Assembly: GCA_965242965.1 (NCBI GenBank)
Contig: OZ251518.1
Coordinates: 416,001-480,000, forward strand
Reading direction: 5' to 3'
Length of the DNA stretch: 64,000 bases
Source: Candidatus Poribacteria bacterium
GTDB taxonomy: Bacteria > Poribacteria > WGA-4E > WGA-3G
Shown here one piece after another: positions 1 to 64,000 of this stretch. The position numbers and the translations under genes are program-made. Numbering within the stretch: the first letter of the stretch is position 1; the number at the start of each line of letters is the position of its first letter. The notes below the pieces were generated by a model, which made no database searches, was not told the origin of the DNA, and saw only the letters and a list, made by a program, of their open reading frames with translations.

Positions 1-2
1 AC

Positions 3-629
3 TATTACGCCGGGTTAGCGCAGTTGCCGGCGCGTGCAGAACTCGCCGCCAAACTAGGCTGCTACCGCACGACTACCGTCGTCGGGCCCGCCTCAAACGA
101 TATGACGTATCAGGAGAATTGGGATTTCTCTGTCAAGCGGCTCCGTCCTGTCGCCGAGATTCTCAAGGAATATGGGCATTCGCTTGGACTTGAGTTCATC
201 GGCCCGGCGACGAGTCGGAAGGCAGCCAAGCACCTGTTTGCTTATTCAATGGATGCGATGTTAGGGCTCGCCGCCGCAGTCGGCACGGGCAACGTCGGCT
301 TGTTGTTTGATACATGGCACTGGTATACCTGCCGTTCCACGATTGACGATGTCCGGAAGTTGTCCCTCGCCGATGTTGTCTATGTGCATATCAACGACGC
401 GCCTGCAGGCATTGACGCTGACGAGCAGATCGATAATATCCGGTGCCTCCCCGCTGAAACCGGTGTGATTCCACTCACTGAATTGATGCATGTCTTGACT
501 GACATCGGTTATGAAGGACCGGTTACGCCGGAACCCTTCAGCAAAACGGTGAACGCGATGGAACCGGTAGACGCGGCGAAAGCCACGGGGGCATCGCTGG
601 ATAAGGTATGGGAAAACGCGGGGTTGTAG
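3..629 (+). CDS. Sugar phosphate isomerase/epimerase (xylose-isomerase-like TIM barrel), 5'-truncated by the window edge
   Basis: Frame is open to the window start. Motifs LGLEF, GLLFDTWH, VYVHIND, GVIP and GYEGPVTPEPF. Confidence 0.8.
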   Translation, partial: YYAGLAQLPARAELAAKLGCYRTTTVVGPASNDMTYQENWDFSVKRLRPVAEILKEYGHSLGLEFIGPATSRKAAKHLFAYSMDAMLGLAAAVGTGNVGLLFDTWHWYTCRSTIDDVRKLSLADVVYVHINDAPAGIDADEQIDNIRCLPAETGVIPLTELMHVLTDIGYEGPVTPEPFSKTVNAMEPVDAAKATGASLDKVWENAGL

Positions 630-654
630 GTGACGAAATAGGGGATCTTTGTAA

Positions 655-1045
655 GAGGGTGTTTCATAACTCCGTTTCGGTATTTATTCCATCTTGGGGG
701 CGGGCGAAAACTGAGCCCTCTTGGTAGGCGAGACCGGAAGGGTTCTCCTACCGGAAGGTGTCGGACCCACCTCTGTAGTTCGGGAGCGCGATGCGCCTGC
801 CTCAGCACAGATTGCGGAGGTTGATGTCGGGCCCACCTCTGTAGTTCGGGAGCGCCTGCTCCCGAACGGGTCAGGATCAGGCGATCCTGACCTACAGAGC
901 CTGGCGATCGCAGCATGGCGAGGGACAGGCCCTCGCCCTACGTGAAGGGACGGCGTTTTTTATCGTAGCGCGGGAGCCCTCGGATGCCACACGCGCATGG
1001 CGAGAGGGTCCCCCCCCGACGTTGAGCGATTTATGAAACACTATC
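655..1045. mobile_element. MITE-like element copy 1 (degenerate right TIR) with REP cargo
   Basis: GAGGGTGTTTCATAA at 655-669 and TTATGAAACACTATC at 1031-1045. Subterminal sequence is shared with other copies. No target duplication is visible. Confidence 0.7.
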
Positions 1046-1109
1046 AACGTAGATATCGGATTACGGAGAGAGACGTTCTTGCACGAGAAACGCGTGCGAA
1101 ATAACAAAA

Positions 1110-1913
1110 ATGCAACTTATCAACAAAGAAAACATCCTCGCGATGACAGACAAGTGGGAAGGCGAGAGATTTCCCGATGGCCGCCCGCGGGTTTCAGATG
1201 ATATTCTCCAACGGATGAAGGCGATTAGTATTGAACAGGCGTGGGGTGTCCTCCACGGCAGCGGTTATCGGTTTCAGTTTGCTGGCGATTGGTGGAATCT
1301 TCACCCGGAGCGCGTTCTCGTCGGGAGAGCGGTGACGTGCGCCTTCGTGCCTGTCCGTCCTGATTTCAACGATGCCGTTTCGGCGCAGGGAGAAAAAGAG
1401 GGACGCGTCGGTGGACAAAATTCGTGGGTAATCGATACGCTGGTTCAAGACGATGTCATCGTCGTAGATCTGTTCGGCAAAGTCAAAGATGGCACGTTTG
1501 CCGGTGATAACCTCGGCAACTCCATCTACGCCAAAACCGGCACCGGGATGGTAATTGATGGCGGCATCCGTGATTTAGACGGCATCTATGAATTGCCGGA
1601 CTTCGCAACCTTCGTTCGGGGTGTAGATCCGACTGGAATTGCGGATGTCACGTTGACAGGGATTAACACGCCGATTCGCATTGGGGAAGCGACTGTTTTG
1701 CCGGGCGATGTGGTGCTAGGCAGGCGTGGTGGTGTCATCTTTATTCCGCCGCACTTCGCGCAGCAGGTAGTTGAACGCGGCGAGGAGGTGCATCTCCGCG
1801 ACCGGTTTGGGCATCAACGTCTGCGGGAAGGCAAATATACGCCCGGCGAGATAGATAGGAAATGGACAGAAGAGATTGAGGCGGACTTCGCGCAGTGGCA
1901 GGAAAACCAATGA
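1110..1913 (+). CDS. RraA / HMG-CHA aldolase family protein
   Basis: LVGRAVT, DVIVVD, GDNLG, VIDGGIRD and IRIGEATVLPGDVVLG motifs. Confidence 0.85.
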   Translation: MQLINKENILAMTDKWEGERFPDGRPRVSDDILQRMKAISIEQAWGVLHGSGYRFQFAGDWWNLHPERVLVGRAVTCAFVPVRPDFNDAVSAQGEKEGRVGGQNSWVIDTLVQDDVIVVDLFGKVKDGTFAGDNLGNSIYAKTGTGMVIDGGIRDLDGIYELPDFATFVRGVDPTGIADVTLTGINTPIRIGEATVLPGDVVLGRRGGVIFIPPHFAQQVVERGEEVHLRDRFGHQRLREGKYTPGEIDRKWTEEIEADFAQWQENQ

Positions 1914-3625
1914 CAGACACACTCCAATCCGAAATTCACGCTATTTTACAGGGCGCGATACGAGATGCTATTGCGGCGGGAGAACTCTCTATCGCTGAGG
2001 TGCCAGAAATCCTGTTTTCGCCGACGAAAACGCCGGAACACGGCGATTTTGCTACGCCGGTTGCGTTGGGGTTGGCGAAACAGGCAAAAATGCCGCCTCG
2101 CAAGATTGCCGAGACGATTGTCGCGCGCGTTAACGTGGCGGCGCATCCGCATATCCGCGAGATTGACATCGCCGGGCCGGGGTTTATTAACATCCATCTT
2201 TCGGATGCGTGGCTTTATGAGACGCTTCGCACGATTGTCGCCGAAGGAGATACTTACGGCACCTGCAGCGAAGGTGCCGGGCAGCGCGTCCAAGTTGAGT
2301 TTGTCAGCGCGAATCCAACGGGACCGCTGAATATTGTGAGCGGGCGCGCTGCCGCTGTAGGCGATACCCTCGTCAATCTGCTCAACGCTGTCGGCTACGA
2401 TGCCATCCGTGAGTTCTACGTCAACGATGCAGGTGGACAAGTGGAACGGCTCGGTGAATCGATAGACATCCGCTACCGGCAGGCGTTGGGGGAAACAGGA
2501 CTGGAAATTCCCGAAGGCGGTTACGAGGGCGAATACCTGCGGGATTTCGCGCAGGATGTCGTCAAGGCGGCGGGTGACACGCACCTGCAGCTTGAGACAA
2601 CCGAACGGGTATCCCTCTTCCGCGACAGGGGCATTGCGCACATCCGCGCGCAACAAGAGGCATCCTTGGAACGCTTCGGCGTTCAGTTTGATGTCTGGAC
2701 AAGCGAGAAGGCAATCCGCGCAAGTGGAAAACCGGCGGAGATTCTCCAACTCTTTCGCGACAAGCAGTATCTCTATGAAGCGGAAGACGCAACGTGGTTT
2801 CGGATGTCTGACTTCGGGGACGATAAGGATTGCGTTGTCATCCGTCGCGATGGGGAATGCACCTATTTCGTGCCGGACGCGGCTTATCATCGCGATAAGT
2901 TTGACCGGGGATTCAATAAAGTCATCAACTTTTTTGGGCCGGACCATCAGGGGCACGTCAGTCGTCTCTACAACTTCGTGAAGGCACTCGGTTTGCCGGA
3001 TGACTGGCTGGAGATTGCTATTATCCAACAGGTGAATCTCGTTGATGACGAGGGACAGCGGTTGGATATGTCAAAACGGCGCGGGAAGTTCTACACGCTA
3101 GATGTGCTACTTGACGAGCTCGCGGCGGCGATTGGGGAACGGTTCGCGGTGGATGTCGCGCGCTATTTCTACCTGATGCGCGCCAATAACACGCACCTTG
3201 ATTTCAATCTGGAGTTGGCGGTTAGAGAGGCGAATGAAAATCCTGTCTTCTACATTCAGTATGCCTTTGCGCGGTGCTGGAGTATTTTCCAAAAGACTGC
3301 CGAGCATGGGATTACGCCGCTGCCTATTGACAAGGTTTCTTTGGAGTTGCTGACAGAACCGATGGCGCATGCGTTAATTCGGAAGTTGTCGGAATTTCCG
3401 GCATTGGTGCTTTTCAGTGCGGAGTCGCGCGAGGTGCATCGCATCGCGCACTATTTGCATGAGTTGGCGGGGTTATTCCATCCCTACTATAATCAGCATC
3501 GGGTGCTGGATGCCGAGCATCAGGAACGGACGCAGGCGCGGCTTGTCTTGACGCAGGCGGTGCAGACGGTGTTGAAAAACGGGCTGGCATTGTTGGGGAT
3601 TTCCGCGCTGGAAAAACGGATGTAA
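1910..3625 (+). CDS. argS: Arginine--tRNA ligase
   Basis: HGDFATP, IAGPGFIN, VEFVSANPTGPL, MSKRRG, NPVFYIQYA and C-terminal LLGISALEKRM. ATG at 1910 overlaps the upstream stop (ATGA). Confidence 0.97.
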   Translation: MTDTLQSEIHAILQGAIRDAIAAGELSIAEVPEILFSPTKTPEHGDFATPVALGLAKQAKMPPRKIAETIVARVNVAAHPHIREIDIAGPGFINIHLSDAWLYETLRTIVAEGDTYGTCSEGAGQRVQVEFVSANPTGPLNIVSGRAAAVGDTLVNLLNAVGYDAIREFYVNDAGGQVERLGESIDIRYRQALGETGLEIPEGGYEGEYLRDFAQDVVKAAGDTHLQLETTERVSLFRDRGIAHIRAQQEASLERFGVQFDVWTSEKAIRASGKPAEILQLFRDKQYLYEAEDATWFRMSDFGDDKDCVVIRRDGECTYFVPDAAYHRDKFDRGFNKVINFFGPDHQGHVSRLYNFVKALGLPDDWLEIAIIQQVNLVDDEGQRLDMSKRRGKFYTLDVLLDELAAAIGERFAVDVARYFYLMRANNTHLDFNLELAVREANENPVFYIQYAFARCWSIFQKTAEHGITPLPIDKVSLELLTEPMAHALIRKLSEFPALVLFSAESREVHRIAHYLHELAGLFHPYYNQHRVLDAEHQERTQARLVLTQAVQTVLKNGLALLGISALEKRM

Positions 3626-3627
3626 GC

Positions 3628-4290
3628 TGTGGGGGGGCATAAATGGTTCAACGTCGCGGGGGACAGGCCCCCGCGCTACGGTTAAAAAAACGCCGCCCCA
3701 TCCCGTAGGGCTTGGGCCCTCGCATGCCATACGCGCATGCGAGAGGGTTTCCCTCGCCATGCGTTTTGGTGTCAGAGCGCCTCACCCCTGTAGTTCAGGA
3801 GCGCCTGCTCCTGACCCGTTCGGGAGCGGGCGCTCCCGAACTACAGAGGGGGAAACCCTCATCGTAACGATGGAGATCGCGGGGGACAGGCCCCCGCGCT
3901 ACGGTAGGTGGGGCGTGCGCTCATCACGTCTGTAGGTCAGGAGCGCCTGCTCCTGACCCGTTCGGGAGCGGGTGCTCCCGAACTACAGAGGGGGAAACCC
4001 TCATCGTAACGATGGAGATCGCGGGGGACAGGCCCCCGCGCTACGGTAGGTGGGGCGTGCGCTCATCACGTCTGTAGGCAGGAGCACCTGCTCCTGACCC
4101 GTTCGGGAGCGGGTGCTCCCGAACTACAGAAGGGGAAACCCTCATCGTGACGATGGCGATCGCGGGGGACAGGCCCCCGCGCTACGGTAGGTGGGGCGTG
4201 CGCTCATCACGTCTGTAGTTCAGGAGCGCCTGCTCCTGACCCGTTCGGGAGCAGGCGCTCCCGAACTACAGAAGGGGAAACACTCATCAT
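3628..4290. repeat. REP cluster with a ~142-bp unit repeated ~3.5 times
   Basis: Units start at about 3788, 3930, 4072 and 4213. Each has a B-type inverted REP pair (GTAG(T/G)TCAGGAGCGCCTGCTCCTGACC...GAACTAC) followed by an A-type REP (CGCGGGGGACAGGCCCCCGCGCTAC); the last unit is truncated. Confidence 0.92.
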
Positions 4291-4303
4291 CCTGATTTTA
4301 AAC

Positions 4304-4333
4304 TTGCAATGCATTGCGAATTTAAGGTATAAT
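4304..4333 (+). promoter_or_regulatory. Sigma70-like promoter, probably giving a leaderless transcript
   Basis: TTGCAA-N18-TATAAT, with the ATG at 4340 only 6 nt after the -10 box. Confidence 0.6.
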
Positions 4334-4339
4334 CACATT

Positions 4340-7300
4340 ATGACAACACTTAACCTGAAACCAACTCACAAAGCGATAACCGCCTATTATGCCGCACTCA
4401 ACAGGTATCAACAGCACGGGGTAACCCACGAAACCGCCGTGCGCGCCGCCTTTCAAGCACTCCTCGAAGCCTGCACGCGACAACTTGACTGGACGCTGAT
4501 TTGTGAACAGACACTACGCCTCCCCGATAGAAATCCTATCCGCCTCGATGGCGCGCTGCTCGACGAACATAGTTTGCCCCGCGGCACCTGGGAGGCAAAA
4601 GGCGTTAAAGGAGCTCTCCGCGCCGAAATCAATAAGAAATTCGACGCAGGCTATCCCCAGGACAACATCCTCTTCCAAACACCGGAACGCGCCATTCTCT
4701 ATCAAAACGGACGCGAAGTGATGGACGCAGACATCACCGCACCGGAAACGCTTGTCACGGTGTTGCAGACGTTCTTTGCCTACGAGCGCGCGAACGCCGC
4801 CGAATGGCGCGCCGCCGTCGCACGCTTCAAAGAACTTGTCCCCGAACTCGGGGCGGAGGCGGCGAACCTTATCCAAACGCAGCACGAAACAAACGCGCAA
4901 TTCCGCGCCGATTTCACCGCGTTTCACGAACTCTGCAAAACCGCCATCAACCCGAATCTCTCGGCGGCGGCTGTCCAAGAGATGCTCGTCCAACATCTTC
5001 TCACCGAACGGATGTTCCGCACTGTCTTCGAGGATCCGGATTTCGCCCACCGCAATATCATCGCCCGCGAAATTGAAAAAGTCCTCAAGGGAACACTGGC
5101 GAACTTCCTCAACCGCGGCCAACTGCTCCAAAAACTCACGCCGTTCTATCGCGAAATCGAACGCGAGGCAGCTACACTCGTCGATTTCTCGCAGAAACAG
5201 CACTTCCTCAACACCGTTTACGAGCAGTTCTTCCAAGGCTTCTCCGTGAAGCAGGCGGATACGCACGGCATCGTTTACACCCCGCAGCCTATCGTCGATT
5301 TTATGGCGAACAGCGTCCAGCATATCCTCCAAACCGAATTCGACCACGCGCTGGCAGATGAAGGCGTTCACATCATCGATGCGTTCGTCGGCACCGGCAA
5401 CTTCATCGTCCGACTCATGCGCGACATCCCCAAGACGAAACTGGAGGCGAAATACCGAAACGAACTCTGGTGCAACGAAGTGCTGTTATTGCCTTATTAC
5501 ATCGCCACGCTCAACATCGAGCACGAATTCTACGCCGCCACCGGCACCTATCTGCCGTTTGAAGGCATCTCCCTCGTGGATACGTTCGAGTTAGCGGAAG
5601 ACCGGCAGTTGTCGCTCTTAACCGCTGAAAACACGGCGCGTGTGGCGAAGCAGCAAGCCTCGCCGATGTTCGTCGTCATCGGAAATCCGCCCTATAACGC
5701 CGGGCAAATCAACGAAAACGATAACAACAAAAATCGGAATTATCCGACGCTGGAGGCGCGCGTGCGAGAAACCTATGCGAAAGACTCCACCGCAACGCTC
5801 AAAAATTCGCTCTATGACACTTACGTCAAGGCACTTCGTTGGGCTTCCGATAGGATTGGCAAACAGGGGATCGTCGCGCTCGTCACGAATAACAGTTTTC
5901 TTAGCGGCACCTCGTTTGATGGCATGCGGAAACACCTCGCTGAAGACTTTGATGCCATCTATGTCGTCGATTTGGGCGGCAATGCGCGGCGTGATAAACT
6001 TGTCGCTGATGCAAGCGTTTTTGGTATCCGCGTCGGGGTGAGTATTAATTTTTTCGTGAAAAACCCTTCCCGGCGATCGCGGGGGACAGGCCCCCGCGCT
6101 ACGGTGCCTTCCGGTCTCGATGGGATCGCGGGGGACAGGCCCCCGCGCTACGGTAACGGGGAAAATTCCGCGCGCATCTTCTATTACCGCACCGATGACG
6201 CGTGGAACAAACACCAGAAATTCGATTTCTTGACGCAAACTGAACACGTTGGGAATGTGGACTGGCAAACGCTAGAACCCGATGCACGAAATACCTGGCT
6301 CACCGAAGGACTCAACCCTGAATTTTTGACGTTCATGCCGATAGGGAGCAAAACGGCAAAACGGGAAAAAAAGGAGCCCGCCGGGGTGATATTCCACCAG
6401 TTCAGCAACGGTTTGAAAACAAACCGGGATGCATGGGCTTACAACTTCAACCGCGATGCGCTCGCTGAAAACATGCAGCGCATGATAGGTGCCTATAACG
6501 CGCAGGTCTCCCAGTGGCGCGATAGGGACGACAACGCGGAGATAAGTGTTGACGATTTTGTCGATGCCGACTTGCGGAAAATCAAATGGAGTGGCGATTT
6601 GAAAACCGCTCTCAAAAAAGGGGTTTTCGCGGCGTTTTCCAATGAAAAATTGCGAACGTCTCTCTACCGTCCTTTCACCCGTTCTTTTCTGTTCTTCGAC
6701 CGGCTCATGAATAACGGCACCTTTCTTCAGCCCTATATCTTCCCTACGCCGGAGACAGAAAAGGAAAATCTCGTTCTCTCTGCCGCGGGAACTGGGCATC
6801 GGACGGGATTTGGCTGTCTCGTCTCAAACGTCATTCCCAATGTAGATCTTGCCTATGAAAAAGGGCAGTGCTTCCCGTTCTACTTTTACGATGAAGATGG
6901 CACTAACCGCCGAGAAAACATCACCGATTGGGCATTGGAAAACTTCCGCAAGCACTATGGCGACGATACCATCACGAAATGGAACATTTTCCACTACACC
7001 TACGGTATCTTGCATCATCCTGCGTATCGCGAACGTTACGCCGCTGATCTCAAGCGCGATTTACCGCATATCCCCTACGCCGACGATTTCTGGGCATTTG
7101 CAAACGCCGGCGCACGGTTAGCGGAACTTCATGTCAACTACGAGGCGCAGCCGGAGTATCCGCTCACGTTTGTCGAAGATGCGACGCGGCAGTTGGATTT
7201 CCGCGTGGAAAAAATGAGGTTGTCCAAGGACAAGACCTCGCTTATCTATAACGAGTTTCTGACGTTGGAGGGGATTCCTGCGGCGGTGTTTTCGTATCGC

Positions 7301-7492
7301 TTGGGTCAGTATTCGGCGTTGGAGTGGGTGGTGAAGCAGTATCGTGTGAAGGCGGATGCGCGGAGTGGTATTGTGAACGATCCGAACGATGCGTCGAATC
7401 CGCGTTATATCGTGGAGCTCATCGGTTCGGTGGTTACGGTGAGTTTGGAGACGTGTAAGATTGTTGGGGGTTTGCCATCGTTTCGTTCGTGA
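4340..7492 (+). CDS. Type IIG / type ISP-like restriction-modification fusion (nuclease + N6-adenine MTase + specificity domain)
   Basis: N-terminal LDG...WEAK (PD-(D/E)xK-like), GIVYTPQPIVDFM, IIDAFVGTGNF, VIGNPPY, and a C-terminal YRPF / ENITDWAL / SALEWVVKQY LlaBIII-like region. Confidence 0.88.
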   Translation: MTTLNLKPTHKAITAYYAALNRYQQHGVTHETAVRAAFQALLEACTRQLDWTLICEQTLRLPDRNPIRLDGALLDEHSLPRGTWEAKGVKGALRAEINKKFDAGYPQDNILFQTPERAILYQNGREVMDADITAPETLVTVLQTFFAYERANAAEWRAAVARFKELVPELGAEAANLIQTQHETNAQFRADFTAFHELCKTAINPNLSAAAVQEMLVQHLLTERMFRTVFEDPDFAHRNIIAREIEKVLKGTLANFLNRGQLLQKLTPFYREIEREAATLVDFSQKQHFLNTVYEQFFQGFSVKQADTHGIVYTPQPIVDFMANSVQHILQTEFDHALADEGVHIIDAFVGTGNFIVRLMRDIPKTKLEAKYRNELWCNEVLLLPYYIATLNIEHEFYAATGTYLPFEGISLVDTFELAEDRQLSLLTAENTARVAKQQASPMFVVIGNPPYNAGQINENDNNKNRNYPTLEARVRETYAKDSTATLKNSLYDTYVKALRWASDRIGKQGIVALVTNNSFLSGTSFDGMRKHLAEDFDAIYVVDLGGNARRDKLVADASVFGIRVGVSINFFVKNPSRRSRGTGPRATVPSGLDGIAGDRPPRYGNGENSARIFYYRTDDAWNKHQKFDFLTQTEHVGNVDWQTLEPDARNTWLTEGLNPEFLTFMPIGSKTAKREKKEPAGVIFHQFSNGLKTNRDAWAYNFNRDALAENMQRMIGAYNAQVSQWRDRDDNAEISVDDFVDADLRKIKWSGDLKTALKKGVFAAFSNEKLRTSLYRPFTRSFLFFDRLMNNGTFLQPYIFPTPETEKENLVLSAAGTGHRTGFGCLVSNVIPNVDLAYEKGQCFPFYFYDEDGTNRRENITDWALENFRKHYGDDTITKWNIFHYTYGILHHPAYRERYAADLKRDLPHIPYADDFWAFANAGARLAELHVNYEAQPEYPLTFVEDATRQLDFRVEKMRLSKDKTSLIYNEFLTLEGIPAAVFSYRLGQYSALEWVVKQYRVKADARSGIVNDPNDASNPRYIVELIGSVVTVSLETCKIVGGLPSFRS

Positions 7493-7509
7493 AAAAAACG
7501 CCGTCATGT

Positions 7510-7960
7510 TACGTAGGGCGGGGGCCTGTCCCCCGCCATGCTGCGGTCTACCGGAAACTCGCGAGGGACAGGCCCTCGCGCTACGGAAAAAAACGCTGCT
7601 ACGTTACGTAGGGCGGGGGCCTGTCCCCCGCCATGCTGCGATCTCTAGGCTCTGTAGTTCGGGAGCAGGCGCTCCCGAACTACAGTGGGCCCGATGCGCG
7701 CCCCCCCAACGGGGATAAAGCATCCGAGCGGGTTTCCCTCGCCATGCAACGATCGCGAGGGACAGGCCCTCGCGCTACGGTGAAAAAACGCATCCCCGCC
7801 ATCGCGCGCGCCAGTTTCTGTAGTTCAGGAGCGCCTGATCCTGACCCGTTTGTGATCAGGCGATCACAAACTACAGAGTGGGCCCGATGCGCGCCAGGTT
7901 CTGTAGGTCAGGATCGCCTGATCCTGACCTATTCGGGAGCAGGTGCTCCCGAACTACAAA
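7510..7960. repeat. Mixed A- and B-type GTAG REP cluster
   Basis: Several GTAGGGCGGGGGCCTGTCCCCCGCC / CGCGAGGGACAGGCCCTCGCGCTAC pairs and GTAGTTC...GAACTAC units. Confidence 0.9.
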
Positions 7961-7987
7961 CCGAGGAATTGACAATAGGACTACGTT

Positions 7988-9352
7988 ATGCAAGAAAACA
8001 GACACAATCAAACGCCACGCGAAATCCGAAAAATTGATAAGGCGCATGTGTGGCATCCGCTTTTTCAACATCAACGGCTTGAAGAGACAGACCTGCTCGT
8101 CATCAAGTCGGCGCACGGGACGACGCTTGTGGACGAAGAAGGCAGGGAATATTTAGACGCATACTCGGCACTGTGGAACGTCAACGTCGGCTATGGCAGG
8201 CAGGAGATTGCGGATGCAGTCTACGCGCAGATTCAGCAGTTGCCGTATTATCCGCACTCGCAGATTAACGCGCCGGCGACGATGCTGGCGGAGCAGTTAT
8301 CGGCGTGCTTGCCGGGCGATCTGAACCACGTCTATTTCTGCAACAGCGGTTCTGAGGCGAATGAGACGGCTATCAAGATTGCGCGCCAATACGGGAGGCA
8401 AACCTACCCGGGTGAGAATCGCTATAAAATCATCAGTCGGTATCGCGGGTATCATGGATTCACTTACGGCGCGTTGTCGGCGACGGGACAGGCGCGTCGG
8501 CGGAAGGCGTTTGAGCCGCTCGTCCCTGGTTTTTACCACGCGCAGCCGCCTTACTGTTATCGGTGTCCGTTAGGCTTAGCATCTTCTACTTGCAACGTCG
8601 GTTGCGCCGAGGACATCGCGCGGATTATTCAGTCTGAGGGCCCCGAGACGGTGATTGCCGTTATCGCGGAACCTATCATCGGTGGGGGCGGCGTGATTGT
8701 GCCGCCGGCTGAATATTTGCCGAAACTCCGCGAAATCTGCGATGCTTATGGGCTGCTGCTTATCCTTGACGAAGTGATTACAGGGTTTGGAAGGACCGGG
8801 AAGATGTTCGCATGTGAGCATTGGGGGGTCCAACCAGACCTGATTACGCTTGCCAAGGGGTTGACGAGCGGCTATGTCCCCCTCGGTGCGTGTGTTGCAT
8901 CGACGAAGGTGTTTGAGGCGTTCCTCGGTGGGCCCGATGATAATAACGAGTTCGCGCAGGTTTGCACCTATGGTGGACATCCTGTCGCTTGCGCCGCCGG
9001 TGTGGCGAATCTGAACATTTTGCAGGAAGAACGTCTCTGGGAAAACGCCGATAAGGTGGGGAGTTATCTCCTTGAAAAACTGACGACGTTGAAAACTTTG
9101 CCTATCGTTGGTGATGTGCGCGGCAAAGGTTTGATGTTGGCGGTGGAGTTAGTTCAGGCTGATGGCGCGCATCTGGAAACGGCGCACACGAACCGTATCG
9201 TCGGTGCATTGCGCGAGAAAGGCGTTATCGTCGGTAAGATTGGACACGCCGTGGACGAACCGGAGAACATCATTTTCATCGCGCCACCGCTCATTCTCAC
9301 TGAGGTTGAGGCGGATAGAATTTTTGAGACGCTCCGTGCTGTTCTCCGGTAG
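7988..9352 (+). CDS. Class III PLP-dependent aminotransferase
   Basis: [48 protein letters not shown] and TYGGHP. Confidence 0.93.
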
Positions 9353-9406
9353 CAGGACGCTTGCAAACGTCTGCAAACGTTCAGGGTTTTCCCGAAAATC
9401 GGGGTG

Positions 9407-10270
9407 TTACGCGAGGTATTTATCGAGCAGGAAGCTGAGCCGTTGTCGCGCGGCAGGCGAAATTTTATCGGGCTGCGTGGCAATCGCGCCTTCAAGCGCG
9501 TTTTCACAGCTGCACGTTCGCTGAGTCTCGGTAATCTTCGCCACGGCACTTCGCACTGTCTGTTTTGATACCTCAACGTTGGCGCGGACATTGCCGAGAA
9601 CCATATCGTTGGTGACAGCATCGTGTTCGGGATGCCAGCAGTCGTAATCGGTGGTGCAGGCGAGGAGCGCGTAACACATTTCCGCTTCGCGTGCGAGTTT
9701 CGCTTCCGGTGCCGCTGTCATCCCAATGATGTCAAATCCGAAGTGCCGGTAGACTTCGGATTCGGCGCGGGTTGAGAAGGCGGGGCCCTCCATACAGAGA
9801 TAGGTGCCGCCCCAATGCACAGTCGCGCCTGCTTCCTCTGCGGCGGTATGTAAACACGTGCTCATAAGTGGACAGAAGGGGTGCGCGAGGCTCACATGCG
9901 CAGTGACACCCTCACCGAAAAAGGTGCTGTTGCGGTGTTTCGTGTTGTCATAGAGTTGCTCTGGCACGACGAAATGCCGCGGTTCGATCTCCAGTTTCAG
10001 ACTGCCGACGGCACTGACGGAGATGAGATTTTCGACACCTAGGGTTTTCAAGGCGTAGATATTGGCACGGGCATTCACCTCTGAGGGGAGCGTCCGGTGC
10101 CCGGCACCGTGGCGCGGTAGAAAAACCACCGGAATTCCATCAAGGCTGCCGACGATGAGCGCGTCGCTCGGTTTCCCGAAGGGGGTTTCTACTTCGGTTC
10201 TTTCGATGTCGGTTAAGCCGTCCATTTGATAAAAGCCGCTGCCGCCGATAATTCCGATTTTAATAGACAT
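9407..10270 (-). CDS. mtnP: S-methyl-5'-thioadenosine phosphorylase
   Basis: IGIIGGSG, TPFGKPSD, FLPRHG, SAVGSL, EGPAFSTRAES, GMT..PEAKLARE and TDYDCW. Confidence 0.93.
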   Translation of the reverse strand: MSIKIGIIGGSGFYQMDGLTDIERTEVETPFGKPSDALIVGSLDGIPVVFLPRHGAGHRTLPSEVNARANIYALKTLGVENLISVSAVGSLKLEIEPRHFVVPEQLYDNTKHRNSTFFGEGVTAHVSLAHPFCPLMSTCLHTAAEEAGATVHWGGTYLCMEGPAFSTRAESEVYRHFGFDIIGMTAAPEAKLAREAEMCYALLACTTDYDCWHPEHDAVTNDMVLGNVRANVEVSKQTVRSAVAKITETQRTCSCENALEGAIATQPDKISPAARQRLSFLLDKYLA

Positions 10271-10319
10271 ACGTTCTCCTAAAAAGCGTTGGGATTGTGA
10301 GGTTCATCCTATTGTTTGT

Positions 10320-10492
10320 CGAGACCAGGAGGTCTCTCCTACTGTCTTTCAAGACTCCGGAATCCGTAGGGCGAGGGCCTGTCCCTCGCCACCTTGCAAG
10401 CCCCCGGGATCCGTAGGGCGAGGGCCTGTCCCTCGCCACCTTGCAAGCCCCCGGGATCCGTAGGGCGAGGGCCTGTCCCTCGCCACCTTGCA
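10320..10492. repeat. One C-type REP plus three 47-bp tandem A-type REP units
   Basis: GTAGGGCGAGGGCCTGTCCCTCGCCACCTTGCAAG starts at 10366, 10413 and 10460. Confidence 0.92.
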
Positions 10493-10513
10493 AGACTAAT
10501 TGAGAAACGAAAC

Positions 10514-11335
10514 ATGGCACTTTTGCACTGTGGCAATTTAACACTTGAAGGCAAATCCAGCTCCGCTGTGGCCACCTATATCCGAGTGAAAGAGCTCGAT
10601 CTGGTTTTCGATTTAGGCAGGTGTCCGATGCATTTTATCGGCACCAACAACGTCTTCATCTCGCATTTTCACTTGGACCACTATTTCGGGCTGCCCATCT
10701 ATATCAGCCAACGGTGGCTTTCTGATATACCGCCGGGGAACATCTATGTGCCTTCAAGTGGGTTTCGCCAGTTGACACACATTTTGGATATGATTTCTGC
10801 ACTGGATATGGGGCGACGCTGGGCATATAGCGTCACGCCGGTGCATGTGGGCGATGCGATTCCGTTTCGGCAGAATCTCATGGCGCACATTCTACCGGGC
10901 AACCACAGTGTTCCCGCTGTCTCTTACCTCATTTGTGAGGTTCGCAAAAAACTCAAGCCTGAGTTCCATGCATTGCAGGGGCATGAGATTGCCGCCCTCA
11001 AGCATTCCGGCACCGAGGTGACGACAGAGGTGCAGTTGCCGCTCATCGCCTATCTTGGTGACACGCGCGGGATTCCGTTGGATGCGCATCCGTTGCTTAA
11101 ACAGTGCCAGGTTCTGATTTGTGAATGCACGTTTGTCCTGCCGGAGCATCGCGCGCGTGCGAAAAAGACGATGCACCTGCATCTCGACATGCTGCTGCCG
11201 ATGTTAGCCGAACTTGAGAGTGAACATGTCGTGTTGACGCACTTCTCCCGCCGCTATACACCGGAACTTATCCGGCAGACAGTTTTCAACCGTTTGCCAG
11301 TGAAGGAACGTTCACGCGTTAAGTTATTCCTGTGA
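10514..11335 (+). CDS. Metallo-beta-lactamase fold hydrolase, RNase Z-like
   Basis: FISHFHLDH, NHSVP, YLGDT, ICECTF, HLH and LTHFSRRY. The longer 10394 start is a REP-derived extension. Confidence 0.85.
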   Translation: MALLHCGNLTLEGKSSSAVATYIRVKELDLVFDLGRCPMHFIGTNNVFISHFHLDHYFGLPIYISQRWLSDIPPGNIYVPSSGFRQLTHILDMISALDMGRRWAYSVTPVHVGDAIPFRQNLMAHILPGNHSVPAVSYLICEVRKKLKPEFHALQGHEIAALKHSGTEVTTEVQLPLIAYLGDTRGIPLDAHPLLKQCQVLICECTFVLPEHRARAKKTMHLHLDMLLPMLAELESEHVVLTHFSRRYTPELIRQTVFNRLPVKERSRVKLFL

Positions 11336-11379
11336 GGGAAGTTCTGGCAGGCGCGTTTTCCTTTCCCGTGAGGTTGTCT

Positions 11380-12129
11380 CTATTTCAAGGCACGTTTCAT
11401 TTTCCCCCACGTCGTTGTCAATTTATGTGTCGCTTCGACGGCGAGTCCTTGCGTAGCGAGCTGCAAGAGTTCATCTTCAGACAACGCCCGGTCGAATATC
11501 ATCACCTCATCAATAATTCCTTTGAAATAGCGATTTCCGCCGCAACAATCCACCCATGCGATATTCAGCGCGCCGATTTCTTGCTCAACGTGCGGAATAT
11601 CGTTGACTCCCTTATCCAATCCGTTGGCATCGGTATAGATGTAAAGCGTCGCCTGCTTGGGTTCAATTGTCATCGCGGCGAGTGCCCATTCGTCTTGCGG
11701 AATTTCGGGTCCGCCGTCCCACCGCCATGTGTCAGCGGCGTTGTTATTCCAGACGTAGTGCAGGAAATCGTTATCGCCGAAGATGAGTTCGGTGGCAGTC
11801 GGTGTGCGCGAACCGACGATGCCTGCCCAGTCGTTGGCTTTCCAGCCGTTAATCCACGCGGCGTAAGTCGTTGTCGTGGTGATAAGGTTATAGTCGGGGA
11901 TTTGGATTTTCTGTGAGCTGCCGTCAAACTTCGCGCCTTTCCCGACGCGTGCGTCTACCCAGGTCAGTTTTCCGACAGCTTCGCCATCGTCTTTACCGAT
12001 GCTATCGGTTGCATCTCCATCGAGGGGCCAGTAGTTGACGAGGCCATCTTGCAGGTCCGCGGCGATAGCGATGTTGAGTGCCATGCAGAGGCAAATGATA
12101 ACAAAGCCGGTGGTTTTAAGCGTTAACAT
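11380..12129 (-). CDS. Secreted LamG-like (concanavalin A jelly-roll) protein with C-terminal TTWG motif
   Basis: Signal peptide, GLVNYWPLDG, FKGIIDEVMIFDRALS and AVEATHKLTTTWGKMK. Confidence 0.85.
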   Translation of the reverse strand: MLTLKTTGFVIICLCMALNIAIAADLQDGLVNYWPLDGDATDSIGKDDGEAVGKLTWVDARVGKGAKFDGSSQKIQIPDYNLITTTTTYAAWINGWKANDWAGIVGSRTPTATELIFGDNDFLHYVWNNNAADTWRWDGGPEIPQDEWALAAMTIEPKQATLYIYTDANGLDKGVNDIPHVEQEIGALNIAWVDCCGGNRYFKGIIDEVMIFDRALSEDELLQLATQGLAVEATHKLTTTWGKMKRALK

Positions 12130-12199
12130 AAGCGTTCCTCTCTGTTGTTCTGAGTCAGAATTTGTGGTGGGCCCCTCCTACAGTAAGATATCGGTTCCA

Positions 12200-12480
12200 C
12201 CTCTGTAGTTCGGGAGCGCCCGATCTCGAACGGATCAGGATCTGGCGATCCTGATCTACAGAATCAGCGTGGCGATCGAACGATGGCGAGGGACAGGCCC
12301 TCGCCCTACGTGAATGGGCGGCGTTTTTTTCATCGTAGCGCGGGGGCCCTCGCATGCCATACGCGCATGCGAGCGGGTTTCCCCCGCGATCGTTGCATGG
12401 CGAGGGACAGGCCCTCGCCCTACGGTAAGCAGCACGTTTTCCCTCATCCCGCGATCGTTGCACGGCGAGGGACAGGTTTT
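12200..12480. repeat. REP cluster between convergent-stranded ends of two minus-strand genes
   Basis: One B-type pair, A-type REPs and a loop-expanded A-type REP at about 12335-12390. Confidence 0.88.
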
Positions 12481-12511
12481 CACACCGCCCTACGTGCTGT
12501 CCGAACGAGGC

Positions 12512-13885
12512 TTAGCTGCCGCTGCTGCCGGGATATGAATTCGCGTCCTGGTCAGATGTTCCTTCTTCTTGTTCTTGGTAGAAGAGGTATCCATCCTGGT
12601 CCTGGTCGAGTTCAAACTGCCGGACGATTTGTTCTGCTTCGCGGAGGTAAGGCGTGTCGCCCTTGGTGATGCTCATATATGCCTTGAACCCCTCGTAAGC
12701 GGAACCGAACTCCCGGATTGCGCGGTAGCAGATAGCCTGCTGGTAAACGGCTTCATTGCGCCATGTGGATTCAGGCGCGTTTTCAAAGAGGCTGTCGTAT
12801 GCACGGATGGCGCGTTCGTATTCGCCGTTCTGCTGGTAGAGCGTGCCGGCGCGGTAGAGCGCGTCTGCGGCGGCGAACTTCTTATGCGATACCTCCGTGG
12901 CTAACGTTTCGTATGCCTCAATGGCCCTGGGATAGTTTCGGAGTTTCTCCCAGTTGCTCGCTACCTGTTGGAAACTCTGGACAACCAGGTCAGCCATGCC
13001 CATGCGCCATCTATCCGCCGGTGTAATCTTCCTGCCGGATTTTTCGTATTCCACCGCTTTCTTACTGCGATTCTGCTCAATTTCGTCCATCAGCTGCTTA
13101 ATATCTGTCAAGACATCGGCTGTCTGCTTCAGGAGTGTTGAGGCTTGCGATGCTTCGTAAGATTCGGGGAACTTTTCGGTGACAGCGACGAATGCGGGCC
13201 AGCCGCCGGTGTAGTCGTAGAGTTCGTAAAAATAGATGTTGCCGATCTGGAATTGCGCCTGCGGTGCTTTGGCGTGTTCCACGAATTCCTCGCCCATCCG
13301 TTCGTAATTTCGGATGGCTTCGGGATAGTTTTCCAACGCTTCGTATGCCCGCGCGACTTCGTAGAGTGCATCGGCAGCGATGTTAAAGGTTTCGTCCTTC
13401 GGATCCGCGTCATAGAGTGCCTTGTAGTTCTGGTATTCGGCACGCTTATCCTTAATGATTTGGCGGTTCTTCCGGATGTTCGCCGTTCCGCTTTTCGCCT
13501 CGTTGGCGTAATAGCCGGTGGGTGCAAGCGCGACGATTGCCTGATAATGCTCGGTGGCTTTATCCCACTCATACTGCCGTTTATAGATTTCCGCAATCTG
13601 GTAGTGGGCGCGCTGGGCATATTTGCCCTTGGCATCACGTTCGATGACTTCGAGATAGAGTTGCATCGCGCGAGCGTAGCGTTTCTGCTGCTCGGCACGG
13701 TTTTTCTGCATTTTTCCCGGGTCTTCGTCCTGCACTTTCATCGATGCCGCTTCGTTAAAAGCGTTATCGGCGTTCTGCAGTTTCGCGCCGAGTGGGACGA
13801 TGCTCACACCGCCTGGCCCACAACCGACGAACAGCGTCGCAGTCAGCAAGGCGATGATGAGGAACATGGGGGTAAACCGGTTCAT
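12512..13885 (-). CDS. TPR-repeat lipoprotein (BamD/YbgF-like repeats) with a C-terminal DxDxDG calcium-binding-like repeat
   Basis: Lipobox FVGC, repeated A.YQIA.IY...Y..A...Y TPR units, and DQDQDGY...EGTSDQDANSYP. Confidence 0.8.
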   Translation of the reverse strand: MNRFTPMFLIIALLTATLFVGCGPGGVSIVPLGAKLQNADNAFNEAASMKVQDEDPGKMQKNRAEQQKRYARAMQLYLEVIERDAKGKYAQRAHYQIAEIYKRQYEWDKATEHYQAIVALAPTGYYANEAKSGTANIRKNRQIIKDKRAEYQNYKALYDADPKDETFNIAADALYEVARAYEALENYPEAIRNYERMGEEFVEHAKAPQAQFQIGNIYFYELYDYTGGWPAFVAVTEKFPESYEASQASTLLKQTADVLTDIKQLMDEIEQNRSKKAVEYEKSGRKITPADRWRMGMADLVVQSFQQVASNWEKLRNYPRAIEAYETLATEVSHKKFAAADALYRAGTLYQQNGEYERAIRAYDSLFENAPESTWRNEAVYQQAICYRAIREFGSAYEGFKAYMSITKGDTPYLREAEQIVRQFELDQDQDGYLFYQEQEEGTSDQDANSYPGSSGS

Positions 13886-13970
13886 TGTTATCCTCCTTAA
13901 GGTTTGCGTGCCAGCATTTTTCAGCTGGCGTTTATCGAATTATATCAGCATTCCGTTCATTATTTTATTT

Positions 13971-14071
13971 ATTATACCAAATGTGCAAAAATTGTCAAGA
14001 ATTTTTTTGAGATTTTTTGTCTGCATCAGGATTTTAAAGTGCTTGACAATTTTTTGAAAATATGTCAAAAT
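13971..14071. promoter_or_regulatory. Divergent sigma70-like promoters
   Basis: Minus strand TTGACA(13998-13993)-N16-TATAAT(13976-13971). Plus strand TTGACA(14043)-N17-CAAAAT. AT-rich region. Confidence 0.55.
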
Positions 14072-14101
14072 AGAGATATCTTGAATATAGGGAGGCGAAT
14101 T

Positions 14102-15004
14102 ATGGAAAATAGTGCATACAATGTCGGCGTTGTCGGTGTTGGAAGGATGGGCGCGAATATTGCCCGGCATCTGAACGATGATGGATTCAATGTCACCGTC
14201 GTTTACGATGTGGCCAGTGAACGCGCGCAGGAGCTCGCCGCGGAGCTCGGCGCAGTTGCGGCGGATACGTTAGCGCAGGTTACGGCGCGCGCCGACTATA
14301 TCATCACCGTTGTTACGGACGATGCGGCGATGCGCCAGGTCTTCGCCGAAAATGCGGATGACAGCCTGCTCACCGGTTCGTGCTGCAAACTCTTCATTAA
14401 CTGCGCCACGATTAGTCCGCATGTTCACGTTGAGGTGGAACAACTCGCGGAAAGGCACGGTGCGGAGAGCCTTGAAGGGTGCATGGCGAGTAGCATTACG
14501 CAGGCGCGGGAAGGCACACTCTATCTGATGTGCGGTGGAAAAAAAGAGACGTTTGAGAGGGCACGCGCCATTCTCGATTCGATGAGCATCTCCCTCCGTT
14601 ATATCGGCTCGGCGGGACAGGCGGCGCAAGTCAAGGCACTTGTCAATATGGTGATGAACATCAACACGGCTGGGCTCGCTGAGGGCCTCGGCTTGGGTGC
14701 CGCGCTTGGGTTGGACCTGGGGATGTTACAGCAGGTCTTCGCGCAGACCGGGGCAAACTCTCGCGTGTTGGAGACAGATGGCGAAGACATGGAGTCCCGG
14801 GACCACGAGTGCTATTTTTCGGCGGCGCATGCATCGAAAGATTCGGGCATCGCGCTGGATTTAGCGGACGCGGCTGGCATTGCTCTCCCACTGGCGCAGG
14901 CGACGAAAGCGCAGTATGACAAGATGATTGAAATGGGATTAGGCGAATTGGATAAATCCGGTGTCGCTGAATTGACGTTCCCCGGTCGCGGAGGACAATC
15001 GTAA
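14102..15004 (+). CDS. NAD(P)-dependent beta-hydroxyacid dehydrogenase family oxidoreductase
   Basis: VGVVGVGRMG, ITVVTDD, KALVNM and KDSGIAL. RBS GGAGG lies before ATG 14102. Confidence 0.88.
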   Translation: MENSAYNVGVVGVGRMGANIARHLNDDGFNVTVVYDVASERAQELAAELGAVAADTLAQVTARADYIITVVTDDAAMRQVFAENADDSLLTGSCCKLFINCATISPHVHVEVEQLAERHGAESLEGCMASSITQAREGTLYLMCGGKKETFERARAILDSMSISLRYIGSAGQAAQVKALVNMVMNINTAGLAEGLGLGAALGLDLGMLQQVFAQTGANSRVLETDGEDMESRDHECYFSAAHASKDSGIALDLADAAGIALPLAQATKAQYDKMIEMGLGELDKSGVAELTFPGRGGQS

Positions 15005-15055
15005 GTGTGGATGTAGGCAATCGTGCCTCAAGCAAGAACGTAGTCAACGTAATCT

Positions 15056-15407
15056 GAGGGTGTTTCATAAGTCCGTTTCGGTATTTATTCCGCCTTGGAG
15101 GGCTGGCGAACACCAGAAGGCATCGGGTCCATCTCTGTAGTTCGGGCTCGCCTGATCCCGAATGGGGCATGGAGAGGAGAACCCCTCCCTGGCCCGTAGC
15201 GCGGGGGCCTGTCCCCCGCGATCGTTCGATCTGCGCGAAAAACGCACACTGGCCAAAGCCGTTTCCCCAATCGAGGCACGGCGAGGGACAGGCCCTCGCC
15301 CTACGGGCCAGGGCGGCGTTTTTTCACCGTAGCGCGGGGCCCTCGGATGCCACACGCGCATCCGAGCGGGTTTCACCGCGACGTTGAGCGAGTTATGAAA
15401 CACCCTC
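15056..15407. mobile_element. MITE-like element copy 2 with a perfect 10-bp target duplication
   Basis: TIRs GAGGGTGTTTCATAA / TTATGAAACACCCTC. AACGTAATCT at 15046-15055 and 15408-15417. Confidence 0.88.
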
Positions 15408-15449
15408 AACGTAATCTGGCAGTGTCAATAATGGCATCGGTGGAGAGAC

Positions 15450-16202
15450 ATGCAACGACAAGAAGTGTCCGCTGAACGCATTGGGAAAGACGAAAAACTC
15501 AGAGGCGTAATCCTTGCCGGCGGTTTAGGCACGCGCCTGCATCCGCTTACCAAAGTGACGAGTAAGCATCTGCTGCCGGTGGGTAACGAACCGATGATTT
15601 TTCATTGCGTCAAGCAGTTCACCTCGGCAGGCGTTACGGATATCCTCATCGTGACGAATCCGGAGTATGTCGGCGATTTTGCGAGGGTTCTTGGTGGCGG
15701 TGCCGAGTTCGGGTGTGAGTTCACCTATCGCGTGCAGGAGGAGGCTAAGGGCATTGCGCACGCGCTTGCACTAGCGGAGGGATTCGCTGCCGGTGGCAGG
15801 ATTGTCGTATTTCTGGGCGATAACGTTTTTGAATCGCCTATTCAGCCCGCGGTTGCGGATTTCCTTGCGCAACGAGAGGGTGCGCGCGTCATGCTCAAGC
15901 AGGTGCCAGATCCTCGGCGTTACGGCGTTGCGGTTCTGGACGACAATCGCATCGTTGCGATTGAGGAGAAACCGCCGCATCCGAAAAGCGATTACGCGGT
16001 GGTAGGTGTCTATTTTTACGATGGGGCTGTTTTTGACATTATCCGCACGATTGAACCCTCGGCGCGCGGTGAATATGAGATAACGGCTGTCAACAACGTT
16101 TATCTCCGCCGTGGGCTGCTTGAATACAGCGTCGTGCAGGGAAGGTGGGTTGACGCTGGCACGTTTGATTCGCTAAATGAGGCGCATCATATTTTGTTGT
16201 AG
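15450..16202 (+). CDS. Sugar-phosphate nucleotidyltransferase (RmlA/SpsI-like)
   Basis: GVILAGGLGTRLHPLT, SKHLLPV, LGDN, EEKP, SARGEYEIT and WVDAGT. Confidence 0.9.
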   Translation: MQRQEVSAERIGKDEKLRGVILAGGLGTRLHPLTKVTSKHLLPVGNEPMIFHCVKQFTSAGVTDILIVTNPEYVGDFARVLGGGAEFGCEFTYRVQEEAKGIAHALALAEGFAAGGRIVVFLGDNVFESPIQPAVADFLAQREGARVMLKQVPDPRRYGVAVLDDNRIVAIEEKPPHPKSDYAVVGVYFYDGAVFDIIRTIEPSARGEYEITAVNNVYLRRGLLEYSVVQGRWVDAGTFDSLNEAHHILL

Positions 16203-16369
16203 GTGGGCATCGGGACCGGGAGGGGAAGTCGGGAGCGGGAGGTTTCGCCTACCCGTTCGGGAGCAGGTGCTCCCGAACTACAGTCATATTGCATCGAGAC
16301 CAGGAGGTCTCGCCTACGGGACCGGGAGGTCTCTCCTACGGTAATTTTGATAATGGCATTGGTAAATAA

Positions 16370-17680
16370 ATGGTGAATCACTCAGAAACTTTGTCCGAAC
16401 ACATTGCGAGAGAGGAAAACCCGTTTCTCTCGATTGTTGTGCCGGTTTACAACGAAGAGGAGAACGTTCGTCCGCTGTTTGAAAAAATTCGGGCGGTGTG
16501 CGAGGAAATCTACGTAACCTACGAGGTGTTGTTCGTAGACGACGGTAGCCGAGACGATACCTTCGCGGTGCTTTCTGCATTGCACGAGGAGCTGTGCTCG
16601 CGCTTCCAGAGTGAGGCAGCGGGTGAATCTTATCCGGTAGGCGCGATTTCCAAGCGCGGCATCTTGCGAGTTCTGCAATTTGAGAAGAATGCGGGACAGA
16701 CGGCGGCGATGGCGGCAGGGTTTGAATATGCCCGCGGCGAATACATCGTCAGTATGGACGGTGATTTGCAGAATGATCCGGTTGATATTCCGCGCATGCT
16801 GCGGGAGCTTGACAAAGGCTATGACCTGGTTTGTGGCTGGCGGAAGGACCGGCAGGATAAGTTTTGGACTCGGCGCGTGCCTTCTGTCGCAGCCAATTGG
16901 CTTATCGCCAAAATAACGGGGATTCCGATTCATGACAATGGGTGCTCGCTGAAGGCATATCGGGCATCGATTATCAAACAGGTGCCGCTTTACGGCGAGA
17001 TGCACCGATTTATCCCGTTGATGTCGCGGTTCGCCTGCGCGATAATCACCGAAGTGGCAGTCACACACCATCCGCGTCGTTTCGGGGAAAGCAAGTATGG
17101 GCTCGGCAGAGTATGGCGTGTGATTTTGGATATTATGGCGTTCGTGTTTATCCTCATCAGTTTTCCGGTCCGTTCGGAAGACCCGAGGTTCAGCGCACTG
17201 CGGCGTAAAAACCCGAAAACAAATGTGTGGTTAGTCACGGGGTGCCTCAGTATCCCTTTTTTGATTTTCGGTGGTAGAATCGCGCTGACAGATCCGTTTC
17301 TCCTTCCGATGGCGGTGACGCTTTTGGTCTACGGGTCCTGCATGATTCTCATCGGTTTGATGACGAGCCGGGCACTCACGCGGGCGCAACGTTCGGCGGA
17401 TTTGGGCATGCTTGCGCGGTTCTTTAAGTTTTTCTGTAAGCGGCGGCCAATCAGGGTTTTCGGTCCCATCGGTGTGCTACTGTTCGTGTCAGGTTGCATT
17501 CTCCCGCTGCTGTCCGGGGGAACGCTGATCATCTATGTGATTAAGATGCTCGTCCTGCTGATAGCGTTGATAAAAGCGAGTATCGTGGTGTTCTGGTTCG
17601 GCTTGTTCGGTGAGCTCGTCTCGTTTGCGAATGCGGATAAGGTGAAGGATTACAAGGTGGCAACGTTGCTTGGTTCGTAA
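16370..17680 (+). CDS. GT2 glycosyltransferase (ArnC/DPM-synthase-like) with C-terminal TM helices
   Basis: SIVVPVYNEEEN, FVDDGSRD, GQTAA, MDGDLQNDP, GWRKDRQD and YGEMHRFIP, followed by a hydrophobic C-terminus. Confidence 0.88.
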   Translation: MVNHSETLSEHIAREENPFLSIVVPVYNEEENVRPLFEKIRAVCEEIYVTYEVLFVDDGSRDDTFAVLSALHEELCSRFQSEAAGESYPVGAISKRGILRVLQFEKNAGQTAAMAAGFEYARGEYIVSMDGDLQNDPVDIPRMLRELDKGYDLVCGWRKDRQDKFWTRRVPSVAANWLIAKITGIPIHDNGCSLKAYRASIIKQVPLYGEMHRFIPLMSRFACAIITEVAVTHHPRRFGESKYGLGRVWRVILDIMAFVFILISFPVRSEDPRFSALRRKNPKTNVWLVTGCLSIPFLIFGGRIALTDPFLLPMAVTLLVYGSCMILIGLMTSRALTRAQRSADLGMLARFFKFFCKRRPIRVFGPIGVLLFVSGCILPLLSGGTLIIYVIKMLVLLIALIKASIVVFWFGLFGELVSFANADKVKDYKVATLLGS

Positions 17681-17872
17681 ACGTTGATTGCATCAAGACC
17701 AGGAGGTCTCTCCTACCGAGGGATGCATCGAAACTTCTGTAGTTTGTGATCGCCTGATCACAAACATGTCAGGTCTCTCCTACCGGGGGGAGAATCGAGA
17801 TGCGGGAAGCTATTGCATCGAGACCGGGAGGTCTCTCCTACCGGGACGTTGAGACTGGACGGGAAGGAAAGG

Positions 17873-19018
17873 GTGGATGTTTTGGATACGCATGCCGATA
17901 ATTGGCGCGCCGAATTTCCGGTAACCGAAAACTATATCTATATGAACCACGCCGGGGTCGCGCCGTTATCGCGGCGGGTGCGGGAGGCGATGACAGCGTT
18001 TGTGGAAGATGCCACCGTGAACGGTGCGGTTCATGCTGACATTTGGGCAGAAACGGCGGAAGAGTGCCGTGTTGCAGCGGCGCGCTTTCTTAATGCCGAC
18101 GCGGCTGAGATTGCGTTCATGAAAAATACGACGCAAGGGATTCTCATCGCAGCGAACGGTATTGATTGGCGCGCCGGGGACAACGTCGTCACAACGGCGG
18201 TTGAGTTTCCGGCTAATGTTTACCCTTGGTGGAGCTTGAAGGAACGCTACGGCGTTGAGACGCGCATGGTGCCGGAACGCAATGGATGCATCGACATTGC
18301 TGATATTGCCGATGCCGTGGATGCGCGCACCCGCGCCGTGACGATTAGCCACGTTGAATTCGCCTCCGGGTTCCGCAATGACATTCGGGCCATCGGCGAG
18401 TTGTGCCGAGCGCGCGATGTCTGGTTCATCGTTGACGCGATTCAGAGCCTCGGTGCAATTGAGGTTGATGTCAAGGCGGCGCACGTCGATATCCTCGCCG
18501 CCGATGGACATAAGTGGCTACTTGCACCGGAAGGAGCGGCGATTTTCTATTGTGCCGCCGAGAAATTGGAACGGCTCATTAACACCAACGTCGGATGGGC
18601 AAGCGTTGTGAATCCGCGCGATTTTCTTAACTATGAACTGACCCAAAAACCGGACGCGACTCGGTTTGAAGAGGGCTCTTACAACAGCGTTGGTTTGTAT
18701 GGGCTCAAGGCGGCGATTGAATTGTTGCTGGAGGTGGGCATCGCTAATGTTGCGGCGCGCGTTTTGAGGCTGACAGCACATTTAATGGCGGGGTTAGAGG
18801 CGAAAGGGTATCGCGTTGTCACGCCGAAAGCAGATAGTTCGCGGGCGGGGATTGTGATTTTTGAAAGTCCGCGGCATGCGCCTGCTGAGATTGAGGAGCT
18901 GCTTCGCGATGAACGTATCATCACGGCGGCGCGCGGGAGCGGTGTCAGAGTCTCGCCGCATTTTTACAACACGGAATTGGAAATAGCTCGTTTGTTAGAG
19001 GTGCTCCCCGTTTTGTGA
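17873..19018 (+). CDS. Class V PLP aminotransferase / cysteine desulfurase-like
   Basis: YMNHAGVAP, NTTQG, EFPAN, VDAIQSLG, DGHKWLLAPEG and RVSPHFYN. Start placed at a GTG after the C-type REP (uncertain). Confidence 0.85.
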   Translation: MDVLDTHADNWRAEFPVTENYIYMNHAGVAPLSRRVREAMTAFVEDATVNGAVHADIWAETAEECRVAAARFLNADAAEIAFMKNTTQGILIAANGIDWRAGDNVVTTAVEFPANVYPWWSLKERYGVETRMVPERNGCIDIADIADAVDARTRAVTISHVEFASGFRNDIRAIGELCRARDVWFIVDAIQSLGAIEVDVKAAHVDILAADGHKWLLAPEGAAIFYCAAEKLERLINTNVGWASVVNPRDFLNYELTQKPDATRFEEGSYNSVGLYGLKAAIELLLEVGIANVAARVLRLTAHLMAGLEAKGYRVVTPKADSSRAGIVIFESPRHAPAEIEELLRDERIITAARGSGVRVSPHFYNTELEIARLLEVLPVL

Positions 19019-19073
19019 AACAGGATGTATGCAAGATGCGAGTTGGAGAAAAACAAGCAAGGAAGGGTAAAAA

Positions 19074-20489
19074 TTGATTAGACAGAGACAAAATAACGTT
19101 CGCGGTTACGCGTGCTCCTCGTTCTGGGTGATGCTCGGTTTTCTGGTGATGCTTGGGAGTTGCACGGTGCCGGGTGGCAACCAGAAGATTAGCAAGATCC
19201 GCCTCTCCGTCCAAAATCCGCTGCCTATCCATCGGCAGAATGTTCCGATCGTGCTAACGGGCGAGTATCTCCGGAAAGTCAATTCGGATTTTTCCTTTAA
19301 GGCGTATTCCGTGGTTGTTGGGAAAGCCCCTCAGGAACGGATGCTTTCGTCACAAGCCGATGACTTGGACTACGATGGTGAGCGCGATCAGCTCAGTTTC
19401 TTGCTGGATTTGGAACCGGAGGAGACAAAGGAGATTTCCATTCTTTATGACGCTACCGTGGAGGCGGCATTAACGTTGGAACTCAATAAACAGACGCGGG
19501 CGGGCATTTTTCCGGAACTTAACGCCGTGGCGGCGATGGAATCCAACCTCATTGCGTATGTTTTGAAACCAGACGGTGGTATCGTCGCGTATGGCAAAAA
19601 ACGGGCGGAACTCTTCAGCATTGATTCGGTGTTTCAGTATGAGTTGGACTCGGGGCAGCCGCTTTCCCCCGACTTTCGTCTCCATTTTCAGAGCCATAAT
19701 ATCACCCTCGGTCAGCAGGTTGAGGTGAAGGTTGAGAAGCCGGGGCAGCAGTGGGTATTGTCAGACCTGGCGAATCAAGGCACCTACTTTATCCGCAAAT
19801 CTGAGGAGCAGCTCAACTTTTCCAAATCGATTGGGTTATCGTTGAACGCGCTCACAAATGACGAGGGGCCCATGGTGGCGTTAACGCCAGGGGATGGGCT
19901 CATTGGGTGCGGCGGGTTTGCGCTGTGGGATAAAGCGCGCTCGGCGTTGATTCCGCTGCCGATGGAAGGCGACTACGTCCGAATTCTCGCGAACGGTGCA
20001 ATCCGGTCGGTTGTGCAACGAATCTTTCCGAACTTGCAGCTTGATGGCAAAACGGTCCGGTTAACGTCAACCACTTTCATTTATGGTGATTCGCCGTGGA
20101 TTGAACAGCACATTTATGTGAAGGGCCTGCCGGCGAATTACGCTATCGTCACGGGCATTCCAAAGTTGGGCGGCACATCTGATGCCAATGAAGAGCAGGG
20201 ATGGCTGTGGAGTTGGGGGACAGATCCGACGGGACTCGCTCCTCTCGGTGTGGCACTTATCTATCCGCCAACAGAGGCGAATAAGTTAATTGATACGCGC
20301 CTAGGGGGGTTGTCGTTGACATTGACACCCGATGCGGAGGGGCGGCTCAGTTATCGCGCGTTTGCGATTTGGGGTGGCGGCATTGATGGCATTGATACGG
20401 AGGTTGAATTCGCGCAGCACGTTCAACTTACCGCTACCGCGATGAAGACACCACCGAAGATTAAATCTTTGCCGCCAGAAGAAAAGTAG
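19074..20489 (+). CDS. Putative lipoprotein, DUF4861-like (carbohydrate-associated)
   Basis: Lipobox LGSC, V.NPL...R, QADDLDYDGERDQL.F and GCGG..LW. Start position is uncertain. Confidence 0.6.
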   Translation: MIRQRQNNVRGYACSSFWVMLGFLVMLGSCTVPGGNQKISKIRLSVQNPLPIHRQNVPIVLTGEYLRKVNSDFSFKAYSVVVGKAPQERMLSSQADDLDYDGERDQLSFLLDLEPEETKEISILYDATVEAALTLELNKQTRAGIFPELNAVAAMESNLIAYVLKPDGGIVAYGKKRAELFSIDSVFQYELDSGQPLSPDFRLHFQSHNITLGQQVEVKVEKPGQQWVLSDLANQGTYFIRKSEEQLNFSKSIGLSLNALTNDEGPMVALTPGDGLIGCGGFALWDKARSALIPLPMEGDYVRILANGAIRSVVQRIFPNLQLDGKTVRLTSTTFIYGDSPWIEQHIYVKGLPANYAIVTGIPKLGGTSDANEEQGWLWSWGTDPTGLAPLGVALIYPPTEANKLIDTRLGGLSLTLTPDAEGRLSYRAFAIWGGGIDGIDTEVEFAQHVQLTATAMKTPPKIKSLPPEEK

Positions 20490-20521
20490 GAGGGATGTTG
20501 AGGGGATGCATCGCGAGTTCT

Positions 20522-20700
20522 ACCGTAGGGCGAGGGCCTGTCCCTCGCCATCCAGCGATGCCTCGTGAGTTCTACCGTAGGGCGAGGGCCTGTCCCTCGC
20601 CATGCAACGATCGCGGGGGACAGGCCCCCGCGCTACGGTGAAAACAGAGCCGCCCGCGCAGCCCGTAGGGCGAGGGCCTGTCCCTCGCCATGCAACGATC
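20522..20700. repeat. A-type REP cluster
   Basis: Three GTAGGGCGAGGGCCTGTCCCTCGCC copies and one inverted CGCGGGGGACAGGCCCCCGCGCTAC. Confidence 0.9.
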
Positions 20701-20729
20701 GCCAAAAACCGCAAACTGGAGAACCATTC

Positions 20730-21356
20730 ATGTTAAAAAAAGAGGAATGCCTAGAAATCATCGCCAAACATCGCACGAACGAGGTTGTCATCACGACGAT
20801 GGGAATGAGCGTGCCGTGGGCGAAGTTGTCAACGCATCCGCTAGACTACGCCTCTGTCGGCAGTGCGATGGGACATGCCGCCGATTTCGCGCTCGGTATT
20901 GCGCTAGCGAGACCGGAGAAGGAAGTTATCGTGTTGAATGGCGATGGGAGTATGTTGATGTGCCTCGGCACGCTGGCGACGATTACGGGGCTCCGCACGC
21001 CGCCTTCTAACTACATGCTGTTCGTGTGCGACAACGGCACTTACGAGGTTACGGGCAATCAACCTGTCCCCGGCAACCGCGGTTTCAGTTGGCCGACGAT
21101 TGCGACAGGTGTCGGTTTTCAGCAGGTTTATGAATTTTCGGAGGCGGACGCGCTTGATGCTGCTCTCCCGGAGCTCTTGAATCTGAAAGGGAAACGCGCG
21201 AAGGAAGCGGGGCCTGTCTTTGTCAATCTGAAGATTGCGCAAGCGGCGGAGCCGCCGCCAGATCGGTGGGGTGGTTTTCCGTATCCGTATTTGCAAGAAT
21301 CGCTTGCAGAATCCACGCATCAATTAAGACGCGCGCTTGAATGCGATGAGGTTTGA
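20730..21356 (+). CDS. Thiamine-pyrophosphate enzyme C-terminal subunit (sulfopyruvate/phosphonopyruvate decarboxylase beta-like)
   Basis: SAMGHA..ALGIALA, LNGDGSMLM and DNGTYEVTGNQ. Confidence 0.8.
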   Translation: MLKKEECLEIIAKHRTNEVVITTMGMSVPWAKLSTHPLDYASVGSAMGHAADFALGIALARPEKEVIVLNGDGSMLMCLGTLATITGLRTPPSNYMLFVCDNGTYEVTGNQPVPGNRGFSWPTIATGVGFQQVYEFSEADALDAALPELLNLKGKRAKEAGPVFVNLKIAQAAEPPPDRWGGFPYPYLQESLAESTHQLRRALECDEV

Positions 21357-22384
21357 TGATGTCCACGAAACTAGAGAAACGTCGTCTCGGGCGCACGGAG
21401 ATGCGTCCCAATTCGCTTGCACTCGGTGCGGCGTGGTTATGGCGAAAGCCTGATGCCGAAGTCATCGGCGGCATCCGACGCGCGGTTGAGCTGGGTATCA
21501 ACTATATTGATACGTATCCGGGGCATGCGGAGCATCTTTGGGGTGAGGCTTTGTCAAGGTGTCGAGACCGGGAGAGCTCTCCTACTGAATTGCATCGAGA
21601 CCAGGAGGTCTCTCCTACGGGAAAGCATCAGGACCGGGGGATTGCGCCTACGGTATTGCATCGAGACCAGGAGGTCTCTCCTACGGGGACGTTGCGTGAG
21701 CAGATTTACTTGCAGGCGAAGGTTGGCACGCACCCGGAACGGCGGAAGGATTTCTCGGCGGATGGAACGCGGTGGAGCGTGATGAATAGCCTCAAGCACC
21801 TTCGCACCGATTATCTGGATGCAGTGTTAATCCATGACCCGGAGGATATGGAGAGTGTGTTGGCACCAGGGCGCGCGTTGGATACGCTGGTGGAGATGAA
21901 AGCGGAAGGCTATGTGCGGCATATCGGTGCCGGGGTCCGCTCACACGAATTCCATCGGGCGTTCATTGAGACAGGACATATTGACATCATCCTCACTTTT
22001 TTGGACTACACGTTGTTGTCACAATCGGTTGCGGAGACGACGTTGCCGTTGGCTCGCGAGCATGACATCGGCATCATCCTCGCGAGCCCGTTGGGGATGG
22101 GGAGTTTGACCGGGGTGGAGCCGAACGTTGCAGATGAACGTCGGCGTAATCCGGATGCTGAGCCCAAAGCACATGCGATGTGGAAATGGTGTCAGGAACG
22201 CGGCGTGAACATCCGGCATCTGGCGATGCAGTTTTGCCTCGCTGCCCCGATAGATGGCGTTGTGATGTTCGGTCCCGCGGATACCGCGCAAATCAACGAT
22301 GGCTATGAAGCCGCCACTGCCGAGATTCCTCCCGAAATCTGGGAGGCGTTTGAGGCGGAATTTGGCATCACGCGCGGAATGTAA
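21356..22384 (+). CDS. Aldo/keto reductase with an in-frame REP-derived insert
   Basis: RRLGRT, GINYIDT, SLKHLRTDYLD..LIH, EGYVRHIG and ASPLGMG. Confidence 0.87.
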   Translation: MMSTKLEKRRLGRTEMRPNSLALGAAWLWRKPDAEVIGGIRRAVELGINYIDTYPGHAEHLWGEALSRCRDRESSPTELHRDQEVSPTGKHQDRGIAPTVLHRDQEVSPTGTLREQIYLQAKVGTHPERRKDFSADGTRWSVMNSLKHLRTDYLDAVLIHDPEDMESVLAPGRALDTLVEMKAEGYVRHIGAGVRSHEFHRAFIETGHIDIILTFLDYTLLSQSVAETTLPLAREHDIGIILASPLGMGSLTGVEPNVADERRRNPDAEPKAHAMWKWCQERGVNIRHLAMQFCLAAPIDGVVMFGPADTAQINDGYEAATAEIPPEIWEAFEAEFGITRGM

Positions 22385-22415
22385 GGAGGGCTCTCCTACC
22401 GCCCGCGTTTTAACT

Positions 22416-22681
22416 GAGGGTGTTTCATAAATCACTCAACGTCGCGGGAACAGGCTCCGCGCTACGGTGAAAAAAACGCCGCCCTTCACGTAGGGCGAGG
22501 GCCTGTCCCTCGCCATGCGTTTTGGTGTCAGACCGCATCACACCTGTAGGTCAAGATCGCCTGATCTTGACCCGTTTGTGATCAGGCGATCACAAACTAC
22601 AGAGGTGGGCCAAATGCCTTCCGGTATTCGCCCGCCCGCCAAGGCAGGATAAATACCGAAACGGAATTATGAAACACCCTC
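22416..22681. mobile_element. MITE-like element copy 3 (opposite orientation to copies 1 and 2)
   Basis: Both 15-bp TIRs are intact. Flanks TTTTAACT / TTCTAACC match at 6 of 8 positions. Confidence 0.82.
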
Positions 22682-22683
22682 TT

Positions 22684-23487
22684 CTAACCCCCTCTCACTC
22701 CCACTGCCAATTCCGAGGCGAACGCCTTCACCGCCGATAACAATGCAGCTTCATCGTCCTGATGTTCTTCAATCACGTTGACGATGGCACTGCCGACGAT
22801 GACACCGTCGGCGACTTGCGCGGCCTGTGCAGCCTGCGCAGGCGTGGATACACCGAAGCCGACGCTGATAGGTTTGTCCGTGTGCTTGCGGAGTTCGGCT
22901 ATCATCGGTGCGACTTCCTCGGACAGCGTTGCCCGCGCCCCTGTTACCCCCGTTAACGAAACGCAGTAGACAAACCCGGTGCTGACAGATGCGATGCGTT
23001 GCATCCGTTCCGGCGGGCTTGTCGGCGCGACGAGGAAAATGGTGGCGAGGTTATATTTCGGCGCGGCAGCTAGCAGCGGTTCAGCTTGTTCTGGCGGCAG
23101 GTCTGGGACGATGACACCGTCAACGCCTGCTTCCTGTGCGGCTTGGCAGAACGCCGTTTCGCCCATCCGGAAGATAGGGTTGTAGTAACTCATCAAGGCG
23201 ATGGGGATGTCAGTCTGCTGACGGAGCGTTGCCACTTGTGCCAAGATTTGCTGCAGCGAGATGCCGTGTGTGAGCGCGCGTTCGCTGGCGCGTTGGATGG
23301 TTGGCCCGTCTGCAATCGGGTCAGAGAAAGGCACTCCGAGTTCGATGAAGTCTGCGCCTGCTTCCTCCAGTGTGAGTAGGAGTTTGCTCGTAAGTTCAGG
23401 CGTTGGGTCTCCTGCACAGAGGTATGGCATGAAAGCGGGTGTCCCTCGGCTTTGGAGTTGCTGGAATTTGTGGTTGATTCGGTTCAT
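22684..23487 (-). CDS. trpA: Tryptophan synthase alpha chain
   Basis: AGDP, IELGVPFSDPIADGPTIQ, YYNP, VSLTGVTG, VGFGVS and DGVIVGSA. Confidence 0.97.
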   Translation of the reverse strand: MNRINHKFQQLQSRGTPAFMPYLCAGDPTPELTSKLLLTLEEAGADFIELGVPFSDPIADGPTIQRASERALTHGISLQQILAQVATLRQQTDIPIALMSYYNPIFRMGETAFCQAAQEAGVDGVIVPDLPPEQAEPLLAAAPKYNLATIFLVAPTSPPERMQRIASVSTGFVYCVSLTGVTGARATLSEEVAPMIAELRKHTDKPISVGFGVSTPAQAAQAAQVADGVIVGSAIVNVIEEHQDDEAALLSAVKAFASELAVGVRGG

Positions 23488-23521
23488 AGTTGTGGAATTT
23501 TAAGTCTTGCGAACCAGAGTG

Positions 23522-23836
23522 TTACATCTGTTGCAGAGCGAGATTTTTCTGAAACCGCTCAATTGCTTTTTCAATGCGTCTTCTTTCGTCAGGAATCTCT
23601 GATTCCCGGACCCCGAAAGCACGTCTCAGGGCAAAAGGAGGCACTGGACTAATGATCATGTGGCATCGTCCGCACAGCGTGATTAAATTGGACAAGTCAT
23701 CTGTTCCACCTCGGCGACGTGCTTTGATGTGGTGGACTTGAGGGGACTTGGGGGATTTTCCACATGCTTGACAGATTCGTTTATCTCGTCTAAGCACGGT
23801 GGCACGAATTGCCTGATTCATGGTTTGCTCCCTCAT
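23522..23836 (-). CDS. Small HNH endonuclease
   Basis: VLRRD..CQACG...QVHHI...GGTDDLSNLITLCGRCH. Confidence 0.88.
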   Translation of the reverse strand: MREQTMNQAIRATVLRRDKRICQACGKSPKSPQVHHIKARRRGGTDDLSNLITLCGRCHMIISPVPPFALRRAFGVRESEIPDERRRIEKAIERFQKNLALQQM

Positions 23837-24099
23837 GCTTCCGTTCGCGATTTTGCCGAAGTGGCAATGCGTTCAGTTACCCATTCCTGCACCAGCGTTG
23901 CGGGTGAAGTTCCGCGGGCGTTCGCGAGCGTCTTCACCACTTCCGCTTCGTTGGGGTTTAATCGCACGGTGACTTTGGTTTCAAAAACGGGTTCGGTGAC
24001 TTCCTCGAGTTCGTCCTCAAAATCAGTCAGATCGTGCGTATCCCAGAACTGCGCGAGTTCTGGGATGGAGTCGGTTTGGGGGATTTTGGAACGGTTCAT
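23833..24099 (-). CDS. CopG/BrnA-like antitoxin (RHH)
   Basis: DSIPELAQFWDTHDLTDF and VTVRL...LANARG...LVQEWV. Confidence 0.75.
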   Translation of the reverse strand: MNRSKIPQTDSIPELAQFWDTHDLTDFEDELEEVTEPVFETKVTVRLNPNEAEVVKTLANARGTSPATLVQEWVTERIATSAKSRTEA

Positions 24100-24124
24100 T
24101 GGTTCCTCCGCTATCGCTATGAGA

Positions 24125-26173
24125 TCAGGAGACGTTTTCCTGGAACCAATCCAACGACGGCCAGATTTCGTAGAAATAAAGGATTAATTCTTCCGCCCTC
24201 TCGCGAATTTCGTTGACATCCCATCTGTCATGCCTGTATATCTCCTTATTCAGTTTCAAGCGTGAATGCTTATTTAAAATTTTTTTCTTCTCGGCGAATT
24301 CCTTATCGCGCAGACGGGAGTTGAGCTGCCGTGTGACGAGCGTTAGGTTGCCTATACTTTGTAAGAAATCATCTCTCACTATCGCCAAATTAAAAGCATG
24401 CAAATAGGATTCTTTAGCCAACGCATCCCTGGAAGGTCTTCCGAAATTTGCCTTCTTCACTTTATCGGCATCAGCAAAGAATTGCGGGTTTTTCACTATA
24501 TAGTCGTCAGTAAAGAGTTCCTTGTAGTGGAGTAGAACACCCGCGTCTCCAACTTCGCTGTTGAGATAGAGGCCGTCCTTTTCGCGGACGATAGTTCCGG
24601 CGACTGGTAAACACCAAGTTTTTTTCCAATTTTTTGGCATTACGTGTTCCAAGGTAAAATTAGCGTCGTTAAAAACTGCAGGTTCTGTGAACTGGTCTTC
24701 ACTTATTTTCATCTGTTCAATCCGGTACAGGATGTAACGAATGAGTCTTATTTTGATTTGACCTGCTGTTTCAAACCAATGCCTATGCAACACAGCTTTG
24801 ATAGTCATATTGTCGGGAAAAACGACAGTATCCTCGTCAGGAAAGAGTGTTGGAGATTCGTCGTATTGAATGTGCAGTGCAGGTTCAACCTCATCATCAC
24901 TGGGATGCCTTAGTGTATCTGAGGTTTCCTTAACTAGGCGTTCTATGAATTTTCCAACACTAAAATCTTTTCCAAGTTCTTTAACGAGTTTAGAAAAGAA
25001 TTGGTTGAAATTTTTCACGCCGCCTTCGCCGCGACAGCACAACATACGCCGGATTGTGTAAGACTCCAGAATATCAAAGACGTGCTGAAGTGCGTCCCCG
25101 GATAGTCTTACTTCGCACGTTACAAATAAGATAAACGGATGCAGCGTTGTGAGGTTGAAGATTTGATAAAACTTCATTCTCCGACCGATTTCCGAATCAT
25201 CGTTGCAATCGGTCATTTCCTGATAAATCTCTGAATATCGCTTTAATTCGGAAAATTCGTGTTCTATGCCGAGGCAGTTATCCTCTAGTCCCCGACGATA
25301 CCGCCGCTGATACGCCTTAAACTCCGGTCTAACCTGCTCTGTTCCTAGTTTTGCCATGAGAAAGTGCTGGAGGAAGAGTTCGGAGGAGGTTCCCGAATTC
25401 TTTACTTCTGGATCCCAATAGGGAGTCTCAAAGTGTGCCCAGTACCGGTTATAGAATGTGTCTCTGTCTGCACCAGCCCTCAGAAATAGGTTATTCCGGA
25501 GTAAATCAAATTCAAGCAGACGTTTTCCTCTTGCATTGATCGACTCAAATATCTTTTCGGGTTCATCATCTGGACCCAGCGATATTTGAACCAGACCAAA
25601 GTCATGCAGAATTGAACGAAATAGGGCAAGTAATTTCTTTTTTTCGCCGTTCGCGTAATCCGCAATCTCATTTTTGAAATAGCAAAATGCTGAATGAATG
25701 CGGCTATCACTAGAACCTGCAAGTCCCTCAACTAGTGATTGGAATGCCTCTCTATCAAACTCGGTTGGAACAAGTTTATAGCGCTCATCTTCACTGAGCA
25801 GCATCCCTGAATTCTGTATGTAGAGGTTTACGTCGTTTGCAATGTCATCATAATTGTGTGCTTTGGATATATCTTTCAGCGCACAAAAGATAATTTGAAA
25901 CGTTGTAAGACGTTGTTGCCCATCAATAATTTCATATTTTGGGACTGTCCCGGCACTTGTCATCACTTGTTGGATGACGATGGCCCCAGTAAAATGGCTA
26001 AATTCTTGAGCTTGGTATTGTGAGGATTTTCGGTGCAATTTTCCTACAATATCTTCCCAAAGTGGTTGCCACTGATCCTCCCTGTTCCAGACGTAATGCC
26101 GCTGGAAAAGGGGGATTCGGAACTGCAAATTTTGTCCAAACAAAGAAGCTATCTGTAATTTGGTTACGTCCAT
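24125..26173 (-). CDS. GmrSD-family (DUF262 + DUF1524/HNH) modification-dependent nuclease
   Basis: IPLFQRHYVW, IIDGQQRLTT, IFESINARG, TLEHVMP...IGNLTL...LNS. Visibly AT-richer than the flanks. Confidence 0.88.
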   Translation of the reverse strand: MDVTKLQIASLFGQNLQFRIPLFQRHYVWNREDQWQPLWEDIVGKLHRKSSQYQAQEFSHFTGAIVIQQVMTSAGTVPKYEIIDGQQRLTTFQIIFCALKDISKAHNYDDIANDVNLYIQNSGMLLSEDERYKLVPTEFDREAFQSLVEGLAGSSDSRIHSAFCYFKNEIADYANGEKKKLLALFRSILHDFGLVQISLGPDDEPEKIFESINARGKRLLEFDLLRNNLFLRAGADRDTFYNRYWAHFETPYWDPEVKNSGTSSELFLQHFLMAKLGTEQVRPEFKAYQRRYRRGLEDNCLGIEHEFSELKRYSEIYQEMTDCNDDSEIGRRMKFYQIFNLTTLHPFILFVTCEVRLSGDALQHVFDILESYTIRRMLCCRGEGGVKNFNQFFSKLVKELGKDFSVGKFIERLVKETSDTLRHPSDDEVEPALHIQYDESPTLFPDEDTVVFPDNMTIKAVLHRHWFETAGQIKIRLIRYILYRIEQMKISEDQFTEPAVFNDANFTLEHVMPKNWKKTWCLPVAGTIVREKDGLYLNSEVGDAGVLLHYKELFTDDYIVKNPQFFADADKVKKANFGRPSRDALAKESYLHAFNLAIVRDDFLQSIGNLTLVTRQLNSRLRDKEFAEKKKILNKHSRLKLNKEIYRHDRWDVNEIRERAEELILYFYEIWPSLDWFQENVS

Positions 26174-26302
26174 ATTTAACTCCCCGTTGTTCGCTGTTTT
26201 CGCTAGTTCCGAAGGATTTCCGAAACGATTAGAGCGGCTCTAAACCGATTGGTGCGCCAAACGGAAAGTTCGCCGACGCGCTAAACCCCATCAATTTCAC
26301 TA

Positions 26303-26695
26303 AAGTTTGGATAATTTGCATCCAGGAACGATTGAATATCTTGCGAGTGGGTCGCTTTGAAGGTTCGCAAAGAAACCAACCCGCCGCGTCATGAATGCCC
26401 GGAAACGGGCTATCATACGATTAAACTCTTCAGAGTTGCAGGGAGTTCCAGCCCTACAAGTTGACTGCCTCCGTCGTTGAGTTACGTGACTTAGCGCGAT
26501 ACGCGCTCTTCGTGCGCTTTGGGGCGAGTGCTGCATCTCGGCTGCGACCGTTTGCCCGCGCAATTGAGAACAAAAACCTTGCATTTCAAACACATCGTCA
26601 GTATCGAGACCGGGAGGTCTCGCCTACTGGGGAAACGAAATCGTCCTGAACACAGAGGGCGATTGACACAAATTATCCAAACTTGAGACGCTACC
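26303..26695. mobile_element. Degenerate IS-like remnant bounded by a 16-bp inverted repeat
   Basis: AAGTTTGGATAATTTG at 26303-26318 and CAAATTATCCAAACTT at 26669-26684. The right end reads GGTAGCGTCTCAAGTT on the minus strand. Confidence 0.5.
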
Positions 26696-26698
26696 TTA

Positions 26699-26728
26699 AT
26701 TATACCATATTTCTACCCCATTTGTCAA
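26699..26728 (-). promoter_or_regulatory. Sigma70-like promoter facing the GmrSD gene
   Basis: TTGACA-N18-TATAAT with an extended TG on the minus strand. Confidence 0.6.
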
Positions 26729-26878
26729 ATTAAAATCAGCGGCGTTTAGTTTTCCAAATAGGGGTTGCGAGTTTGCTTCCGACAGATTAAGGACCTAACG
26801 GACCTTGTCTATAGCGCGACACGTTTTTCTATAACACGCAGGTCCTACGGACCTGAAGTTGGCGTTGTCGCACGCAGG

Positions 26879-27349
26879 CTAAGCGGGTTCCTCTAAATCG
26901 GTTAGATCTTCCACGTCGGCGATGTCCGCCAGCATGCGCGAATATTTGCGCAATTCGACTTGGAGAGCCGCGAGTCCATCACGGAAATCGGCCCGTTCAG
27001 ATTCACGCGCAAAGTCGCCAGCGAGACTGTTACGATGCCACTTGGCTGTGAACGGACGAATCACTTGGTTGAGGACGACAATCGCGATTTTGGTGAAGTT
27101 AATGCATTCCGGTCCGTTTTCGCGGATAACTTCGCGCGTGATCGCAAATAGCGAGTAGACGCTGTCCAATGCCGTTTTTTCGTCGCCGTGTTCAACTGGC
27201 AGTGGCTGCGTTGTGATTCGCGTCAGCAGTTCGATGTAGAGTGCCCACGCGGCGTTCTTGTCGGCTGTAGTCCACTCAAATTGGAGAACGGGAGACGCGA
27301 TTTTCAGGGTAGGCATCTCCCATTTTTCAAGAAAATTTGAGAGGTTCAT
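26879..27349 (-). CDS. Hypothetical protein (helical)
   Basis: Clean ORF with a GAGGAG RBS. Segments AAWALYIELLTRITTQPL and VLNQVIRPFTAKWH look conserved. Confidence 0.75.
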   Translation of the reverse strand: MNLSNFLEKWEMPTLKIASPVLQFEWTTADKNAAWALYIELLTRITTQPLPVEHGDEKTALDSVYSLFAITREVIRENGPECINFTKIAIVVLNQVIRPFTAKWHRNSLAGDFARESERADFRDGLAALQVELRKYSRMLADIADVEDLTDLEEPA

Positions 27350-27392
27350 TTTCTCCTCTGCTTTGTCCCATTAAAATCTCTATGGCACGCTG

Positions 27393-27596
27393 TCAATTGT
27401 GAGCAGCACGCTTGGCGATGAGTTCGCGGATAGTTGGGAGTAGTTCTTGAGGCACCTCTATAACTGTTGAGAGGTTATCTGCGAATGCAGCCTCATCTTC
27501 AGCGACGGCTTCATCCTCTGTCTGTTGCTTATAGTGAGCAATGACGCTTTGAACCCGTTCTTCATCCCAATTGTCAGGAAAATCGTTTTGTTTCAT
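27393..27596 (-). CDS. Small acidic antitoxin-like protein
   Basis: FP.NWDEERVQ.VIAHY..QTEDEAVAEDEAA...IEVP.EL.P.IRELIA. Confidence 0.65.
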   Translation of the reverse strand: MKQNDFPDNWDEERVQSVIAHYKQQTEDEAVAEDEAAFADNLSTVIEVPQELLPTIRELIAKRAAHN

Positions 27597-27645
27597 CGTC
27601 TAAAGGATACCACCCTACGAAAAATTTTGCAAGTTAAAATTCCCA

Positions 27646-28104
27646 TTACGCAAATTCCAATTCCATTGATTCCCCAGGTTCCAAATTCTCCCATCGCCGT
27701 AACAATTCACGGAGTTGAAAGCGCATGGACTCTATCTGTGCCTCGGTGACGTTTGCAGGAAGATACGCGCTGTCTTTCTCAAGCAGTGGTGCAGGAAAAC
27801 TCTCCCACAATTCCGCTTGTAACAAAGCAACAATAGGTTCAACTGCTATCGCCTCCTGCGGGATTTCAAAGGGACGTTCGGATTTCGGGCGGCTAAAATC
27901 GGGGATGTCGTGTCCCTTGGCGACGAGCCCGAAGAAGGCGTTGCCGAAACCGAGCGTCGTTTCAACAACGTAGTGCGCGAAGTCATGCTGCACGAACCCG
28001 CGGTGGATATGTGTCCACGTGATACTGCTGTCGTCGCGGATGCAGGTGAGCGTGTCGGGTTTGTGCTTCGCCTGATGTTTGCCTTTTTTGAAGCGGAGAA
28101 GCAT
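27646..28104 (-). CDS. Hypothetical protein
   Basis: Operon-like spacing and an HDFAHYVVE motif (possible metal site). Confidence 0.7.
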   Translation of the reverse strand: MLLRFKKGKHQAKHKPDTLTCIRDDSSITWTHIHRGFVQHDFAHYVVETTLGFGNAFFGLVAKGHDIPDFSRPKSERPFEIPQEAIAVEPIVALLQAELWESFPAPLLEKDSAYLPANVTEAQIESMRFQLRELLRRWENLEPGESMELEFA

Positions 28105-28108
28105 CGGT

Positions 28109-28363
28109 TTAATCCTGCTGCTGTTGTGAGTAGATTTGCCATAACGCCTGCGGATTATCCAAACTCAGCGCGACGATGCCGCATTCGCCGCACACGGTTG
28201 CACGCAGTACCTCCCGATGGGCATCTTTGAAAACGAGGGCATCGGGTTTACCGTGAATTTCCACTTCTAATTCGTGGGACCAGTTGCCATCACCGCGGTC
28301 CTGAATTTTCAGATCGCGCATGATTTTCTCAGAACCGCAGCGCGAACATTTCAGTTGAGCCAT
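28109..28363 (-). CDS. Small zinc-ribbon protein
   Basis: CSRCGS...VCGECG with an AAGGAGG RBS. Confidence 0.75.
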   Translation of the reverse strand: MAQLKCSRCGSEKIMRDLKIQDRGDGNWSHELEVEIHGKPDALVFKDAHREVLRATVCGECGIVALSLDNPQALWQIYSQQQQD

Positions 28364-28376
28364 GAGATCGTCCTCC

Positions 28377-28979
28377 TTATGCGTTTTGTTCTTCGATTTG
28401 GTGTAAAGCCTCGCTGATGTAGCGGCGGATCCACTCGCTTTCGGTAGTCTCAGCTAAAGCGTTGAGTGCCGAGACCGCCTGTGGGTTGCCAATTCTGCCG
28501 AGTGCGACGACAGCAGCGGAGCAGACAGCTCTGTCGGCATCTGCCATGCTGGCTATCAGGGCCTCTATGACTTGACTCGGCGGCGTTGGAGTTAACCCCA
28601 GTTCTCCGAGTGCGACGACGGCGGCGCATCGCATATCCGGTTCTTCATCGTGAATGAACGGAATTAGGACATCAACAGCGCGTTCATCGCGGAGATGCCC
28701 TAGCGAGGAAATGGCGAACCGTCGGACGGTGGTGTTTTCATCGCTTAATGCCCCGATGAGGGGCGCGATGGCATGCACATCGCCGATGGAGCCCAGGCCT
28801 TCTGCGGCATAGGCACGGATTTCATAGGACTCCGAGCGCAATTTCCGCAAAAGCAGCCGAGTCGGGATATACCGCCAATTTCGGAGCGGTCCGTTTCGGT
28901 GCAAGAGCCAATGGATTATGGCGCGGATTTTTTGTGATAGGGAGCGGTTTGCATCCGGTCCGTTGGCTTTTTGCGTCAT
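28377..28979 (-). CDS. HEAT (PBS-lyase-like) repeat protein
   Basis: Repeated VR..AA.ALG.IGD..AV..LI..L.D units. Start placed at MTQK. Confidence 0.85.
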   Translation of the reverse strand: MTQKANGPDANRSLSQKIRAIIHWLLHRNGPLRNWRYIPTRLLLRKLRSESYEIRAYAAEGLGSIGDVHAIAPLIGALSDENTTVRRFAISSLGHLRDERAVDVLIPFIHDEEPDMRCAAVVALGELGLTPTPPSQVIEALIASMADADRAVCSAAVVALGRIGNPQAVSALNALAETTESEWIRRYISEALHQIEEQNA

Positions 28980-28987
28980 CGGTTCAC

Positions 28988-29221
28988 CTATGGAAAGAAA
29001 CTCTTGATCAACGCCATGAGCGCGATGAAAACCGACGCGATGGCTATCCAAGTCGCGCGTCGCGCTAATGTTTCGCTCTTCGCCTCTTCTCTGCCTTCAA
29101 GTTTGCCGCGAATCCAACCGACTTCGCGCTCCAAGGACTCAAAATGTTTTTGTGTCTCGTCGCGAAAAGTTTCAAAGCGTTGGGTTAGACGCTCAATGGC
29201 TTTCAAAATTTGTTCGTTCAT
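28988..29221 (-). CDS. Small coiled-coil protein with a C-terminal TM helix
   Basis: LEREVGWIRGKLEG followed by WIAIASVFIALMALI. Upstream TTGCTA-N18-TATAAT. Confidence 0.65.
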   Translation of the reverse strand: MNEQILKAIERLTQRFETFRDETQKHFESLEREVGWIRGKLEGREEAKSETLARRATWIAIASVFIALMALIKSFFP

Positions 29222-29455
29222 GAAAAGCCTGCTCTTTTGTGTTTGATAAAATTATTATACCATAGTTTGCATTTGGATAGCAAATTATTTTTTGAGGTAT
29301 TGTAGTTTGGTGCGGGCAGCGGGTTCGTCTGTGTGTTTAGCATGGCGAGGGACAGGCCCTCGCCCTACGATGAGGACAAACTACCGTAGCGCGGGGGCCT
29401 GTCCCCCGCGAATTTGTCGCGACAAAGCAAACGTTCCTTCGCCCGTGGCCGCGCG

Positions 29456-30649
29456 TCACAAACTTACACCTAATTCGTTTGCGATGGTGTAGACATCTTT
29501 GTCGCCGCGGCCGGAGAGACAGACGACGATAACCCGGTCGGCGTTCATCTCGGGTGCGAGTTTGCGGAGGTAGGCGATGGCGTGCGCCGACTCTAACGCC
29601 GGGATGATGCCCTCTGTTTCCGATAAGAGTTGGAAGCCTTCCACAGCCTCTGCGTCCGTGATGGGGACATATTCTGCCCTCCCTGTCTCGCGATAATAGC
29701 TGTGCTCCGGTCCGACACCGGGGTAATCTAATCCTGCGGAGATGGAGTGCGCGGGGGTTATCTGTCCATCGTTTTCCTGCAACAGATAGCACTTGGCACC
29801 GTGAAATACGCCGATGCTTCCGGCGGTGAGGGGCGCGGCATGTCTTCCGCTGCGGATGCTCTCGCCGGCGGCTTCTACGCCGATGAGTTTGACCTCTTTG
29901 TCGGCGTAAAAGGGGTAGAACATGCCGAGCGAATTGCTTCCTCCACCGACGCATGCGACGACGCAATCGGGCAATTTTCCCTCTTTCTCTAAAATCTGCG
30001 AGCGTGCTTCTTCACCGATAACGGCTTGAAAGTCTCGGACGAGCATCGGATACGGATGCGCGCCGACAACGGAGCCGAGTAGGAGATAGGTGCTTCGCAC
30101 GTTCGTCACCCAATCGCGGAAGCAGGCGTTGATTGCATCTTTAAGCGTTCGCGAGCCGGAGTTGACAGGGATTACCTTCGTGCCCATCAACTGCATCCGG
30201 AAGACATTGAGGGATTGGCGTTCAATGTCCTCTTCGCCCATGTAGACATCGCATTCCATGTCAAATTTTGCGGCGACGGTAGCGGTTGCAACGCCGTGCT
30301 GTCCGGCACCGGTTTCGGCGATGATACGCTTTTTACCCATCCAGCGCGCGAGCAGGATTTGCCCGATGGCACTGTTGATTTTGTGCGCGCCGGTGTGATT
30401 CAGGTCTTCGCGTTTCAGATATATTTTCGCGCCGCCGAGTGCTTGTGTCAAGCGTTCGGCGTAGTAAAGCGGATTCGGTCTTCCGACATATTCGCTGAGG
30501 TATGCCTGAAATTCGGCTTGGAAATCGGGGTTGGATTTCAGGGTGTTGTATGCCTCTTCCAATTCAAGCAAGGCGGGCATGAGCGTTTCGGGGACATATC
30601 TGCCGCCGAATTGTCCAAAATGTCCCGTTGCGTCGGGGAGTTGTTGCAT
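29456..30649 (-). CDS. trpB: Tryptophan synthase beta chain
   Basis: [57 protein letters not shown] and LSGRGDKD. Confidence 0.98.
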
Positions 30650-30753
30650 TGTGAGTTCTCCTATTTATGAACGGGTGGATGTAGAAATCCACCCTTACAA
30701 AACGATTTTTGTGATTGTTTTCGGGAGCAGGTGCTCCCGAACTACAGTTATGT

Positions 30754-31393
30754 GAGGGTGTTTCATAAATCCGCGGTAAGAGAGACCCCCCAGTCTCAAT
30801 ATCGTCCGCGCAATCCAACGATCGCGGGGGACAGGCCCCCGCGCTACGGAAAAAACGGCATTTCACCGTAGGGCGAGGGCCTGTCCCTCGCCATCGCTCG
30901 CTCGCCAGGTCTGTAGGTCAAGATCGCCTGATCCTGACCTGTTTGTGATCAGGCGATCACAAACTACAGAGGCGGAAACACACATCGGGACGATGGCCAA
31001 CGCGGGGGACAGGCCCCCGCGCTACGGAAAAAACGGCACTTCACCGTAGGGCGAGGGCCTGTCCCTCGCCATGCTGCGGTCTATCGGACATTCGCGGGGG
31101 CCTGTCCCCCGCGCTACGGTAACGTGAGGCGTTCTTGGCAGCAGCACGGCCGCCTTCATCGTAGGGCGAGGGCCTGTCCCTCGCCGTGCTGCGGGCTATC
31201 AAAAACCTCTTTTAGGTCCGTAGGACCTACATGTCTATAGAAAAACGTGCCGCACCCTATCAAGGTCCGTAGGTCCTTAATAAGGTTTATAGTGTTGTTG
31301 CATCGAGACCAGGAGGTCTCTCCTACTGAGGAAACGGCATCGTTCGGAATCTCACGAAACCATTTTGACAACAACGAATTATGAAACACCCTC
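30754..31393. mobile_element. MITE-like element copy 4 (640 bp) with a perfect 8-bp target duplication
   Basis: TIRs intact. AGTTATGT at 30746-30753 and 31394-31401. Cargo of A-, B-, C- and E-type repeats. Confidence 0.88.
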
Positions 31394-31418
31394 AGTTATG
31401 TGACATAGGTATCCCGAA

Positions 31419-32438
31419 TTACAGCACGTTTTTTTGTATCGCCTTTGCCCGGAGGTTTGAACGTTCCAACACCTCTGGATTAACTACCGAATCCGGTCGC
31501 TGGCCTGTCAAGATTTGGGCGATGCACGAAGCAGCAGTGATTTCTAAATCGAGAAGTGCCTCGTGTGAGATGAACGCTGTGTGCGGCGTGATGATGACGT
31601 TATCGCATGTCAGCAGTTGCTCGTTCGGTTCAGGTGGTTCGGTTTCCAAGACATCAATGCCTGCGCCGGCGATTTCACCGTTAATGAGTGCTGCCGTTAG
31701 TGCCTCGGTATTGACGATGCCGCCGCGGGCGGTATTGATTAGAAACGCTGTCGGTTTCATCGCGCGAAATTCGGCGAGCCCGAACATGTGGTGCGTTTCT
31801 TCTGTCAACGGCGCGTGAATGGTGGTGAAATCAGCTGTCGCGAGGAGTTCGGCAAATGCAACTTTTTCCGCGCCGTGTTTCTGGATTGTTTCTTGTGTTG
31901 TCCGCGGTGAATAGACGTTAACCTCCAGTCCAAACGCCTTTGCTTTCGGGACAACAGCCTGCGCTATTCGTCCGAAACCAATAATGCCGAGGGTTTTGCC
32001 GCGTAACCGATACATCTGTGGGCCGCCGATATTTTGTTCCCAAGTGCCGTTTTTAACCACGGTATCATAACGCGGAATTTTTCTGGCGCAGGCGAGCAGG
32101 AGTGCCATCGCCTGTTCGGAGACTTCGTCAACGCAGTAGGCAGGGACGTTGGTGACAACGATGCCGTGCTGCGTGGCTGCGGCTACGTCAATGTTATCTA
32201 ATCCGATGCCGTAGCGGCCGATGATTTGGCATTTTTTCGCGGCGGCGATGACGTTCTCGCGCACCGGTTTCCAACAGGTGAGGATGCCGTCCATCTTCGG
32301 TGCGAGCAAGAGGAGCTCTGCTTCGTCTCCGCTCTCAGCGACGATAAGTTCTGCGCCGACGCGGGCGAGGACTTGGCGTTCGGGCTCAACGGAGGGCCAG
32401 GCGTAATCGGTGATGAGGATTTTCCACTTGTTTGACAT
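31419..32438 (-). CDS. D-2-hydroxyacid dehydrogenase (CtBP/SerA-like)
   Basis: RYGIGLDNID, NVPAYCVDEV, LGIIGFGRI, HAPLT, INTARG, DVLETEP and ITPHTA. Confidence 0.92.
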   Translation of the reverse strand: MSNKWKILITDYAWPSVEPERQVLARVGAELIVAESGDEAELLLLAPKMDGILTCWKPVRENVIAAAKKCQIIGRYGIGLDNIDVAAATQHGIVVTNVPAYCVDEVSEQAMALLLACARKIPRYDTVVKNGTWEQNIGGPQMYRLRGKTLGIIGFGRIAQAVVPKAKAFGLEVNVYSPRTTQETIQKHGAEKVAFAELLATADFTTIHAPLTEETHHMFGLAEFRAMKPTAFLINTARGGIVNTEALTAALINGEIAGAGIDVLETEPPEPNEQLLTCDNVIITPHTAFISHEALLDLEITAASCIAQILTGQRPDSVVNPEVLERSNLRAKAIQKNVL

Positions 32439-32439
32439 A

Positions 32440-33861
32440 TTACGGTGCTGCGCGCAGGTCTCGGGAATCTCCTGAATTCGTAATAAAAATTTTGCCGGGG
32501 TTCATGATGTTGCCCGGGTCAAGCGCGTTTTTGATGGCGAGCATCAGGTGAACTGCGTCGCCGTGTTCCTTTGCTAATGCTTCGCGTTTGCCGATGCCGA
32601 CACCGTGTTCGCCGGTGCAGGTGCCATCCATCTCCAACGCGATATCCACGATGCAGCTGCTGAGGGCTTGCGCTTTTGCTAATTCGTCGTGGTTGTCCGG
32701 TTTCAGCGGGAAGACGACGTGGAAATTTCCATCGCCGACGTGCCCGAGGAGTGTGGCTACCATGTCGGATGTCTCCAGCAGTGCTTTCGTTTTGGCGATG
32801 CATTCCGCCAATCGGGAAATAGGGACGCATACATCTGTCACGTATCCGACAGAGCCGGGCCGGAGGTTGCACGCGGCGTAGTAACTGTCGTATCGCGCTT
32901 GCCAGAGGCGTTTGCGTTCGGTTTCCTCGGTCGCCCACTGAAAATCGGTGCCGCCGTGCTTTAAGGCGAGAGCCCCTGCGGCTTCGGAACTTTCGGCGAC
33001 GGCTTGTGATGAACCGTGGAACTCAAGAAAGAGCGTCGGTGCAACTTTGCAGTTTAATCCAGAGTATTTGTTGACGGCTTCCATCTGCAGTTCGTCTAGC
33101 AATTCGATGCGGGCAAGCGAAATACCGGCTTCGATGAGGCTGATGACTGTGTCCACAGCGGCGGCGACTGTCGTGAAAGCGCAGACAGCGGCGGCGACTG
33201 CTTCCGGCAGCCGAGTCAGTTTCAGCGTTACTTCGGTGATAATGCCGAGTGTGCCTTCCGAACCGATGAAGAGTCGCGTCATATCGTAGCCGGCGGCGGA
33301 TTTTCGCGCTCTGCCGCCTGTGTGTATAATTTTGCCATCGGCGGTGACGACTGTTAAGCCGAGGATGTTATCCTGCATCGTGCCGTATCGGACTGCGCTG
33401 GTGCCGGATGCGCGCGTCGCCGCCATGCCGCCGAGGGAGGCATCGGCACCCGGGTCAACAGGGAAATGCAGTTTCGTCCCGATGTCGGCGAGATGTGTAT
33501 TGAGTCGCAATCGCGTGACACCGGCTTGGACGGTGGCATCCCTGTCGCTTTCGCTGACGTGGAGGATGTTATCCATGTTTTTGAGTGAGACACTCAGCGC
33601 GCCTTGCGTAGAGACAGCGGCACCTTCAACGCCGGTGCCTGTGCCGTAGGGAATAATCGGCATCCTGTGCTTCGCGCAGATTTTGACGATGTCGGCGACT
33701 TCGGCGTTGCTATTCGGGAATGCAACGCCGGCGGGCAGCGCGCCGCGGTGATAGGAGGCATCGCGGGCGTGCGCGTCTCGGATGGCATCGTCAGTGGTAA
33801 AGCGCGCTCCGAGCAGGGAGCTGAGTGCTTGCTGTGCGTGGGTTGTGTCGTGTTGGTTCAT
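32440..33861 (-). CDS. FAD-linked oxidase (D-lactate dehydrogenase / GlcD-like)
   Basis: PVDPGADASLGGM, SAAGYD..LFIGSEGTLG, GHVGDGNFH, TGEHGVG and LDP.NIMNPGK. Confidence 0.92.
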   Translation of the reverse strand: MNQHDTTHAQQALSSLLGARFTTDDAIRDAHARDASYHRGALPAGVAFPNSNAEVADIVKICAKHRMPIIPYGTGTGVEGAAVSTQGALSVSLKNMDNILHVSESDRDATVQAGVTRLRLNTHLADIGTKLHFPVDPGADASLGGMAATRASGTSAVRYGTMQDNILGLTVVTADGKIIHTGGRARKSAAGYDMTRLFIGSEGTLGIITEVTLKLTRLPEAVAAAVCAFTTVAAAVDTVISLIEAGISLARIELLDELQMEAVNKYSGLNCKVAPTLFLEFHGSSQAVAESSEAAGALALKHGGTDFQWATEETERKRLWQARYDSYYAACNLRPGSVGYVTDVCVPISRLAECIAKTKALLETSDMVATLLGHVGDGNFHVVFPLKPDNHDELAKAQALSSCIVDIALEMDGTCTGEHGVGIGKREALAKEHGDAVHLMLAIKNALDPGNIMNPGKIFITNSGDSRDLRAAP

Positions 33862-33919
33862 AGTGTGAGTATTTTAGCATAATTTGCATTGGAATGCAAA
33901 GGAAAAAATAGTATTGCAT

Positions 33920-34336
33920 CGAGACGCGGGAGGGCGCGCCGTTTCTTTTTCCGGCGCGCGATACCCCGGCGAGGGACAGGCCCTCGCCCTACGATGAGGG
34001 GCATTTTTTACCGTAGCGCGGGGGCCTGTCCCCCGCACGCGTCTCAATTACCGTAGCGCGGGGGCCTGTCCCCCGCGATCTCTACGGTAGACCGCAGCAT
34101 GGCGAGGGACAGGCCCTCGCCCTACGGTAAGGGGAGGCGTTTTTTCACCGTAGCGCGGGGGCCTGTCCCCCGCGATCTCTACGGTAGATCGCAGCATGGC
34201 GAGGGACAGGCCCTCGCCCTACGATGAGGGGCCGTTTTGTGAAGAAGATGGCCCGCCTACCGTAGCGCGGGGGCCTGTCCCCCGCGATCTCTACGCGCGC
34301 GATACCCCGGCGAGGGACAGGCCCTCGCCCTACGGT
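33920..34336. repeat. A-type REP cluster
   Basis: Alternating GTAGCGCGGGGGCCTGTCCCCCGCG and GGCGAGGGACAGGCCCTCGCCCTAC units. Confidence 0.92.
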
Positions 34337-34338
34337 AA

Positions 34339-35922
34339 TCAAGACCGGAACGTAATAAGTGCCGCCACTGCCGCAAAAGCCTCCTCGCGCGTCCGAATTT
34401 CACCATCCAATTGACGCTCCTCAATCTCTGCCAGCAGAAACCCAATTTCCCTTCCCTCTTTTAAGTCAAACCGATGAATCAGGTCTTCGCCCGTGATGAG
34501 TCTTCCCTGCTTCAGGATAGGTAGAAAATGCTGATAGTAGGTATCGACAATCTGCGAGGTCCGCGCATCTGTGATGCCGTGCAGTGCGGACGCGAAAAGC
34601 AGCGCGCCTAACCAATCAGATCCTGTCCGCCGCAAAAAGCGGATTATCTCGCGGCGCGTCAGTTGTTCTGCTGCCAGTAGTCGATGTTCCGACGCGAGGC
34701 ATTTCAGAAATTGCGATGCCTTTCGGCTCAACTTAAGCCGTTTCGCCACATCACCGAGTTCGCCTTGCAGGAGTAGACAGAGTTTAATCAATGAACTGCG
34801 GTTGACTTCCCACTCTAATTCGGTTTCCAGATAGGTGTCGCAGTCTGGCTGCGTGTAGTTCCAGGGATCGCGAGGGACAGGCCCTCGCGCTACGGGCGTG
34901 GCGGCGGGCTTGAGATAGGTGTCGCAGTCTGGCTGCGTGTAGTTCCAGGGATCGCGAGGGACAGGCCCTCGCGCTACGGGCGTGGCGGCGGTATTGAGAT
35001 AGGTATCCCAGTCTGGCTGCGCGGGGTTGGTGGATTCAAATCTGTCTAGTGCGTTCCAGGGATCGCGGGGGACAGGCCCTCGCGCTACGGGCGTGGCGGC
35101 GGACTCTTGAACAGGTTCGCGCGCGCCGGTAGGAGAGACCTCCTGGTCTCGATGCATCCCCGTAGGAGAGACCTCCTGGTCTCGATTTCTTCCGGTAGGA
35201 GAGACCTCCCGGTCTCGATGCCCTCGCGCTACGGGGGTAGGGACAATCTGCGTCAATAATCCTACCTTCCACATTTCTTGCAAATAGGGACTTGCTTTCT
35301 CAACCTTGAGGATTTTCATCAATTCATCGCGAATCCGTTCGGCGGAAACACGAGGCAACAAGGCATGATGTTTTTTGATGAGCGCGAGGGAGTCATGACA
35401 GATTTCAAAGTTGAGTTGCGCCGCGAACCGATAGATACGGATGAGACGAAGCGGGTCTTCGTGGATTACCCGTTCACTCGGAAATCGGAGTTGGCGCGCT
35501 GTTAAATCTGCCATGCCGCCGCCCGGGTCGATTAACCTGGGGACAGGCAAGCGCGCCGACTCCAACATCGCCTCAAGCGGAACCGCCATCGCGTTAATCG
35601 TCAGATCGCGGAGTTGCAAATCATCGTTGAGTGACGCGGCACGAAATTGCGCGAAATCCATACTCACGGTTTGCTTTTTGAAGACAACGCGCGCCGTAGG
35701 AGGCCGCTCATCAAGCCCGACAAAACCCCCACCGACGTGAGCAGCAAACGCTTTCGCAAACGGAATCGCGTCCGTAGCCAACGCGAAGTCCAAATCTGCC
35801 GTGGGACGATTCAGCAGCAGATCGCGGACGCTGCCGCCGACGAGGTAGAGTTCCACACCGCGCGTCTTCGCAAATTTTTGGAGTTGCGCGAGATGAGGGA
35901 TGAGGGTTTCTGGTATCTTCAT
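34339..35922 (-). CDS. CCA-adding / poly(A) polymerase-family nucleotidyltransferase with a large in-frame REP-derived insert
   Basis: LYLVGGSVRD, DLDF, DLQLRDLTINAMA, EDPLRLIR..RF, VSAERIRDEL and a C-terminal ITGEDL...G.EIG. Confidence 0.85.
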   Translation of the reverse strand: MKIPETLIPHLAQLQKFAKTRGVELYLVGGSVRDLLLNRPTADLDFALATDAIPFAKAFAAHVGGGFVGLDERPPTARVVFKKQTVSMDFAQFRAASLNDDLQLRDLTINAMAVPLEAMLESARLPVPRLIDPGGGMADLTARQLRFPSERVIHEDPLRLIRIYRFAAQLNFEICHDSLALIKKHHALLPRVSAERIRDELMKILKVEKASPYLQEMWKVGLLTQIVPTPVARGHRDREVSPTGRNRDQEVSPTGMHRDQEVSPTGAREPVQESAATPVARGPVPRDPWNALDRFESTNPAQPDWDTYLNTAATPVARGPVPRDPWNYTQPDCDTYLKPAATPVARGPVPRDPWNYTQPDCDTYLETELEWEVNRSSLIKLCLLLQGELGDVAKRLKLSRKASQFLKCLASEHRLLAAEQLTRREIIRFLRRTGSDWLGALLFASALHGITDARTSQIVDTYYQHFLPILKQGRLITGEDLIHRFDLKEGREIGFLLAEIEERQLDGEIRTREEAFAAVAALITFRS

Positions 35923-36548
35923 TTGCCAGCCTGTGCTTTTCGTCCCCGTGCTTTTTGTCGTTGCGCCTTGCGCGATTGGAACAGGATACCGTCCAGATGC
36001 AGATGCGTCGCATAACCGATGAAACTCGCCACGTAGAACGGCAGCCAGTTTGGGAACGCATCCGGGATCGCGGTATTGAGGAGCAATCCGATGAATTCAA
36101 GCGGTTCTTCCCAGCCCGCGCCCCATTCGGGATATGTAACGTAAATCGGGATGACCAGGAAGAGGCACGGTAACAGGAACATCGTAACTTTGGAATGCGT
36201 CCATCCGCGGTGCTTGCTGATAATCGGCAGCATCGCGAAGAGTCCTAGCAGTGCGGATTCCAGATACATCCCGAAAACGAGGAGAGCGGCGTTCAATGCG
36301 AATAACACCCGATAGAAGAGTTTCTGGCTCTTGCTTTTGATGTCCACATCCGGCCACAATCCGAACAGCACCGCGATGGCGAAGCATCCGGCGATTTTCA
36401 ACGGCTGCACTGGTGATGGAATGGTTGGATTCCATGCCAGCGGTAATTCAGTAAGGAGTGAAACGGCGAGGGTTGCTACAAGAGAGATGACGAAAAAGGT
36501 GGTGTAGGTAATTATCCCGCCGATCCAGTGTTCACGAAACATGCTCAT
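35919..36548 (-). CDS. Membrane-bound metal-dependent hydrolase (YdjM/DUF2227-like)
   Basis: EH..GG, LWPDVD, KHRGWTHS and GYATHLHLD, with TM helices. Start placed at MSMFREH. Confidence 0.8.
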   Translation of the reverse strand: MSMFREHWIGGIITYTTFFVISLVATLAVSLLTELPLAWNPTIPSPVQPLKIAGCFAIAVLFGLWPDVDIKSKSQKLFYRVLFALNAALLVFGMYLESALLGLFAMLPIISKHRGWTHSKVTMFLLPCLFLVIPIYVTYPEWGAGWEEPLEFIGLLLNTAIPDAFPNWLPFYVASFIGYATHLHLDGILFQSRKAQRQKARGRKAQAGK

Positions 36549-36607
36549 AGGAGATAGTCTATCATAATTTTTGAAAAATTGCAATACCTATAAGCGGTGC
36601 TTGATTA

Positions 36608-37228
36608 CCGTAGGGCGGGGGCCTGTCTCTCGCCGTGTCTGTATTGCGGGGTCGGAGCAGACTCCCGATTCCCGTAGGGCGGGGGCCTGTCCCCCGCCAT
36701 GCCCGGGATAATCGAGCACTCGCGAGGGACAGGCCCTCGCGCTACGGTGAGCGGGAAAACGCTACGGGGATCGAGAGATCGCGAGGGACAGGCCCTCGCG
36801 CTACGGTTATTCGGAGCGGGCTCCTCATTAACCGTAGGGCGGGGGCCTGTCCCCCGCCGTGCCCGTGTCGCGATGAAAGTTCGCGAGGGACAGGCCCTCG
36901 CGCTACGGTGAGCGGGAAAACGCTACGGGGATCGAGAGATCGCGAGGGACAGGCCCTCGCGCTACGGTTGTCGGAGCAGGCTCCTCTTATCGTAGGGCGG
37001 GGGCCTGTCCCCCGCCGTGCCTGTGTTGCGCGGAACGTTCGCGAGGGACAGGCCCTCGCGCTACGATAAAACGGGGCGTTTTGTGTTCCACCGAGCGTTC
37101 GCGAGGGACAGGCCCTCGCGCTACGGTTGTCGGAGCGGGCTCCTCATTAACCGTAGGGCGGGGGCCTGTCCCCCGCCGTGCCCGTGGTAGGCGAGAAATC
37201 GCGAGGGACAGGCCCTCGCCCTACGGTT
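36608..37228. repeat. Large A-type REP cluster (BIME-like)
   Basis: About 12 units of GTAGGGCGGGGGCCTGTCCCCCGCC and CGCGAGGGACAGGCCCTCGCGCTAC with repeated linkers. Confidence 0.92.
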
Positions 37229-37294
37229 AAATCAAGTTTTTTCACAAAAATCTTAACAAAAAACGCGGAAATCTGCTTAAAATCACATTTTAAT

Positions 37295-37323
37295 TTGACA
37301 AACGCGCAAAAATGTGGTATACT
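37295..37323 (+). promoter_or_regulatory. Near-consensus sigma70 promoter about 590 nt upstream of the large surface protein gene
   Basis: TTGACA-N17-TATACT with an extended -10 TG. Confidence 0.75.
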
Positions 37324-37373
37324 ATATACTATATAGTAAAAATTGCCATGTTTAGTGCGAAAACGAACAAAGG

Positions 37374-37911
37374 ATGCCAGACGTGAACTCTCAACCCGTT
37401 TTTCTCATTGCGGATACCCACATCCGCCCGAATAACGCGATTGCAACGACGTGCCAGCCACCCCGGCTGCGCGCCGTGTCTCCATTTGCGCGTCCAGTTG
37501 ATGACACCGCACTAAACATAAGTTCGATTTACCCCCCCCCGTCCTAAATGCCCGTTAACCTTTGACGTTATCGGCAGGAAGGCGGTTCAAGGGGATGTCT
37601 CTCATCTGAATCCCAACCCAAAATCCGCGTGCTTTGCACGCGCCTATGTTCTTTTGCCTCGTGGCACGCGCTCGCCTTCGCGAGTCCGCGCCTGCCACGG
37701 GGCTTTTCGCGTTGCATCGCCCGATGCAGCACCGATGTCTACCAGCGTTGTTCCGGGGAAAATTCACTCCCCACTTTGGGTATTAAGGGGCAGGATAACC
37801 GTGGGCACCCGCCCACGGTTATCTTGTTTTCTCCGAGACACGCGCGCCTTTCGCCTACCGAGGCGGGAGTCCCCTATTCATTTCATTTCTATAACTCTTG
37901 GAGGCATTTGA
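37374..37911 (+). other. Leader ORF split by a frameshift at a C9 tract
   Basis: One frame is open 37374-37547. A second frame is open 37522-37911. They overlap only around C9 at 37532-37540. Confidence 0.5.
37791..37832 (+). terminator. Terminator-like hairpin inside the leader
   Basis: CAGGATAACCGTGGGC-ACCC-GCCCACGGTTATCTTG (16-bp stem, one G-U) followed by TTTTCT. Confidence 0.55.
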
Positions 37912-40900
37912 ATGACAAGCAAATCGCTTTTTTCCTTAAGTTTACTGCTGCTTGCCACCCTAGCGGTTTCCCTCGGAACAGGGACGGAAGCGCAGGCACA
38001 AACTTACACAATTAACGCCGTTAGAATTTATGTGAACCCTGACATGGTAGACCCTAGTGAGGATGGCATGCCCGTTGAGTTTGCCGACGCGCGGACGAGT
38101 CCCATTGGCGGCAAACTGCCGAAGGTTGCCAATTCCTCTGTCGGGACGTTGAGCACCGAGGGAGGTGGTGTTGAAATCACCGCAACAAACGCGCACGATA
38201 GCACAACTCCCTATACCGCGAACGCGGGAGACATCATCGCCATTGCCTTTCAGGTAACCGCGACAGGGGGTTCGGTCCTTCACGGCTCAGTCATCTCTCT
38301 CGCTGGTTGGGAGACGGGCGGCCCACGGGGGATGGTTGGCGTATATACAAAACCCCTGTACCCGAGCCGCTTGATAGAAGGAAGTGGCGGTTCGGCTGTG
38401 ACTGTCCCCTCGCCCTACAACTTTACCGTGGTATACGCCTACCCGGTGAGGTCTGACGACATGGACGCGGATGGCGATTGGCTGTTCCATCGTTCTGGTA
38501 ACAGGCCTTTCCACCGCTGGACTGGAGCGTTAAACGCGACTTATTCCGCCCCTATCACTGTCCGCTATCCCAGGATAGATGGTAGCGTTTCGACGATTCC
38601 GACGGTGACGCGCCTGACGATAAACAGGCCGCCCGCCGGGCAGTCAGGACGCTCCCGCTATTACAAAGTCCGCCAAGAGTGTTTGGATCATCAACGAAAA
38701 TACGCGGCTGTCTACACGAATGCTTGTGAATTAGTGCAGGACCACGGCTGGGCTCTTCCCAACGATCCGACTCATCCGGTAACGCTGGCCAATAGCCTGC
38801 CGACTGCCTTTTTCAAAGCCGGCGACACGATAGAATTTCAGTTGCAGTTTAGCGAAGAGGTGATTGTGACAGGGGCTCCAATCCTAGAGCTCATGCTTGA
38901 TGGGGGCACCGGACGGATGCACTACGTACCCGCCGGGAGTGGAGCAACGACACTTACCTTCCGATACACAGTGCAACAAGGCGATACGGCTTTCGGTGGC
39001 ATCGCGGCTTGGAATGCCTGGGGTAACATCAGGGATGGCAATAGCATCGAAGATATATCAGGGCATAAAGTTAATAGCGTTACCCGGGACGTTGAATCGG
39101 CGATTCGGGCATTTTTTGCCGGTCAAGAGGGCATCAGGGCGGAGGAGGCTCATCCCTGGTTAGACCCGCCAGGTGCCCACTGGAAAAAGTATGCCACCGG
39201 TATCGCTGAATACCTTGTGGATACTGTCCCGCCGACGGTGTGGATTCCCGGCTTGATAAAGAATGGGGAGACACACACCGACGATAGACGGAATACGTTT
39301 GTGAGTGTGGAACCGACTTATCTTGCTGTCCCTACATTTACGGAGGCAGATCTCCGAGCGGTTGTTACGGAAAGTGAATCACAGACAGATGCCTTTGATG
39401 TGGAATTCCGCTTTTTTAATTGGGACGGTGGGGCACTAGCCGACGAAGTGGGGATTAGTTTTACCGGCGATGATGTGGAGATCACGGGGGCGAATGTGGA
39501 GCGAGCCGATTGGGCAGTTGAAACTACCTATATCGGATTAGACCATCGTGCTACCAATCAGTGGCCGCCTACCGACAGAGCGGGGCAGCCAGCGGGTTCA
39601 GCCCATAAGCCAGGGCATGCCAAGAACTCCGCGTCGTTCCTCGTCTACAAGGCGACAATTCGTCCGGCCCTGGGTTTTCAGGGCAACGTGTCCATCAGTT
39701 TGCCGGCGGGTGCTACTCAAGATATCGCCGGCAACGACAGTTATGCCTCAAATACGTTGACAGTGCCCGTGAACAATCCATTGCGCGTGGTGGAAAAGCC
39801 GGAGATTGTCGTGCCTCCCGCCGGTGTCCATACTGCCGGGGATAAGATTGAAGTGGAAGTGACGTATGACAAGGAGAATCTCCGCTATGAAGGCGAGAAC
39901 CCGCCGTATGTGACGCTTTATCTCGGCGAAGAAGTGCCGGCAAATGCAAGGCATGCAACATGGCAACGCGCCGAAGACGCAAATTCCACGAAAGTGACGT
40001 TTGCGTATACGGTGGCAGCAACGGACACGGTGGCAGAGGCAGTGCGTGTCCCTTCCGTCAAGATAATGGTTCCTGAAGAGACGAGTTTGCTTTCTGGTTC
40101 CCTCGGTGCGTCGGCTGAGCGGCAGTCTGGAACAGAGGAGCGTGCGGCGGCATCTGGTGCTGCGCCAACAACGGTGCCGACGGTAGAGCCGTCGCCGTTG
40201 GAAGATACGTCTGGACGTGAGATTGCCCCGGTAGTTTCGGAGACACCGGTGGTGCCGGTGATTTACCTTCCGGAAACGTCAGATCCGAAGGCGGTTGCAT
40301 CGGCTGTGCCTCGCAAGCCCATCGTTTTCAACGAACTCGGCAACGGCAGCGGCGATGCTGATGACTGGCTGGAACTTCGCAATGTCACCGGTGATGCAGT
40401 CTCGTTAAAAGACTGGGAGCTCAGCATCGTGCAGGATGGCAAGAAGGAAGATACCTCCCTGATTGCTTTTGTAGAAGATGTGAGTGTGCCGGCGAATGGG
40501 CTGTTGTTGCTCGTGAATACGTCACCGGACAAAACGTCTCTCGCCGGTGGGGATAACGTGGAGACTGCCGAGGTCGAGACAAAAGGTTCTTCGCACCAGT
40601 ATCTTGTCAAATCGGAGTTGTCCCTACCAGATGATGGCAAGTTCCTCTTGATTCTCCGGAACGCGAAGGATAAACGCGGCTTGAACGAGGCGTTCGTGGA
40701 TGTCGCCGGTGGCGGCGGCAGTGACACGGATGCGTTTGTCCGCGAGCAGACAGGCGATTATGATACGCATGTCTGGCCCTTGCAAGTGTTGCAGGCACCG
40801 GGTGGTGACACTGAAGATGCCCTCGGCTCAGGCAAAGTCTGGCAGCGCGCCAAGGCGGACATTGTGGGATACCACAAAGATGCCTGGGCAGAATCGGCGT

Positions 40901-41994
40901 TCACCGGTATCGGTTACGATAGGAAGGTGACAGAGTCTCCTGCCACTTCCGGCACGCCGGGATATCCGAATGGTGCTGTCAAAACGGAAGCTGCCACGCC
41001 GAAGGGAAGTGTCACGCTCAGCGAAATCATGTTTGATTCTGCAGGTGGCACATTGCCGCAGTGGATCGAACTCTACAACAATTCCAAAACGGATGCAATC
41101 AATCTCAACCGCTGGAGGTTGGAGATTCAGAACGTCGACTCCGAGGATTTAGTCGGCCGCCCGATTGTCACGTTGACGTTAGGAGAAAAAGTGATTCAAC
41201 CGAATCAAACGTTGCTCATCGTCGCAGGTCCGGCGCGTGCGTCATCGGATTCGTATCTGCCGGCGGATAGAGTTTACGATCTGCTTGCACTGCATGAGAA
41301 GAATCTGCGTATCAAGCGTGCGCGGGATACGTTCTTGAGTACCGAGGGGTTCTACTTGCAACTCTCCGATAGAAACGGGAATCTGGTAGACGAAGTCGGG
41401 AATAGGGACAGCGACAGGCGTTCGGATGATGCGCCGGCATGGGCATTACCGCTGAGTTTTGAGGAAGGTTCGCGGAGTTCTGTCATTCGGCGTTACGATA
41501 AAGGGGTTGCGCTGCCGGGACGAAAGCGTGCGAGTTGGGTGTTGGCATCGCGCATCAAGCCGTTTGATGAGTCTCTCCATTACGGCCATGCTGAGGACAT
41601 CGGCACACCGGGGCATCGCGAAGGTGGTGCATTGCCGGTGGAGTTATCCAGTTTCTCGATGACGCGTAATGAAACAGGTGCTGTTGTCTTGACATGGACA
41701 ACCGAATCTGAGGTAGATAACGCCGGTTTCAATCTGCGTCGCAGTGAAAAGCGCGCGAGCGGTTTCACGCTCTTGAATCCTGCCTTAATCGCCGGTGCCG
41801 GCACGACGGGTGAACGTCAAACTTACACGTTTACCGACACATCGGCGAAGCCGGGAATTGAGTATTACTATCAGATCGAGGAAGTTGCGTTTGATGGGAA
41901 GCCGGAGACGTTAGTGACGCGGTTGTTGCCGGGTCCTGTTTCTGCATCTAATCGGATGCTGACGACATTCGGCGAAGTCAAGCAGCAGGAGTAA
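37912..41994 (+). CDS. Large secreted/surface protein with Ig-like repeats and two lamin-tail-like domains
   Basis: Signal peptide; FKAGDTI..FSEEV.VTGAP.L...GSG.TTLTFRYTV; IVFNEL..DWLELRN; LSEIMF..QWIELYN; GTPG; LPVELSSF...WTTESEVDNAGFN; C-terminal MLTTFGEVK. Confidence 0.82.
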   Translation: MTSKSLFSLSLLLLATLAVSLGTGTEAQAQTYTINAVRIYVNPDMVDPSEDGMPVEFADARTSPIGGKLPKVANSSVGTLSTEGGGVEITATNAHDSTTPYTANAGDIIAIAFQVTATGGSVLHGSVISLAGWETGGPRGMVGVYTKPLYPSRLIEGSGGSAVTVPSPYNFTVVYAYPVRSDDMDADGDWLFHRSGNRPFHRWTGALNATYSAPITVRYPRIDGSVSTIPTVTRLTINRPPAGQSGRSRYYKVRQECLDHQRKYAAVYTNACELVQDHGWALPNDPTHPVTLANSLPTAFFKAGDTIEFQLQFSEEVIVTGAPILELMLDGGTGRMHYVPAGSGATTLTFRYTVQQGDTAFGGIAAWNAWGNIRDGNSIEDISGHKVNSVTRDVESAIRAFFAGQEGIRAEEAHPWLDPPGAHWKKYATGIAEYLVDTVPPTVWIPGLIKNGETHTDDRRNTFVSVEPTYLAVPTFTEADLRAVVTESESQTDAFDVEFRFFNWDGGALADEVGISFTGDDVEITGANVERADWAVETTYIGLDHRATNQWPPTDRAGQPAGSAHKPGHAKNSASFLVYKATIRPALGFQGNVSISLPAGATQDIAGNDSYASNTLTVPVNNPLRVVEKPEIVVPPAGVHTAGDKIEVEVTYDKENLRYEGENPPYVTLYLGEEVPANARHATWQRAEDANSTKVTFAYTVAATDTVAEAVRVPSVKIMVPEETSLLSGSLGASAERQSGTEERAAASGAAPTTVPTVEPSPLEDTSGREIAPVVSETPVVPVIYLPETSDPKAVASAVPRKPIVFNELGNGSGDADDWLELRNVTGDAVSLKDWELSIVQDGKKEDTSLIAFVEDVSVPANGLLLLVNTSPDKTSLAGGDNVETAEVETKGSSHQYLVKSELSLPDDGKFLLILRNAKDKRGLNEAFVDVAGGGGSDTDAFVREQTGDYDTHVWPLQVLQAPGGDTEDALGSGKVWQRAKADIVGYHKDAWAESAFTGIGYDRKVTESPATSGTPGYPNGAVKTEAATPKGSVTLSEIMFDSAGGTLPQWIELYNNSKTDAINLNRWRLEIQNVDSEDLVGRPIVTLTLGEKVIQPNQTLLIVAGPARASSDSYLPADRVYDLLALHEKNLRIKRARDTFLSTEGFYLQLSDRNGNLVDEVGNRDSDRRSDDAPAWALPLSFEEGSRSSVIRRYDKGVALPGRKRASWVLASRIKPFDESLHYGHAEDIGTPGHREGGALPVELSSFSMTRNETGAVVLTWTTESEVDNAGFNLRRSEKRASGFTLLNPALIAGAGTTGERQTYTFTDTSAKPGIEYYYQIEEVAFDGKPETLVTRLLPGPVSASNRMLTTFGEVKQQE

Positions 41995-42392
41995 ACGCAA
42001 TATCACCGTAGCGCGGGGGCCTGTCCCCCGCGATGCCTCTAACTGTCTGAATCAGGATTTTCGGGATTTTAGGATTTTCAGGATTATCTCCCTCGCGGCG
42101 GTGAAACCTCTGTTGAAAAGGACAGCACAGAGCCTACGGACCTAAAACTCCATTTTCCAGCAGTGCCGCATCGGTTGGAGACCAGGGTCCCTAATCTTGC
42201 TAATCGTGATAATCTTGTAAATCCTGCTTCAGACGATTGGCACGGCGAGGGACAGGCCCTCGCCCTACGGTAAAACGGGCCGTTCTGGATACCGTAGCGC
42301 GGGGGCCTGTCCCCCGCGATCGCCTGATAGACCGCAGCATGGCGAGGGACAGGCCCTCGCCCTACGATAAAACAAACCATACTGAATCCATC

Positions 42393-42426
42393 GCGCGGGG
42401 GAAAACCCATCCCCCGCGCTTTTTTT
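42393..42426 (+). terminator. Intrinsic terminator
   Basis: GCGCGGGGG...CCCCCGCGC followed by a T7 run. Confidence 0.7.
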
Positions 42427-42487
42427 GTGCTTTTCAGACAATAAATGCGCAATACAACCAGACAAAAATCCCCAAAACCATTTTAAC

Positions 42488-42517
42488 TTGACTTTTCACG
42501 TGAAATTATGATATAAT
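42488..42517 (+). promoter_or_regulatory. Promoter of the rimP-nusA-infB operon
   Basis: TTGACT-N18-TATAAT. The spacer holds the perfect palindrome TTTCACGTGAAA. Confidence 0.6.
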
Positions 42518-42637
42518 TATATCCAGTGTGATTTCGTTCAGAAGAAAATGGCGTGCGCGCCTAAAGAACGGAATCTTTCTGAATTATATCAAAACGTTTG
42601 CAAATGTATCGTGCTCTGTGCTATAATAGGAGAAATA

Positions 42638-43087
42638 ATGACAGAAACCGAAAAGTCCGCCATTGTTGAGATGTTAACTCCGCTATTGTCCAGCGATGGC
42701 ATTGAATTGGTAGACGTTGAGGCGCATGGTAAGTCGTTACGCCTCTTAATTCACAAACATGGTGGGTTATCGGTGGCCGATTGCCAAGCGGTGAACCTAC
42801 TCGTTCATCCGATTTTGGCAGTGCATCAGCATTTAGCATCTTATACGCAGTTGGAAGTAGCGTCGCCGGGGATAGACAGACCTTTGAGAACGGCGGCGGA
42901 TTTTCGGCGGAATCAGGGACGGCGCGTTCGGATTGAGGCTATCGGGGAAAACGGACAACCCACCGAGGTGCAAGGCACGGTAGAGGAAGTATCGGCTGAG
43001 CGCGTGACACTCACGCAATCCCGCGGTCGGCGCGTTCACGTCGCGCTATCGCGTATTCGCAATGCACAGATAGAGTTGGAGTGGTGA
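42638..43087 (+). CDS. rimP: Ribosome maturation factor RimP
   Basis: ELVDVE, G.SVADC and LEVASPGIDRPL, upstream of nusA. AGGAG RBS. Confidence 0.92.
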   Translation: MTETEKSAIVEMLTPLLSSDGIELVDVEAHGKSLRLLIHKHGGLSVADCQAVNLLVHPILAVHQHLASYTQLEVASPGIDRPLRTAADFRRNQGRRVRIEAIGENGQPTEVQGTVEEVSAERVTLTQSRGRRVHVALSRIRNAQIELEW

Positions 43088-43216
43088 GAAGCCCGTTTCG
43101 TTATCGGGACTCAGGCTCCCGGTGTACTCGCATCGAGACCAGGAGAGCTCTCCTACCGCGGGCCGGCACTACAAACGGTGATGGAGTCTCACACAATTTG
43201 AGAAAGGAGGGGGAGG

Positions 43217-44704
43217 ATGTTAGCAAATCTGCAAAATGTTCTTCGTCAAAACACAGCGCATACGGAGTTGCCGGAGCATGTTTTCGTTGACGCGATAGAG
43301 GCGGCACTGCTCGCTGCGGCACGCCGTGTTTACGGTGCGAATGCCGATGTCTCTGTGGAGATTAACCTTGACGCAAGCGAGATACGGTGCTATGTACCGA
43401 AAACCGTTGTCAACATTATGCGGGATTTCTCGACAGAGATTCCGATTGATACCGCGCGACGGCTCCATGCAGGCGCGGAACTTGGCCAAACGCTTGAGGT
43501 GGAAATTAACCCGATGGAGTTTGGACGCATTCCGGCGCAATTGGCGCGGCAAATCCTGCGTCAAAAAATAAAAGAGGCGGAACGCGCAAAAATCTACGAG
43601 GAATTTGAAAACCGCGAGGGTGAACTTGTCACAGGCCATATACAGCGGTTTGAGCGCGGCGGCTTCATTCTCGATCTGGAGCAAACGGAGGCGTTTCTAC
43701 CAGTGCGCGAGGTGCCCCAAGGGCACCATTACGAACGCGGCAAACGACTGCAATGCCTCATCTTGCAAGTGCGCGATGCCAACCGCGGCGCGCCTGTTAT
43801 CGTCTCTCGCACGCATAAAAACCTTATCCAGGGGTTATTTGAGCAAGAGGTGCCCGAAATCTTTGAAGGACAGGTGGAAATCGTCGCAATCGCACGCGAC
43901 CCGGGCAAACGCTCAAAAGTTGCTGTCACCGCAAATGATGAAGCGATAGATGCCGTCGGCACCTGCGTCGGTGTCAAAGGTGTTCGCGTCCAAGCAATCG
44001 TCGCCGAATTGGATGACGAGAAAATCGATCTGATTGAATGGAGCGATGACCCGAGGGTTTTTATCGGCAACTCGCTTTGTCCGGCAGAGGTGTCTCGGGT
44101 GGAGATGAGCGACTCTAACAGAAGCGCGCGCGTCGTTGTCCCAGACAATAAACTCTCTCTCGCCATCGGGCGGCGGGGACAAAACGCCCGGCTCGCCGCG
44201 AAACTGACCGGGTGGAAAGTTGACATCAAGAGCGAATCCGAAGCCGGCGTATCTATTGATGCACTCTTCAAACCGGAAGCAACCGAAGAAGGCATCGCGG
44301 GCGCGGAGATATTCACGGACGCGCCGACTGGACAAACGTTGCTGACGGAAGCGGACGCGCCTGCCGATGAAACCACGCTCTTGCAAGAAGCGGAAGCCGA
44401 CGAAGAAGGACAGGAAGCGATGCTGACAACAGAGACATCGGTACCTGTTAGTGACGATGTGGACAATGTGGACAATGTGGACGATGTGATAGAAATAGCA
44501 CCGGACGAAGCACCGGCAACGGCAGTGCCTGAAGAGGCGACAACTGAAACTGACGATGAACCCGAACCGGCCGAAGAAAGCGAGCCGCGAGAGGAGAAGA
44601 CGGCTGACGGTTCGGACGTAACTGCCGCGGAATTGCCGGATGAACTTTTCCTTGAAGATTTTGAGTTTGAGGAAGAGGAAGCGTTTGACGACGAGAAGAT
44701 GTAA
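43217..44704 (+). CDS. nusA: Transcription termination factor NusA with a long acidic tail
   Basis: FGRIPAQ.ARQ, LFEQEVPEI, ARDPGKRSKVAV, CVGVKG.RV and LSLAIGRRGQNARLAAKLTGWKVDI. Confidence 0.96.
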   Translation: MLANLQNVLRQNTAHTELPEHVFVDAIEAALLAAARRVYGANADVSVEINLDASEIRCYVPKTVVNIMRDFSTEIPIDTARRLHAGAELGQTLEVEINPMEFGRIPAQLARQILRQKIKEAERAKIYEEFENREGELVTGHIQRFERGGFILDLEQTEAFLPVREVPQGHHYERGKRLQCLILQVRDANRGAPVIVSRTHKNLIQGLFEQEVPEIFEGQVEIVAIARDPGKRSKVAVTANDEAIDAVGTCVGVKGVRVQAIVAELDDEKIDLIEWSDDPRVFIGNSLCPAEVSRVEMSDSNRSARVVVPDNKLSLAIGRRGQNARLAAKLTGWKVDIKSESEAGVSIDALFKPEATEEGIAGAEIFTDAPTGQTLLTEADAPADETTLLQEAEADEEGQEAMLTTETSVPVSDDVDNVDNVDDVIEIAPDEAPATAVPEEATTETDDEPEPAEESEPREEKTADGSDVTAAELPDELFLEDFEFEEEEAFDDEKM

Positions 44705-44739
44705 ACGCCTCGTCCGTTTTCCCTAGGAGCTGGACTGCT

Positions 44740-44970
44740 ATGGCGAAACAGCCTATTCGCACCTGTATCGGATGCCGCGGCAAATTTCCGCAACGGCACC
44801 TCATCCGCTTCGCATGCCAAGAGGGACGAACGGTGCAACCAGACCGGCGCAAGAATCTCCCCGGGCGCGGTGTCTACACCTGTCGTTCGGAAACGTGTAT
44901 CGAGAATGCGTTTTTCCGGAAAGGCAGCCGATATCGGCTCGTCGGAGTCAAACAGGAGGAATTATTATGA
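44740..44970 (+). CDS. ylxR: YlxR/RnpM (DUF448) RNA-binding protein
   Basis: PIRTCIGCR...LIRF...PGRGVYTC....C, located between nusA and infB. Confidence 0.88.
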   Translation: MAKQPIRTCIGCRGKFPQRHLIRFACQEGRTVQPDRRKNLPGRGVYTCRSETCIENAFFRKGSRYRLVGVKQEELL

Positions 44971-47042
44971 GAGATGGCCCACGGCGGAGGCCAAGAAGAG
45001 CCAAAGCGAATCGTGAGGACAATCAAACTGCTACCCCCGGTACGCGGGTTCACGAATTAGCAAAGCAGTATAAGGTGCGGAGCAAAGTCCTGATGGAACT
45101 GCTCGCAACGCACGGCATTCGTGTCAAAAACCACATGAGTCTGCTTGACGAGAAAGCCGTTCAGTTAGTCAAGGAGGGATTGGGAGAGGTTTCGCCGGAA
45201 GAAGATGCATCGAGTTCGGCGAGTTCGGAGCGTTCGGAAAGGACAGAGCGGCCGGACGGTTCGGCAAAACGCGCCGCCGCCCCTCAGTCCAGAACGCCCG
45301 TGCGCGTCACCGAAGGCATCACCGTTGCCGGCTTGGCGGATTCACTCCATTTACAACCGAACGAGCTCATCATGCGCTTGATGAACCTGAAGGTGATGGC
45401 AAACATCAATCAGCGGTTGGATTACGACACGCTGACGATGCTTGGAACGCATCTGGACTTTGAGGCACTCAAAGCACCGAAGCTGGAAGACGAATTACTG
45501 GCAGAAATCCCAGACCCGCCAGCATCGCTCCAGCCGAGGGCCCCAGTGATTACCATCATGGGGCACGTAGACCACGGTAAAACGTCGCTTTTGGACCGGA
45601 TTCGGCAATCAAACATCAGCGCATCGGAAGCCGGAAATATCACACAACATATTGGGGCTTACCATGTAATGCTGGACACCGGGAGCATCGTTTTCTTAGA
45701 CACGCCCGGCCACGCCGCTTTTACGGCGATGCGGGCGCGCGGCGCACAAGTAACGGACATCGTCGTCCTGATTGTCGCCGCTGACGACGGCGTGATGCCA
45801 CAGACGATAGAGGCACTCAATCACGCCAAGGCGGCGAACGTCCCCATCGTTGTCGCTGTTAATAAGATTGATGTCTCCGGGGCGCGACCGGATTTTGTCA
45901 AGCAACAACTCTCAACGCATGAGCTGGTCCCCGAGGAATGGGGAGGACAGACAATTTGCGTCGAGACCTCGGCGATAGAAGGGACAGGCATCGACTTTTT
46001 GTTGGAGATGCTCCTGCTTGAAGCCGCACTCTTGGAGTTGAAAGCGAATCCGGATAAACGGGCACGCGGCATTGTCATTGAAGCACAAGTGGACAAAGGC
46101 CGCGGCGCAGTTGCAACCGTCCTCGTGCAATCGGGAACGTTGAAGGTGGGCGACGTGTTCGTTTCCGGCAGATATTCCGGGAAAGTCCGCGCCATGATGG
46201 ATGACATGGGGAAACGGATGAAAGTGGCGGGGCCTGCCATTCCAGTGGAGGTGCTCGGCTTTACAGGGGTTCCGGAGGCCGGAGACAGGTTCCATGTCGT
46301 CGGGTCGGAAAAGGATGCCAGAACCATCAGCGAAACACGACAGGACGAATACCGAACGGCGAAACTCGGCGCGAAAAGCCATGTGAGTCTTGACGCGCTC
46401 TACCAGCAGATTCAGGAAGGCGAAGTCAAGGAGTTGAACATTATCGTCAAAGGCGATGTGCAGGGCTCCGTGCAAGCTGTCTCTGAATCCCTAGTCAATC
46501 TGAGCACCGATGAGGTGAAAATCAACATCATCCACCAAGCGACCGGGGGGATTACGGAGACAGACATTCTCCTCGCCTCGGCATCGGAGGCTATCGTCGT
46601 CGGTTTTAACGTTCATCCGACAACCGAAGCGGTGCAGGCGAAGGAGACTGAGGGGATTGATGTCCGCACCTATAACATCATCTATCACCTCATTTCCGAT
46701 ATCCGCTCAGCGATGGAAGGGCTGCTTGAGCCGGAGGTGCGCGAGGTTGTTATCGGGCGCGCCGAAGTGCGGGAGCTCTTCAAGGTGCCGCGCCTCGGCC
46801 TGGTCGCGGGTAGTTACGTCAACTGGGGTAGAATTTCCTATAACCAACCCTTGCGGGTGCTTCGTGACAACCGCTTAATTCACGAAGGCAAGGTGCATTC
46901 ACTGCGCCGGTTCAAGGACAGCGTGAACGAGGTGCAGGCGAACTATGAATGTGGTATCGGCATTGAGACATTCGCGGACTTACAGGTTGGCGATGTCTTG
47001 GAATGCTACGTTCATGAACAGATAGCCAGATCGCTTTCGTAA
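44967..47042 (+). CDS. infB: Translation initiation factor IF-2
   Basis: [50 protein letters not shown] and SLRRFKD. Confidence 0.97.
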
Positions 47043-47051
47043 GGCGCGCGC

Positions 47052-47336
47052 ATGCACATCGGTGTCTGTAAGCTCCATCTTCGCATCCCTGAAAGCCGTT
47101 CGCTGAAGACGAAGCGGCGTGTTGTCAAGAGCCTCATCGCCCGGCTCAAAAATCGGTTCAATGTGGCCGTAGCCGAGGTGGCGGCGTTGGATGCGCATCA
47201 GTCTGCTGTGTTAGCCGCCGTTTCGGTTTCCAACGACGCGGCACATCTAAACAGGCTTTTCGCGCACGTGATAACCTTTATTGAGACGCATACCGATGCC
47301 GAATTGGTGGATTATGAAACAGAGTTTTTCTTTTGA
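47052..47336 (+). CDS. DUF503 (YlxP) protein
   Basis: SLKTKRRVVKSL..RLKNRFNVAVAEV, between infB and rbfA. Confidence 0.88.
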   Translation: MHIGVCKLHLRIPESRSLKTKRRVVKSLIARLKNRFNVAVAEVAALDAHQSAVLAAVSVSNDAAHLNRLFAHVITFIETHTDAELVDYETEFFF

Positions 47337-47403
47337 CACGCCGCCGCGAAGCGGTAAAGCGCGTCTCCTGGGCTACTGGCGCGCTGCTGCATCAGGCTAA
47401 ATT

Positions 47404-47675
47404 GAGGGTGTTTCATAAATCGTCCAACGTCGCGGTGACAGGCCCTCGCGTTATTGAGCGCGCGCTCCCCGCCTGTAGGTCAGGATCGCCTGATCCTGAC
47501 CCGTTTGTGATCAGGCGATCACAAACTACAGACAGGGGGAAACATCGTGACGATGGAGATCGCGGGGGACAGGCCCCCGCGCTACGGGCACATCGAGACC
47601 GGGAGGTCTCTCCTACGGGGACATCGCTCGCATTGAGACCGGGAGGGCGCGCCAACGGATTTATGAAACACCCTC
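47404..47675. mobile_element. MITE-like element copy 5, inside the infB-rbfA operon
   Basis: TIRs intact. AGGCTAAATT at 47394-47403 versus AGCCTAAATT at 47676-47685 (9 of 10). Confidence 0.86.
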
Positions 47676-47696
47676 AGCCTAAATTAGGAAACTGAC

Positions 47697-48083
47697 ATGA
47701 CAAACAATAGAAGGCAAGACCGGGTGGGGGCCCTCATCCAACGGGAGTTAAGCGAGATTATCCAACGTTCCATCAAGGACCCGCGTGTTGCGTTTTGCAC
47801 CGTTACGCAGGCTGCAGTATCGCCGGACTTGAAGTATGTAGATGTCAAAGTGAGCGTTATCGGCGATGCAGAGCAGAAAAAGAAAACGCTCGCCGGTCTG
47901 AAAAGCGCGACCGGTTTTATGCGGCGGGAGATCGGCCGCCGCCTCACGCTCCGCTATTCCCCAGAATTGCGGTTCGCGTTGGACGAATCGGTCGATCATC
48001 TGATGAGAATAGACGAACTCCTGCGTTCAGACGAGGTAGAAAGTGACTCTCAGGAGTTAGACAGATCAGACAGACAGGACTAA
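47697..48083 (+). CDS. rbfA: Ribosome-binding factor A
   Basis: RQDRV..LIQRELS.II...IKDPR, SPDL and LRYSPELRF..D.S. Confidence 0.95.
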   Translation: MTNNRRQDRVGALIQRELSEIIQRSIKDPRVAFCTVTQAAVSPDLKYVDVKVSVIGDAEQKKKTLAGLKSATGFMRREIGRRLTLRYSPELRFALDESVDHLMRIDELLRSDEVESDSQELDRSDRQD

Positions 48084-48088
48084 AGGCT

Positions 48089-49138
48089 ATGCGTAATTGT
48101 GGTGAACTCCTCACACTATTTGAGCAGTATGAGACATTCGCACTGTCAACGCACATTCGTCCCGATGGGGATGCTATCGGCGCGGTGCTGGGCCTCTATT
48201 TTTTCCTCAAGAAGCTTGGGAAATCGGTGAGGATATTTAATACCGATGAAGTGCCCGAGACGTATCGGTTTCTGCCATCTTGGGATGCGATTGAGGGGTT
48301 AGATGCTGTCGGCAGGTATCGTCCGGAGGTGTTGGTGGTGCTAGACGCAAGTACTCATGAGCGCATCGGCATGAAGTTGGCAAAAAAGTTGCTGCCGTTA
48401 GAGGTGCTGGTTAACATAGACCATCACGCTACGGCGGAGGCGTTCGGGGATGTGAACGTAATTGATGCGGATGCCTCGTCAACTTCGGAGATTGTCTATC
48501 GGCTAATCAAGGCGTATGCACAGCGCGAGAGTGCTGCGCTGGAAGTCTGGCTGTGCGAAGCGAGCGCGCTCTGTCTCTATACCGGCATCATGTTTGACAC
48601 CGGCTGTTTTCGGCATAGCAATGCGACGGCTGAAACGCATCGGGTTGCGGCGGCACTGATCGAGATAGGCGAGTTTCCACCCGATGAAGTCTACCGCAAT
48701 GTTTACGAACAGGTGCCTGTCTCTAAAATTCGCCTGTTGCGCGAAATTCTTGGCACGTTGAACCTCGCCGCTCACGGGAAGATTGCCTCGGTTTACGTCA
48801 CGCAGGAAATGTTTGATAAAACTGGCACGGGCCCGGAATCGGTGGAAGGTGTCGCGAATCAACTCCAAGCGATTGCCGGAGTTGAGGTGGCAATCTGTGT
48901 TACCGAACTTGCCGATGGCAACGCGCGGGTGAGTCTCCGGAGCAAGGGGAATGTTGATGTCAGCGCGCTCGCCGCGGAATTCAAGGGCGGCGGGCACAAA
49001 CGCGCCGCAGGGTGCCGGGTGGAGATGTCTTATCTCGTAACTGTTGAAAAACTCGTTGCAAGGGCACACCGATACATCCCGCTGTCTCAGGAGTCATCCC
49101 AACATCCGGGAAATCTTGAAAATCCTGCTCGGTATTGA
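48089..49138 (+). CDS. nrnA: DHH/DHHA1 oligoribonuclease/PAP phosphatase
   Basis: HIRPDGDAIG, NIDHH, GIMFDTGCF, VSLRS and GGGHKRAAG. Confidence 0.9.
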   Translation: MRNCGELLTLFEQYETFALSTHIRPDGDAIGAVLGLYFFLKKLGKSVRIFNTDEVPETYRFLPSWDAIEGLDAVGRYRPEVLVVLDASTHERIGMKLAKKLLPLEVLVNIDHHATAEAFGDVNVIDADASSTSEIVYRLIKAYAQRESAALEVWLCEASALCLYTGIMFDTGCFRHSNATAETHRVAAALIEIGEFPPDEVYRNVYEQVPVSKIRLLREILGTLNLAAHGKIASVYVTQEMFDKTGTGPESVEGVANQLQAIAGVEVAICVTELADGNARVSLRSKGNVDVSALAAEFKGGGHKRAAGCRVEMSYLVTVEKLVARAHRYIPLSQESSQHPGNLENPARY

Positions 49139-49147
49139 GAGGAAAAC

Positions 49148-50122
49148 GTGGAAGTTTTTTATTCTATGGACGACATACCCGAATTGGACAGGGACGCGGC
49201 GGTAACCTTCGGCGTGTTTGACGGAGTCCATATTGGACATCAAGCCGTTATTGAGACGCTTCTTGCACGTGCGAAACACGATAACCTACTCAGCATTCTG
49301 GTGGGATTTTATCCGCATCCGCTGGCATTTCTTGCACCAGAACGGTGCCCGCGTATCTTAATGCCGCTGTCCAAACGCATTAAAATTCTTGAACAACTCG
49401 GCATCAACAAGACAGTCATTCTCCGTTTTGACGCACAGATTGCTTCGATGTCCCCGGCTAATTTTGTGGAGCGCGTGCTGTTAGAGAAGTGTCGCGCCAA
49501 GCAGATTATCGTCGGATACGCGTGCCAGTTTGGAAAAGGACGGGAGGGCAATGCGGCATTCTTGGAGGCACACAGCCAGAACCGGCCCTTTGAAGTCTCT
49601 GTCGTTCCGCCGACACAGATTAACGGTTCGCCTGTCCATAGCACCCGTATCCGTGATGCCATCGCGCGGGGTGATTTGGGTTGGAGTGCGCAGCTGCTCG
49701 GCCGCAGCTATTCAATTATCGGTAATGTGGTTCACGGGGATGGGCGCGGCAAGCACCTCGGCTTTCCGACAGCGAATATCGAGATGGAGAACCAAGTGTG
49801 TCCCCCGAACGGCGTTTACGCCATCCGTGCGCGGTTAATGCCCGATTGCGAAGGCGCGCTTGCTATTGATGGCGTTTTAAACATCGGCACCCGGCCGACA
49901 TTCGCGGGCGCGACGTTTCAGATAGAGGCGCATTTCTTCGATTTTGATGAGACTATCTATGGAAAATCGGTGGAGATATTTTTCGTTGATAAAATCCGAA
50001 GTGAACGGAAGTTCCCGGGGGTTGACGCGCTGGTCCAGCAAATTCAACGAGATATCGCCGCCGCAACCGAGATTCTTGCGGAGGCAGAGCCTTTAGCAGC
50101 GGCGAGACCGGGGAGGGCTTAG
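49148..50122 (+). CDS. ribF: Bifunctional riboflavin kinase/FAD synthetase
   Basis: GVFDGVHIGH, HSTRIR, VHGDGRGK.LGFPTAN, GVY, NIGTRPT and EAH. Confidence 0.95.
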   Translation: MEVFYSMDDIPELDRDAAVTFGVFDGVHIGHQAVIETLLARAKHDNLLSILVGFYPHPLAFLAPERCPRILMPLSKRIKILEQLGINKTVILRFDAQIASMSPANFVERVLLEKCRAKQIIVGYACQFGKGREGNAAFLEAHSQNRPFEVSVVPPTQINGSPVHSTRIRDAIARGDLGWSAQLLGRSYSIIGNVVHGDGRGKHLGFPTANIEMENQVCPPNGVYAIRARLMPDCEGALAIDGVLNIGTRPTFAGATFQIEAHFFDFDETIYGKSVEIFFVDKIRSERKFPGVDALVQQIQRDIAAATEILAEAEPLAAARPGRA

Positions 50123-50340
50123 TAGCATCGAGACCAGGAGGTCTCTCCTACCTCCGTAGGGCGAGGGCCTGTCCCTCGCCGAGGGCTCTCTTACCACCGT
50201 AGGGCGAGGGCCTGTCCCTCGCCATGCTTCGGTCTACCGGAAACTCGCGGGGGAAACCCTCTCGGATGCGCGTGTGGCATCCGAGGGCCCCCGCGCTACG
50301 GTACTTTGACATTTTCTTGCCAGGTCTCTCCTACGGGGAG
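50123..50340. repeat. A- and C-type REP cluster
   Basis: ATCGAGACCAGGAGGTCTCTCCTAC, two GTAGGGCGAGGGCCTGTCCCTCGCC copies and a loop-expanded REP. Confidence 0.88.
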
Positions 50341-50431
50341 ATCGGAGGTCCTCAGCAGCGGCGATAGGCAACTCCTTGCGCGCCGATATTACGGATGCTT
50401 CGCGGAAAAAATCTCACAAAATCATTTTAAT

Positions 50432-50460
50432 TTGAATTCTCTGTCAATTTGTGGTATAAT
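50432..50460 (+). promoter_or_regulatory. rpsO promoter
   Basis: TTGAAT-N17-TATAAT with an extended TG. Confidence 0.7.
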
Positions 50461-50571
50461 ATATAATCATCAGGGCCTCCACGAAACACATCGGGTAAGA
50501 TTACGGTATTTCGCAATAGGTCCTGAGCATCAACCGATACGCTCAATATAGGCAAAAGGAGGTGAAAGCGA

Positions 50572-50862
50572 TTGGCAATCGATGCAGAACGGAAGCAGGA
50601 GATTATCCAACAGCACCAGATGCATGAACGGGACACCGGCTCCCCGGAGGCGCAGGTGGCGGTTTTAACTGCGCGCATCAAACATTTGACTGAACATTTT
50701 CAGACGCACAAGAAGGACTATCATTCCCGCTACGGACTTTTCCGCTTAGTTGGTAAGCAGCGGCGGCTGCTGCGGTATCTTTATAGGAAAGATATTACGC
50801 GCTATTACCGTCTCATCAACGAACTCGGCATTCGCGATACAATCGGATCCGAGCGGAGTTAG
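50572..50862 (+). CDS. rpsO: 30S ribosomal protein S15
   Basis: [26 protein letters not shown] and LGIR. TTG start after AGGAGGTG. Confidence 0.96.
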
Positions 50863-51202
50863 AACGGTTTTATCGGCCCGGCACAGTGTTTCTGTGACAG
50901 TGTTTTTGTGTCGGACCGCGTCAAGGCAATTTCCCATCGCATGCGCGCTCAACTCGCGCGCATAACGGGAAATGCGCACACACCTCTCAACGTCCCAGAG
51001 ACGCAATAGCAGCGCATTGGACGAAAAACGTAGTACGGACGCAAGCGGTGGCTTCGGTAGGCGCGCTTCATAGACGCGCACCGACAGCAGCGCGCGGACA
51101 ACCCGCGACGCTCGGTGGGAAAAGAGTGGATAACGTAAGTCCCGAAACGGAGAGACATGACTGAATAATTTGTTAGAACAGAACAGGAGTTAAGAGCACG
51201 AC

Positions 51203-53488
51203 ATGAAAGTAGAAATGCAACTTGGGAGCGAGAAGCTATCGATTGAAACCGGAAAAGTTGCGAAACAAGCAGACGGTGCCGTTTGGGTGCAATACGGTGG
51301 GACAGTCGTCCTCGTCACAGTCGTCGCTGATGATAGAGAACATGACTTGGATTTCTTCCCCCTCACCGTGGATTACCGCGAGAGAGCCTATGCGGGCGGC
51401 AAAATCCCGACGGTCTATGGCCGCCGCGAGCCCCGTCCCGGCGCATCAGAACAACTCATCGCACGCTTGATCGATCACTGCATCCGGCCGCTATTCCCGA
51501 AGGATTTTAAAGCGGAGGTGCAGGTACTGTGCAACGTATTCTCATCGGACGGTGTCCATCCCGCGGATGTGCCAGCCCTCATCGGCACCTCCGCCGCCTT
51601 GGCCATCTCCGACATCCCGTTTAACGGCCCCGTCGCCGCTGTCACCGTCGGAAGGGTTGACGACAAATTGATAATCAACCCGACTTACGAAGAACTGCAC
51701 GAATCCGACATGGAACTCTTCGTGAGCGGCACCACGGACGCGGTAATGTCTGTCGAAGGCGGCGGACACGAAATCCCCGAAGACGAGGTGATTGACACGA
51801 TTATCACGGCGCATGAGCAGATCCAGGAGGTTATCAAACTCCAAGAGGGATTGGCAGCGGTAATCAGCAGCGAGAAGCGCGCCTACAAGGCCAAAAGCGT
51901 GGAGGCAGACCTCAGCGAACGCGTCCGAAACCTTGCAACGTCACGCATCCGTGAATCCATCGGCATGGAGAATAAGAAGGACCGGGAGGCATATCTTGAA
52001 CAGGTGCAGGAAGAGGTGCTATCCGAAATCCTTGAAGGAGCACCGGAGGAGATAGATACCGCGGCAACTAACAAGGATGCCATTGCTATCCTCAGCGACA
52101 TTGAGAAAGAGGAGATGCGCAGCGCAATCCTCACGCAAGGGACGCGCGTCGATGGGCGCGGTGTGACAGATATCCGGGGCATCTCCGGCGAAGTCGCCTT
52201 GCTGCCGCATACACACGGTTCGGCACTTTTCACCCGCGGGCAGACGCAGGCACTCTGTGTCACGACACTCGGTACCTCCGGCGATGAAGATGTGCAGCGC
52301 GGGCTTGATGGTGAATTGCGGCGCGGCTTTTTCCTCCACTACAACTTCCCTCCGTTCAGCACGGGCGAAGTGAAGCGGATGATGGGCCCTGGCCGCCGCG
52401 AGATAGGGCACGGTGCGCTAGCCGAGAAGGCATTGGAGCCAGTCATCCCTGATAAAGAGGACTTCTCTTACACCATCCGCGTCGTTTCGGAGATTTTGGA
52501 ATCGAACGCGTCGTCCTCAATGGCGACGGTTTGCGGTGCGACGCTGGCACTCATGGATGCCGGTGTGCCGATTACGCGCCCGGTCGCGGGCATCGGGGTT
52601 GGGCTCATCAAAGAGGGTGAGCAGGAAGTTATCCTCACCGATATGCTCGGCACGGAAGATTTTCTCGGCGACATGGATTTCAAAGTCGCTGGGACAAGCG
52701 ACGGTGTCACAGCGGTTCAGATGGATATCAAGATTGCGGGTGTCACACCGGAATTGATGCGCCGTGCGATTCATCAGGCGCGAGAGGCGCGCCTTGCGGT
52801 GATAGAGCAGATGAACGCCGTTATCGCTGAGCCGCGCGAGGAATTATCGCCATACGCACCGCGTATCTACACTCTCCAGATTCCGCAGCAGAAGATTAAG
52901 GACCTCATCGGGCCCCGCGGCAAGACGGTGCAAGGCATTCAGGAGGAGACGAACACTACCATCAACATTGAGGACGATGGTTCGGTGGAAATCGCGGCGA
53001 TGAGCGCGGAAGATGTCAAACTTGCTGAAGAGAAGGTGCGCGCTGTCACGGCACTACCAGAAATCGGCAAGGAATACACCGGCAAAGTGGTGCGCACTGC
53101 GCCGTTTGGTGCGTTCGTTGAAATCCTACCGGGCAAAGATGGCCTCGTCCACATTTCGCAGATGGGCGATGGGTATGTCCGGCGCGCTGAGGATGTGATG
53201 GAGGTAGGCGACGAAGTCACTGTCCGCATTCTTACCATTGACGAACAGGACCGGGTAGATCTCACCCTCATCGCTGCCCGTGGCATTCCGGTTGAAGAAC
53301 TCACCGTGGCATCAAACTCGGAGCGCGAAGGCGAGACAGATGGTCCGCGGGACAACCGTCCGAATTACCGCGACAATCGGCGGAATGACCGGCGCGGTGG
53401 TAACCGTTACGGACAGCGGGGTAATAATGGGCGAGATTCTCGCGAGCGGCGTAACGCGCCTCGTCTGCCGCGGGAACGGATTCGATAG
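51203..53488 (+). CDS. pnp: Polyribonucleotide nucleotidyltransferase (PNPase)
   Basis: ETGKVAKQADGAV, FFPLTVDYRE, HGSALFTRGQTQ, RREIGHG, GDMDFKVAG, KH and S1 domains. Confidence 0.97.
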   Translation: MKVEMQLGSEKLSIETGKVAKQADGAVWVQYGGTVVLVTVVADDREHDLDFFPLTVDYRERAYAGGKIPTVYGRREPRPGASEQLIARLIDHCIRPLFPKDFKAEVQVLCNVFSSDGVHPADVPALIGTSAALAISDIPFNGPVAAVTVGRVDDKLIINPTYEELHESDMELFVSGTTDAVMSVEGGGHEIPEDEVIDTIITAHEQIQEVIKLQEGLAAVISSEKRAYKAKSVEADLSERVRNLATSRIRESIGMENKKDREAYLEQVQEEVLSEILEGAPEEIDTAATNKDAIAILSDIEKEEMRSAILTQGTRVDGRGVTDIRGISGEVALLPHTHGSALFTRGQTQALCVTTLGTSGDEDVQRGLDGELRRGFFLHYNFPPFSTGEVKRMMGPGRREIGHGALAEKALEPVIPDKEDFSYTIRVVSEILESNASSSMATVCGATLALMDAGVPITRPVAGIGVGLIKEGEQEVILTDMLGTEDFLGDMDFKVAGTSDGVTAVQMDIKIAGVTPELMRRAIHQAREARLAVIEQMNAVIAEPREELSPYAPRIYTLQIPQQKIKDLIGPRGKTVQGIQEETNTTINIEDDGSVEIAAMSAEDVKLAEEKVRAVTALPEIGKEYTGKVVRTAPFGAFVEILPGKDGLVHISQMGDGYVRRAEDVMEVGDEVTVRILTIDEQDRVDLTLIAARGIPVEELTVASNSEREGETDGPRDNRPNYRDNRRNDRRGGNRYGQRGNNGRDSRERRNAPRLPRERIR

Positions 53489-53507
53489 ACAGATGTTTTG
53501 ACAGGAG

Positions 53508-53542
53508 AGGCGGGGGTCACTTCAGGTTATCCTCGCCTTTTT
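53508..53542 (+). terminator. Intrinsic terminator after pnp
   Basis: AGGCGGGGG...TCCTCGCCT followed by a T-run. Confidence 0.65.
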
Positions 53543-53550
53543 GCTTAATT

Positions 53551-53765
53551 GAGGGTGTTTCATATATCGCTCAACGTCGCGGGAACAGGCCCCGCGCTCT
53601 GCGTCTTGCCATCAAATCGCATCTCCCCTGTAGTTCAGGATCGCCTGATCCTGACCTGTTCGGGATCAGGCGATCCCGAACTACAGAAGTGGGCCCGATG
53701 CCTTTCGGTATTCGCCCGCTCCCCAAGGCGGAATAAATACCGAAACGGAGTTATGAAACACCCTC
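53551..53765. mobile_element. MITE-like element copy 6 (215 bp) with a perfect 8-bp target duplication
   Basis: GAGGGTGTTTCATAT / TTATGAAACACCCTC. GCTTAATT at 53543-53550 and 53766-53773. Confidence 0.88.
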
Positions 53766-53851
53766 GCTTAATTTCGTGGGACGGGTCCGATGCGCGCTTA
53801 GCACGTAACGCGGGGACCTGTCTCCTGCAAAAAAAATAGGCGGATGTCACC

Positions 53852-54130
53852 ATGAGACATCAAAAACTTTCATCTGCAAGCAAGCGGCGAATTCAGAAAG
53901 CACGAGGCGATCTACTAGACCAGAAGTGGATGACCTATTTTTTGGCCGCCGTGCTGATTTTATTGATTGCCGTGTTTGTCGTTTTATCGTCCCCTGAGTA
54001 TAAAGCGTGGGTAGTGGATACGGCGCGTTCGCTGTTTTATGGAACACGAAAACGGGAGGTGCCGAAGCCGCGCGCCGCGCCTGCACGCCTTGAGACTCCT
54101 GCGTTCCGATGGCAGGAATACAGGTTTTAA
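53852..54130 (+). CDS. Small single-TM protein
   Basis: Basic N-terminus followed by the hydrophobic helix YFLAAVLILLIAVFVVL. Confidence 0.6.
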   Translation: MRHQKLSSASKRRIQKARGDLLDQKWMTYFLAAVLILLIAVFVVLSSPEYKAWVVDTARSLFYGTRKREVPKPRAAPARLETPAFRWQEYRF

Positions 54131-54145
54131 GAACTAACAGAGGAA

Positions 54146-54658
54146 ATGACAATGGTAGCGAGATTGATTGCGATAGTGGCAGTCGTCCTCGTCGCGGGCT
54201 GCGGGTATGTCTCCAAGTCAGAGTATCTGGAGCATATCAAGACAATTCGGGTTTCACCTGTCGAGATCCAAGATGCCGATTTCGCTTACGATGAGGCTTC
54301 GCAGCGGCCCTACGATGAGGTTATTCAAGAGAAGTTAATCCAACGCTTCAATCGGAAGTGGCAGGATGGGAATGATTCGCAATTCACGCTGCGGGTTCTG
54401 GATTACAATATCAAGGAGCACGGATTCGGTCCGACTGGCCAAGTTGAATTGCTGCGGATAAGTCTCCAAATTGAATACGAATTTCTGGATCGGGTGCGCA
54501 ACAACATCATCGCCGAGAGCAACAACCACGTGCAGATTCACGATTTCTACATTGTGCCTAATCGAGGCGAACCGCCCGAAACTTTGCCGCAGGCGAAAGG
54601 ATTGTTGATTGATGAACTGATTGAAGATCTTTACAATCAGTTTGCGGAACAGTGGTAA
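54146..54658 (+). CDS. LptE-like lipoprotein
   Basis: Lipobox VAGCGY, L.HIKTI.V and a C-terminal LI.DL......W. Confidence 0.6.
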   Translation: MTMVARLIAIVAVVLVAGCGYVSKSEYLEHIKTIRVSPVEIQDADFAYDEASQRPYDEVIQEKLIQRFNRKWQDGNDSQFTLRVLDYNIKEHGFGPTGQVELLRISLQIEYEFLDRVRNNIIAESNNHVQIHDFYIVPNRGEPPETLPQAKGLLIDELIEDLYNQFAEQW

Positions 54659-54741
54659 GGCAAAGTGCGCATCGAGACCAGGAGGTCTCTCCTACCGGGG
54701 ATAAGGTTTCGCATCAACAAATTCCTAATAGGTGGAAGGCT

Positions 54742-55770
54742 ATGATGAAATTTCAACAATGGACAGCGATGGCACTCTTCTCTATCTCACTGCTTCTCGT
54801 CGTCTCTTGTGAGAAGGAGCCGGGAAATTGGACAGCAGTCCACCGAGAGGGAGCGTCTATTTACGGCGTGTGGCGAAGTCCGACAAAAGCCGCGGCCACT
54901 TTGGCAGTTGCGGAGGTGAACCGTAATCTCCTTGACAAGGGTGCGCAGGGGTCGGATTTGCCTATCTTTACGACGTTGGCCCCGATAGAACTCTTACCTG
55001 TTCAAGTCGTCGCCGGGCGCAACGTTTCTCAGGCGGAATGGGTGCAGGCGCGTGTGCCATCGACTTATCAAGGCAAAACCCTCTATCGCGATAGGCCCGC
55101 GGCACCGGACCTTTACCACGCTTACGGTTTTCAGCAGCAGGCGGAGGTGGAATACCAGAGTCGGAAATTCGGTTCAGAGCCGCTCATCTTGCTTGAAATT
55201 TTTGATATGGGCACCGCGGAGAATGCGTTCGGAATTTACAGTTTCAACACATATCCTCGGGCCGAGATGGTCTGGGTGGGAAGCAAGGCACTGCTTTCCG
55301 GTGGCTATCTCCGTTTTGCTAAAGGGAAGTATTTCGTTGAGATAGAGGGTTATGAATTCGCTACCGGCATTCGCGAAGGCATCGTCGCGCTGGCGAAGGC
55401 GATTTCTGCGCAGATTCAAGAGCCGCCGACAAAGGTCCCCCTGTTTGCGATGCTGCCGCATGCCAACCGAATCGGCGGAAGTGACAAATTATTCCGCTCA
55501 CATTGGACGCTGAGCCAAATCTACAGCGGGTTACCGCTAAGCCTCCCGCAGTTGACAGGATTTCCCCTCTGTGTCTCCGCAAGTTATCGCGATAACGATG
55601 CAGATGATTGGGTGAATGCGCGGGTTGTGTTTATCCTCCGGTTCCCTGATGCCGCCACTGCCGAGGCGGCTTGGACGCGCTATCGTGAAGAGGTGACGAA
55701 AGCATCCCCTGCCTTTGAAATGGGGGCAAATGGGGAGATTTTGGTTGATGAACAACTACCTTCGGAGTAA
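54742..55770 (+). CDS. Putative lipoprotein (DUF6599-like)
   Basis: Lipobox VVSC, YG F, LEIFDMGT.ENAFGIYS and F.KGKYFV.I. Confidence 0.65.
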   Translation: MMKFQQWTAMALFSISLLLVVSCEKEPGNWTAVHREGASIYGVWRSPTKAAATLAVAEVNRNLLDKGAQGSDLPIFTTLAPIELLPVQVVAGRNVSQAEWVQARVPSTYQGKTLYRDRPAAPDLYHAYGFQQQAEVEYQSRKFGSEPLILLEIFDMGTAENAFGIYSFNTYPRAEMVWVGSKALLSGGYLRFAKGKYFVEIEGYEFATGIREGIVALAKAISAQIQEPPTKVPLFAMLPHANRIGGSDKLFRSHWTLSQIYSGLPLSLPQLTGFPLCVSASYRDNDADDWVNARVVFILRFPDAATAEAAWTRYREEVTKASPAFEMGANGEILVDEQLPSE

Positions 55771-55819
55771 AAACTGATGCACTACCTTTCTGAAATGACC
55801 CCCCCCTGATCTGGCCCGG

Positions 55820-57208
55820 ATGCTTATTCGTGGGGATAACTTAATTGAGATGCGGAAGATACCGGATAACGTCGTCGCTCTCATCGCGACGGATCCGCCG
55901 TTCAATTCTAAACGCGACTATTTCGTGCCGTATCGCGATGAACACGGAAAAGAGCCTGACACCCTCGTCAAAGCGTTCACCGATACATGGAAATGGGGCG
56001 ACGCGGCCGAGGCAACGTGCGATGAACTTATTCGCGACATCGGCGGCGCGATAGGCGAGACGATTGAGGGGTTACGACTCTTTTTGAAGCAAACGCCGAT
56101 GATGGCGTATTTGGTGATGATGGGAGTTCGGCTAGTGGAGATGCACCGGATTCTGAAACCGACGGGTTCAATTTATCTCCACTGCGATGCGACTGCGTCG
56201 CACTATCTGAAAATTTTGATGGATGCCGTTTTCGGCGCGAAAAATTTCATGAACGAACTCGTTTGGTGTTATTCCTGGCCCCGGAATTCCAAGCGATATT
56301 ACGCGCGAACGCACGATAGTATTCTTTTTTACACCCTCGGCGACAAATGGACATTCAACGCCGATGCAATACGTCAACCTTACGCGGCGGCATCGGAAGG
56401 CAGAGATGCCTATGCTGCCAATGCATCGCAGTTTGGGGATGCTGTTGTGCTGGATAAGCGCGGGAAACTCCCGCAAGACTGGATAATTCTGCCGCCTGTC
56501 CGTCCGAATGCGAATGAACGTGCAGGTTATCCGACGCAGAAGCCGATAGCCCTCTACAAACGCATCATCCAAGCCTCTAGCAACGAAGGCGATTTGGTGC
56601 TAGATCCGTTCTGTGGTTGCGGCACGACACTCCTTGCGGCGGAGGCACTCAATCGGCGATGGCTCGGCATTGATTTGACATACCTCGCCACGGGAGCCGT
56701 CACACTGCAGATGGAGAAATTCTTCCCGCAGGTGAAGGACAGCATCGTTATCACCGGCACGCCAGAAAACGTAGACACTGCGCTGCAACTTGCCCGCGAA
56801 GACCCGGGTGGGTTTGAGGAGTGGTGTGTGACGCATGTGCTAAAGTTTACCTCAAACGCCAAAAAGGTAGGCGATGGCGGCATTGATGGCACATATCGGT
56901 TTCCTATCGGCAAGGTAAAGGGACGCACGGCTTATGGAAAGATGGTTGCACAGGTGAAAGGTGGGAAGTATAGCCTCGGGCATATCCGTGATTTTCGGAC
57001 AGCGATGACGAATGCACAAGCGGATTTGGGCATCTTTGTCGTGACGCGGCCCCCGAGCGCCGGAATGCGCGCGGAGGCGAGTCGTGCAGGGATGTGGAAA
57101 CATCCGCTGTGGGATATGACATGTCCACGCGTGCAACTTTATGAGATTCAAGATTATTTTGATGGCACCCTGCCGAAGATACCTGTGGGAGAACGGCGGG
57201 TGCTGTGA
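55820..57208 (+). CDS. Beta-class N4/N6 DNA methyltransferase fused to an Mrr-like nuclease domain, copy 1
   Basis: GDNL, ATDPPFNS, GYPTQKP, VLDPFCGCGTT and a C-terminal FEEW...GDGGIDG...QVKGG. The likely true start at 55777 is out of frame at a C8 tract. Confidence 0.88.
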   Translation: MLIRGDNLIEMRKIPDNVVALIATDPPFNSKRDYFVPYRDEHGKEPDTLVKAFTDTWKWGDAAEATCDELIRDIGGAIGETIEGLRLFLKQTPMMAYLVMMGVRLVEMHRILKPTGSIYLHCDATASHYLKILMDAVFGAKNFMNELVWCYSWPRNSKRYYARTHDSILFYTLGDKWTFNADAIRQPYAAASEGRDAYAANASQFGDAVVLDKRGKLPQDWIILPPVRPNANERAGYPTQKPIALYKRIIQASSNEGDLVLDPFCGCGTTLLAAEALNRRWLGIDLTYLATGAVTLQMEKFFPQVKDSIVITGTPENVDTALQLAREDPGGFEEWCVTHVLKFTSNAKKVGDGGIDGTYRFPIGKVKGRTAYGKMVAQVKGGKYSLGHIRDFRTAMTNAQADLGIFVVTRPPSAGMRAEASRAGMWKHPLWDMTCPRVQLYEIQDYFDGTLPKIPVGERRVL

Positions 57209-57282
57209 TACCGCTTCTTTCTCGTAGGACGACGGCCGTTACGCCGATGCCTTTGAAATGGCAGCAAATGGGGAAATTTTTG

Positions 57283-57311
57283 TTGACAAACACCTGACTT
57301 TAAAGTAGAAT
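57283..57311 (+). promoter_or_regulatory. Promoter upstream of methyltransferase copy 2
   Basis: TTGACA-N17-TAGAAT. Confidence 0.65.
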
Positions 57312-57418
57312 TACGCTGGCAGTTCTGCGAGTCTATCCATGCTAAAATTACCGAAACAATCGGAGTGAAAGTTGATGCACTACGTCTTTGAAATGACCCC
57401 CCCCCTGATCTGGCCCGG

Positions 57419-58861
57419 ATGCTTATTCGTGGGGATAACTTAATTGAGATGCGGAAGATACCGGATAACGTCGTCGCTCTCATCGCGACGGATCCGCCGT
57501 TCAATTCCAAACGCGACTATTTCGTGCCGTATCGCGATGAACACGGAAAAGAGCCTGACACCCTCGTCAAGGCGTTCACCGATACATGGAAATGGGGCGA
57601 CGCGGCCGAGGCGGCATGCGATGAACTCATCCTTGAAGTTGGTGGACAGATAGGTGAGACGATTGAGGGGTTACGACTCTTTTTGAAGCAGACTCCGATG
57701 ATGGCGTATTTGGTGATGATGGGGGTGCGGCTGGTGGAGATGCACCGGATTCTGAAGCCGACAGGTTCGCTGTATCTCCACTGTGATTCGGCCGCCAGTC
57801 ACTACCTAAAACTCCTCTTGGATGCTGTGTTTGGACATGCGAACTACCGTAACGAAATCATCTGGCGGAAGTATGCGGGACGCAAGAACAACGCCAAGCA
57901 TAAATTCGCCACGCAAACTGACACAATCCTGTTTTATGCCAAAAGCAAAAATGCCGTTTTCAATCCGCTGTTTGAGCCAATTTCAGACAAGGAGATTGAG
58001 AAAAAATATCGTTACACCGACGATGATGGAAGGCGGTACCGTTTGAGTTGGGGCCGGCATTATCAGATGACAGGTGAACAGCGGCGTATCTATCTGGACA
58101 AACAACCCGGTGCTGCTATCGGCTCTTTGTGGGCGGAAGATGGATTGCAGCTGAATACCTCTACAAGAGAACGCGCGGGGTATCCGACGCAGAAGCCGAT
58201 AGCCCTCTACAAGCGCATCATCCAAGCCTCCAGCAACGAAGGCGATCTGGTGTTAGATCCGTTCTGTGGTTGCGGCACGACACTTCTCGCTGCGGAGGCA
58301 CTCAATCGGCGATGGCTTGGCATCGATTTGACGTATCTTGCCACGGGAGCCGTCACACTGCAGATGGAGAAATTCTTTCCGCAGGTGAAAGACAGTATTG
58401 TTATCACCGGCACGCCGGAAAACGTAGAAACCGCGCTGCACCTTGCACGCGAAGACCCGGGTGGATTTGAGGAGTGGTGTGTCACGCATGTGCTGAAGTT
58501 TACCTCAAACGCCAAAAAGGTGGGCGATGGCGGCATTGATGGCACCTATCGGTTTCCCATCGGCAAGGTGAAGGGACGCACGGCTTATGGAAAGATGGTT
58601 GCACAAGTGAAAGGTGGGAAATATAGCCTGGGGCATATCCGTGATTTCCGGACGGCGATGACGAATGCGCAGGCGGATTTAGGTATCTTTGTCGTGGCGC
58701 GGCCGCCGAGTGATGGAATGCGCGCCGAGGCGAGTCGTGCAGGGATGTGGAAACATCCACTGTGGGACATGACATGTCCACGCGTGCAGCTTTATGAGAT
58801 TCAGGATTATTTTGATGGCACCATGCCGAAGATACCTGTTGGGGAGCGGCGGGTGCTGTGA
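57419..58861 (+). CDS. Beta-class N4/N6 DNA methyltransferase-Mrr fusion, copy 2 (different central region)
   Basis: Near-identical to copy 1 except about 57770-58175. The likely true start at 57375 is out of frame at a C9 tract. Confidence 0.88.
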   Translation: MLIRGDNLIEMRKIPDNVVALIATDPPFNSKRDYFVPYRDEHGKEPDTLVKAFTDTWKWGDAAEAACDELILEVGGQIGETIEGLRLFLKQTPMMAYLVMMGVRLVEMHRILKPTGSLYLHCDSAASHYLKLLLDAVFGHANYRNEIIWRKYAGRKNNAKHKFATQTDTILFYAKSKNAVFNPLFEPISDKEIEKKYRYTDDDGRRYRLSWGRHYQMTGEQRRIYLDKQPGAAIGSLWAEDGLQLNTSTRERAGYPTQKPIALYKRIIQASSNEGDLVLDPFCGCGTTLLAAEALNRRWLGIDLTYLATGAVTLQMEKFFPQVKDSIVITGTPENVETALHLAREDPGGFEEWCVTHVLKFTSNAKKVGDGGIDGTYRFPIGKVKGRTAYGKMVAQVKGGKYSLGHIRDFRTAMTNAQADLGIFVVARPPSDGMRAEASRAGMWKHPLWDMTCPRVQLYEIQDYFDGTMPKIPVGERRVL

Positions 58862-58882
58862 TATCGTCCCCAGGTCAAACGG

Positions 58883-59000
58883 CATCGCGGGGGACAGGCC
58901 CCCGCGCTACGGTGAAAATGAGATTGACATCGCGGGGGACAGGCCCCCGCGCTACGGTGAAAATGAGATTGACATCGCGGGGGACAGGCCCCCGCGCTAC
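58883..59000. repeat. 45-bp tandem A-type REP units (about 2.6 copies)
   Basis: ATCGCGGGGGACAGGCCCCCGCGCTACGGTGAAAATGAGATTGAC repeated. Confidence 0.9.
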
Positions 59001-59025
59001 AGGCCAAATGGATAGGAGGACTCTC

Positions 59026-59784
59026 ATGCGCGGCGATTTTGAAGCATATCTCAACGACGAATTTCGTGACGAAAACGGGAAATTGGATTTAGACGGCCTC
59101 TTGGCGTTAGAGGACGAGGCGGATATGGATGTCGCGGTAATCATGCCGAACACGCAGCCGAATCCACAAAACGCCGAACTTGGTGATGCGATTCGCGGAA
59201 ATCCACGCGCGCTTGGGTGTGCTTTGGTGCATCCGACGGAGCCGGCACCTGTTGAGCAGGTGCGGTTAGCGGCAGAAGAATGGGGCATGCGCGGTATTAA
59301 ACTGATGCCGGCGGTGCATCACTACGACGTTGACGACGAGATTGTCCGTCCGGTAGTTGAGGCGGCGCGTGCGCATGGGCTCATCGTTTCTATTCACTCG
59401 GGTCCTAATAATTGCCATCCGAATCGGATTGGCACCGTAGCAGGGTGGGTGCCGGGAACACCTGTTATCATGGATCACATGGGTTTCCCCGATGATTTGG
59501 ATGCGGCGATTAAAGTGGCGAAGGTTCACAAGAACGTCTCGCTTGGGACAACAATTCTCCGATTTCATCGGCGATGGGGGACAAATCCGGACACCGTTGT
59601 GCCGATAGAGGTAAAAAAAGCGGTTGAGGTGCTGGGTCCGGAGCAGATTGTCTTCGGTTCTAACTTGCCTGAATATCGTCCGAGCCAAGTTATCAACGCG
59701 CTCAAGCGGTTGGAGTTGGGTGATGAGGCGGAAGCCCTCATTTTCGGGGACAATCTCGCCCGGATTTATGGATTGGAAGCTTAG
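59026..59784 (+). CDS. Amidohydrolase_2 family protein
   Basis: RGIKLMP, VSIHSG, VIMDHMG, IVFGSNLP and IFGDNLARIY. AGGAGG RBS. Confidence 0.82.
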   Translation: MRGDFEAYLNDEFRDENGKLDLDGLLALEDEADMDVAVIMPNTQPNPQNAELGDAIRGNPRALGCALVHPTEPAPVEQVRLAAEEWGMRGIKLMPAVHHYDVDDEIVRPVVEAARAHGLIVSIHSGPNNCHPNRIGTVAGWVPGTPVIMDHMGFPDDLDAAIKVAKVHKNVSLGTTILRFHRRWGTNPDTVVPIEVKKAVEVLGPEQIVFGSNLPEYRPSQVINALKRLELGDEAEALIFGDNLARIYGLEA

Positions 59785-59802
59785 CGAAACGGGAGGAGCA
59801 CC

Positions 59803-60786
59803 ATGGATACCAAATGCACACAAAACTTGTCTGCTGTTACGGCGGCGTTGGATGATGTGTATCCATCTGCTGCGTCTCTAGTGGAAAAGGTGATGGCGGA
59901 TGCGCAGGCGTTGCAAGCGGCCGGCGAGACAGCGGCGGCGATTGAGAAGTGGCGTTCGCTTGCAATTCTGGTAGAAGGAGTGGCGGATGCGTTAGCGGCG
60001 CATGCATGGTTTCAGGTAGGTTCACTGCTTTCCGATGCTGGCAAACATGCCGAGGCGGTGGTGGCTTACGATAACGTTATTCGGCTGCGTTCCGATTGCG
60101 GCGAGGCGTATCTCCAGCGTGGCAAGGCAAGAAATGGGTTAGAGCAGTATGAGGCTGCCTTGGTGGACTTGGAGAGGGCCCTGTGTTTGCAGCCCGATGT
60201 TGCGGCGATTTATTCGGCGCGCGGGGTTGCCAAATCCGGTCTCGGGGAGCACGATGCTGCCATGGCAGAGCACGCGAAGGCGTTGCAGTTAACGCCGCGG
60301 TGTGCGTCGGTGTATGCGAACCGCGGCGTGTCAAACATGTATCGCGAGGAAAACGAGGCGGCGGTTGCGGATTTCGACGAGGCGATTCGTTTGGATGCGA
60401 CGCTGTCCGAGGTTTATCATCTCCGCGGGTATGTGAAGTTCTTCCTGAGTCAAGATGAGTCAGCTGTTGCCGATTATGACGAGGCGATTCGTCTCAATCC
60501 CAGGAATGCAGCGAGTTACACGAATCGCGGCTTGATAAAAAAATCGTTGGGACAGCGCAAGGCAGCGTTCGCAGACTACGAGGCGGCAATCCGTGTCGCA
60601 CCAAACTACGCGCAGCCGTATACCTACCGGGCCGAGGAAAACCTCTACTGGGGACATGAGGCAGCGGCGCGCGCGGATTTGGAAATTGCGATGGAACTGG
60701 CACGTGCAGCGGGTGATGAAGCCCATCAGGTTTATGTCACCTATCGGCTTGAGGAACTTGACGAAGCGGAGGAGGCCAACGACTGA
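59803..60786 (+). CDS. TPR-repeat protein, copy 1
   Basis: AAIEKWRSLA N-terminal motif and repeated AY.NRG...A.ADYDEAIRLNP. Confidence 0.88.
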   Translation: MDTKCTQNLSAVTAALDDVYPSAASLVEKVMADAQALQAAGETAAAIEKWRSLAILVEGVADALAAHAWFQVGSLLSDAGKHAEAVVAYDNVIRLRSDCGEAYLQRGKARNGLEQYEAALVDLERALCLQPDVAAIYSARGVAKSGLGEHDAAMAEHAKALQLTPRCASVYANRGVSNMYREENEAAVADFDEAIRLDATLSEVYHLRGYVKFFLSQDESAVADYDEAIRLNPRNAASYTNRGLIKKSLGQRKAAFADYEAAIRVAPNYAQPYTYRAEENLYWGHEAAARADLEIAMELARAAGDEAHQVYVTYRLEELDEAEEAND

Positions 60787-61286
60787 TGCCTGATTTTTCC
60801 AAATTCAAAAAAGTTGAACCTCGTGACATCTGGTTTCGGGAGGCACAAGACTTTACACCCTGGCTCGCCGAGAATTTGTCATGCCTCTCTGAGTCCTTGA
60901 ACCTAGAGTTGGCCTTTGAGGCGCGTGAGCAACGGGTTGGCGACTTCCGGGCAGACCTGGTGTGTCGGAACGTGATGGATAACTCCCGCGTGGTGATTGA
61001 AAACCAGTTGACGCGGTCAGACCATTCGCACCTCGGCCAAGTCCTGACATACGCAGCCGGGCTCCAAGCCATTACCGTGATTTGGGTAGCTGTAAAATTC
61101 CGGCGTGAGCATCGGGCAACGCTGGATTGGCATAATGAGATAACGGCGGAACGTTTTCGGTTTTTCGGGGTGGAACTCTATACATGGGAAAATCAGACTT
61201 CACGCTATGTAGAGTTTGCTATTGTCTCCAAACCAGAAGGTTGGATGCAGTCGGAAGGCTCTTGCCGGTACCTCATTCCGGAATAA
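60786..61286 (+). CDS. PD-(D/E)xK-like nuclease domain (N-terminal domain of DUF4268-type proteins), copy 1
   Basis: RDIW..EAQDFTPWLAENL, E.RVGDFRADL, VVIENQL..SDH.HLGQVLTYAAG. TGATG overlap with the TPR gene. Confidence 0.75.
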   Translation: MPDFSKFKKVEPRDIWFREAQDFTPWLAENLSCLSESLNLELAFEAREQRVGDFRADLVCRNVMDNSRVVIENQLTRSDHSHLGQVLTYAAGLQAITVIWVAVKFRREHRATLDWHNEITAERFRFFGVELYTWENQTSRYVEFAIVSKPEGWMQSEGSCRYLIPE

Positions 61287-61361
61287 GGGGAGTGGACAGA
61301 AAAGTCCTGTGCAGACAAAGCTTCCGCGTAGCTGGCACTTAATGTCTATAGGAATAAAACC

Positions 61362-62360
61362 ATGGCAACGAAATCGATAGCACTTCACACGGAACAGCAT
61401 ACGCGAACCGTCGCGGCGGCATTGGGGGATGTGTCTCCATCATCCACATCATTGGTGGAGAAAGCGATGTCGGATGCGCAGGCGTTGCAAGCAGCCGGCG
61501 AGACAGCAGCGGCGATTGAGAAGTGGCGTTCGCTTGCGATTCTGGTGGAAGAGGTGGCGGATGCGTTAGCGGCGCATGCATGGTTTCAGGCCGGTTCACT
61601 ACTTTTGGAATCCGGTGATGCCGCTGCTGCAATTGCCGCTTACGACAACGCGATTCGGTTGCAGCCGGCGTGCGCAGCAGCCTATCTCCACCGCGGTCAG
61701 GCGAAAAATGCATTGGCGCGATATGATTCGGCATTAGCCGATTTAGACAAGGCACTCTGTTTGGATTCAGGGATTGCCGCGGCTTATTCCGCTCGGGGCG
61801 TTGCGCGTTCTGGGCTCGGACAGCACGAAGCCGCCCTTGCCGAGCACGAGGTTGCCTTCCAGTTAACGCCGCAGTGCGCGGAGGCCTATACGAATCGCGG
61901 TTTGTCGAAAATGCTGCAAGGCGAAGATGAGGCGGCTCTCGCTGACTTTGACGAAGCGATTCGTCTCAATCCGGAGATGTCAAAAGTCTATCATTATCGA
62001 GGTGGGTTGAAGTTCTTCCTGAGTCAACGCAAATCCGCAATCTCTGATTATGATGAGGCGATTCGGCTCAATCCCAGGAATGCAGCGAGTTATACGAATC
62101 GCGGACTCATAAAAAAATCGTTGGGACAGCGCAAGGCAGCGTTAGCAGACTACGAGGCGGCAATCCGTGTCGCACCAAACTACGCGCAGTCGTATACCTA
62201 CCGGGCCGAGGAAAACCTCTACTGGGGACATGAGGCGGCGGCGCGCGCGGATTTGGAAATTGCGATGAAACTGGCCCGTGCAGCAGGTGATGAAGCCCAT
62301 CAGGTTTATGTCGCCTATCGGCTTGAGGAACTTGACGAAACGGCGGAGGCCAACGACTGA
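61362..62360 (+). CDS. TPR-repeat protein, copy 2
   Basis: Paralogue of 59803-60786 with near-identical termini. Confidence 0.88.
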   Translation: MATKSIALHTEQHTRTVAAALGDVSPSSTSLVEKAMSDAQALQAAGETAAAIEKWRSLAILVEEVADALAAHAWFQAGSLLLESGDAAAAIAAYDNAIRLQPACAAAYLHRGQAKNALARYDSALADLDKALCLDSGIAAAYSARGVARSGLGQHEAALAEHEVAFQLTPQCAEAYTNRGLSKMLQGEDEAALADFDEAIRLNPEMSKVYHYRGGLKFFLSQRKSAISDYDEAIRLNPRNAASYTNRGLIKKSLGQRKAALADYEAAIRVAPNYAQSYTYRAEENLYWGHEAAARADLEIAMKLARAAGDEAHQVYVAYRLEELDETAEAND

Positions 62361-62860
62361 TGCTTGATTTTGACTCACTCAAAAAAGTTGAACCTCGTGA
62401 CATCTGGTTTCGGGAGGCACAAGACTTTACCCCCTGGCTCGCCGAAAATTTGTCATGCCTCTCCGAGTCCTTGAACCTAGAGTTGGCCTTTGAGGCGCGT
62501 GAGCAACGGGTCGGCGACTTCCGGGCAGACCTGGTGTGTAGGAACGTGGCGGATAACTCCCGCGTGGTGATTGAAAACCAGTTGACGAAGTCCGACCATG
62601 GGCACCTCGGCCAAGTCCTGACATATGCAGCCGGGATACCGGCTCTTACCGTCATTTGGGTGGCTACAGAATTCCGGCGTGAACATCGGGCAACGCTGGA
62701 TTGGCAAAACGAAATAACGGAGAAACGGTTCAGTTTTTTCGGCGTGGAACTTCAGACTTGGAGAGACTGGGCATTGCGTTATCGGGTAGAATTTTCTACT
62801 ATCGCCAAACCCCTGGGCTGGACGCAGTCGGAAGATCGGCTACTCTATCAAATTCGGTGA
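62360..62860 (+). CDS. PD-(D/E)xK-like nuclease domain, copy 2
   Basis: Paralogue of 60786-61286, also 166 aa, with a TGATG overlap. Confidence 0.75.
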   Translation: MLDFDSLKKVEPRDIWFREAQDFTPWLAENLSCLSESLNLELAFEAREQRVGDFRADLVCRNVADNSRVVIENQLTKSDHGHLGQVLTYAAGIPALTVIWVATEFRREHRATLDWQNEITEKRFSFFGVELQTWRDWALRYRVEFSTIAKPLGWTQSEDRLLYQIR

Positions 62861-62921
62861 TGAACAGAGGGCTCGCGCAAGAAGACTCGCCGGAATCTTG
62901 CCCGGCAAAAGGACAGCAGGA

Positions 62922-63998
62922 ATGAAACGGACACCACTTTATGACATTCACCGCGCGCTGAATGCTAAATGGACTGAATTCGGTGGGTGGGAGATGCCGC
63001 TCCAATATAACAGTATCGTCGCCGAACATCTCGCCGTGCGTAGCACCGCCGGCCTCTTTGACTTATCGCACATGGGGGAGATAGAGGTGCGCGGCAACGG
63101 TGCAGGCAGCTTCCTGCAGAAACTCTGCACGAATGACATCAGTCGGTTAAAAAATGGACAGGCCCAGTATACCCTCCTTTGCAACGAAGCGGGCGGCACC
63201 GTTGACGATGTCCTAGTTTACCGTTTCACTGATACGCGCTACATGGTGGTAGTGAACGCCGCCAATATTGCGAAAGATTTCGCCTGGATGAAGACTCACA
63301 ACGACACTGGGGTAGCACTCGCGGACTTGAGTGAACATACCGTCCTCATCGCGCTGCAAGGACCGGATGCAATTGAAATCCTGAATCCTTTGGTGCCTGA
63401 TGCAGATGTCTCCCAAATCCCATTCTTCCGATTTACGGAGAGTCAGATAGCCGGTATTCCTGCGGTGATTTCGCGCACTGGCTACACCGGCGAAATCGGA
63501 TTTGAGGTATACGTCACCGCCGCGCATAGCAAAGAACTCTGGCATACGCTTTATCCTGCAGTGACAGAAGCAGGTGGGATGCCTGTTGGCCTCGGCGCGC
63601 GCGATACGCTACGGCTTGAGGCAGGCCTCCGCTTATACGGCATAGACATGGACGAACAGACGACACCGCTTGAGGCAGGCCTCGTTCGCTTCGTTAAGTT
63701 GGATAAGGGGGAATTTATCGGTAGGGACGCGCTTCTCGCACAGAAAGAGCGTGGGATTGCCCGGAAATTGGTGGGGTTTCAACTGCGCGACCGGGCGGTA
63801 GCGCGAGCGGGTTACGCTGTGTATCAGCATGGCACGCGCATCGGCACGGTGACAAGCGGCGCGCCCTCGCCGAGCCTCAAACGCAGCATCGGGTTCGCGC
63901 TCATGAACGTGGTGCGTGACAAAAACGTTGATATTGAGATTCGCGGGAGACTGCATCCGGCGGAAATTGTCAAGATACCTTTTTACCGCGCAAAATGA
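62922..63998 (+). CDS. gcvT: Glycine cleavage system aminomethyltransferase T
   Basis: KRTPLY, FGGWEMPLQY, FDLSHMGE, ALQGP, SRTGYTGE.GFE, GLGARDTLRLEAG and GTVTSG. Confidence 0.96.
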   Translation: MKRTPLYDIHRALNAKWTEFGGWEMPLQYNSIVAEHLAVRSTAGLFDLSHMGEIEVRGNGAGSFLQKLCTNDISRLKNGQAQYTLLCNEAGGTVDDVLVYRFTDTRYMVVVNAANIAKDFAWMKTHNDTGVALADLSEHTVLIALQGPDAIEILNPLVPDADVSQIPFFRFTESQIAGIPAVISRTGYTGEIGFEVYVTAAHSKELWHTLYPAVTEAGGMPVGLGARDTLRLEAGLRLYGIDMDEQTTPLEAGLVRFVKLDKGEFIGRDALLAQKERGIARKLVGFQLRDRAVARAGYAVYQHGTRIGTVTSGAPSPSLKRSIGFALMNVVRDKNVDIEIRGRLHPAEIVKIPFYRAK

Positions 63999-64000
63999 AT

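Follow-up and report, generated by a model that had tools for sequence, protein, structure and literature searches.

Small bacterial repeats are usually sorted into REPs and MITEs, separate classes each with its own transposase chemistry. Mobile insertion cassettes, such as MIC231 of Bacillus cereus, lack a transposase but are bounded by TIRs, are flanked by target duplications and carry passenger genes. Insertion sequences (ISs) of the IS982 family are about 1 kb long, with a single ORF, TIRs and a short target duplication.

In the portions of the REP literature drawn on here, Nunvar 2010 (PMC2817692), Bertels & Rainey 2011 (PMC3116915) and Di Nocera 2013 (PMC3733652), REPs and MITEs are likewise treated as separate classes. 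The relevant part of the report on MITECca01, from a Cardinium endosymbiont, describes a MITE of approximately 240 bp derived from an IS982 element (ISCca4), which with 169 copies is the commonest mobile element of that genome (PMC9769881). Composite MITEs are also on record, and include, in the sections consulted, a minisatellite-bearing MITE of Porphyromonas gingivalis (PMC4596501) and DTC84 of the clam Donax trunculus (PMC3879986).

Here we describe six elements in a 64,000-nt stretch of DNA (the window) from a Candidatus Poribacteria genome. The six are probably copies of one large and very abundant orphan MITE family, and it is likely that a cut-and-paste (DDE) transposase, since lost, carried along with that family a second and unrelated kind of mobile DNA, the REPs.

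Six elements in the window

Allowing up to two mismatches, the 15-mer GAGGGTGTTTCATAA matches the window 12 times, against 0.05 matches expected (100 shuffles), and these 12 matches form exactly six convergent pairs. The TIR is exact at ten of the 12 ends; the exceptions are the right end of the element at 655-1045 (two mismatches) and the left end of that at 53551-53765 (one mismatch). An initial annotation had placed six elements at these positions, and had claimed four target duplications, asymmetric subterminal ends common to most copies and interiors composed of different REP mosaics. All six pairs were recovered where it had put them, and the other three claims hold as well, as the following account shows.

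The first element (655..1045, 391 bp) has an A-type left end and a B-type right end, with a loop insert of approximately 30 nt in the B-end REP. Its four REP heads read ACcc as a head string and C, C, c, a in the description of the element, and no clean target duplication was found at its flanks. The second (15056-15407, 352 bp; 15046..15417 with its duplication) also combines A and B ends and has a loop insert in the B-end REP; its head string is aAac, and the 10-bp duplication AACGTAATCT is present on both sides. The third (22416..22681, 266 bp) is of the founder form – B end, REP a, REP A, REPIN C/d, A end – with the head string ACd. It belongs to a cluster of 12 full-length copies, and its duplication is degenerate (TTTTAACT/TTCTAACC, 6/8).

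Nine REP heads (aACdaAaAb) are carried by the fourth element (30754-31393, 640 bp; 30746..31401 with its 8-bp duplication, AGTTATGT), whose C-type right end retains approximately 30 bp of the left end of the parent IS past the TIR. The fifth (47404-47675, 272 bp; 47394..47685 with its duplication) lies between infB and the next gene; its head string is Cdab and its 10-bp duplication has one mismatch (AGGCTAAATT/AGCCTAAATT). The sixth, a short form downstream of pnp (53551-53765, 215 bp; 53543..53773 with its duplication), is flanked by the 8-bp duplication GCTTAATT and has a C/c REPIN as its sole cargo (string Cc). The duplications around the second, fourth, fifth and sixth copies, of 8–10 bp, were thus read directly, and no two of the six head strings are the same. 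With our own classifier, subterminal ends of the CTCCGTTTCGG... type were found in four of the six elements and those of the ATCGCTCAACGTCGCGG type in five; the element at 30754-31393 has a third type.

The window also holds an ordinary REP array without TIRs at 3679..4269 (12 heads, string aACcaCcacaCc), which shows that the same REP blocks exist outside MITEs; arrays of this kind are also present at 7513-7957, 33992-34333 and 36610-37224. On the minus strand, at 12198..12345, is a copy of the REP core without TIRs or MITE ends (order c C a A, 84% identical to the 164-nt core), which represents either the remains of a MITE or an independent REP block.

The family and its parent insertion sequence

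The whole genome contains 396 exact TIRs and 989 matches at up to two mismatches. These give 352 adjacent pairs, 290 of them less than 1 kb apart, and leave 285 matches unpaired. Complete elements of 100–1000 bp number 288, with a length mode of 250–300 bp, and have the features of MITEs: TIRs, short duplications, small size and no transposase gene. Exact duplications at the 290 closer pairs are of 8 bp in 62 cases, 9 bp in 25 and 10 bp in four. Expressed per element, 91 of the 288 have an exact duplication of 8–10 bp and another 58 have one with a single mismatch (149/288), against 0/288 in a control in which the right flank was shifted by 25 bp. Duplications accompany 48 of the 101 elements of at least 450 bp and 101 of the 187 shorter ones. 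Those of 8 bp have an A+T content of 84%, compared to 46% for the genome, and the consensus ANTTAANT.

Occupied and empty sites were compared across related genomes. At one clean site the genome G001 has AGATGAGACT-MITE-AGATAAGACT and the genome G000 a single AGATAAGACT; the empty site might have kept both duplicated flanks, and its single target copy favors transposition. The MITE is absent from all four syntenic sites in G002, where the spacers are too diverged for the target to be read. Two sites are occupied in both G000 and G001, by MITEs with wholly different cargo and ends, which could reflect either several insertions into hot sites or an exchange of the interior.

A genome from a related genus (G022) contains an IS of 1,107 bp in seven copies, with exact TIRs the same as the MITE ends and transposase reading frames that are 100% identical across the copies. 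It has one ORF of 332–353 aa, 17-bp TIRs and AT-rich duplications of 8–9 bp. The transposase matches PF13612 (DDE_Tnp_1_3) with 39.3 bits (cut-off 27) and PF01609 with 26.9 bits (cut-off 23), and its best NCBIfam model is transpos_IS982, at 55.2 bits against a cut-off of 130; from these profile matches it is predicted to be IS982-like. A search of 40 related genomes found relatives at E <=1e-20 in 10. There are 1,329 database homologues; of those named by NCBI or JGI, the three listed first are each called 'hypothetical protein', and two come from Candidatus Poribacteria.

Profile searches of the window's own genome with PF13612 and with PF01609 returned no match to either. Two transposase fragments are the only remnants (45–46% identity, one with a TGA stop), and they adjoin a left TIR and IS-like subterminal sequence. 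This genome keeps the parent IS only as a decayed fossil, and its assembly, 94.7% complete by marker genes, contains no cognate transposase. The ends common to the MITEs and the G022 IS are 15–17 bp long. The C-type MITE end and the IS left end have in addition GTTGTCAAAA in common, at the same offset; the A and B subterminal ends bear no likeness to the G022 IS past approximately 17 bp.

The initial annotation had read the TIRs and target duplications as signs of DDE transposition and had raised the prospect of an autonomous IS with the same ends. Such an IS is present in G022 and absent in intact form from the window's own genome, and its PF13612 DDE transposase, together with the TIRs and the 8–10-bp duplications, bears that reading out. 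No transposition was seen, and the assembly contains no cognate transposase; mobility is here a historical inference.

Two TIR-bounded segments outside the window carry genes, one of 2,902 bp for an ankyrin/dockerin protein and one of 3,920 bp for a Type ISP restriction-modification protein. Each has an exact 8-bp duplication, and on that basis both are putatively mobile.

REP cargo and its origin

About 9,650 GTAG heads in the 5.7 Mb genome fall in families. GTAG hairpins number 8,611, of which 7,959 are in families of at least ten, and their density is 0.08 per kb within coding sequence, against 5.5 per kb in non-coding DNA (these and all densities below rest on a crude coding mask). Doublets have a spacing of 54 bp (C/c) or 24–27 bp (a/A). 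We infer that the REPs belong to a tyrosine (HUH/Y1) system. The link to RAYTs drawn in the initial annotation finds a counterpart in the genome: a PF01797 search detected one intact gene and one with two TGA stops, and the intact gene is a genuine RAYT (NCBIfam REP_Tyr_transpos, NF047646, 120 bits, cut-off 80), embedded between 7 and 10 C-family GTAG REPs (17 in total), a family also found in the MITEs. Neither RAYT gene adjoins A- or B-family REPs, and there are at least five REP families to one intact RAYT.

GTAG REPs are present in 285 of the 288 elements. Save for the end type that keeps approximately 30 bp of the IS, the body consists of GTAG-headed REP hairpins and REPIN doublets and not of IS DNA. 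In the founder, of 266 bp, a B end is followed by a head-to-head pair of A-family REPs, a C-family REPIN and an A end; 56 elements have this architecture, and duplications flank 30 of these. Full-length clusters at >=90% identity contain 12, 6, 4, 3 and 2 copies, and the copies of the founder cluster are 90–96% identical, so that there is no sign of recent activity. Several longer variants are likewise found at more than one locus, with a duplication specific to each site, and long elements have collinear stretches of up to 463–491 bp in common. The recurrence of the same cargo at different loci, each time with a separate duplication, supports the suggestion of the initial annotation that REPs are spread inside a non-autonomous DDE element. 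Interior architectures, counted as REP-head strings, number 225 among the 288 elements, a figure inflated by the fact that one mutated 13-mer head alters the string.

The history we favor would begin with an early MITE that captured, or was invaded by, REPs. Transposase supplied in trans would then have copied this cargo around the genome. Both between transposition rounds and afterwards, interiors may have been altered by processes at the level of the REP – gain, loss and duplication of doublets, recombination between REPs, insertion of 29–30-nt mini-hairpins into loops – which would account for the many mosaics. MITE interiors would be REP arrays of the ordinary kind with TIRs on either side, and not special targets for REPs.

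How much of the wider REP distribution traces back to MITEs is a separate matter. Complete MITEs contain 16% of REP heads and 84% lie outside, and for the A and B REP families the MITE is a minor vehicle at best. Of the 113 copies of the 164-nt REP core, 49 are outside paired MITEs. TIR-like sequence (<=4 mismatches) lies within 400 bp of 33 of these 49 copies, on one or both sides, and is lacking from that distance in the other 16. The core may thus exist as a REP unit in its own right, picked up by the MITE, and some of its dispersal may have happened independently of the MITE. Among 551 C/D REPIN doublets, 314 have at least one MITE-type flank and only 161 are inside complete MITEs. The 33 cores and the 314 doublets lend support to the tentative idea, which we think possible but less likely than not, that the MITE is a long-range REP shuttle and that a sizeable share of the approximately 1,200 REP arrays descends from MITE landings. 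The DDE transposase would deliver blocks of REPs to further AT-rich sites between genes, where the TIRs would decay while the REPs multiply locally. If true, this origin of arrays would extend to REP families for which the genome yielded no RAYT gene, and REP dispersal would involve two steps and two unrelated transposases.

The initial annotation had also proposed that the MITEs are hotspots of REP insertion. Spelled out, simple MITEs would have landed first, the RAYT system would then have preferentially inserted REPs or REPINs, and the mosaics would have arisen mainly after landing. Secondary events are real. The mini-hairpins interrupt REP loops in 30 cases at consensus position 88 and in 20 at position 37, AB-type elements that exceed the founder in length have additional A-family doublets, and cargo differs between the same-site MITEs of G000 and G001. 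The density of REP heads in the elements, 12.5–14.9 per kb and flat across length classes (about 13 per kb), is moreover approximately twice that of other non-coding DNA (6.5 per kb). However, it is below the 21.6 per kb of ordinary REP arrays outside MITEs, and clustering is equally strong there: 91% of outside REPs have another REP within 100 bp, and 92 of the 118 REP heads in the window lie outside the six elements. Both the founder cargo and long, complex ones are found again at other loci, flanked by separate duplications, and the three elements without REPs provide no population of REP-free simple MITEs. We consider preferential insertion unlikely.

More doubtful still is the proposal that such elements were born repeatedly, IS or MITE ends having bracketed a local, already existing REP array or gene on separate occasions and the entire stretch having then moved in the manner of a composite transposon, with the ends alone in common. 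It would accommodate the REP-rich arms of the two gene-carrying segments and their exact duplications, the great variety of subterminal sequences, the internal TIR fragment of one 388-bp element and the TIR-less arrays built of the same blocks. Against it, the B end is common to 186 of the 288 elements, A and B ends together to 66, and the founder REP order to 56; the changes that set variants apart from the founder are nested (loop inserts and truncation of the A end are examples), and descent with modification from one founder therefore fits better than independent capture. That no mobile DNA is involved, the 15-mer instead marking a boundary of REP arrays or binding a protein next to them, and the 'duplications' reflecting a sequence preference, is barely credible: the 285 unpaired TIR matches and the roughly half of elements without a duplication would suit it, but it is already contradicted by the seven identical G022 copies in which the same ends bound a transposase gene, by exact flanking repeats in 91 elements and none of the controls, by the clean filled and empty site, and by an Rfam search of the window in which no family matched.

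Significance and comparison with described systems

REPs and MITEs are here physically merged on a large scale, in several hundred TIR-bounded elements with REP arrays as bodies. Elements of HUH type can evidently be spread as passengers by a DDE transposase, and a MITE family can outlive its IS. Annotation tools for repeats will overlook or fragment such elements where they assume that MITE families are homogeneous. The host is a sponge symbiont, and short-read assemblies of such symbionts break at them. Elements adjoin core genes (infB, pnp), and there the hairpin arrays could influence how transcripts end.

The form of the mobile insertion cassette is matched by the 2.9-kb and 3.9-kb elements, both outside the window. 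The likeness to MITECca01, as far as the part of its description used here extends, lies in the inverted repeats of a putative IS982-family element, in lineage-specific spread and in high copy number (PMC9769881). In Cardinium, an intact parent IS accompanies the MITE in the genome and the body is IS-derived, whereas here the parent is lost and survives as a fossil only, the transposase is below the NCBIfam IS982 cut-off, and a body of REP hairpins is present in several hundred copies and many cargo variants. With composite MITEs, in the sections concerned (PMC4596501, PMC3879986), the family shares a TIR frame around a variable number of other repeat units, and copies of different lengths; those units are tandem repeats that have no dedicated transposase, whereas the REPs are tied to a HUH system.

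The resemblance to REP, REPIN and BIME systems with their RAYTs, on the portions of those papers considered (PMC2817692, PMC3116915, PMC3733652), is close: thousands of GTAG hairpins, nearly all non-coding, doublets at fixed spacing and a RAYT inside its own REP array. The present system differs from them in having one intact RAYT for at least five REP families and, above all, in that its doublets form the body of TIR-bounded elements with DDE-type duplications.

The MITE family in the window and across the genome

A scan of the window with the terminal inverted repeat (TIR) 15-mer GAGGGTGTTTCATAA, allowing up to two mismatches, returned 12 matches against an expectation of 0.05. The 12 matches form six convergent pairs (655-1045, 15056-15407, 22416-22681, 30754-31393, 47404-47675 and 53551-53765), reproducing exactly the coordinates of the six elements described in the initial annotation; ten of the 12 ends match exactly, another departs at a single position and the last at two. 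All four of the target duplications claimed there were also seen on reading the flanks: AACGTAATCT (10 bp), AGTTATGT (8 bp), AGGCTAAATT/AGCCTAAATT (10 bp, with one mismatch) and GCTTAATT (8 bp). Direct reading of the flanks of element 655-1045 revealed no target duplication, and the flanks of element 22416-22681 match at only six of eight positions. Subterminal ends shared by most of the elements are likewise present, the two sequences occurring in four and five of the six, with a third end type at element 30754-31393. The differing REP mosaics of the interiors are borne out by the order of REP heads, which is unique to each element (ACcc, aAac, ACd, aACdaAaAb, Cdab and Cc). No Rfam family matched in a scan of the window.

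The genome (G000; 5.70 Mb, 54% G+C, two contigs) contains 396 exact copies of the TIR and 989 matches with up to two mismatches. Joining neighboring plus- and minus-strand matches gave 352 pairs, of which 290 are shorter than 1 kb, and left 285 matches unpaired; the most common pair length is 250-300 bp (79 pairs). Exact flanking repeats of these 290 pairs reach a maximum of 8 bp in 62 pairs, 9 bp in 25 and 10 bp in four; with the right flank shifted as a control, the best match for the 290 pairs still has two mismatches in eight positions. Equivalent data for the 288 elements of 100-1000 bp show an exact 8-10-bp duplication in 91 and a one-mismatch duplication in 58, compared to none of the 288 in the shifted control. 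The 8-bp duplications are 84% A+T, compared to 46% for the genome, and have the consensus ANTTAANT, with fixed positions A (85%), T (82%), T (84%), A (85%), A (74%) and T (79%). Inverted termini together with AT-rich duplications are the marks of DDE insertion, be it cut-and-paste or copy-paste. Founder-type copies (the 266-bp form) are at best 90-96% identical, a degree of likeness that does not appear to indicate present-day transposition.

Empty and filled sites

Positions 1-33912 of the window are syntenic with the related genome G002, with aligned blocks of 75-91% DNA identity. At all four MITE sites within the syntenic stretch the MITE is absent from G002, where the spacers measure 4-72 bp, compared to 321-743 bp in G000. 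G002 was rejected for the reading of empty sites, as its spacers are too diverged for a single target copy to be recognized. A clean pair is provided by a second relative, G001, which reads GG-AGATGAGACT-(198-bp MITE)-AGATAAGACT-ACCTCAAAC where G000 reads GG-AGATAAGACT-ACCTCAAAC; the empty site carries a single target and not both of the duplicated flanks, as expected of insertion.

Two sites are filled in both G000 and G001 with MITEs that differ in ends, orientation and cargo, and at the second of these the G000 copy is without its left TIR. The differences may reflect repeated insertion at favored sites or replacement of the interior. At the first (G000:C1:3012190-3012760, compared with G001 C102:11260-12200), the left TIR of the G000 copy is missing its outer 10 nt, and neighboring host sequence is repeated directly, though imperfectly, over 19 bp on either side of the element; aborted excision or template switching may have left this scar. 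Elsewhere in G001 (contig C48, positions 10790-10960 of locus L031), a lone D-family REP has on its two flanks a direct duplication of about 30 bp of host sequence (GTCCTGCATCCACAATAATCCGCAAGTGAA), far longer than any target duplication of the transposase type.

Contigs from public short reads (four of twelve runs, compared at three elements) end at REPs and MITEs, and the 15 contig joints inspected, out of 910, are all jumps from repeat to repeat. Among metagenome contigs around pnp the best locus has 65% protein identity, too remote for comparing strains.

REPs inside and outside the MITEs

The REP load of G000 is very high. There are 8,611 sites at which GTAG is followed by a hairpin, 7,959 of them in families of at least ten members, and the frequent 13-mer heads account for about 9,650 copies over the 5.7 Mb. 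At least five families are represented (A 5,056, B 2,243, C 1,263, D 332, E 295), which, being defined by their heads, are crude. By a crude ORF mask, GTAG hairpins occur at 0.08 per kb of coding sequence, compared to 5.5 per kb of other non-coding DNA. Doublets are regularly spaced: C/c pairs lie 54 bp apart in 301 of 342 cases and C/d pairs in 227 of 241, while a/A doublets stand head to head, 24-27 bp apart. A control using the reversed genome (2,604 GTAG-hairpin matches) is not a valid null model, because a hairpin read in reverse is still a hairpin and GATG is the terminus of B-family REPs, and was not used.

For RAYTs, the HUH tyrosine transposases linked to GTAG REPs, a genome search with PF01797 recovered a single intact gene and a second that is interrupted by two TGA stops. 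The intact gene (C1:3147499-3148032; NCBIfam REP_Tyr_transpos, 120 bits, cut-off 80) is embedded in C-family REPs, seven on one side and ten on the other, and this is the classical REP–RAYT arrangement. No RAYT was found adjoining A- or B-family REPs. The second RAYT-like frame, with its two in-frame TGA codons, lies at G000:C1:3125391-3125627 and is not surrounded by an array of frequent REPs.

REPs are almost universal within the MITEs: 285 of the 288 elements contain at least one REP hairpin. An all-against-all comparison recovered full-length clusters of 12, 6, 4, 3 and 2 copies (at least 90% identity and 95% coverage). The largest, to which element 22416-22681 belongs, has a 266-bp consensus that reads, in order, TIR and B end, REP a, a 24-nt spacer, REP A, a spacer, the REPIN C/c, and A end and TIR. 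Its head order is found in 56 elements, 30 of which have duplications. Longer cargo also recurs at different loci, with 463 bp collinear between copies of 531 and 600 bp, and 491 bp between two others; and duplications accompany long and short elements alike (48 of 101 elements of at least 450 bp, 101 of 187 shorter ones). Recurrence of the same cargo at different loci, flanked by duplications irrespective of length, argues that REP cargo, both simple and complex, has been transported by the DDE system, and favors the first of two alternatives raised by the initial annotation, namely that REPs spread inside a non-autonomous DDE element.

The second alternative was that the MITEs are hotspots for REP insertion. 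Complete MITEs make up 116.9 kb, or 2% of the genome, and hold 1,555 of 9,646 REP heads (16%); the density within them is about 13 heads per kb, compared to 6.5 per kb in other non-coding DNA (crude coding mask), which taken alone would suit a hotspot. However, clustering of REPs is general: of the heads outside MITEs, 91% have a neighbor within 100 bp, and outside arrays with at least three heads (1,185 of them) reach 21.6 heads per kb, above the 12.5-14.9 per kb of MITEs, a range that is flat across length classes. In the window itself 92 of 118 heads lie outside the six elements, some of them in arrays such as that at 3679-4269, which has the same aACc block and no TIR. Given a density lower than that of outside arrays, and clustering throughout, the interiors of MITEs are ordinary REP arrays framed by TIRs; no special attraction of MITEs for REPs is seen. 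The array at 3679-4269, of 12 heads, adjoins a 1,062-aa ORF (4304-7492) that matches an Alw26I/Eco31I-type adenine methyltransferase model only weakly (33 bits, far under the cut-off).

The MITE context extends past intact elements. Of 113 copies of the 164-nt core, 49 lie outside paired MITEs; a TIR-like sequence (up to four mismatches) is present within 400 bp of 33 of these, to one side or to both, and is absent from the other 16, including one at 12198-12345 of the window. Similarly, of the 551 C/D doublets, 314 are bordered on one side or more by MITE-type sequence and only 161 are in complete MITEs. The unpaired cores may be decayed MITEs, or a free unit that was once captured by a MITE.

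Cargo was also elaborated later. Clusters of 296 and 301 bp consist of the founder with an added hairpin, about 30 nt long (CTCGGATGCC...GCATCCGAG), in the REP A loop or the REP a loop, and the insert recurs at two positions of the 266-bp consensus, 88 (30 aligned elements) and 37 (20 aligned elements). Only these positions were taken from the global alignment of all elements to that consensus, since its overall figure of 198 of 288 elements at 75% or more is inflated by lax gap costs. The hairpin in REP loops is a third layer of nesting. In the window, loop hairpins of about 29-30 nt (CTCGGATGCC ACACGC GCATCCGAG and a few bases) occur in A-family REPs at 966-1019, 15329-15382 and 12337-12389, and heads of the form GTAG...GGGCCCT number at least 434 genome-wide. 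Longer elements with A and B ends carry additional a/A doublets or two cores, and the 288 elements together have 225 different head strings, a number inflated by single head mutations.

Two larger segments have exact TIRs. The first (G000:C1:54311-57212; L034 101-3002), of 2,902 bp with an exact 8-bp duplication (ATTTAAGT), has REP-rich, MITE-like arms around a 588-aa ankyrin-repeat plus dockerin protein, and looks like a mobile insertion cassette with a eukaryote-like gene. The second (G000:C1:188873-192792; L035 101-4020), of 3,920 bp with the duplication AATAAATT, encodes a 1,023-aa protein with a Type ISP coupler, an N6 methylase and specificity domains, and no nuclease or motor domain detected by Pfam.

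The parent insertion sequence, its loss and known systems

An autonomous insertion sequence (IS) with the same ends, the parent, is present in G022, a genome of the same family and another genus. A scan of 40 related genomes for exact TIRs located seven pairs 1,107 bp apart in G022, and one in G024. The G022 IS has 17-bp TIRs and a single ORF (332 aa from ATG, 353 aa from TTG); the seven reading frames are 100% identical, and copies in the same orientation are alike when aligned. Its duplications (AGATAATT, AATTAATT, AATTATCT and AGATAACT; at 9 bp, AACTAATTT and AATTAAAGT) are of the same kind as those of the MITEs. The transposase matches the Pfam families PF13612 (DDE_Tnp_1_3; 39.3 bits, cut-off 27) and PF01609 (26.9 bits, cut-off 23); because the best NCBIfam model, IS982, scores 55.2 bits against a cut-off of 130, we refer to the parent only as IS982-like. 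Relatives at E ≤ 1e-20 occur in 10 of the 40 genomes, some in multiple copies, including eleven in G023 and six in G032 at 43-45% identity. A large protein database holds 1,329 homologues; the three top-listed with NCBI or JGI names are all annotated 'hypothetical protein', and two come from Candidatus Poribacteria.

In G000, profile searches with PF13612 and PF01609 gave no match. The G022 transposase recovered two fragments only (C1:2371347-2371663; 45-46% identity, one with a TGA stop), at a site with a left TIR, IS-like subterminal sequence (GAGGGTGTTTCATAAATGGTTGTAAAATGTCAGG...) and the start of the ORF, after which the frame collapses. The remnant at C1:2371347-2371663 is a fossil of the parent IS. 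Judged by eye, 13 TIR pairs of 900-2,600 bp enclose ordinary genes or no long ORF; four larger pairs with exact duplications are without transposase, and no autonomous copy was recognized at either set of pairs. The C-type MITE end (for example, at 30754-31393) has GTTGTCAAAA in common with the left end of the IS, at the same offset; A and B ends bear no likeness to the IS past about 17 bp.

The distribution of TIR-like matches is uneven. To the 989 of G000 (exact-match control with the backwards pattern, 0) correspond 15 in G001 (control 1), which is 86% complete in 210 contigs and whose repeats are probably under-assembled, 5 in the four contigs of G002 (control 3), and 26 in G022 (control 11), of which 14 belong to the seven IS copies. 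G000 has the MITE swarm without a live IS, and G022 the live IS, with no MITE swarm seen. In G000 the MITEs are orphans.

There is an established literature on GTAG REPs, REPINs, BIMEs and RAYTs (PMC3733652, PMC2817692, PMC3116915), and in these papers REPs and MITEs appear to be handled as separate classes; in a 2024 review of prokaryotic MITEs the word REP occurs in the reference list only (PMC10969869). Searches combining Poribacteria with MITE, transposase, repeat or REP returned nothing on these elements, and the papers found for IS982 together with MITE and REP show no link to them in their titles or the opening lines of their abstracts. MITEs derived from IS982 are already known: MITECca01 of Cardinium is described as an IS982 derivative of about 240 bp, with 169 copies and an intact parent IS in the same genome (PMC9769881). 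The MITEs of G000 differ from it in that their parent IS is present only as a fossil.

Follow-up and report, generated by a model that had tools for sequence, protein, structure and literature searches.

A poly-C tract in the translated leader of a large surface-protein gene of a Candidatus Poribacteria bacterium: a likely variant of the leader-peptide type of phase-variable switch

Introduction

In the gonococcal gene pilC, a poly-G run in the signal-peptide region acts as a classical in-gene slippage switch. Slippage of a poly-C run in siaD of Neisseria meningitidis leads to Rho-dependent termination inside the gene. In the pyrBI attenuator of Escherichia coli, the leader frame spans the terminator hairpin, and a ribosome that follows closely behind the RNA polymerase stops the hairpin from folding; the input of this system is the pausing of the polymerase at low UTP.

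The closest described systems are the pil1 and pil3 loci of Streptococcus gallolyticus, for which it has been proven that slippage of a repeat lengthens a leader peptide, whereupon a terminator is blocked by ribosomes (Danne et al. 2014, PMC3894217). In these loci, the repeat consists of GCAGA units, and the stop codon of the pil1 short form is located 39 bp before the hairpin. In Helicobacter pylori, a G-repeat in the leader of tlpB is targeted by the small RNA RepG (PMC8295292). The 7C tract of siaD is treated in a 2025 review of phase variation (PMC11868660), in which the words leader, untranslated, terminat, uORF and Rho are all absent. In the literature searched, the combination of leader-peptide phase variation and attenuation was found for one organism only, S. 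gallolyticus; nothing relevant was found on phase variation combined with upstream frames or with Rho, and the single paper in which Poribacteria and phase variation both occur deals with a different matter.

Here, we describe a locus on contig OZ251518.1 of a Candidatus Poribacteria bacterium (assembly GCA_965242965.1). The stretch that was analysed, referred to as the window, comprises 64,000 nucleotides (positions 416,001 to 480,000 of the contig), and all positions are counted from its first letter. Judged from its sequence, the locus is likely a variant of the already proven leader-peptide type of switch, which has so far been proven only in a streptococcus.

Results

The features of the locus are summarized in Table 1. 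The near-consensus promoter claimed in a preliminary description of this DNA is present, and a scan of 2 kb returned two promoter-like sites compared with a mean of 1.0 in shuffled sequences. The -35 region TTGACAA is unchanged in all four aligned leaders. Between hairpin H6 and the main start, no promoter-like site was detected by a consensus scan or by eye, and a second promoter in this interval was rejected. A role of the C run as a promoter-spacer repeat was rejected because no promoter-like site spans the run, which starts 209 nt past the -10 element. The promoter, the start region and a CCGTTAA motif past the run can be aligned between loci, and in the paralogous locus L003, AGGAGA is followed by GTG at the aligned position. 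Of the 17 homologous peptides, 11 were called with their start at the GTG position, where the translated L003 frame also begins.

Table 1. Coordinates of the features of the leader and the downstream gene in the window.
Feature	Position	Strand	Details
Sigma-70-type promoter	37295..37323	+	TTGACA-17 nt-TATACT, TG ahead of the second hexamer; 11/12 matches
Leader RBS (AAGGA, 37370-37374) and GTG start (37383-37385)	37370..37385	+	AAGGA 8 nt upstream of GTG
Leader frame, present short phase	37383..37547	+	54 codons from GTG; 57 aa from ATG 37374; stop TAA 37545-37547
C9 homopolymer, proposed slippage site	37532..37540	+	homologous runs C8 (L001), C12 (L002), C11 (L003)
TAA ending the second short phase (C10, C7)	37556..37558	+	equivalent stop ends P0003, P0008, P0009
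Long-phase frame (C8, C11)	37543..37911	+	122 sense codons, then TGA 37909-37911 adjoining the main ATG
Hairpin H3, candidate first attenuator	37656..37712	+	about -35 kcal/mol; hairpin 37656-37703, then TTTTC, TTTTCGCGT
Hairpin H6, candidate attenuator 85 nt before the main start	37791..37835	+	37791-37826, 16 pairs, loop ACCC; then TTTTCTCC
Main-gene RBS GGAGG (37900-37904)	37900..37914	+	7-nt spacer, ATG 37912
Gene for a secreted 1360-aa protein with lamin-tail domains, presumed regulated gene	37912..41994	+	

The leader frame runs from ATG 37374 or GTG 37383 through the C9 run to its TAA codon, exactly as first described. A second frame, which is that of the large gene, is closed by TAA 37519 and by a further TAA at 37513 and then stays open to the TGA codon that directly adjoins ATG 37912. 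With C8 or C11, the leader ends at 37909 and is 175 codons long if translation starts at the GTG and 178 codons long if it starts at the ATG; with C9 it stops 244 nt and with C10 233 nt before H6, which bears out the earlier arithmetic of about 180 codons for the long form and about 250 nt between the short-form stops and the hairpin. One phase in three is long in the window. An N-terminal extension of the main protein by the long frame was rejected in view of the stop codon between the frames; in addition, none of 34 homologues of the main protein contains at least three prolines in its first 150 residues.

The leader frame has a modest coding-like signal, with a codon-usage log-odds of +0.11 per codon versus -0.61 and -0.47 in its own shifted frames. 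Past the run, the open frame has no coding signal by codon usage, and the reading of the long frame as a real protein was likewise rejected. Taken by itself in the window, the openness of this frame over 122 codons is near chance and not significant (dinucleotide shuffles; P=0.05 if only this frame is counted, and 0.14 if an open stretch in any of the frames is counted). The number of sense-strand stop codons past the run is 4 in the window versus 7.2 in shuffled sequences (P=0.084) and 3 versus 8.5 in L003 (P=0.006), the deficit in L003 being partly non-independent because this locus contains repeated units; no such deficit was found on the opposite strand or in three control intergenic regions. 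C8 words occur six times compared with 2.19 expected, a number reached in 3 of 100 shuffles. Neither the leader peptide nor any of its long forms matched a family in Pfam or NCBIfam, and the window holds no other copy of the leader or of H6.

Nineteen leader frames were compared at the peptide level, those of the window and L003 and 17 metagenome peptides; one further match, the 746-aa repeat protein P0007, was unrelated and not included. Nine of the 19 frames are short and ten are long, a ratio that is biased, as is the openness of the frames, because the peptides were found through gene-caller predictions. Two prolines at the run are unchanged in 19/19 frames, and 23 identical residues before the run are followed by three different frames in P0010, in P0008 and P0009, and in P0019. 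Five of the nine long peptides cross H6, two stop 7 nt before it and two cannot be aligned that far; the natural long forms P0005 and P0019 read the frame that is the long phase in the window. The long frames end at window positions 37783, 37872, 37881, 37889, 37913 and 38006, the last being the end of P0018, the most similar leader, which passes the main ATG in another frame. The translational coupling that had been proposed from the TGA/ATG junction is not supported as a conserved device by this comparison: P0018 overruns the main start and the frame of L003 ends far upstream of it. Some peptides are derived from multi-megabase contigs, which may be long-read assemblies with error-prone homopolymer lengths, and the differences in run length could be assembly errors.

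Three paralogous loci of one Poribacteria genome bin, L001 to L003, were compared with the window; L004 and L005 were left out because their 5' ends are missing and they are thus uninformative. A poly-C run is present at the homologous 5' place in all four loci, and its length differs in each (C8, C9, C11 and C12). No other C or G run of at least eight is found in L001-L003, which together cover about 27 kb, and judged from these sequences the conservation of a C8-C12 run there exceeds chance. L003 possesses the leader frame with its poly-C run but lacks a counterpart of H6. In L001 and L002, the run lies in the gene; there, module and main frame become continuous in one phase out of three (1427 codons in L001 and 1123 in L002). 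In L002, whose main frame is broken, the run comes immediately behind the signal peptide. L003 contains an N gap, and its main frame is broken as well; two of its three phases are long, and the one present in the assembly (C11) comes to an end 383 nt short of the main ATG. The leader frames of the window and L003 are separated by two indels of 12 and 3 nt and by about 12, 15 and 18 differences at codon positions 1, 2 and 3 (our own count from an alignment), so that the sequence of the leader peptide is weakly constrained. Beyond about 90 nt past the run, the leaders of the window and L003 cannot be aligned reliably.

The leader RNA of about 580 nt is highly folded and far more stable than shuffled sequences (z=-6.96). 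The 16-bp hairpin with a T-run reported at 37791-37832 was found again, with 16 pairs, a 4-nt loop and a trailing TTTTCT, and in close relatives both arms of H6 are conserved, judging from the translations of two frames. In a looser scan of the window, H6 and H3 are the two most stable of 105 sites with a hairpin and a T-run; H6 is absent from the list of the consensus terminator scan, and the T-runs of both hairpins have only four T's, compared with five to seven in clearer terminators of the window. The C run is about 40% unpaired in the ensemble, and 78-nt windows around it form the most C-over-G-rich part of the leader (C/G about 2.1). Rfam 15 gave no matches at gathering score in the whole window; at E-values up to 10, there were 25 matches in 36500-38100, all far under gathering scores, only two of which lie in the leader past the promoter. 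The conserved CCGTTAAC...GTTATCGGCAGGAAGG block folds differently in the window and in L003, and the idea that it forms a consistent hairpin was therefore rejected. The window also holds 64 copies of one palindromic repeat.

The main protein has its own signal peptide, and the same kind of signal peptide is found at the start of 30 of the 34 homologues listed. A length change in the run cannot truncate the main protein, because the main frame begins 372 nt further downstream, with a start codon and a signal peptide of its own; in the window, the run thus lies outside the structural frame, and TGA 37909 separates the two frames. When the leader is folded, most of the main RBS is paired (unpaired probability 0.25 on average), and the base pairs near the main start are weak and local.

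Discussion

The locus has the same order of elements as pil1 and pil3: upstream of the structural gene, a promoter precedes a small leader frame that has an RBS of its own and contains a repeat, here a putative slippage site; a stem-loop with a T-run, at which termination is predicted here, lies between the short-form stop and the gene for the surface structure; and out-of-frame changes of the repeat (C8 or C11 here, with natural long forms among the peptides) make the leader longer, so that it reaches the stem-loop or passes it. One of the three phases is long, as in those loci. The locus differs from them in that the repeat is a single-base C run without sequence relationship and in that the host belongs to a candidate phylum with a diderm-type envelope and is not a streptococcus. 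In addition, the distance between the short-form stop and the hairpin is 244 nt, in contrast to 39 bp in pil1, the leader contains two candidate hairpins, and the paralogues carry the same module inside the structural gene.

In the classical in-gene type exemplified by pilC, a homopolymer is located near the 5' end of a surface-protein gene and one phase in three is productive; L001 and L002 belong to this type, whereas the window run lies outside the main frame. As in siaD, slippage of a poly-C run would lead to early release of the ribosome and loss of downstream transcription; however, the siaD run is located inside the structural gene, where loss of the transcript adds to loss of the protein. 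The locus shares with pyrBI a leader frame that passes through a hairpin, but its input would be the heritable length of the run and not a physiological signal. As in tlpB, a variable homopolymer in the mRNA leader, and not in the gene or the promoter spacer, would tune expression; however, the tlpB repeat is an untranslated pairing target, whereas the run described here belongs to a frame whose start is conserved, and stops come after it in two frames.

We see about an even chance that the C9 run is a slippage-prone contingency tract in a translated leader frame, which sets how far ribosomes travel along the leader. The run would change its length within a population and thereby fix the frame that is read past it. 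Two of three phases would release the ribosome within two to six codons, at TAA 37545 or TAA 37556, and in the third phase ribosomes would proceed 122 codons further, over H3 and H6, to the TGA at the main start. A ribosome trailing the polymerase would prevent the two putative terminators from folding and would also shield the RNA from Rho, so that more transcripts reach the surface-protein gene. With C9, the leader would be left bare, and this copy is predicted to be in a low-expression state; 'low' describes this state better than the term 'OFF' of the preliminary description, just as it does for pil1. The ON/OFF switch proposed there, acting through attenuation and coupling, is partly supported: it fits the conserved frame, the phase differences, the long forms that reach the hairpin and the pil1/pil3 precedent, whereas conserved coupling is not supported. 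The strong folding of the leader, the rank of H3 and H6 among the hairpins, the scarcity of sense-strand stops and the poly-C runs of two methylase genes in the window also speak for the attenuation model; the four-T runs, the near-chance openness of the frame past the run, the 244 nt between the short-form stop and H6, and the lack of an H6 counterpart and the two long phases in L003 speak against it.

Other explanations have to be weighed against this attenuation model. The module could be the fossil 5' end of a classical in-gene phase-variable start, which now only supplies the promoter, with the length of the run being without effect. The joining of module and main frame in L001 and L002, the RBS, ATG and signal peptide that the main gene has of its own, and a frame past the run that lacks a coding signal and is open to a degree near chance all agree with such an origin. 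We nevertheless regard it as unlikely, given the conserved Shine-Dalgarno sequence and start codon and the depletion of sense-strand stop codons; moreover, both loci of the leader type still have a long homopolymer (C9 and C11), and every frame compared has the proline pair, whereas a run free of selection would be expected to decay. Control might also be exerted at the level of translation only, with ribosomes of the long phase opening the main start and re-initiating at the TGA/ATG junction, or occluding this start, and without termination in the leader. The adjoining codons, the mostly paired main RBS and the long frame of P0018, which covers the main start, speak for this explanation; however, the scattered ends of the long frames, from 37783 to 38006 and, in L003, as far as 383 nt ahead of the main ATG, and the weak, local pairing at the main start render it improbable.

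It is very improbable, in our judgement, that the run acts as RNA, being bound in a length-graded manner by Rho, by a protein or by a small RNA and independently of leader translation. C-over-G richness does peak around the run, which is partly unpaired, and the work on tlpB and RepG (PMC8295292) provides a precedent, but the run is part of a frame whose Shine-Dalgarno sequence and start are conserved, and stops follow directly past it in two frames. Finally, there may be no switch: the run would be fixed in each genome, phase differences would be homopolymer errors of assemblies or differences between paralogues, and the leader would be a folded 5' region of the ordinary kind, rich in palindromic repeats. 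Several peptides do come from single multi-megabase contigs, the main frames of L002 and L003 are broken and L003 has an N gap, one palindromic repeat is present in 64 copies in the window, and the leaders of other genomes were compared as peptides, unpaired with their genes. Against this stand the four independent loci with a run at the same place, the occurrence of all three phases behind identical 23-residue stretches and two further genes of the window with 5' poly-C runs of the classical type, and we consider the absence of a switch to be distinctly improbable.

If the attenuation model is correct, the locus would be a second, unrelated and homopolymer-based case in a distant uncultivated phylum, which would make the mechanism general, and surveys restricted to promoter and in-gene repeats would miss such switches. 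It would also be the first sign of stochastic variation of large surface proteins, and probably of DNA methylation, in Poribacteria, with a bearing on the life of these symbionts with sponge phagocytes and phages. The locus is compact and amenable to testing in a laboratory host.

A wider reading is tentative, and we hold it to be possible rather than probable: the module of promoter, start and poly-C run may be a portable switch cassette with two uses in one surface-protein family, an in-gene frameshift in L001 and L002 and a separate leader frame that governs read-through of hairpins in the window, L003 and relatives. The leader past the run would be kept poor in stop codons on the sense strand, so that the run length of ribosomes could take several values and the output would be graded rather than binary. 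Together with runs in methylase genes, such cassettes would point to contingency loci as a general strategy of an uncultivated sponge symbiont. In the window, two methylase genes carry 5' poly-C runs, both of the classical kind.

Organization of the leader region

The leader and the surface-protein gene are flanked by a divergent YdjM-like gene, beyond which the gene for a CCA-adding enzyme is found, and by the rimP-nusA-infB cluster. The leader as a whole folds with a z-score of -6.96, and none of 20 shuffles folded as well. Two of its hairpins, H3 and H6, are the most stable pair among 105 sites with a hairpin and a T-run detected in a loose scan of the window; H6 is missing from the output of a consensus terminator scan.

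Features of the leader and the surface-protein gene
Feature	Position	Strand	Description
Palindromic-repeat array	36600-37240		around 640 nt, upstream of the promoter
Promoter	37295-37323	+	TTGACA-17 nt-TATACT with TG; promoter scan
Leader frame start	37383	+	AAGGA, then GTG; opens a 54-codon frame
C9 run	37532-37540	+	
Leader frame stop	37545	+	TAA
Strongly folded RNA		+	around 365 nt, between leader-frame stop and main gene
Hairpin H3	37656-37703	+	around -35 kcal/mol, then four T's
Hairpin H6	37791-37826	+	16 pairs, then four T's
Main gene start	37912	+	GGAGG, 7-nt spacer, ATG
Main product			1360 aa, signal peptide and lamin-tail domains

A perfect 12-bp long-range pairing of 37348-37359 with 37508-37519 is part of both the minimum-energy and the centroid fold; it encloses the leader ribosome-binding site, the start codon and nearly all of the frame preceding the run; judged from translations, both arms are kept in close relatives. 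The repeat array just upstream of the leader promoter has a period of around 160 nt. The palindromic repeat itself, whose core GCGAGGGACAGGCCCTCGC is mostly followed by CTACGG, is present in 64 copies in the window with at most two mismatches and in none in shuffles, and some copies lie within listed reading frames, for instance at 6079-6146, 34870-35083 and 58887-58995.

Run length and reading frame of the leader

Re-reading of the sequence bore out all coordinates and frame statements of the preliminary description. With C8 or C11, a single 175-codon frame extends from the GTG to the TGA at 37909-37911, directly before ATG 37912 (long phase); the frame stops at 37545 with C9 and at 37556 with C10 (short phases). 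In dinucleotide shuffles, that frame was open by chance in 5% and any frame in 14% of trials; by itself, the long open frame is unremarkable. The part following the run carries no coding signal (-0.13 per codon vs. -0.30 and -0.19 in its shifted frames). C8 words are mildly enriched in the window, where 6 are found and 2.19 expected, a count reached in 3 of 100 shuffles. Sense-strand stop codons after the run number 4 in the window, compared to a shuffle mean of 7.2 (P=0.084), and 3 in the paralogous locus L003, compared to a mean of 8.5 (P=0.006, a value inflated because L003 contains repeated units); a stop-codon deficit was found neither on the opposite strand nor in three control intergenic regions.

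Paralogous loci and leader-frame homologs

Among 27 pattern matches, five loci (L001-L005) were confirmed to be related to the large protein, all of them from one genome bin of Candidatus Poribacteria, the group that the window itself resembles. The 5' ends of L004 and L005 are missing, and the run comparison is limited to L001, L002, L003 and the window. The comparison of C-tract lengths in paralogous loci yielded C8 (L001), C12 (L002) and C11 (L003) between promoter and main frame, compared to C9 in the window, and L001-L003 contain no other C or G run of at least 8. The -35 is invariant in all four loci, and the promoter, the start region and the post-run CCGTTAA motif can be aligned between them. 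The L002 signal peptide starts at an ATG with a good ribosome-binding site and is directly followed by the run; with C10 or C13, it would be continuous with a 1123-codon frame. The L001 locus would need C9 to connect 45 codons at its 5' side with a 1427-codon frame. Judged by their frames, both are in-gene switches of the classical kind, and both are out of phase as assembled. L003 shares the layout of the window, with AGGAGA and GTG, a homologous leader frame, the C11 run and a long repeat-rich leader, and its main gene possesses its own GGAGGA-ATG and signal peptide. One gene family seems to use the promoter/start/poly-C module in two ways, within the gene (L001, L002) and in a leader (window, L003).

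Between the window and L003, conservation of the leader is highest in a block that immediately follows the run (CCGTTAAC, then GTTATCGGCAGGAAGG; 37551-37582 in the window, 1789-1820 in L003); the two leaders fold this block differently, and CCGTTAA is also present in L001 (1252-1258). The L003 leader contains an N gap (2157-2176), and the L003 main gene falls into two frames (2475-2900 and 2785-6477); the L002 main frame (1984-5304) stops at 5304, yet the protein match continues to 6399. These broken frames and the N gap could be assembly errors or reflect decayed copies.

An exhaustive search of metagenome protein sets for the leader frame gave seven matches, of which P0007, an unrelated repeat protein, was removed, and word-indexed searches gave five short and six long matches. 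The leader frames can be aligned over about their first 50 residues, with an invariant PP at the run. Five of the nine long peptides mapped on the window cross H6 (P0005, P0019, P0014, P0015 and P0018), two (P0002, P0017) stop at a codon corresponding to TAA 37784, 7 nt before H6, and two (P0004, P0016) are not alignable as far as H6. The window leader (37383-37531) looks mosaic: its first half is of one peptide subtype, as in P0009, and its last 25 pre-run residues are nearly identical to those of P0018, a peptide that has the other subtype in its first half. This hints at recombination between paralogous leaders.

A candidate leader-peptide switch

We propose that the run length sets how far ribosomes would travel along the leader. 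In the long phase, ribosomes would cross H3 and H6, thereby keeping the hairpins from forming, and would also shield the RNA from Rho, with the result that a larger number of transcripts extends into the gene. In either of the short phases, to which the C9 of the window belongs, the leader would be bare and transcription attenuated. Direction and route of the run-length effect are what we infer, and we consider the whole chain, from ribosome travel set by run length to hairpin/Rho attenuation of the surface-protein gene, to be evenly balanced between right and wrong; that the run is a true contingency site is likelier. The same mechanism was shown genetically for pil1 and pil3 of Streptococcus gallolyticus, where out-of-frame changes of GCAGA repeats lengthen a leader peptide and thereby move its stop into a stem-loop terminator or past it (PMC3894217). 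According to a recent review, RNA occupied by translating ribosomes is protected from Rho, and cases of attenuation that depends on upstream frames are known (PMC12360218). As far as the searched literature shows, leader-peptide phase variation combined with attenuation is known from one organism; the relevant words are missing from a 2025 review (PMC11868660), and the one paper found to mention both Poribacteria and phase variation does not bear on a poly-C switch. If true, the proposal would place a leader switch in a distant phylum, built on a non-homologous homopolymer and with in-gene and leader versions occurring together in one gene family.

Several observations are at odds with the proposal. 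The T-runs after H3 and H6 are short (four T's each), and the stop of the short form is far from the hairpins. In L003, two of three phases are long, the long phase present in the assembly (C11) stops 383 nt short of the main start, and the leader has no H6 counterpart. The TGA/ATG junction, considered a possible coupling device in the preliminary description, is no conserved end point: long frames end at six places, one of which is located 94 nt into the main gene and is reached in a different frame. Among the alternatives, we regard a fossil 5' end that no longer plays any role as unlikely and control of initiation only as quite improbable. A fixed tract with artefactual variation is very unlikely, only a little more probable than an RNA-level role of the run, which is the least probable of the alternatives.

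Three observations speak for translation of the leader frame: its Shine-Dalgarno sequence and start position are kept among relatives; its codon-usage score (+0.11 per codon) lies above 99.7% of off-frame windows, yet below 96% of true-frame windows; and its two indels compared to L003 are of 12 and 3 nt. The leader frame differs from that of L003 about 12, 15 and 18 times at codon positions 1, 2 and 3 (hand count on the alignment), and P0006 and P0017 change frame around 20 codons before the run. The spread of these differences and the frame changes speak against strong constraint on the peptide. The overall pattern fits a frame that is of more importance for its translation than for the peptide it encodes. 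The main protein retains its own start: 30 of the 34 homologs listed begin with a signal peptide of the same type and a common motif, and none of the 34 has at least three prolines in its first 150 residues. Closed genomes carry two or three paralogs each. The 19 leader frames, including window and L003, comprise 9 short and 10 long ones, the peptide homologs being an ascertained sample of called frames from assemblies in which homopolymer lengths can be wrong; P0010, P0008/P0009 and P0019 share 23 identical pre-run residues and then continue in three different frames.

Neighboring poly-C runs and defense genes

A further C8 run (1010-1017) is located in a repeat-rich intergenic region around 100 nt before an RraA-like gene, and no frame relationship with this gene was seen. 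A tandem gene pair (55820-57208 and 57419-58861) encodes DNA methylases fused to an Mrr-like nuclease domain. The sites examined (55777-55822 and 57375-57421) contain C8 (55799-55806) and C9 (57397-57405) with near-identical flanks; upstream ATGs preceded by GGAG (55777, 57375) would be in frame with the gene only if the run were C10 or C7, and in both genes the annotated ATG is without a ribosome-binding site. The pair has the appearance of phase-variable methylases of the classical type, and neither is in phase here. The neighborhood is rich in defense genes; a Type ISP restriction-modification enzyme (4304-7492) and a GmrSD-type nuclease (24125-26173) are also encoded in the window.

Follow-up and report, generated by a model that had tools for sequence, protein, structure and literature searches.

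Switching of DNA methyltransferases by homopolymer tracts, including poly-C, is already known (PMC3936762, PMC5909438). Among the closest described systems are the Helicobacter pylori Type IIG enzymes JHP1272 and HP1353-HP1354, MmeI-family proteins in which, as described in PMC3936762, a methyltransferase and a nuclease-type domain share one polypeptide and a C run inside the gene is translated as poly-Pro. Frameshifts at this run turn the enzyme on or off, the tract of JHP1272 encoding PPPP, and repeats of more than 8 bp are considered there as likely to vary (PMC3936762). Simple repeats also control the beta-class N6-adenine methyltransferases of Type III mod phasevarions such as ModA and ModH; according to PMC5909438, phase-variable mod genes have conserved 5' and 3' regions around a variable central target-recognition region (TRD), several independent switches occur per genome, and modH, modJ and modL of H. 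pylori carry mononucleotide G[n] tracts. In the Type II fusion DCM8/DAM3 of Metamycoplasma hominis, which has a beta-group N6_N4 module, full-length expression depends on the repeat number of a (TA)n run. This run is part of the TRD in the second methyltransferase module, where it truncates the protein; Sanger sequencing revealed length differences within a strain, and the authors postulate that this is the first phase-variable methyltransferase of Type II (PMC10305163). Finally, cj0031 of Campylobacter jejuni, a Type IIG enzyme in which restriction and modification share a single chain, is described as phase-variable and as altering site-specific methylation (PMC4889913).

Here we analyse twin tandem methyltransferase genes in a 64,000-nucleotide stretch of DNA from a Candidatus Poribacteria bacterium, called the window below. 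We will argue that they are good candidates, though unproven ones, for genes whose DNA methylation activity is switched at random between on and off or between high and low. Poribacteria are large-genome, uncultured sponge symbionts, which agrees with the host-associated setting that an earlier note on this DNA had in mind. The features of the locus are the following.

55764-55767, + strand: GGAG, Shine-Dalgarno-like, of copy 1, 9 nt before ATG 55777
55777-55809, + strand: leader of copy 1 with the ancestral start (ATG 55777-55779), a 10-codon mini-ORF
55799-55806, + strand: C8 homopolymer of copy 1, in frame if C7 or C10
55820-57208, + strand: methyltransferase body of copy 1, TRD type A, 462 aa counted from the first downstream ATG
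56234-56515, + strand: variable central target-recognition region of copy 1, type A (alignment columns 137-252)
57248-57286, + strand: non-coding remnant of a DUF6599 3' end, 90% identical over 39 nt to 55710-55748
57283-57311, + strand: promoter-like TTGACA-17-TAGAAT upstream of copy 2, 11/12 consensus positions
57362-57365, + strand: GGAG, Shine-Dalgarno-like, of copy 2, 9 nt before ATG 57375
57375-57443, + strand: leader of copy 2 with the ancestral start (ATG 57375-57377), a 22-codon ORF overlapping ATG 57419
57397-57405, + strand: C9 homopolymer of copy 2, in frame if C7 or C10
57419-58861, + strand: methyltransferase body of copy 2, TRD type B, 480 aa counted from the first downstream ATG
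57833-58168, + strand: variable central target-recognition region of copy 2, type B (from the alignment)

The pair is preceded by pnp, an LptE-like gene and a DUF6599 gene, and followed by an amidohydrolase and a TPR gene. The GGAG of copy 1 overlaps the 3' end of the DUF6599 gene (stop 55768-55770), and the DUF6599 remnant ahead of copy 2 came along with the tandem duplication. The promoter-like sequence is to be read as a consensus match only, since 2 such sites were seen in the region searched and 2.7 are expected in shuffles. The GGAG, the ATG 9 nt on, the C8 and C9 runs and the early stops that the earlier note had described were all recovered. In both copies, seven codons separate the upstream ATG from the C run, which begins 22 nt after the start codon. 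The mini-ORF of copy 1 reads MHYLSEMTPP*, with TGA at 55807-55809 directly after the tract, and the leader ORF of copy 2 reads MHYVFEMTPPLIWPGCLFVGIT*, with 12 sense codons past the last CCC and then TAA at 57441-57443.

In another Poribacteria MAG, an orthologous locus, L016, was found that shares the gene order (LptE-like, DUF6599, two methyltransferases, amidohydrolase). Its tracts are C9 (2423-2431, copy 1) and C10 (3976-3985, copy 2), both out of frame with the conserved upstream ATG, and in both genomes the first copy is in the +1 and the second in the +2 state.

In the products of both window genes, a beta-class DNA methyltransferase is followed by an Mrr-like PD-(D/E)xK domain at the C-terminus. 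PF01555 is matched with E-values of 1e-45 and 1e-44 in the two copies, and C-terminal to it Mrr_cat (2e-05) and NA-iREase1 (1.5e-07); in copy 1, N6_N4_Mtase spans residues 19-286 and the Mrr_cat/NA-iREase1-like part residues 327-441. The best Pfam match of the C-terminal domain, NA-iREase1, is a family named as inactive, and the nuclease role is thus putative; all of 81 sequences have E347, D370, Q392 and K394 (numbered as in P0004). DPPF and FCGCG motifs are present in both copies, motif IV DPPF preceding motif I, and because the catalytic motif is DPPF, both enzymes are predicted to methylate adenine at N6. The fold and motif order are those of the solved beta-class N6-adenine methyltransferases M.RsrI (2e-20 in the PDB sequence search), M.BceJIV, CcrM and M.MboIIA (sequence E-values 2e-20 to 5e-14, Foldseek E-values 1.5e-17 to 5e-16, target TM-scores reaching 0.79), but these matches leave the Mrr-like domain uncovered, and repeat tracts are not at issue in these entries. 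With at least 8000 homologues, the fusion itself is not rare; among the 120 matches listed, most have PF01555 together with PF22722 and/or PF04471. The novelty that the earlier note saw in a switched fusion of this kind narrows: the fusion is widespread, and homopolymer switching of methyltransferases is known elsewhere (PMC3936762, PMC5909438).

The two copies differ in their central target-recognition regions, and should therefore methylate two different motifs. Types A and B differ by a dN of about 0.9, as compared with 0.045 between copy 1 and the type A copy of L016, while the TRD flanks within the window genome differ by a dN of only 0.01-0.05. Relatives of 456-493 aa share these flanks. 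The twin genes thus combine 5' and 3' regions that are conserved with TRDs in the centre that are allelic. The order of types A and B is swapped between the window genome and L016. None of the four copies has a stop codon in its 461 or 479 body codons, and dN/dS is 0.085 at dS 0.71 for the type A pair (copy 1 and L016 copy 2) and 0.087 at dS 0.67 for the type B pair (copy 2 and L016 copy 1). With intact bodies and such low ratios, all four are live genes under purifying selection and not decaying pseudogenes.

How does this arrangement compare with the described systems? As in JHP1272 and HP1353-HP1354, a C run inside the gene would be translated as poly-Pro and act by frameshift in a chain that joins a methyltransferase to a nuclease-type domain. 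The Poribacteria enzymes, on the other hand, are proteins of about 470 aa with beta-class PF01555 and a C-terminal Mrr-like domain, the tract lies 22 nt after the start, two tandem paralogues each have their own tract, and they come from an uncultured sponge symbiont. In Type IIG/IIC enzymes, a nuclease at the N-terminus precedes a gamma-class methyltransferase and the TRD. The single polypeptide with nuclease-like and methyltransferase parts is found here too, with cleavage putative, but the domain order is not: the methyltransferase is beta-class and the nuclease-like domain C-terminal. The resemblance to Type III mod lies in the putatively repeat-controlled beta-class enzyme, the conserved ends around a variable TRD and the several candidate switches. 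However, the twin genes carry the Mrr-like domain and adjoin DUF6599 and amidohydrolase genes instead of res. Assignment as a Type III Mod subunit was rejected, as no res (helicase-nuclease) gene is adjacent and the synteny is the same in L016; similarity to EcoP15I Mod is weak (3.7e-08 in the PDB sequence search). Compared with DCM8/DAM3, the run is mononucleotide and at the 5' end, where it would gate the whole protein, and the length variation seen is between paralogues and species. cj0031 differs in enzyme class and host.

We consider next the start of translation. The upstream ATG (55777 / 57375), which the earlier note had taken for the real start, is the ancestral one, with the C run encoding Thr-Pro-Pro(-Pro). 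Natural relatives that are in frame have the N-terminus MH..E.PP(P)..NR.L[IV]RGDNL; P0004 (MHSLFEVPPPLLNRALVRGDNL; 476 aa, 89% identical to copy 1) is in frame through PPP and P0013 (MHYLHELPPLLNRALVRGDNL; 493 aa, type B) through PP, and the type MH(Y)...NR[TA]L[IV]RGDNL is seen among family members. GGAG-N9-ATGCACTAC is invariant in the four aligned copies of the window and L016. In an alignment of 160 homologues, N-R-T/A-L, the residues that immediately precede RGDN, show a conservation of at least 90%; in frame with the methyltransferase, both window copies still have the Arg codon (CGG) 5' of the downstream ATG. From the tract onward the methyltransferase frame reads PPPDLARMLIRGDNL... in both copies, so C7 or C10 would join the upstream ATG to the body, and each copy is indeed one slip from being in frame, as had been claimed. 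In the AF2 model of P0004, residues 1-10, which include PPP, have pLDDT below 50. The tract would thus encode part of a disordered N-terminal tail, in which a change in the number of prolines should be tolerated.

The purity of the tract is not explained by codon usage. In the 30 long intact ORFs of the window, CCC accounts for 21% of Pro codons and CCC-CCC for none of 35 Pro-Pro dicodons. The window has four + strand C runs of at least 8 (1010, 37532, 55799 and 57397) and no G run of that length, where an independent-base model expects 0.83 and 2.4, respectively. In the alignment of the four copies, the tract has remained a pure homopolymer (lengths 8, 9, 9 and 10) while the flanking codons diverged. 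As the two window tracts are homologous by tandem duplication, they count as one origin and not as two independent events. A G/C run of at least 8 at the 5' end of the homologous gene was found in 1 of 79 related loci, namely L016, which suggests that the tract is a clade-specific feature.

In our view, slipped-strand control of two methyltransferase specificities by tract length explains these observations best, and we give it an even chance of being correct. Translation would start at the GGAG-led ATG (55777 / 57375) and pass through seven codons into the poly-C, read as Thr-Pro-Pro(-Pro). Slipped-strand mispairing at C8 or C9 would alter the tract length within the population, and full-length enzyme would require C7 or C10; in the present assembly neither copy is in frame. 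Each gene would then turn one methylation specificity on and off at random and reversibly, and a population could contain as many as four states. At the Met codon just past the tract (55820 / 57419), re-initiation in the out-of-frame states may yield a low level of N-terminally shortened enzyme, which would make the switch a dimmer instead of a clean OFF. As the earlier note proposed, two methylomes might then switch independently, and a regulon might be under their control, as in a phasevarion.

It is important to point out that all four DNA copies, in the window and in L016, are out of frame, which counts against a switch. All eight sequences that are at least 95% identical to either window copy, i.e. 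the two copies themselves and six cluster representatives (P0003, P0005-P0009; representatives stand for 80 member sequences), start at MLIRGDNL, and none of the eight has the in-frame long form, an outcome with a probability of about 0.04 if states are random and samples independent. A switch biased to OFF and a frameshift fixed with a start at 55820/57419 would fit this result equally well. Under the latter reading, which we regard as rather unlikely but the most serious competitor, the leader is a relic or serves as a coupling mini-ORF, constitutive synthesis of both enzymes starts at the downstream ATG and yields forms 14-15 residues shorter, and the length of the tract matters little or acts only as a modulator. 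The Met codon is present in both window copies, P0003 and P0005-P0009, and the position is Ala in L016, P0004, P0012 and P0013, but P0024, an in-frame long form, has it as well. Most family members carry only 5-6 residues before LIRGDNL, e.g. MHxNRT, and the short form would thus be close to the family norm; it does, however, drop the Arg of the NR[TA]L block. The mini-ORF of copy 1 stops 10 nt before ATG 55820, a geometry suited to termination and re-initiation, whereas that of copy 2 runs to 22 nt past the ATG. The earlier note correctly stated that 55820 and 57419 lack an evident ribosome-binding site, but the argument is weak, since a Shine-Dalgarno-like motif precedes just 16 of the 30 long ORFs of the window and 14 do without. 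More difficult to reconcile with a fixed new start is that GGAG-N9-ATG-CAC-TAC and the pure C tract are kept in 4/4 copies at dS 0.4-1.0, and that L016 copy 2 is intact and constrained although it is out of frame and has no ATG near the tract, the first in-frame one (4028) being placed so that the invariant RGDN block would be deleted. The downstream ATG may nevertheless give constitutive or leaky expression.

Another option is recoding that leaves the DNA unchanged, in which the frame would be restored in a fraction of the products by ribosomal frameshifting (+1 in copy 1, at CCC-TGA, and -1 in copy 2, on its C9) or by RNA polymerase slippage, with a constitutive low level of full-length enzyme as the result. 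The tract of copy 1 directly abuts its stop, CCC TGA is a context prone to +1 shifts, and homopolymers permit re-pairing of Pro tRNA and of nascent RNA. However, the four copies require different shifts (two in the +1 and two in the +2 state), the sequences after the tract differ (TGATCT, GACTGG, TACCCA), and 3/4 copies have no stop right after it. No stimulatory RNA structure was found (folding z-scores -0.07 to +0.68 against shuffles), nor any covariation support or Rfam match at the gathering score, and we consider this explanation improbable.

A miscall of tracts that are really C7 or C10 and thus in frame, in genes for ordinary, constitutively expressed enzymes, is very improbable: long-read consensus is hardest at runs of 8 or more, and the window has no other coding run of that length as an internal control, but both copies are also out of frame in L016, an independent assembly of another species, six more representatives of near-identical proteins are called from the downstream Met where random miscalls would have left many long forms, 11 A or T runs of 7 lie inside intact window ORFs, and the tract would stay a slippage-prone repeat even if miscalled. 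That no other window gene looks frameshifted, which had been held against homopolymer error, is borne out by these runs of 7 and remains weakly informative in view of the missing control.

Returning to tract-length switching, lengths of 8, 9, 9 and 10 occur in the copies of two species, and in-frame protein relatives exist beside a species-level group in which 8/8 sequences are short. We tentatively propose, as a bolder and rather doubtful extension, that this Poribacteria clade runs a two-switch, four-state methylation system, in which tandem fusions are each gated by poly-C, the two slots swap TRD cassettes, and the downstream Met provides a third, low-expression state; the system might also be a self-contained restriction barrier. 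If true, no earlier description of a repeat-switched system would exist for the widespread methyltransferase/Mrr-like fusion family or for the phylum Poribacteria, and bet-hedging of the phasevarion type would reach beyond small-genome pathogens to a mutualist in an animal microbiome.

Copy 1 and copy 2, the tandem methyltransferase genes with an Mrr-like C-terminus, each carry a poly-C tract between a Shine-Dalgarno-led upstream ATG and the first in-frame downstream ATG:

Copy 1 leader, + strand: GGAG at 55764-55767, ATG at 55777, seven codons, C8 at 55799-55806, then TGA at once
Copy 1 first in-frame downstream ATG, + strand: 55820 (462 aa, protein P0001)
Copy 2 leader, + strand: GGAG at 57362-57365, ATG at 57375, C9 at 57397-57405
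Copy 2 first in-frame downstream ATG, + strand: 57419 (480 aa, protein P0002)

The sequence is as described in the earlier note, which had proposed a candidate phasevarion, and the reading frames that it predicted were recovered on translation. The upstream ATG of copy 1 yields MHYLSEMTPP and then the stop immediately behind C8, and that of copy 2 is followed past C9 by 12 sense codons and a TAA at 57441 (product MHYVFEMTPPLIWPGCLFVGIT, then stop). In the methyltransferase frame both copies read PPPDLARMLIRGDNLIEMRK... from the tract onward, and either C7 or C10 would therefore fuse the upstream ATG to the body, again as anticipated.

We examine here the possibility that each leader is a phase switch, to which we assign about even chances. 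The poly-C tract of each copy would gain or lose C by slipped-strand mispairing, and its length would gate translation of the methyltransferase from the Shine-Dalgarno-led ATG. The same mechanism has been documented in Helicobacter JHP1272, whose poly-C tract encodes PPPP, and in modH, modJ and modL, which carry G[n] tracts (PMC3936762, PMC5909438). The tracts exceed what composition would yield. The window has four C runs of at least 8 on the + strand vs 0.83 expected from composition, and no G run of at least 8 vs 2.4 expected. In 30 long intact ORFs, CCC accounts for 21% of the Pro codons and CCC-CCC for 0 of the 35 Pro-Pro dicodons.

Alignment of the orthologue 5′ ends, which had been suggested as a check, indicates that the upstream ATG is the ancestral start and that the C run encodes Thr-Pro-Pro(-Pro), because P0004 and P0013, the closest relatives not called from an internal Met among the matches listed, are in frame from that start through the Pro stretch. 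The former (N-terminus MHSLFEVPPPLLNRALVRGDNL) has TRD type A, i.e. one of the two versions of the central target-recognition region, and 476 aa (15 + 461), and the latter (N-terminus MHYLHELPPLLNRALVRGDNL) has TRD type B and 493 aa (14 + 479). Among the matches listed, most relatives have the N-terminus MHxNRTLIRGDNL and a subfamily has MHY...NR[TA]L[IV]RGDNL. Across 160 aligned homologues the positions N-R-T/A-L ahead of RGDN are conserved at 90% or more, and both window copies keep the Arg codon in the methyltransferase frame, 5′ of the downstream ATG. The P0004 model has pLDDT below 50 over residues 1-10, so the Pro stretch is predicted to sit in a disordered tail, where one Pro more or less should be tolerated.

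A genome scan gave 79 homologous loci. One of these, L016 (PYJE01000097, isolate AGPOR5), is 90% identical and matches the gene order of the window: LptE-like, DUF6599, two methyltransferases, amidohydrolase. Its tracts are as follows:

L016 copy 1: ATG at 2401, C9 at 2423-2431, out of frame with 2401; 8 or 11 needed
L016 copy 2: ATG at 3954, C10 at 3976-3985, out of frame; 8 or 11 needed

The element GGAG-N9-ATGCACTAC is identical across the four DNA copies compared. The poly-C tract is homologous across these copies, with lengths of 8, 9, 9 and 10, and the sequence directly 3′ of it has diverged (TGATCTGG, GACTGGAA, TACCCAAA). Given the synonymous divergence between the copies, selection or repeated homogenisation would probably be needed to keep C at three or more four-fold-degenerate third positions in every one of the four; a rough estimate that we infer from tree length puts the chance of this otherwise at about 0.02. 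A G/C run of at least 8 at the 5′ end of a homologue occurs in 1 of the 79 loci (L016), and no 5′-end repeats were found in homologues from other phyla (78 of the 79 loci).

In L016 copy 1, the C9 fits the frame of another ATG, at 2414, that lacks a Shine-Dalgarno motif and would yield an N-terminus of the P0012 type, MSLPPPDW. The ATGs at 2401 and 2414 are in different frames before the tract, and a long ORF is therefore present in two of the three tract phases. In L016 copy 2 the first in-frame ATG is at 4028, and a start there would drop the invariant RGDN block.

Some further C runs were seen among the loci. In the AGPOR5 genome, a C9 (locus L010, 3252-3260) precedes a more distantly related methyltransferase homologue by ca 750 nt and stands in the context TTTAC9 that is also found at window 37526-37540 and in L016 copy 1. 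Distant homologues from Anaerolineae and Chloroflexia have C7 runs (L064 335-341, L074 4075-4081) 75-80 nt inside the gene, at roughly the position of the DPPF motif, for which GAC CCC CCC TTC is a possible coding sequence.

The main evidence against switching is that all eight sequences at least 95% identical to a window copy, among the matches listed, start at MLIRGDNL. These are the two window copies and six representatives (P0003, P0005-P0009), which cover 80 member sequences, and under random states and independent samples the probability of eight short forms is about 0.04. It also counts against switching that 4 of 4 DNA copies are out of frame with the conserved upstream ATG. The eight MLIRGDNL starts are what one would expect if the frameshift were fixed and translation now began at a lineage-specific downstream Met, and the copy 1 mini-ORF stops 10 nt ahead of this Met, which would permit re-initiation. 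We consider this explanation rather unlikely but to be taken seriously. Against it count the conserved Arg, which would be lost, the retention of the leader and of the pure C tract, and L016 copy 2, which is intact although it lacks this Met. The earlier note had also argued that 55820 and 57419 lack an evident RBS; neither has a Shine-Dalgarno motif, although the same is true of 14 of the 30 window ORFs. It is important to note that the switch and the fixed frameshift can be combined, as a high/low/off "volume control".

Restoration of the frame by ribosomal or transcriptional slippage is improbable, as no conserved signal supports it, the needed shifts and the tract contexts differ from copy to copy, and RNA folding gave no notable structure. 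An RNA element at the start was considered separately and rejected: the small helix that RNAalifold proposed for three copies lacked convincing covariation, single-sequence folds of the four copies had z of −0.07 to +0.68 vs shuffles, and the sole Rfam match scored 19.7 bits vs a gathering threshold of 50 (E 0.96). A homopolymer miscall in the assembly is very improbable, because out-of-frame states recur in an independent assembly and in six further representatives. The argument that no other gene looks frameshifted is only weakly informative: eleven runs of 7, every one A or T, lie inside intact ORFs of the window, but it has no coding run of at least 8 other than the C8 and C9 tracts by which errors at such lengths could be gauged.

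Returning to the candidate switch, we consider the enzymes that it would gate. Both proteins contain PF01555 (N6_N4_Mtase; 1e-45 and 1e-44), and the C-terminal domain behind it has hits in both copies to NA-iREase1 (about 1e-07) and Mrr_cat (about 1e-05). The nearest solved structures by sequence are the beta-class M.RsrI (2e-20), M.BceJIV, M.MboIIA and CcrM, and by fold these beta-class enzymes also match the AF2 model (mean pLDDT 77) of P0004, an in-frame relative (E 1.5e-17, TM-score up to 0.79 on target). DPPF ahead of FCGCG is the beta-class motif order, and N6-adenine is the predicted target, from DPPF plus one source's naming of P0065. An 81-sequence alignment shows no variation at E347, D370, Q392 and K394 (P0004 numbering) in the C-terminal domain, whose predicted PD-(D/E)xK-type site could thus be intact. 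No restriction gene adjoins the methyltransferases, the neighbours being pnp, LptE-like, DUF6599, amidohydrolase and TPR genes. The family has at least 8000 homologues, and most of 120 homologues among the matches listed share the two-domain architecture.

In all four copies of the window and L016 the gene body is an uninterrupted reading frame of 461 or 479 codons. With the Nei-Gojobori method, window copy 1 vs L016 copy 2 (same TRD type) has dN/dS 0.085 at dS 0.71, and window copy 2 vs L016 copy 1 (same TRD type) has dN/dS 0.087 at dS 0.67; judging from the coding sequences, translation of the genes is maintained for most of the window-L016 divergence. In the central region (alignment columns 137-252) dN is about 0.9 between types A and B, whereas within each genome the flanks are near-identical (for the two window copies, C-terminal dN is 0.01). 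The TRD order is opposite, A-B in the window (55820-58861) vs B-A in L016 (2414-5386), and genome-specific flank residues are common to both copies of each genome, which indicates gene conversion or TRD cassette exchange between two tandem slots. About 40 nt from the 3′ end of DUF6599 were copied in the duplication, and this remnant ahead of copy 2 holds a promoter-like TTGACA-17-TAGAAT, a consensus match only.

Other repeats and C runs of the window are the following:

1010-1017, + strand: C8, intergenic, adjoining a dispersed REP-like repeat; an RraA-like gene (1110-1913) begins 93 nt downstream
37532-37540, + strand: C9, intergenic, in the 840-nt gap before a Lamin-tail-domain gene (37912-41994, 1360 aa)
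918-942, 7493-7643, 10365-10485, 12270-12476, 20524-20704, 34012-34334, 36609-37225, 42244-42366, 50155-50300: example sites of a GC-rich palindromic REP-like repeat of GGGACAGGCCCTCGCCCTAC type
58883-59000: perfect 45-nt tandem repeat, 2.6 copies, between the copy 2 stop and the amidohydrolase gene
59803-62860: apparent second tandem duplication just downstream, with ORFs of 327 aa (59803-60786, TPR by Pfam) and 332 aa, each followed by a 166-aa ORF (60786-61286, 62360-62860)

The REP-like repeat has dozens of intergenic copies, often in small arrays, and the 45-nt unit contains a variant of it. Kinship of the C runs at 1010 and 37532 with the methyltransferase leader was rejected by blastn of three regions against the window, which also gave no paralogue of the C9 at 37532.

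In its proposed mechanism and logic the locus is like known repeat-switched methyltransferases. Type III, Type I and Type IIG systems all have well-established examples, and surveys have recorded repeat-bearing mod genes in environmental species (PMC5909438); in 2023, PMC10305163 postulated (TA)n-controlled DCM8/DAM3 as the first Type II-class case. In the open-access literature searched, we found no reports of phase-variable methyltransferases for Poribacteria or sponge symbionts and no papers on the MTase/Mrr-like fusion family. The novelty lies in the enzyme family, in the phylum, and in the pairing of two TRD types in tandem, with what may be a fail-safe start.

Regulon ("phasevarion") control and a switchable single-chain restriction barrier may be seen as equal candidate roles. 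If the tracts slip in vivo, sponge symbionts would share contingency-locus logic with human pathogens, and would gain diversified methylomes or barriers to phage and foreign DNA in dense, phage-rich host tissue. Types A and B would add two new specificities for an uncharacterised fusion family. Should translation in fact begin at the downstream Met, the locus would instead illustrate the retirement of a contingency switch.
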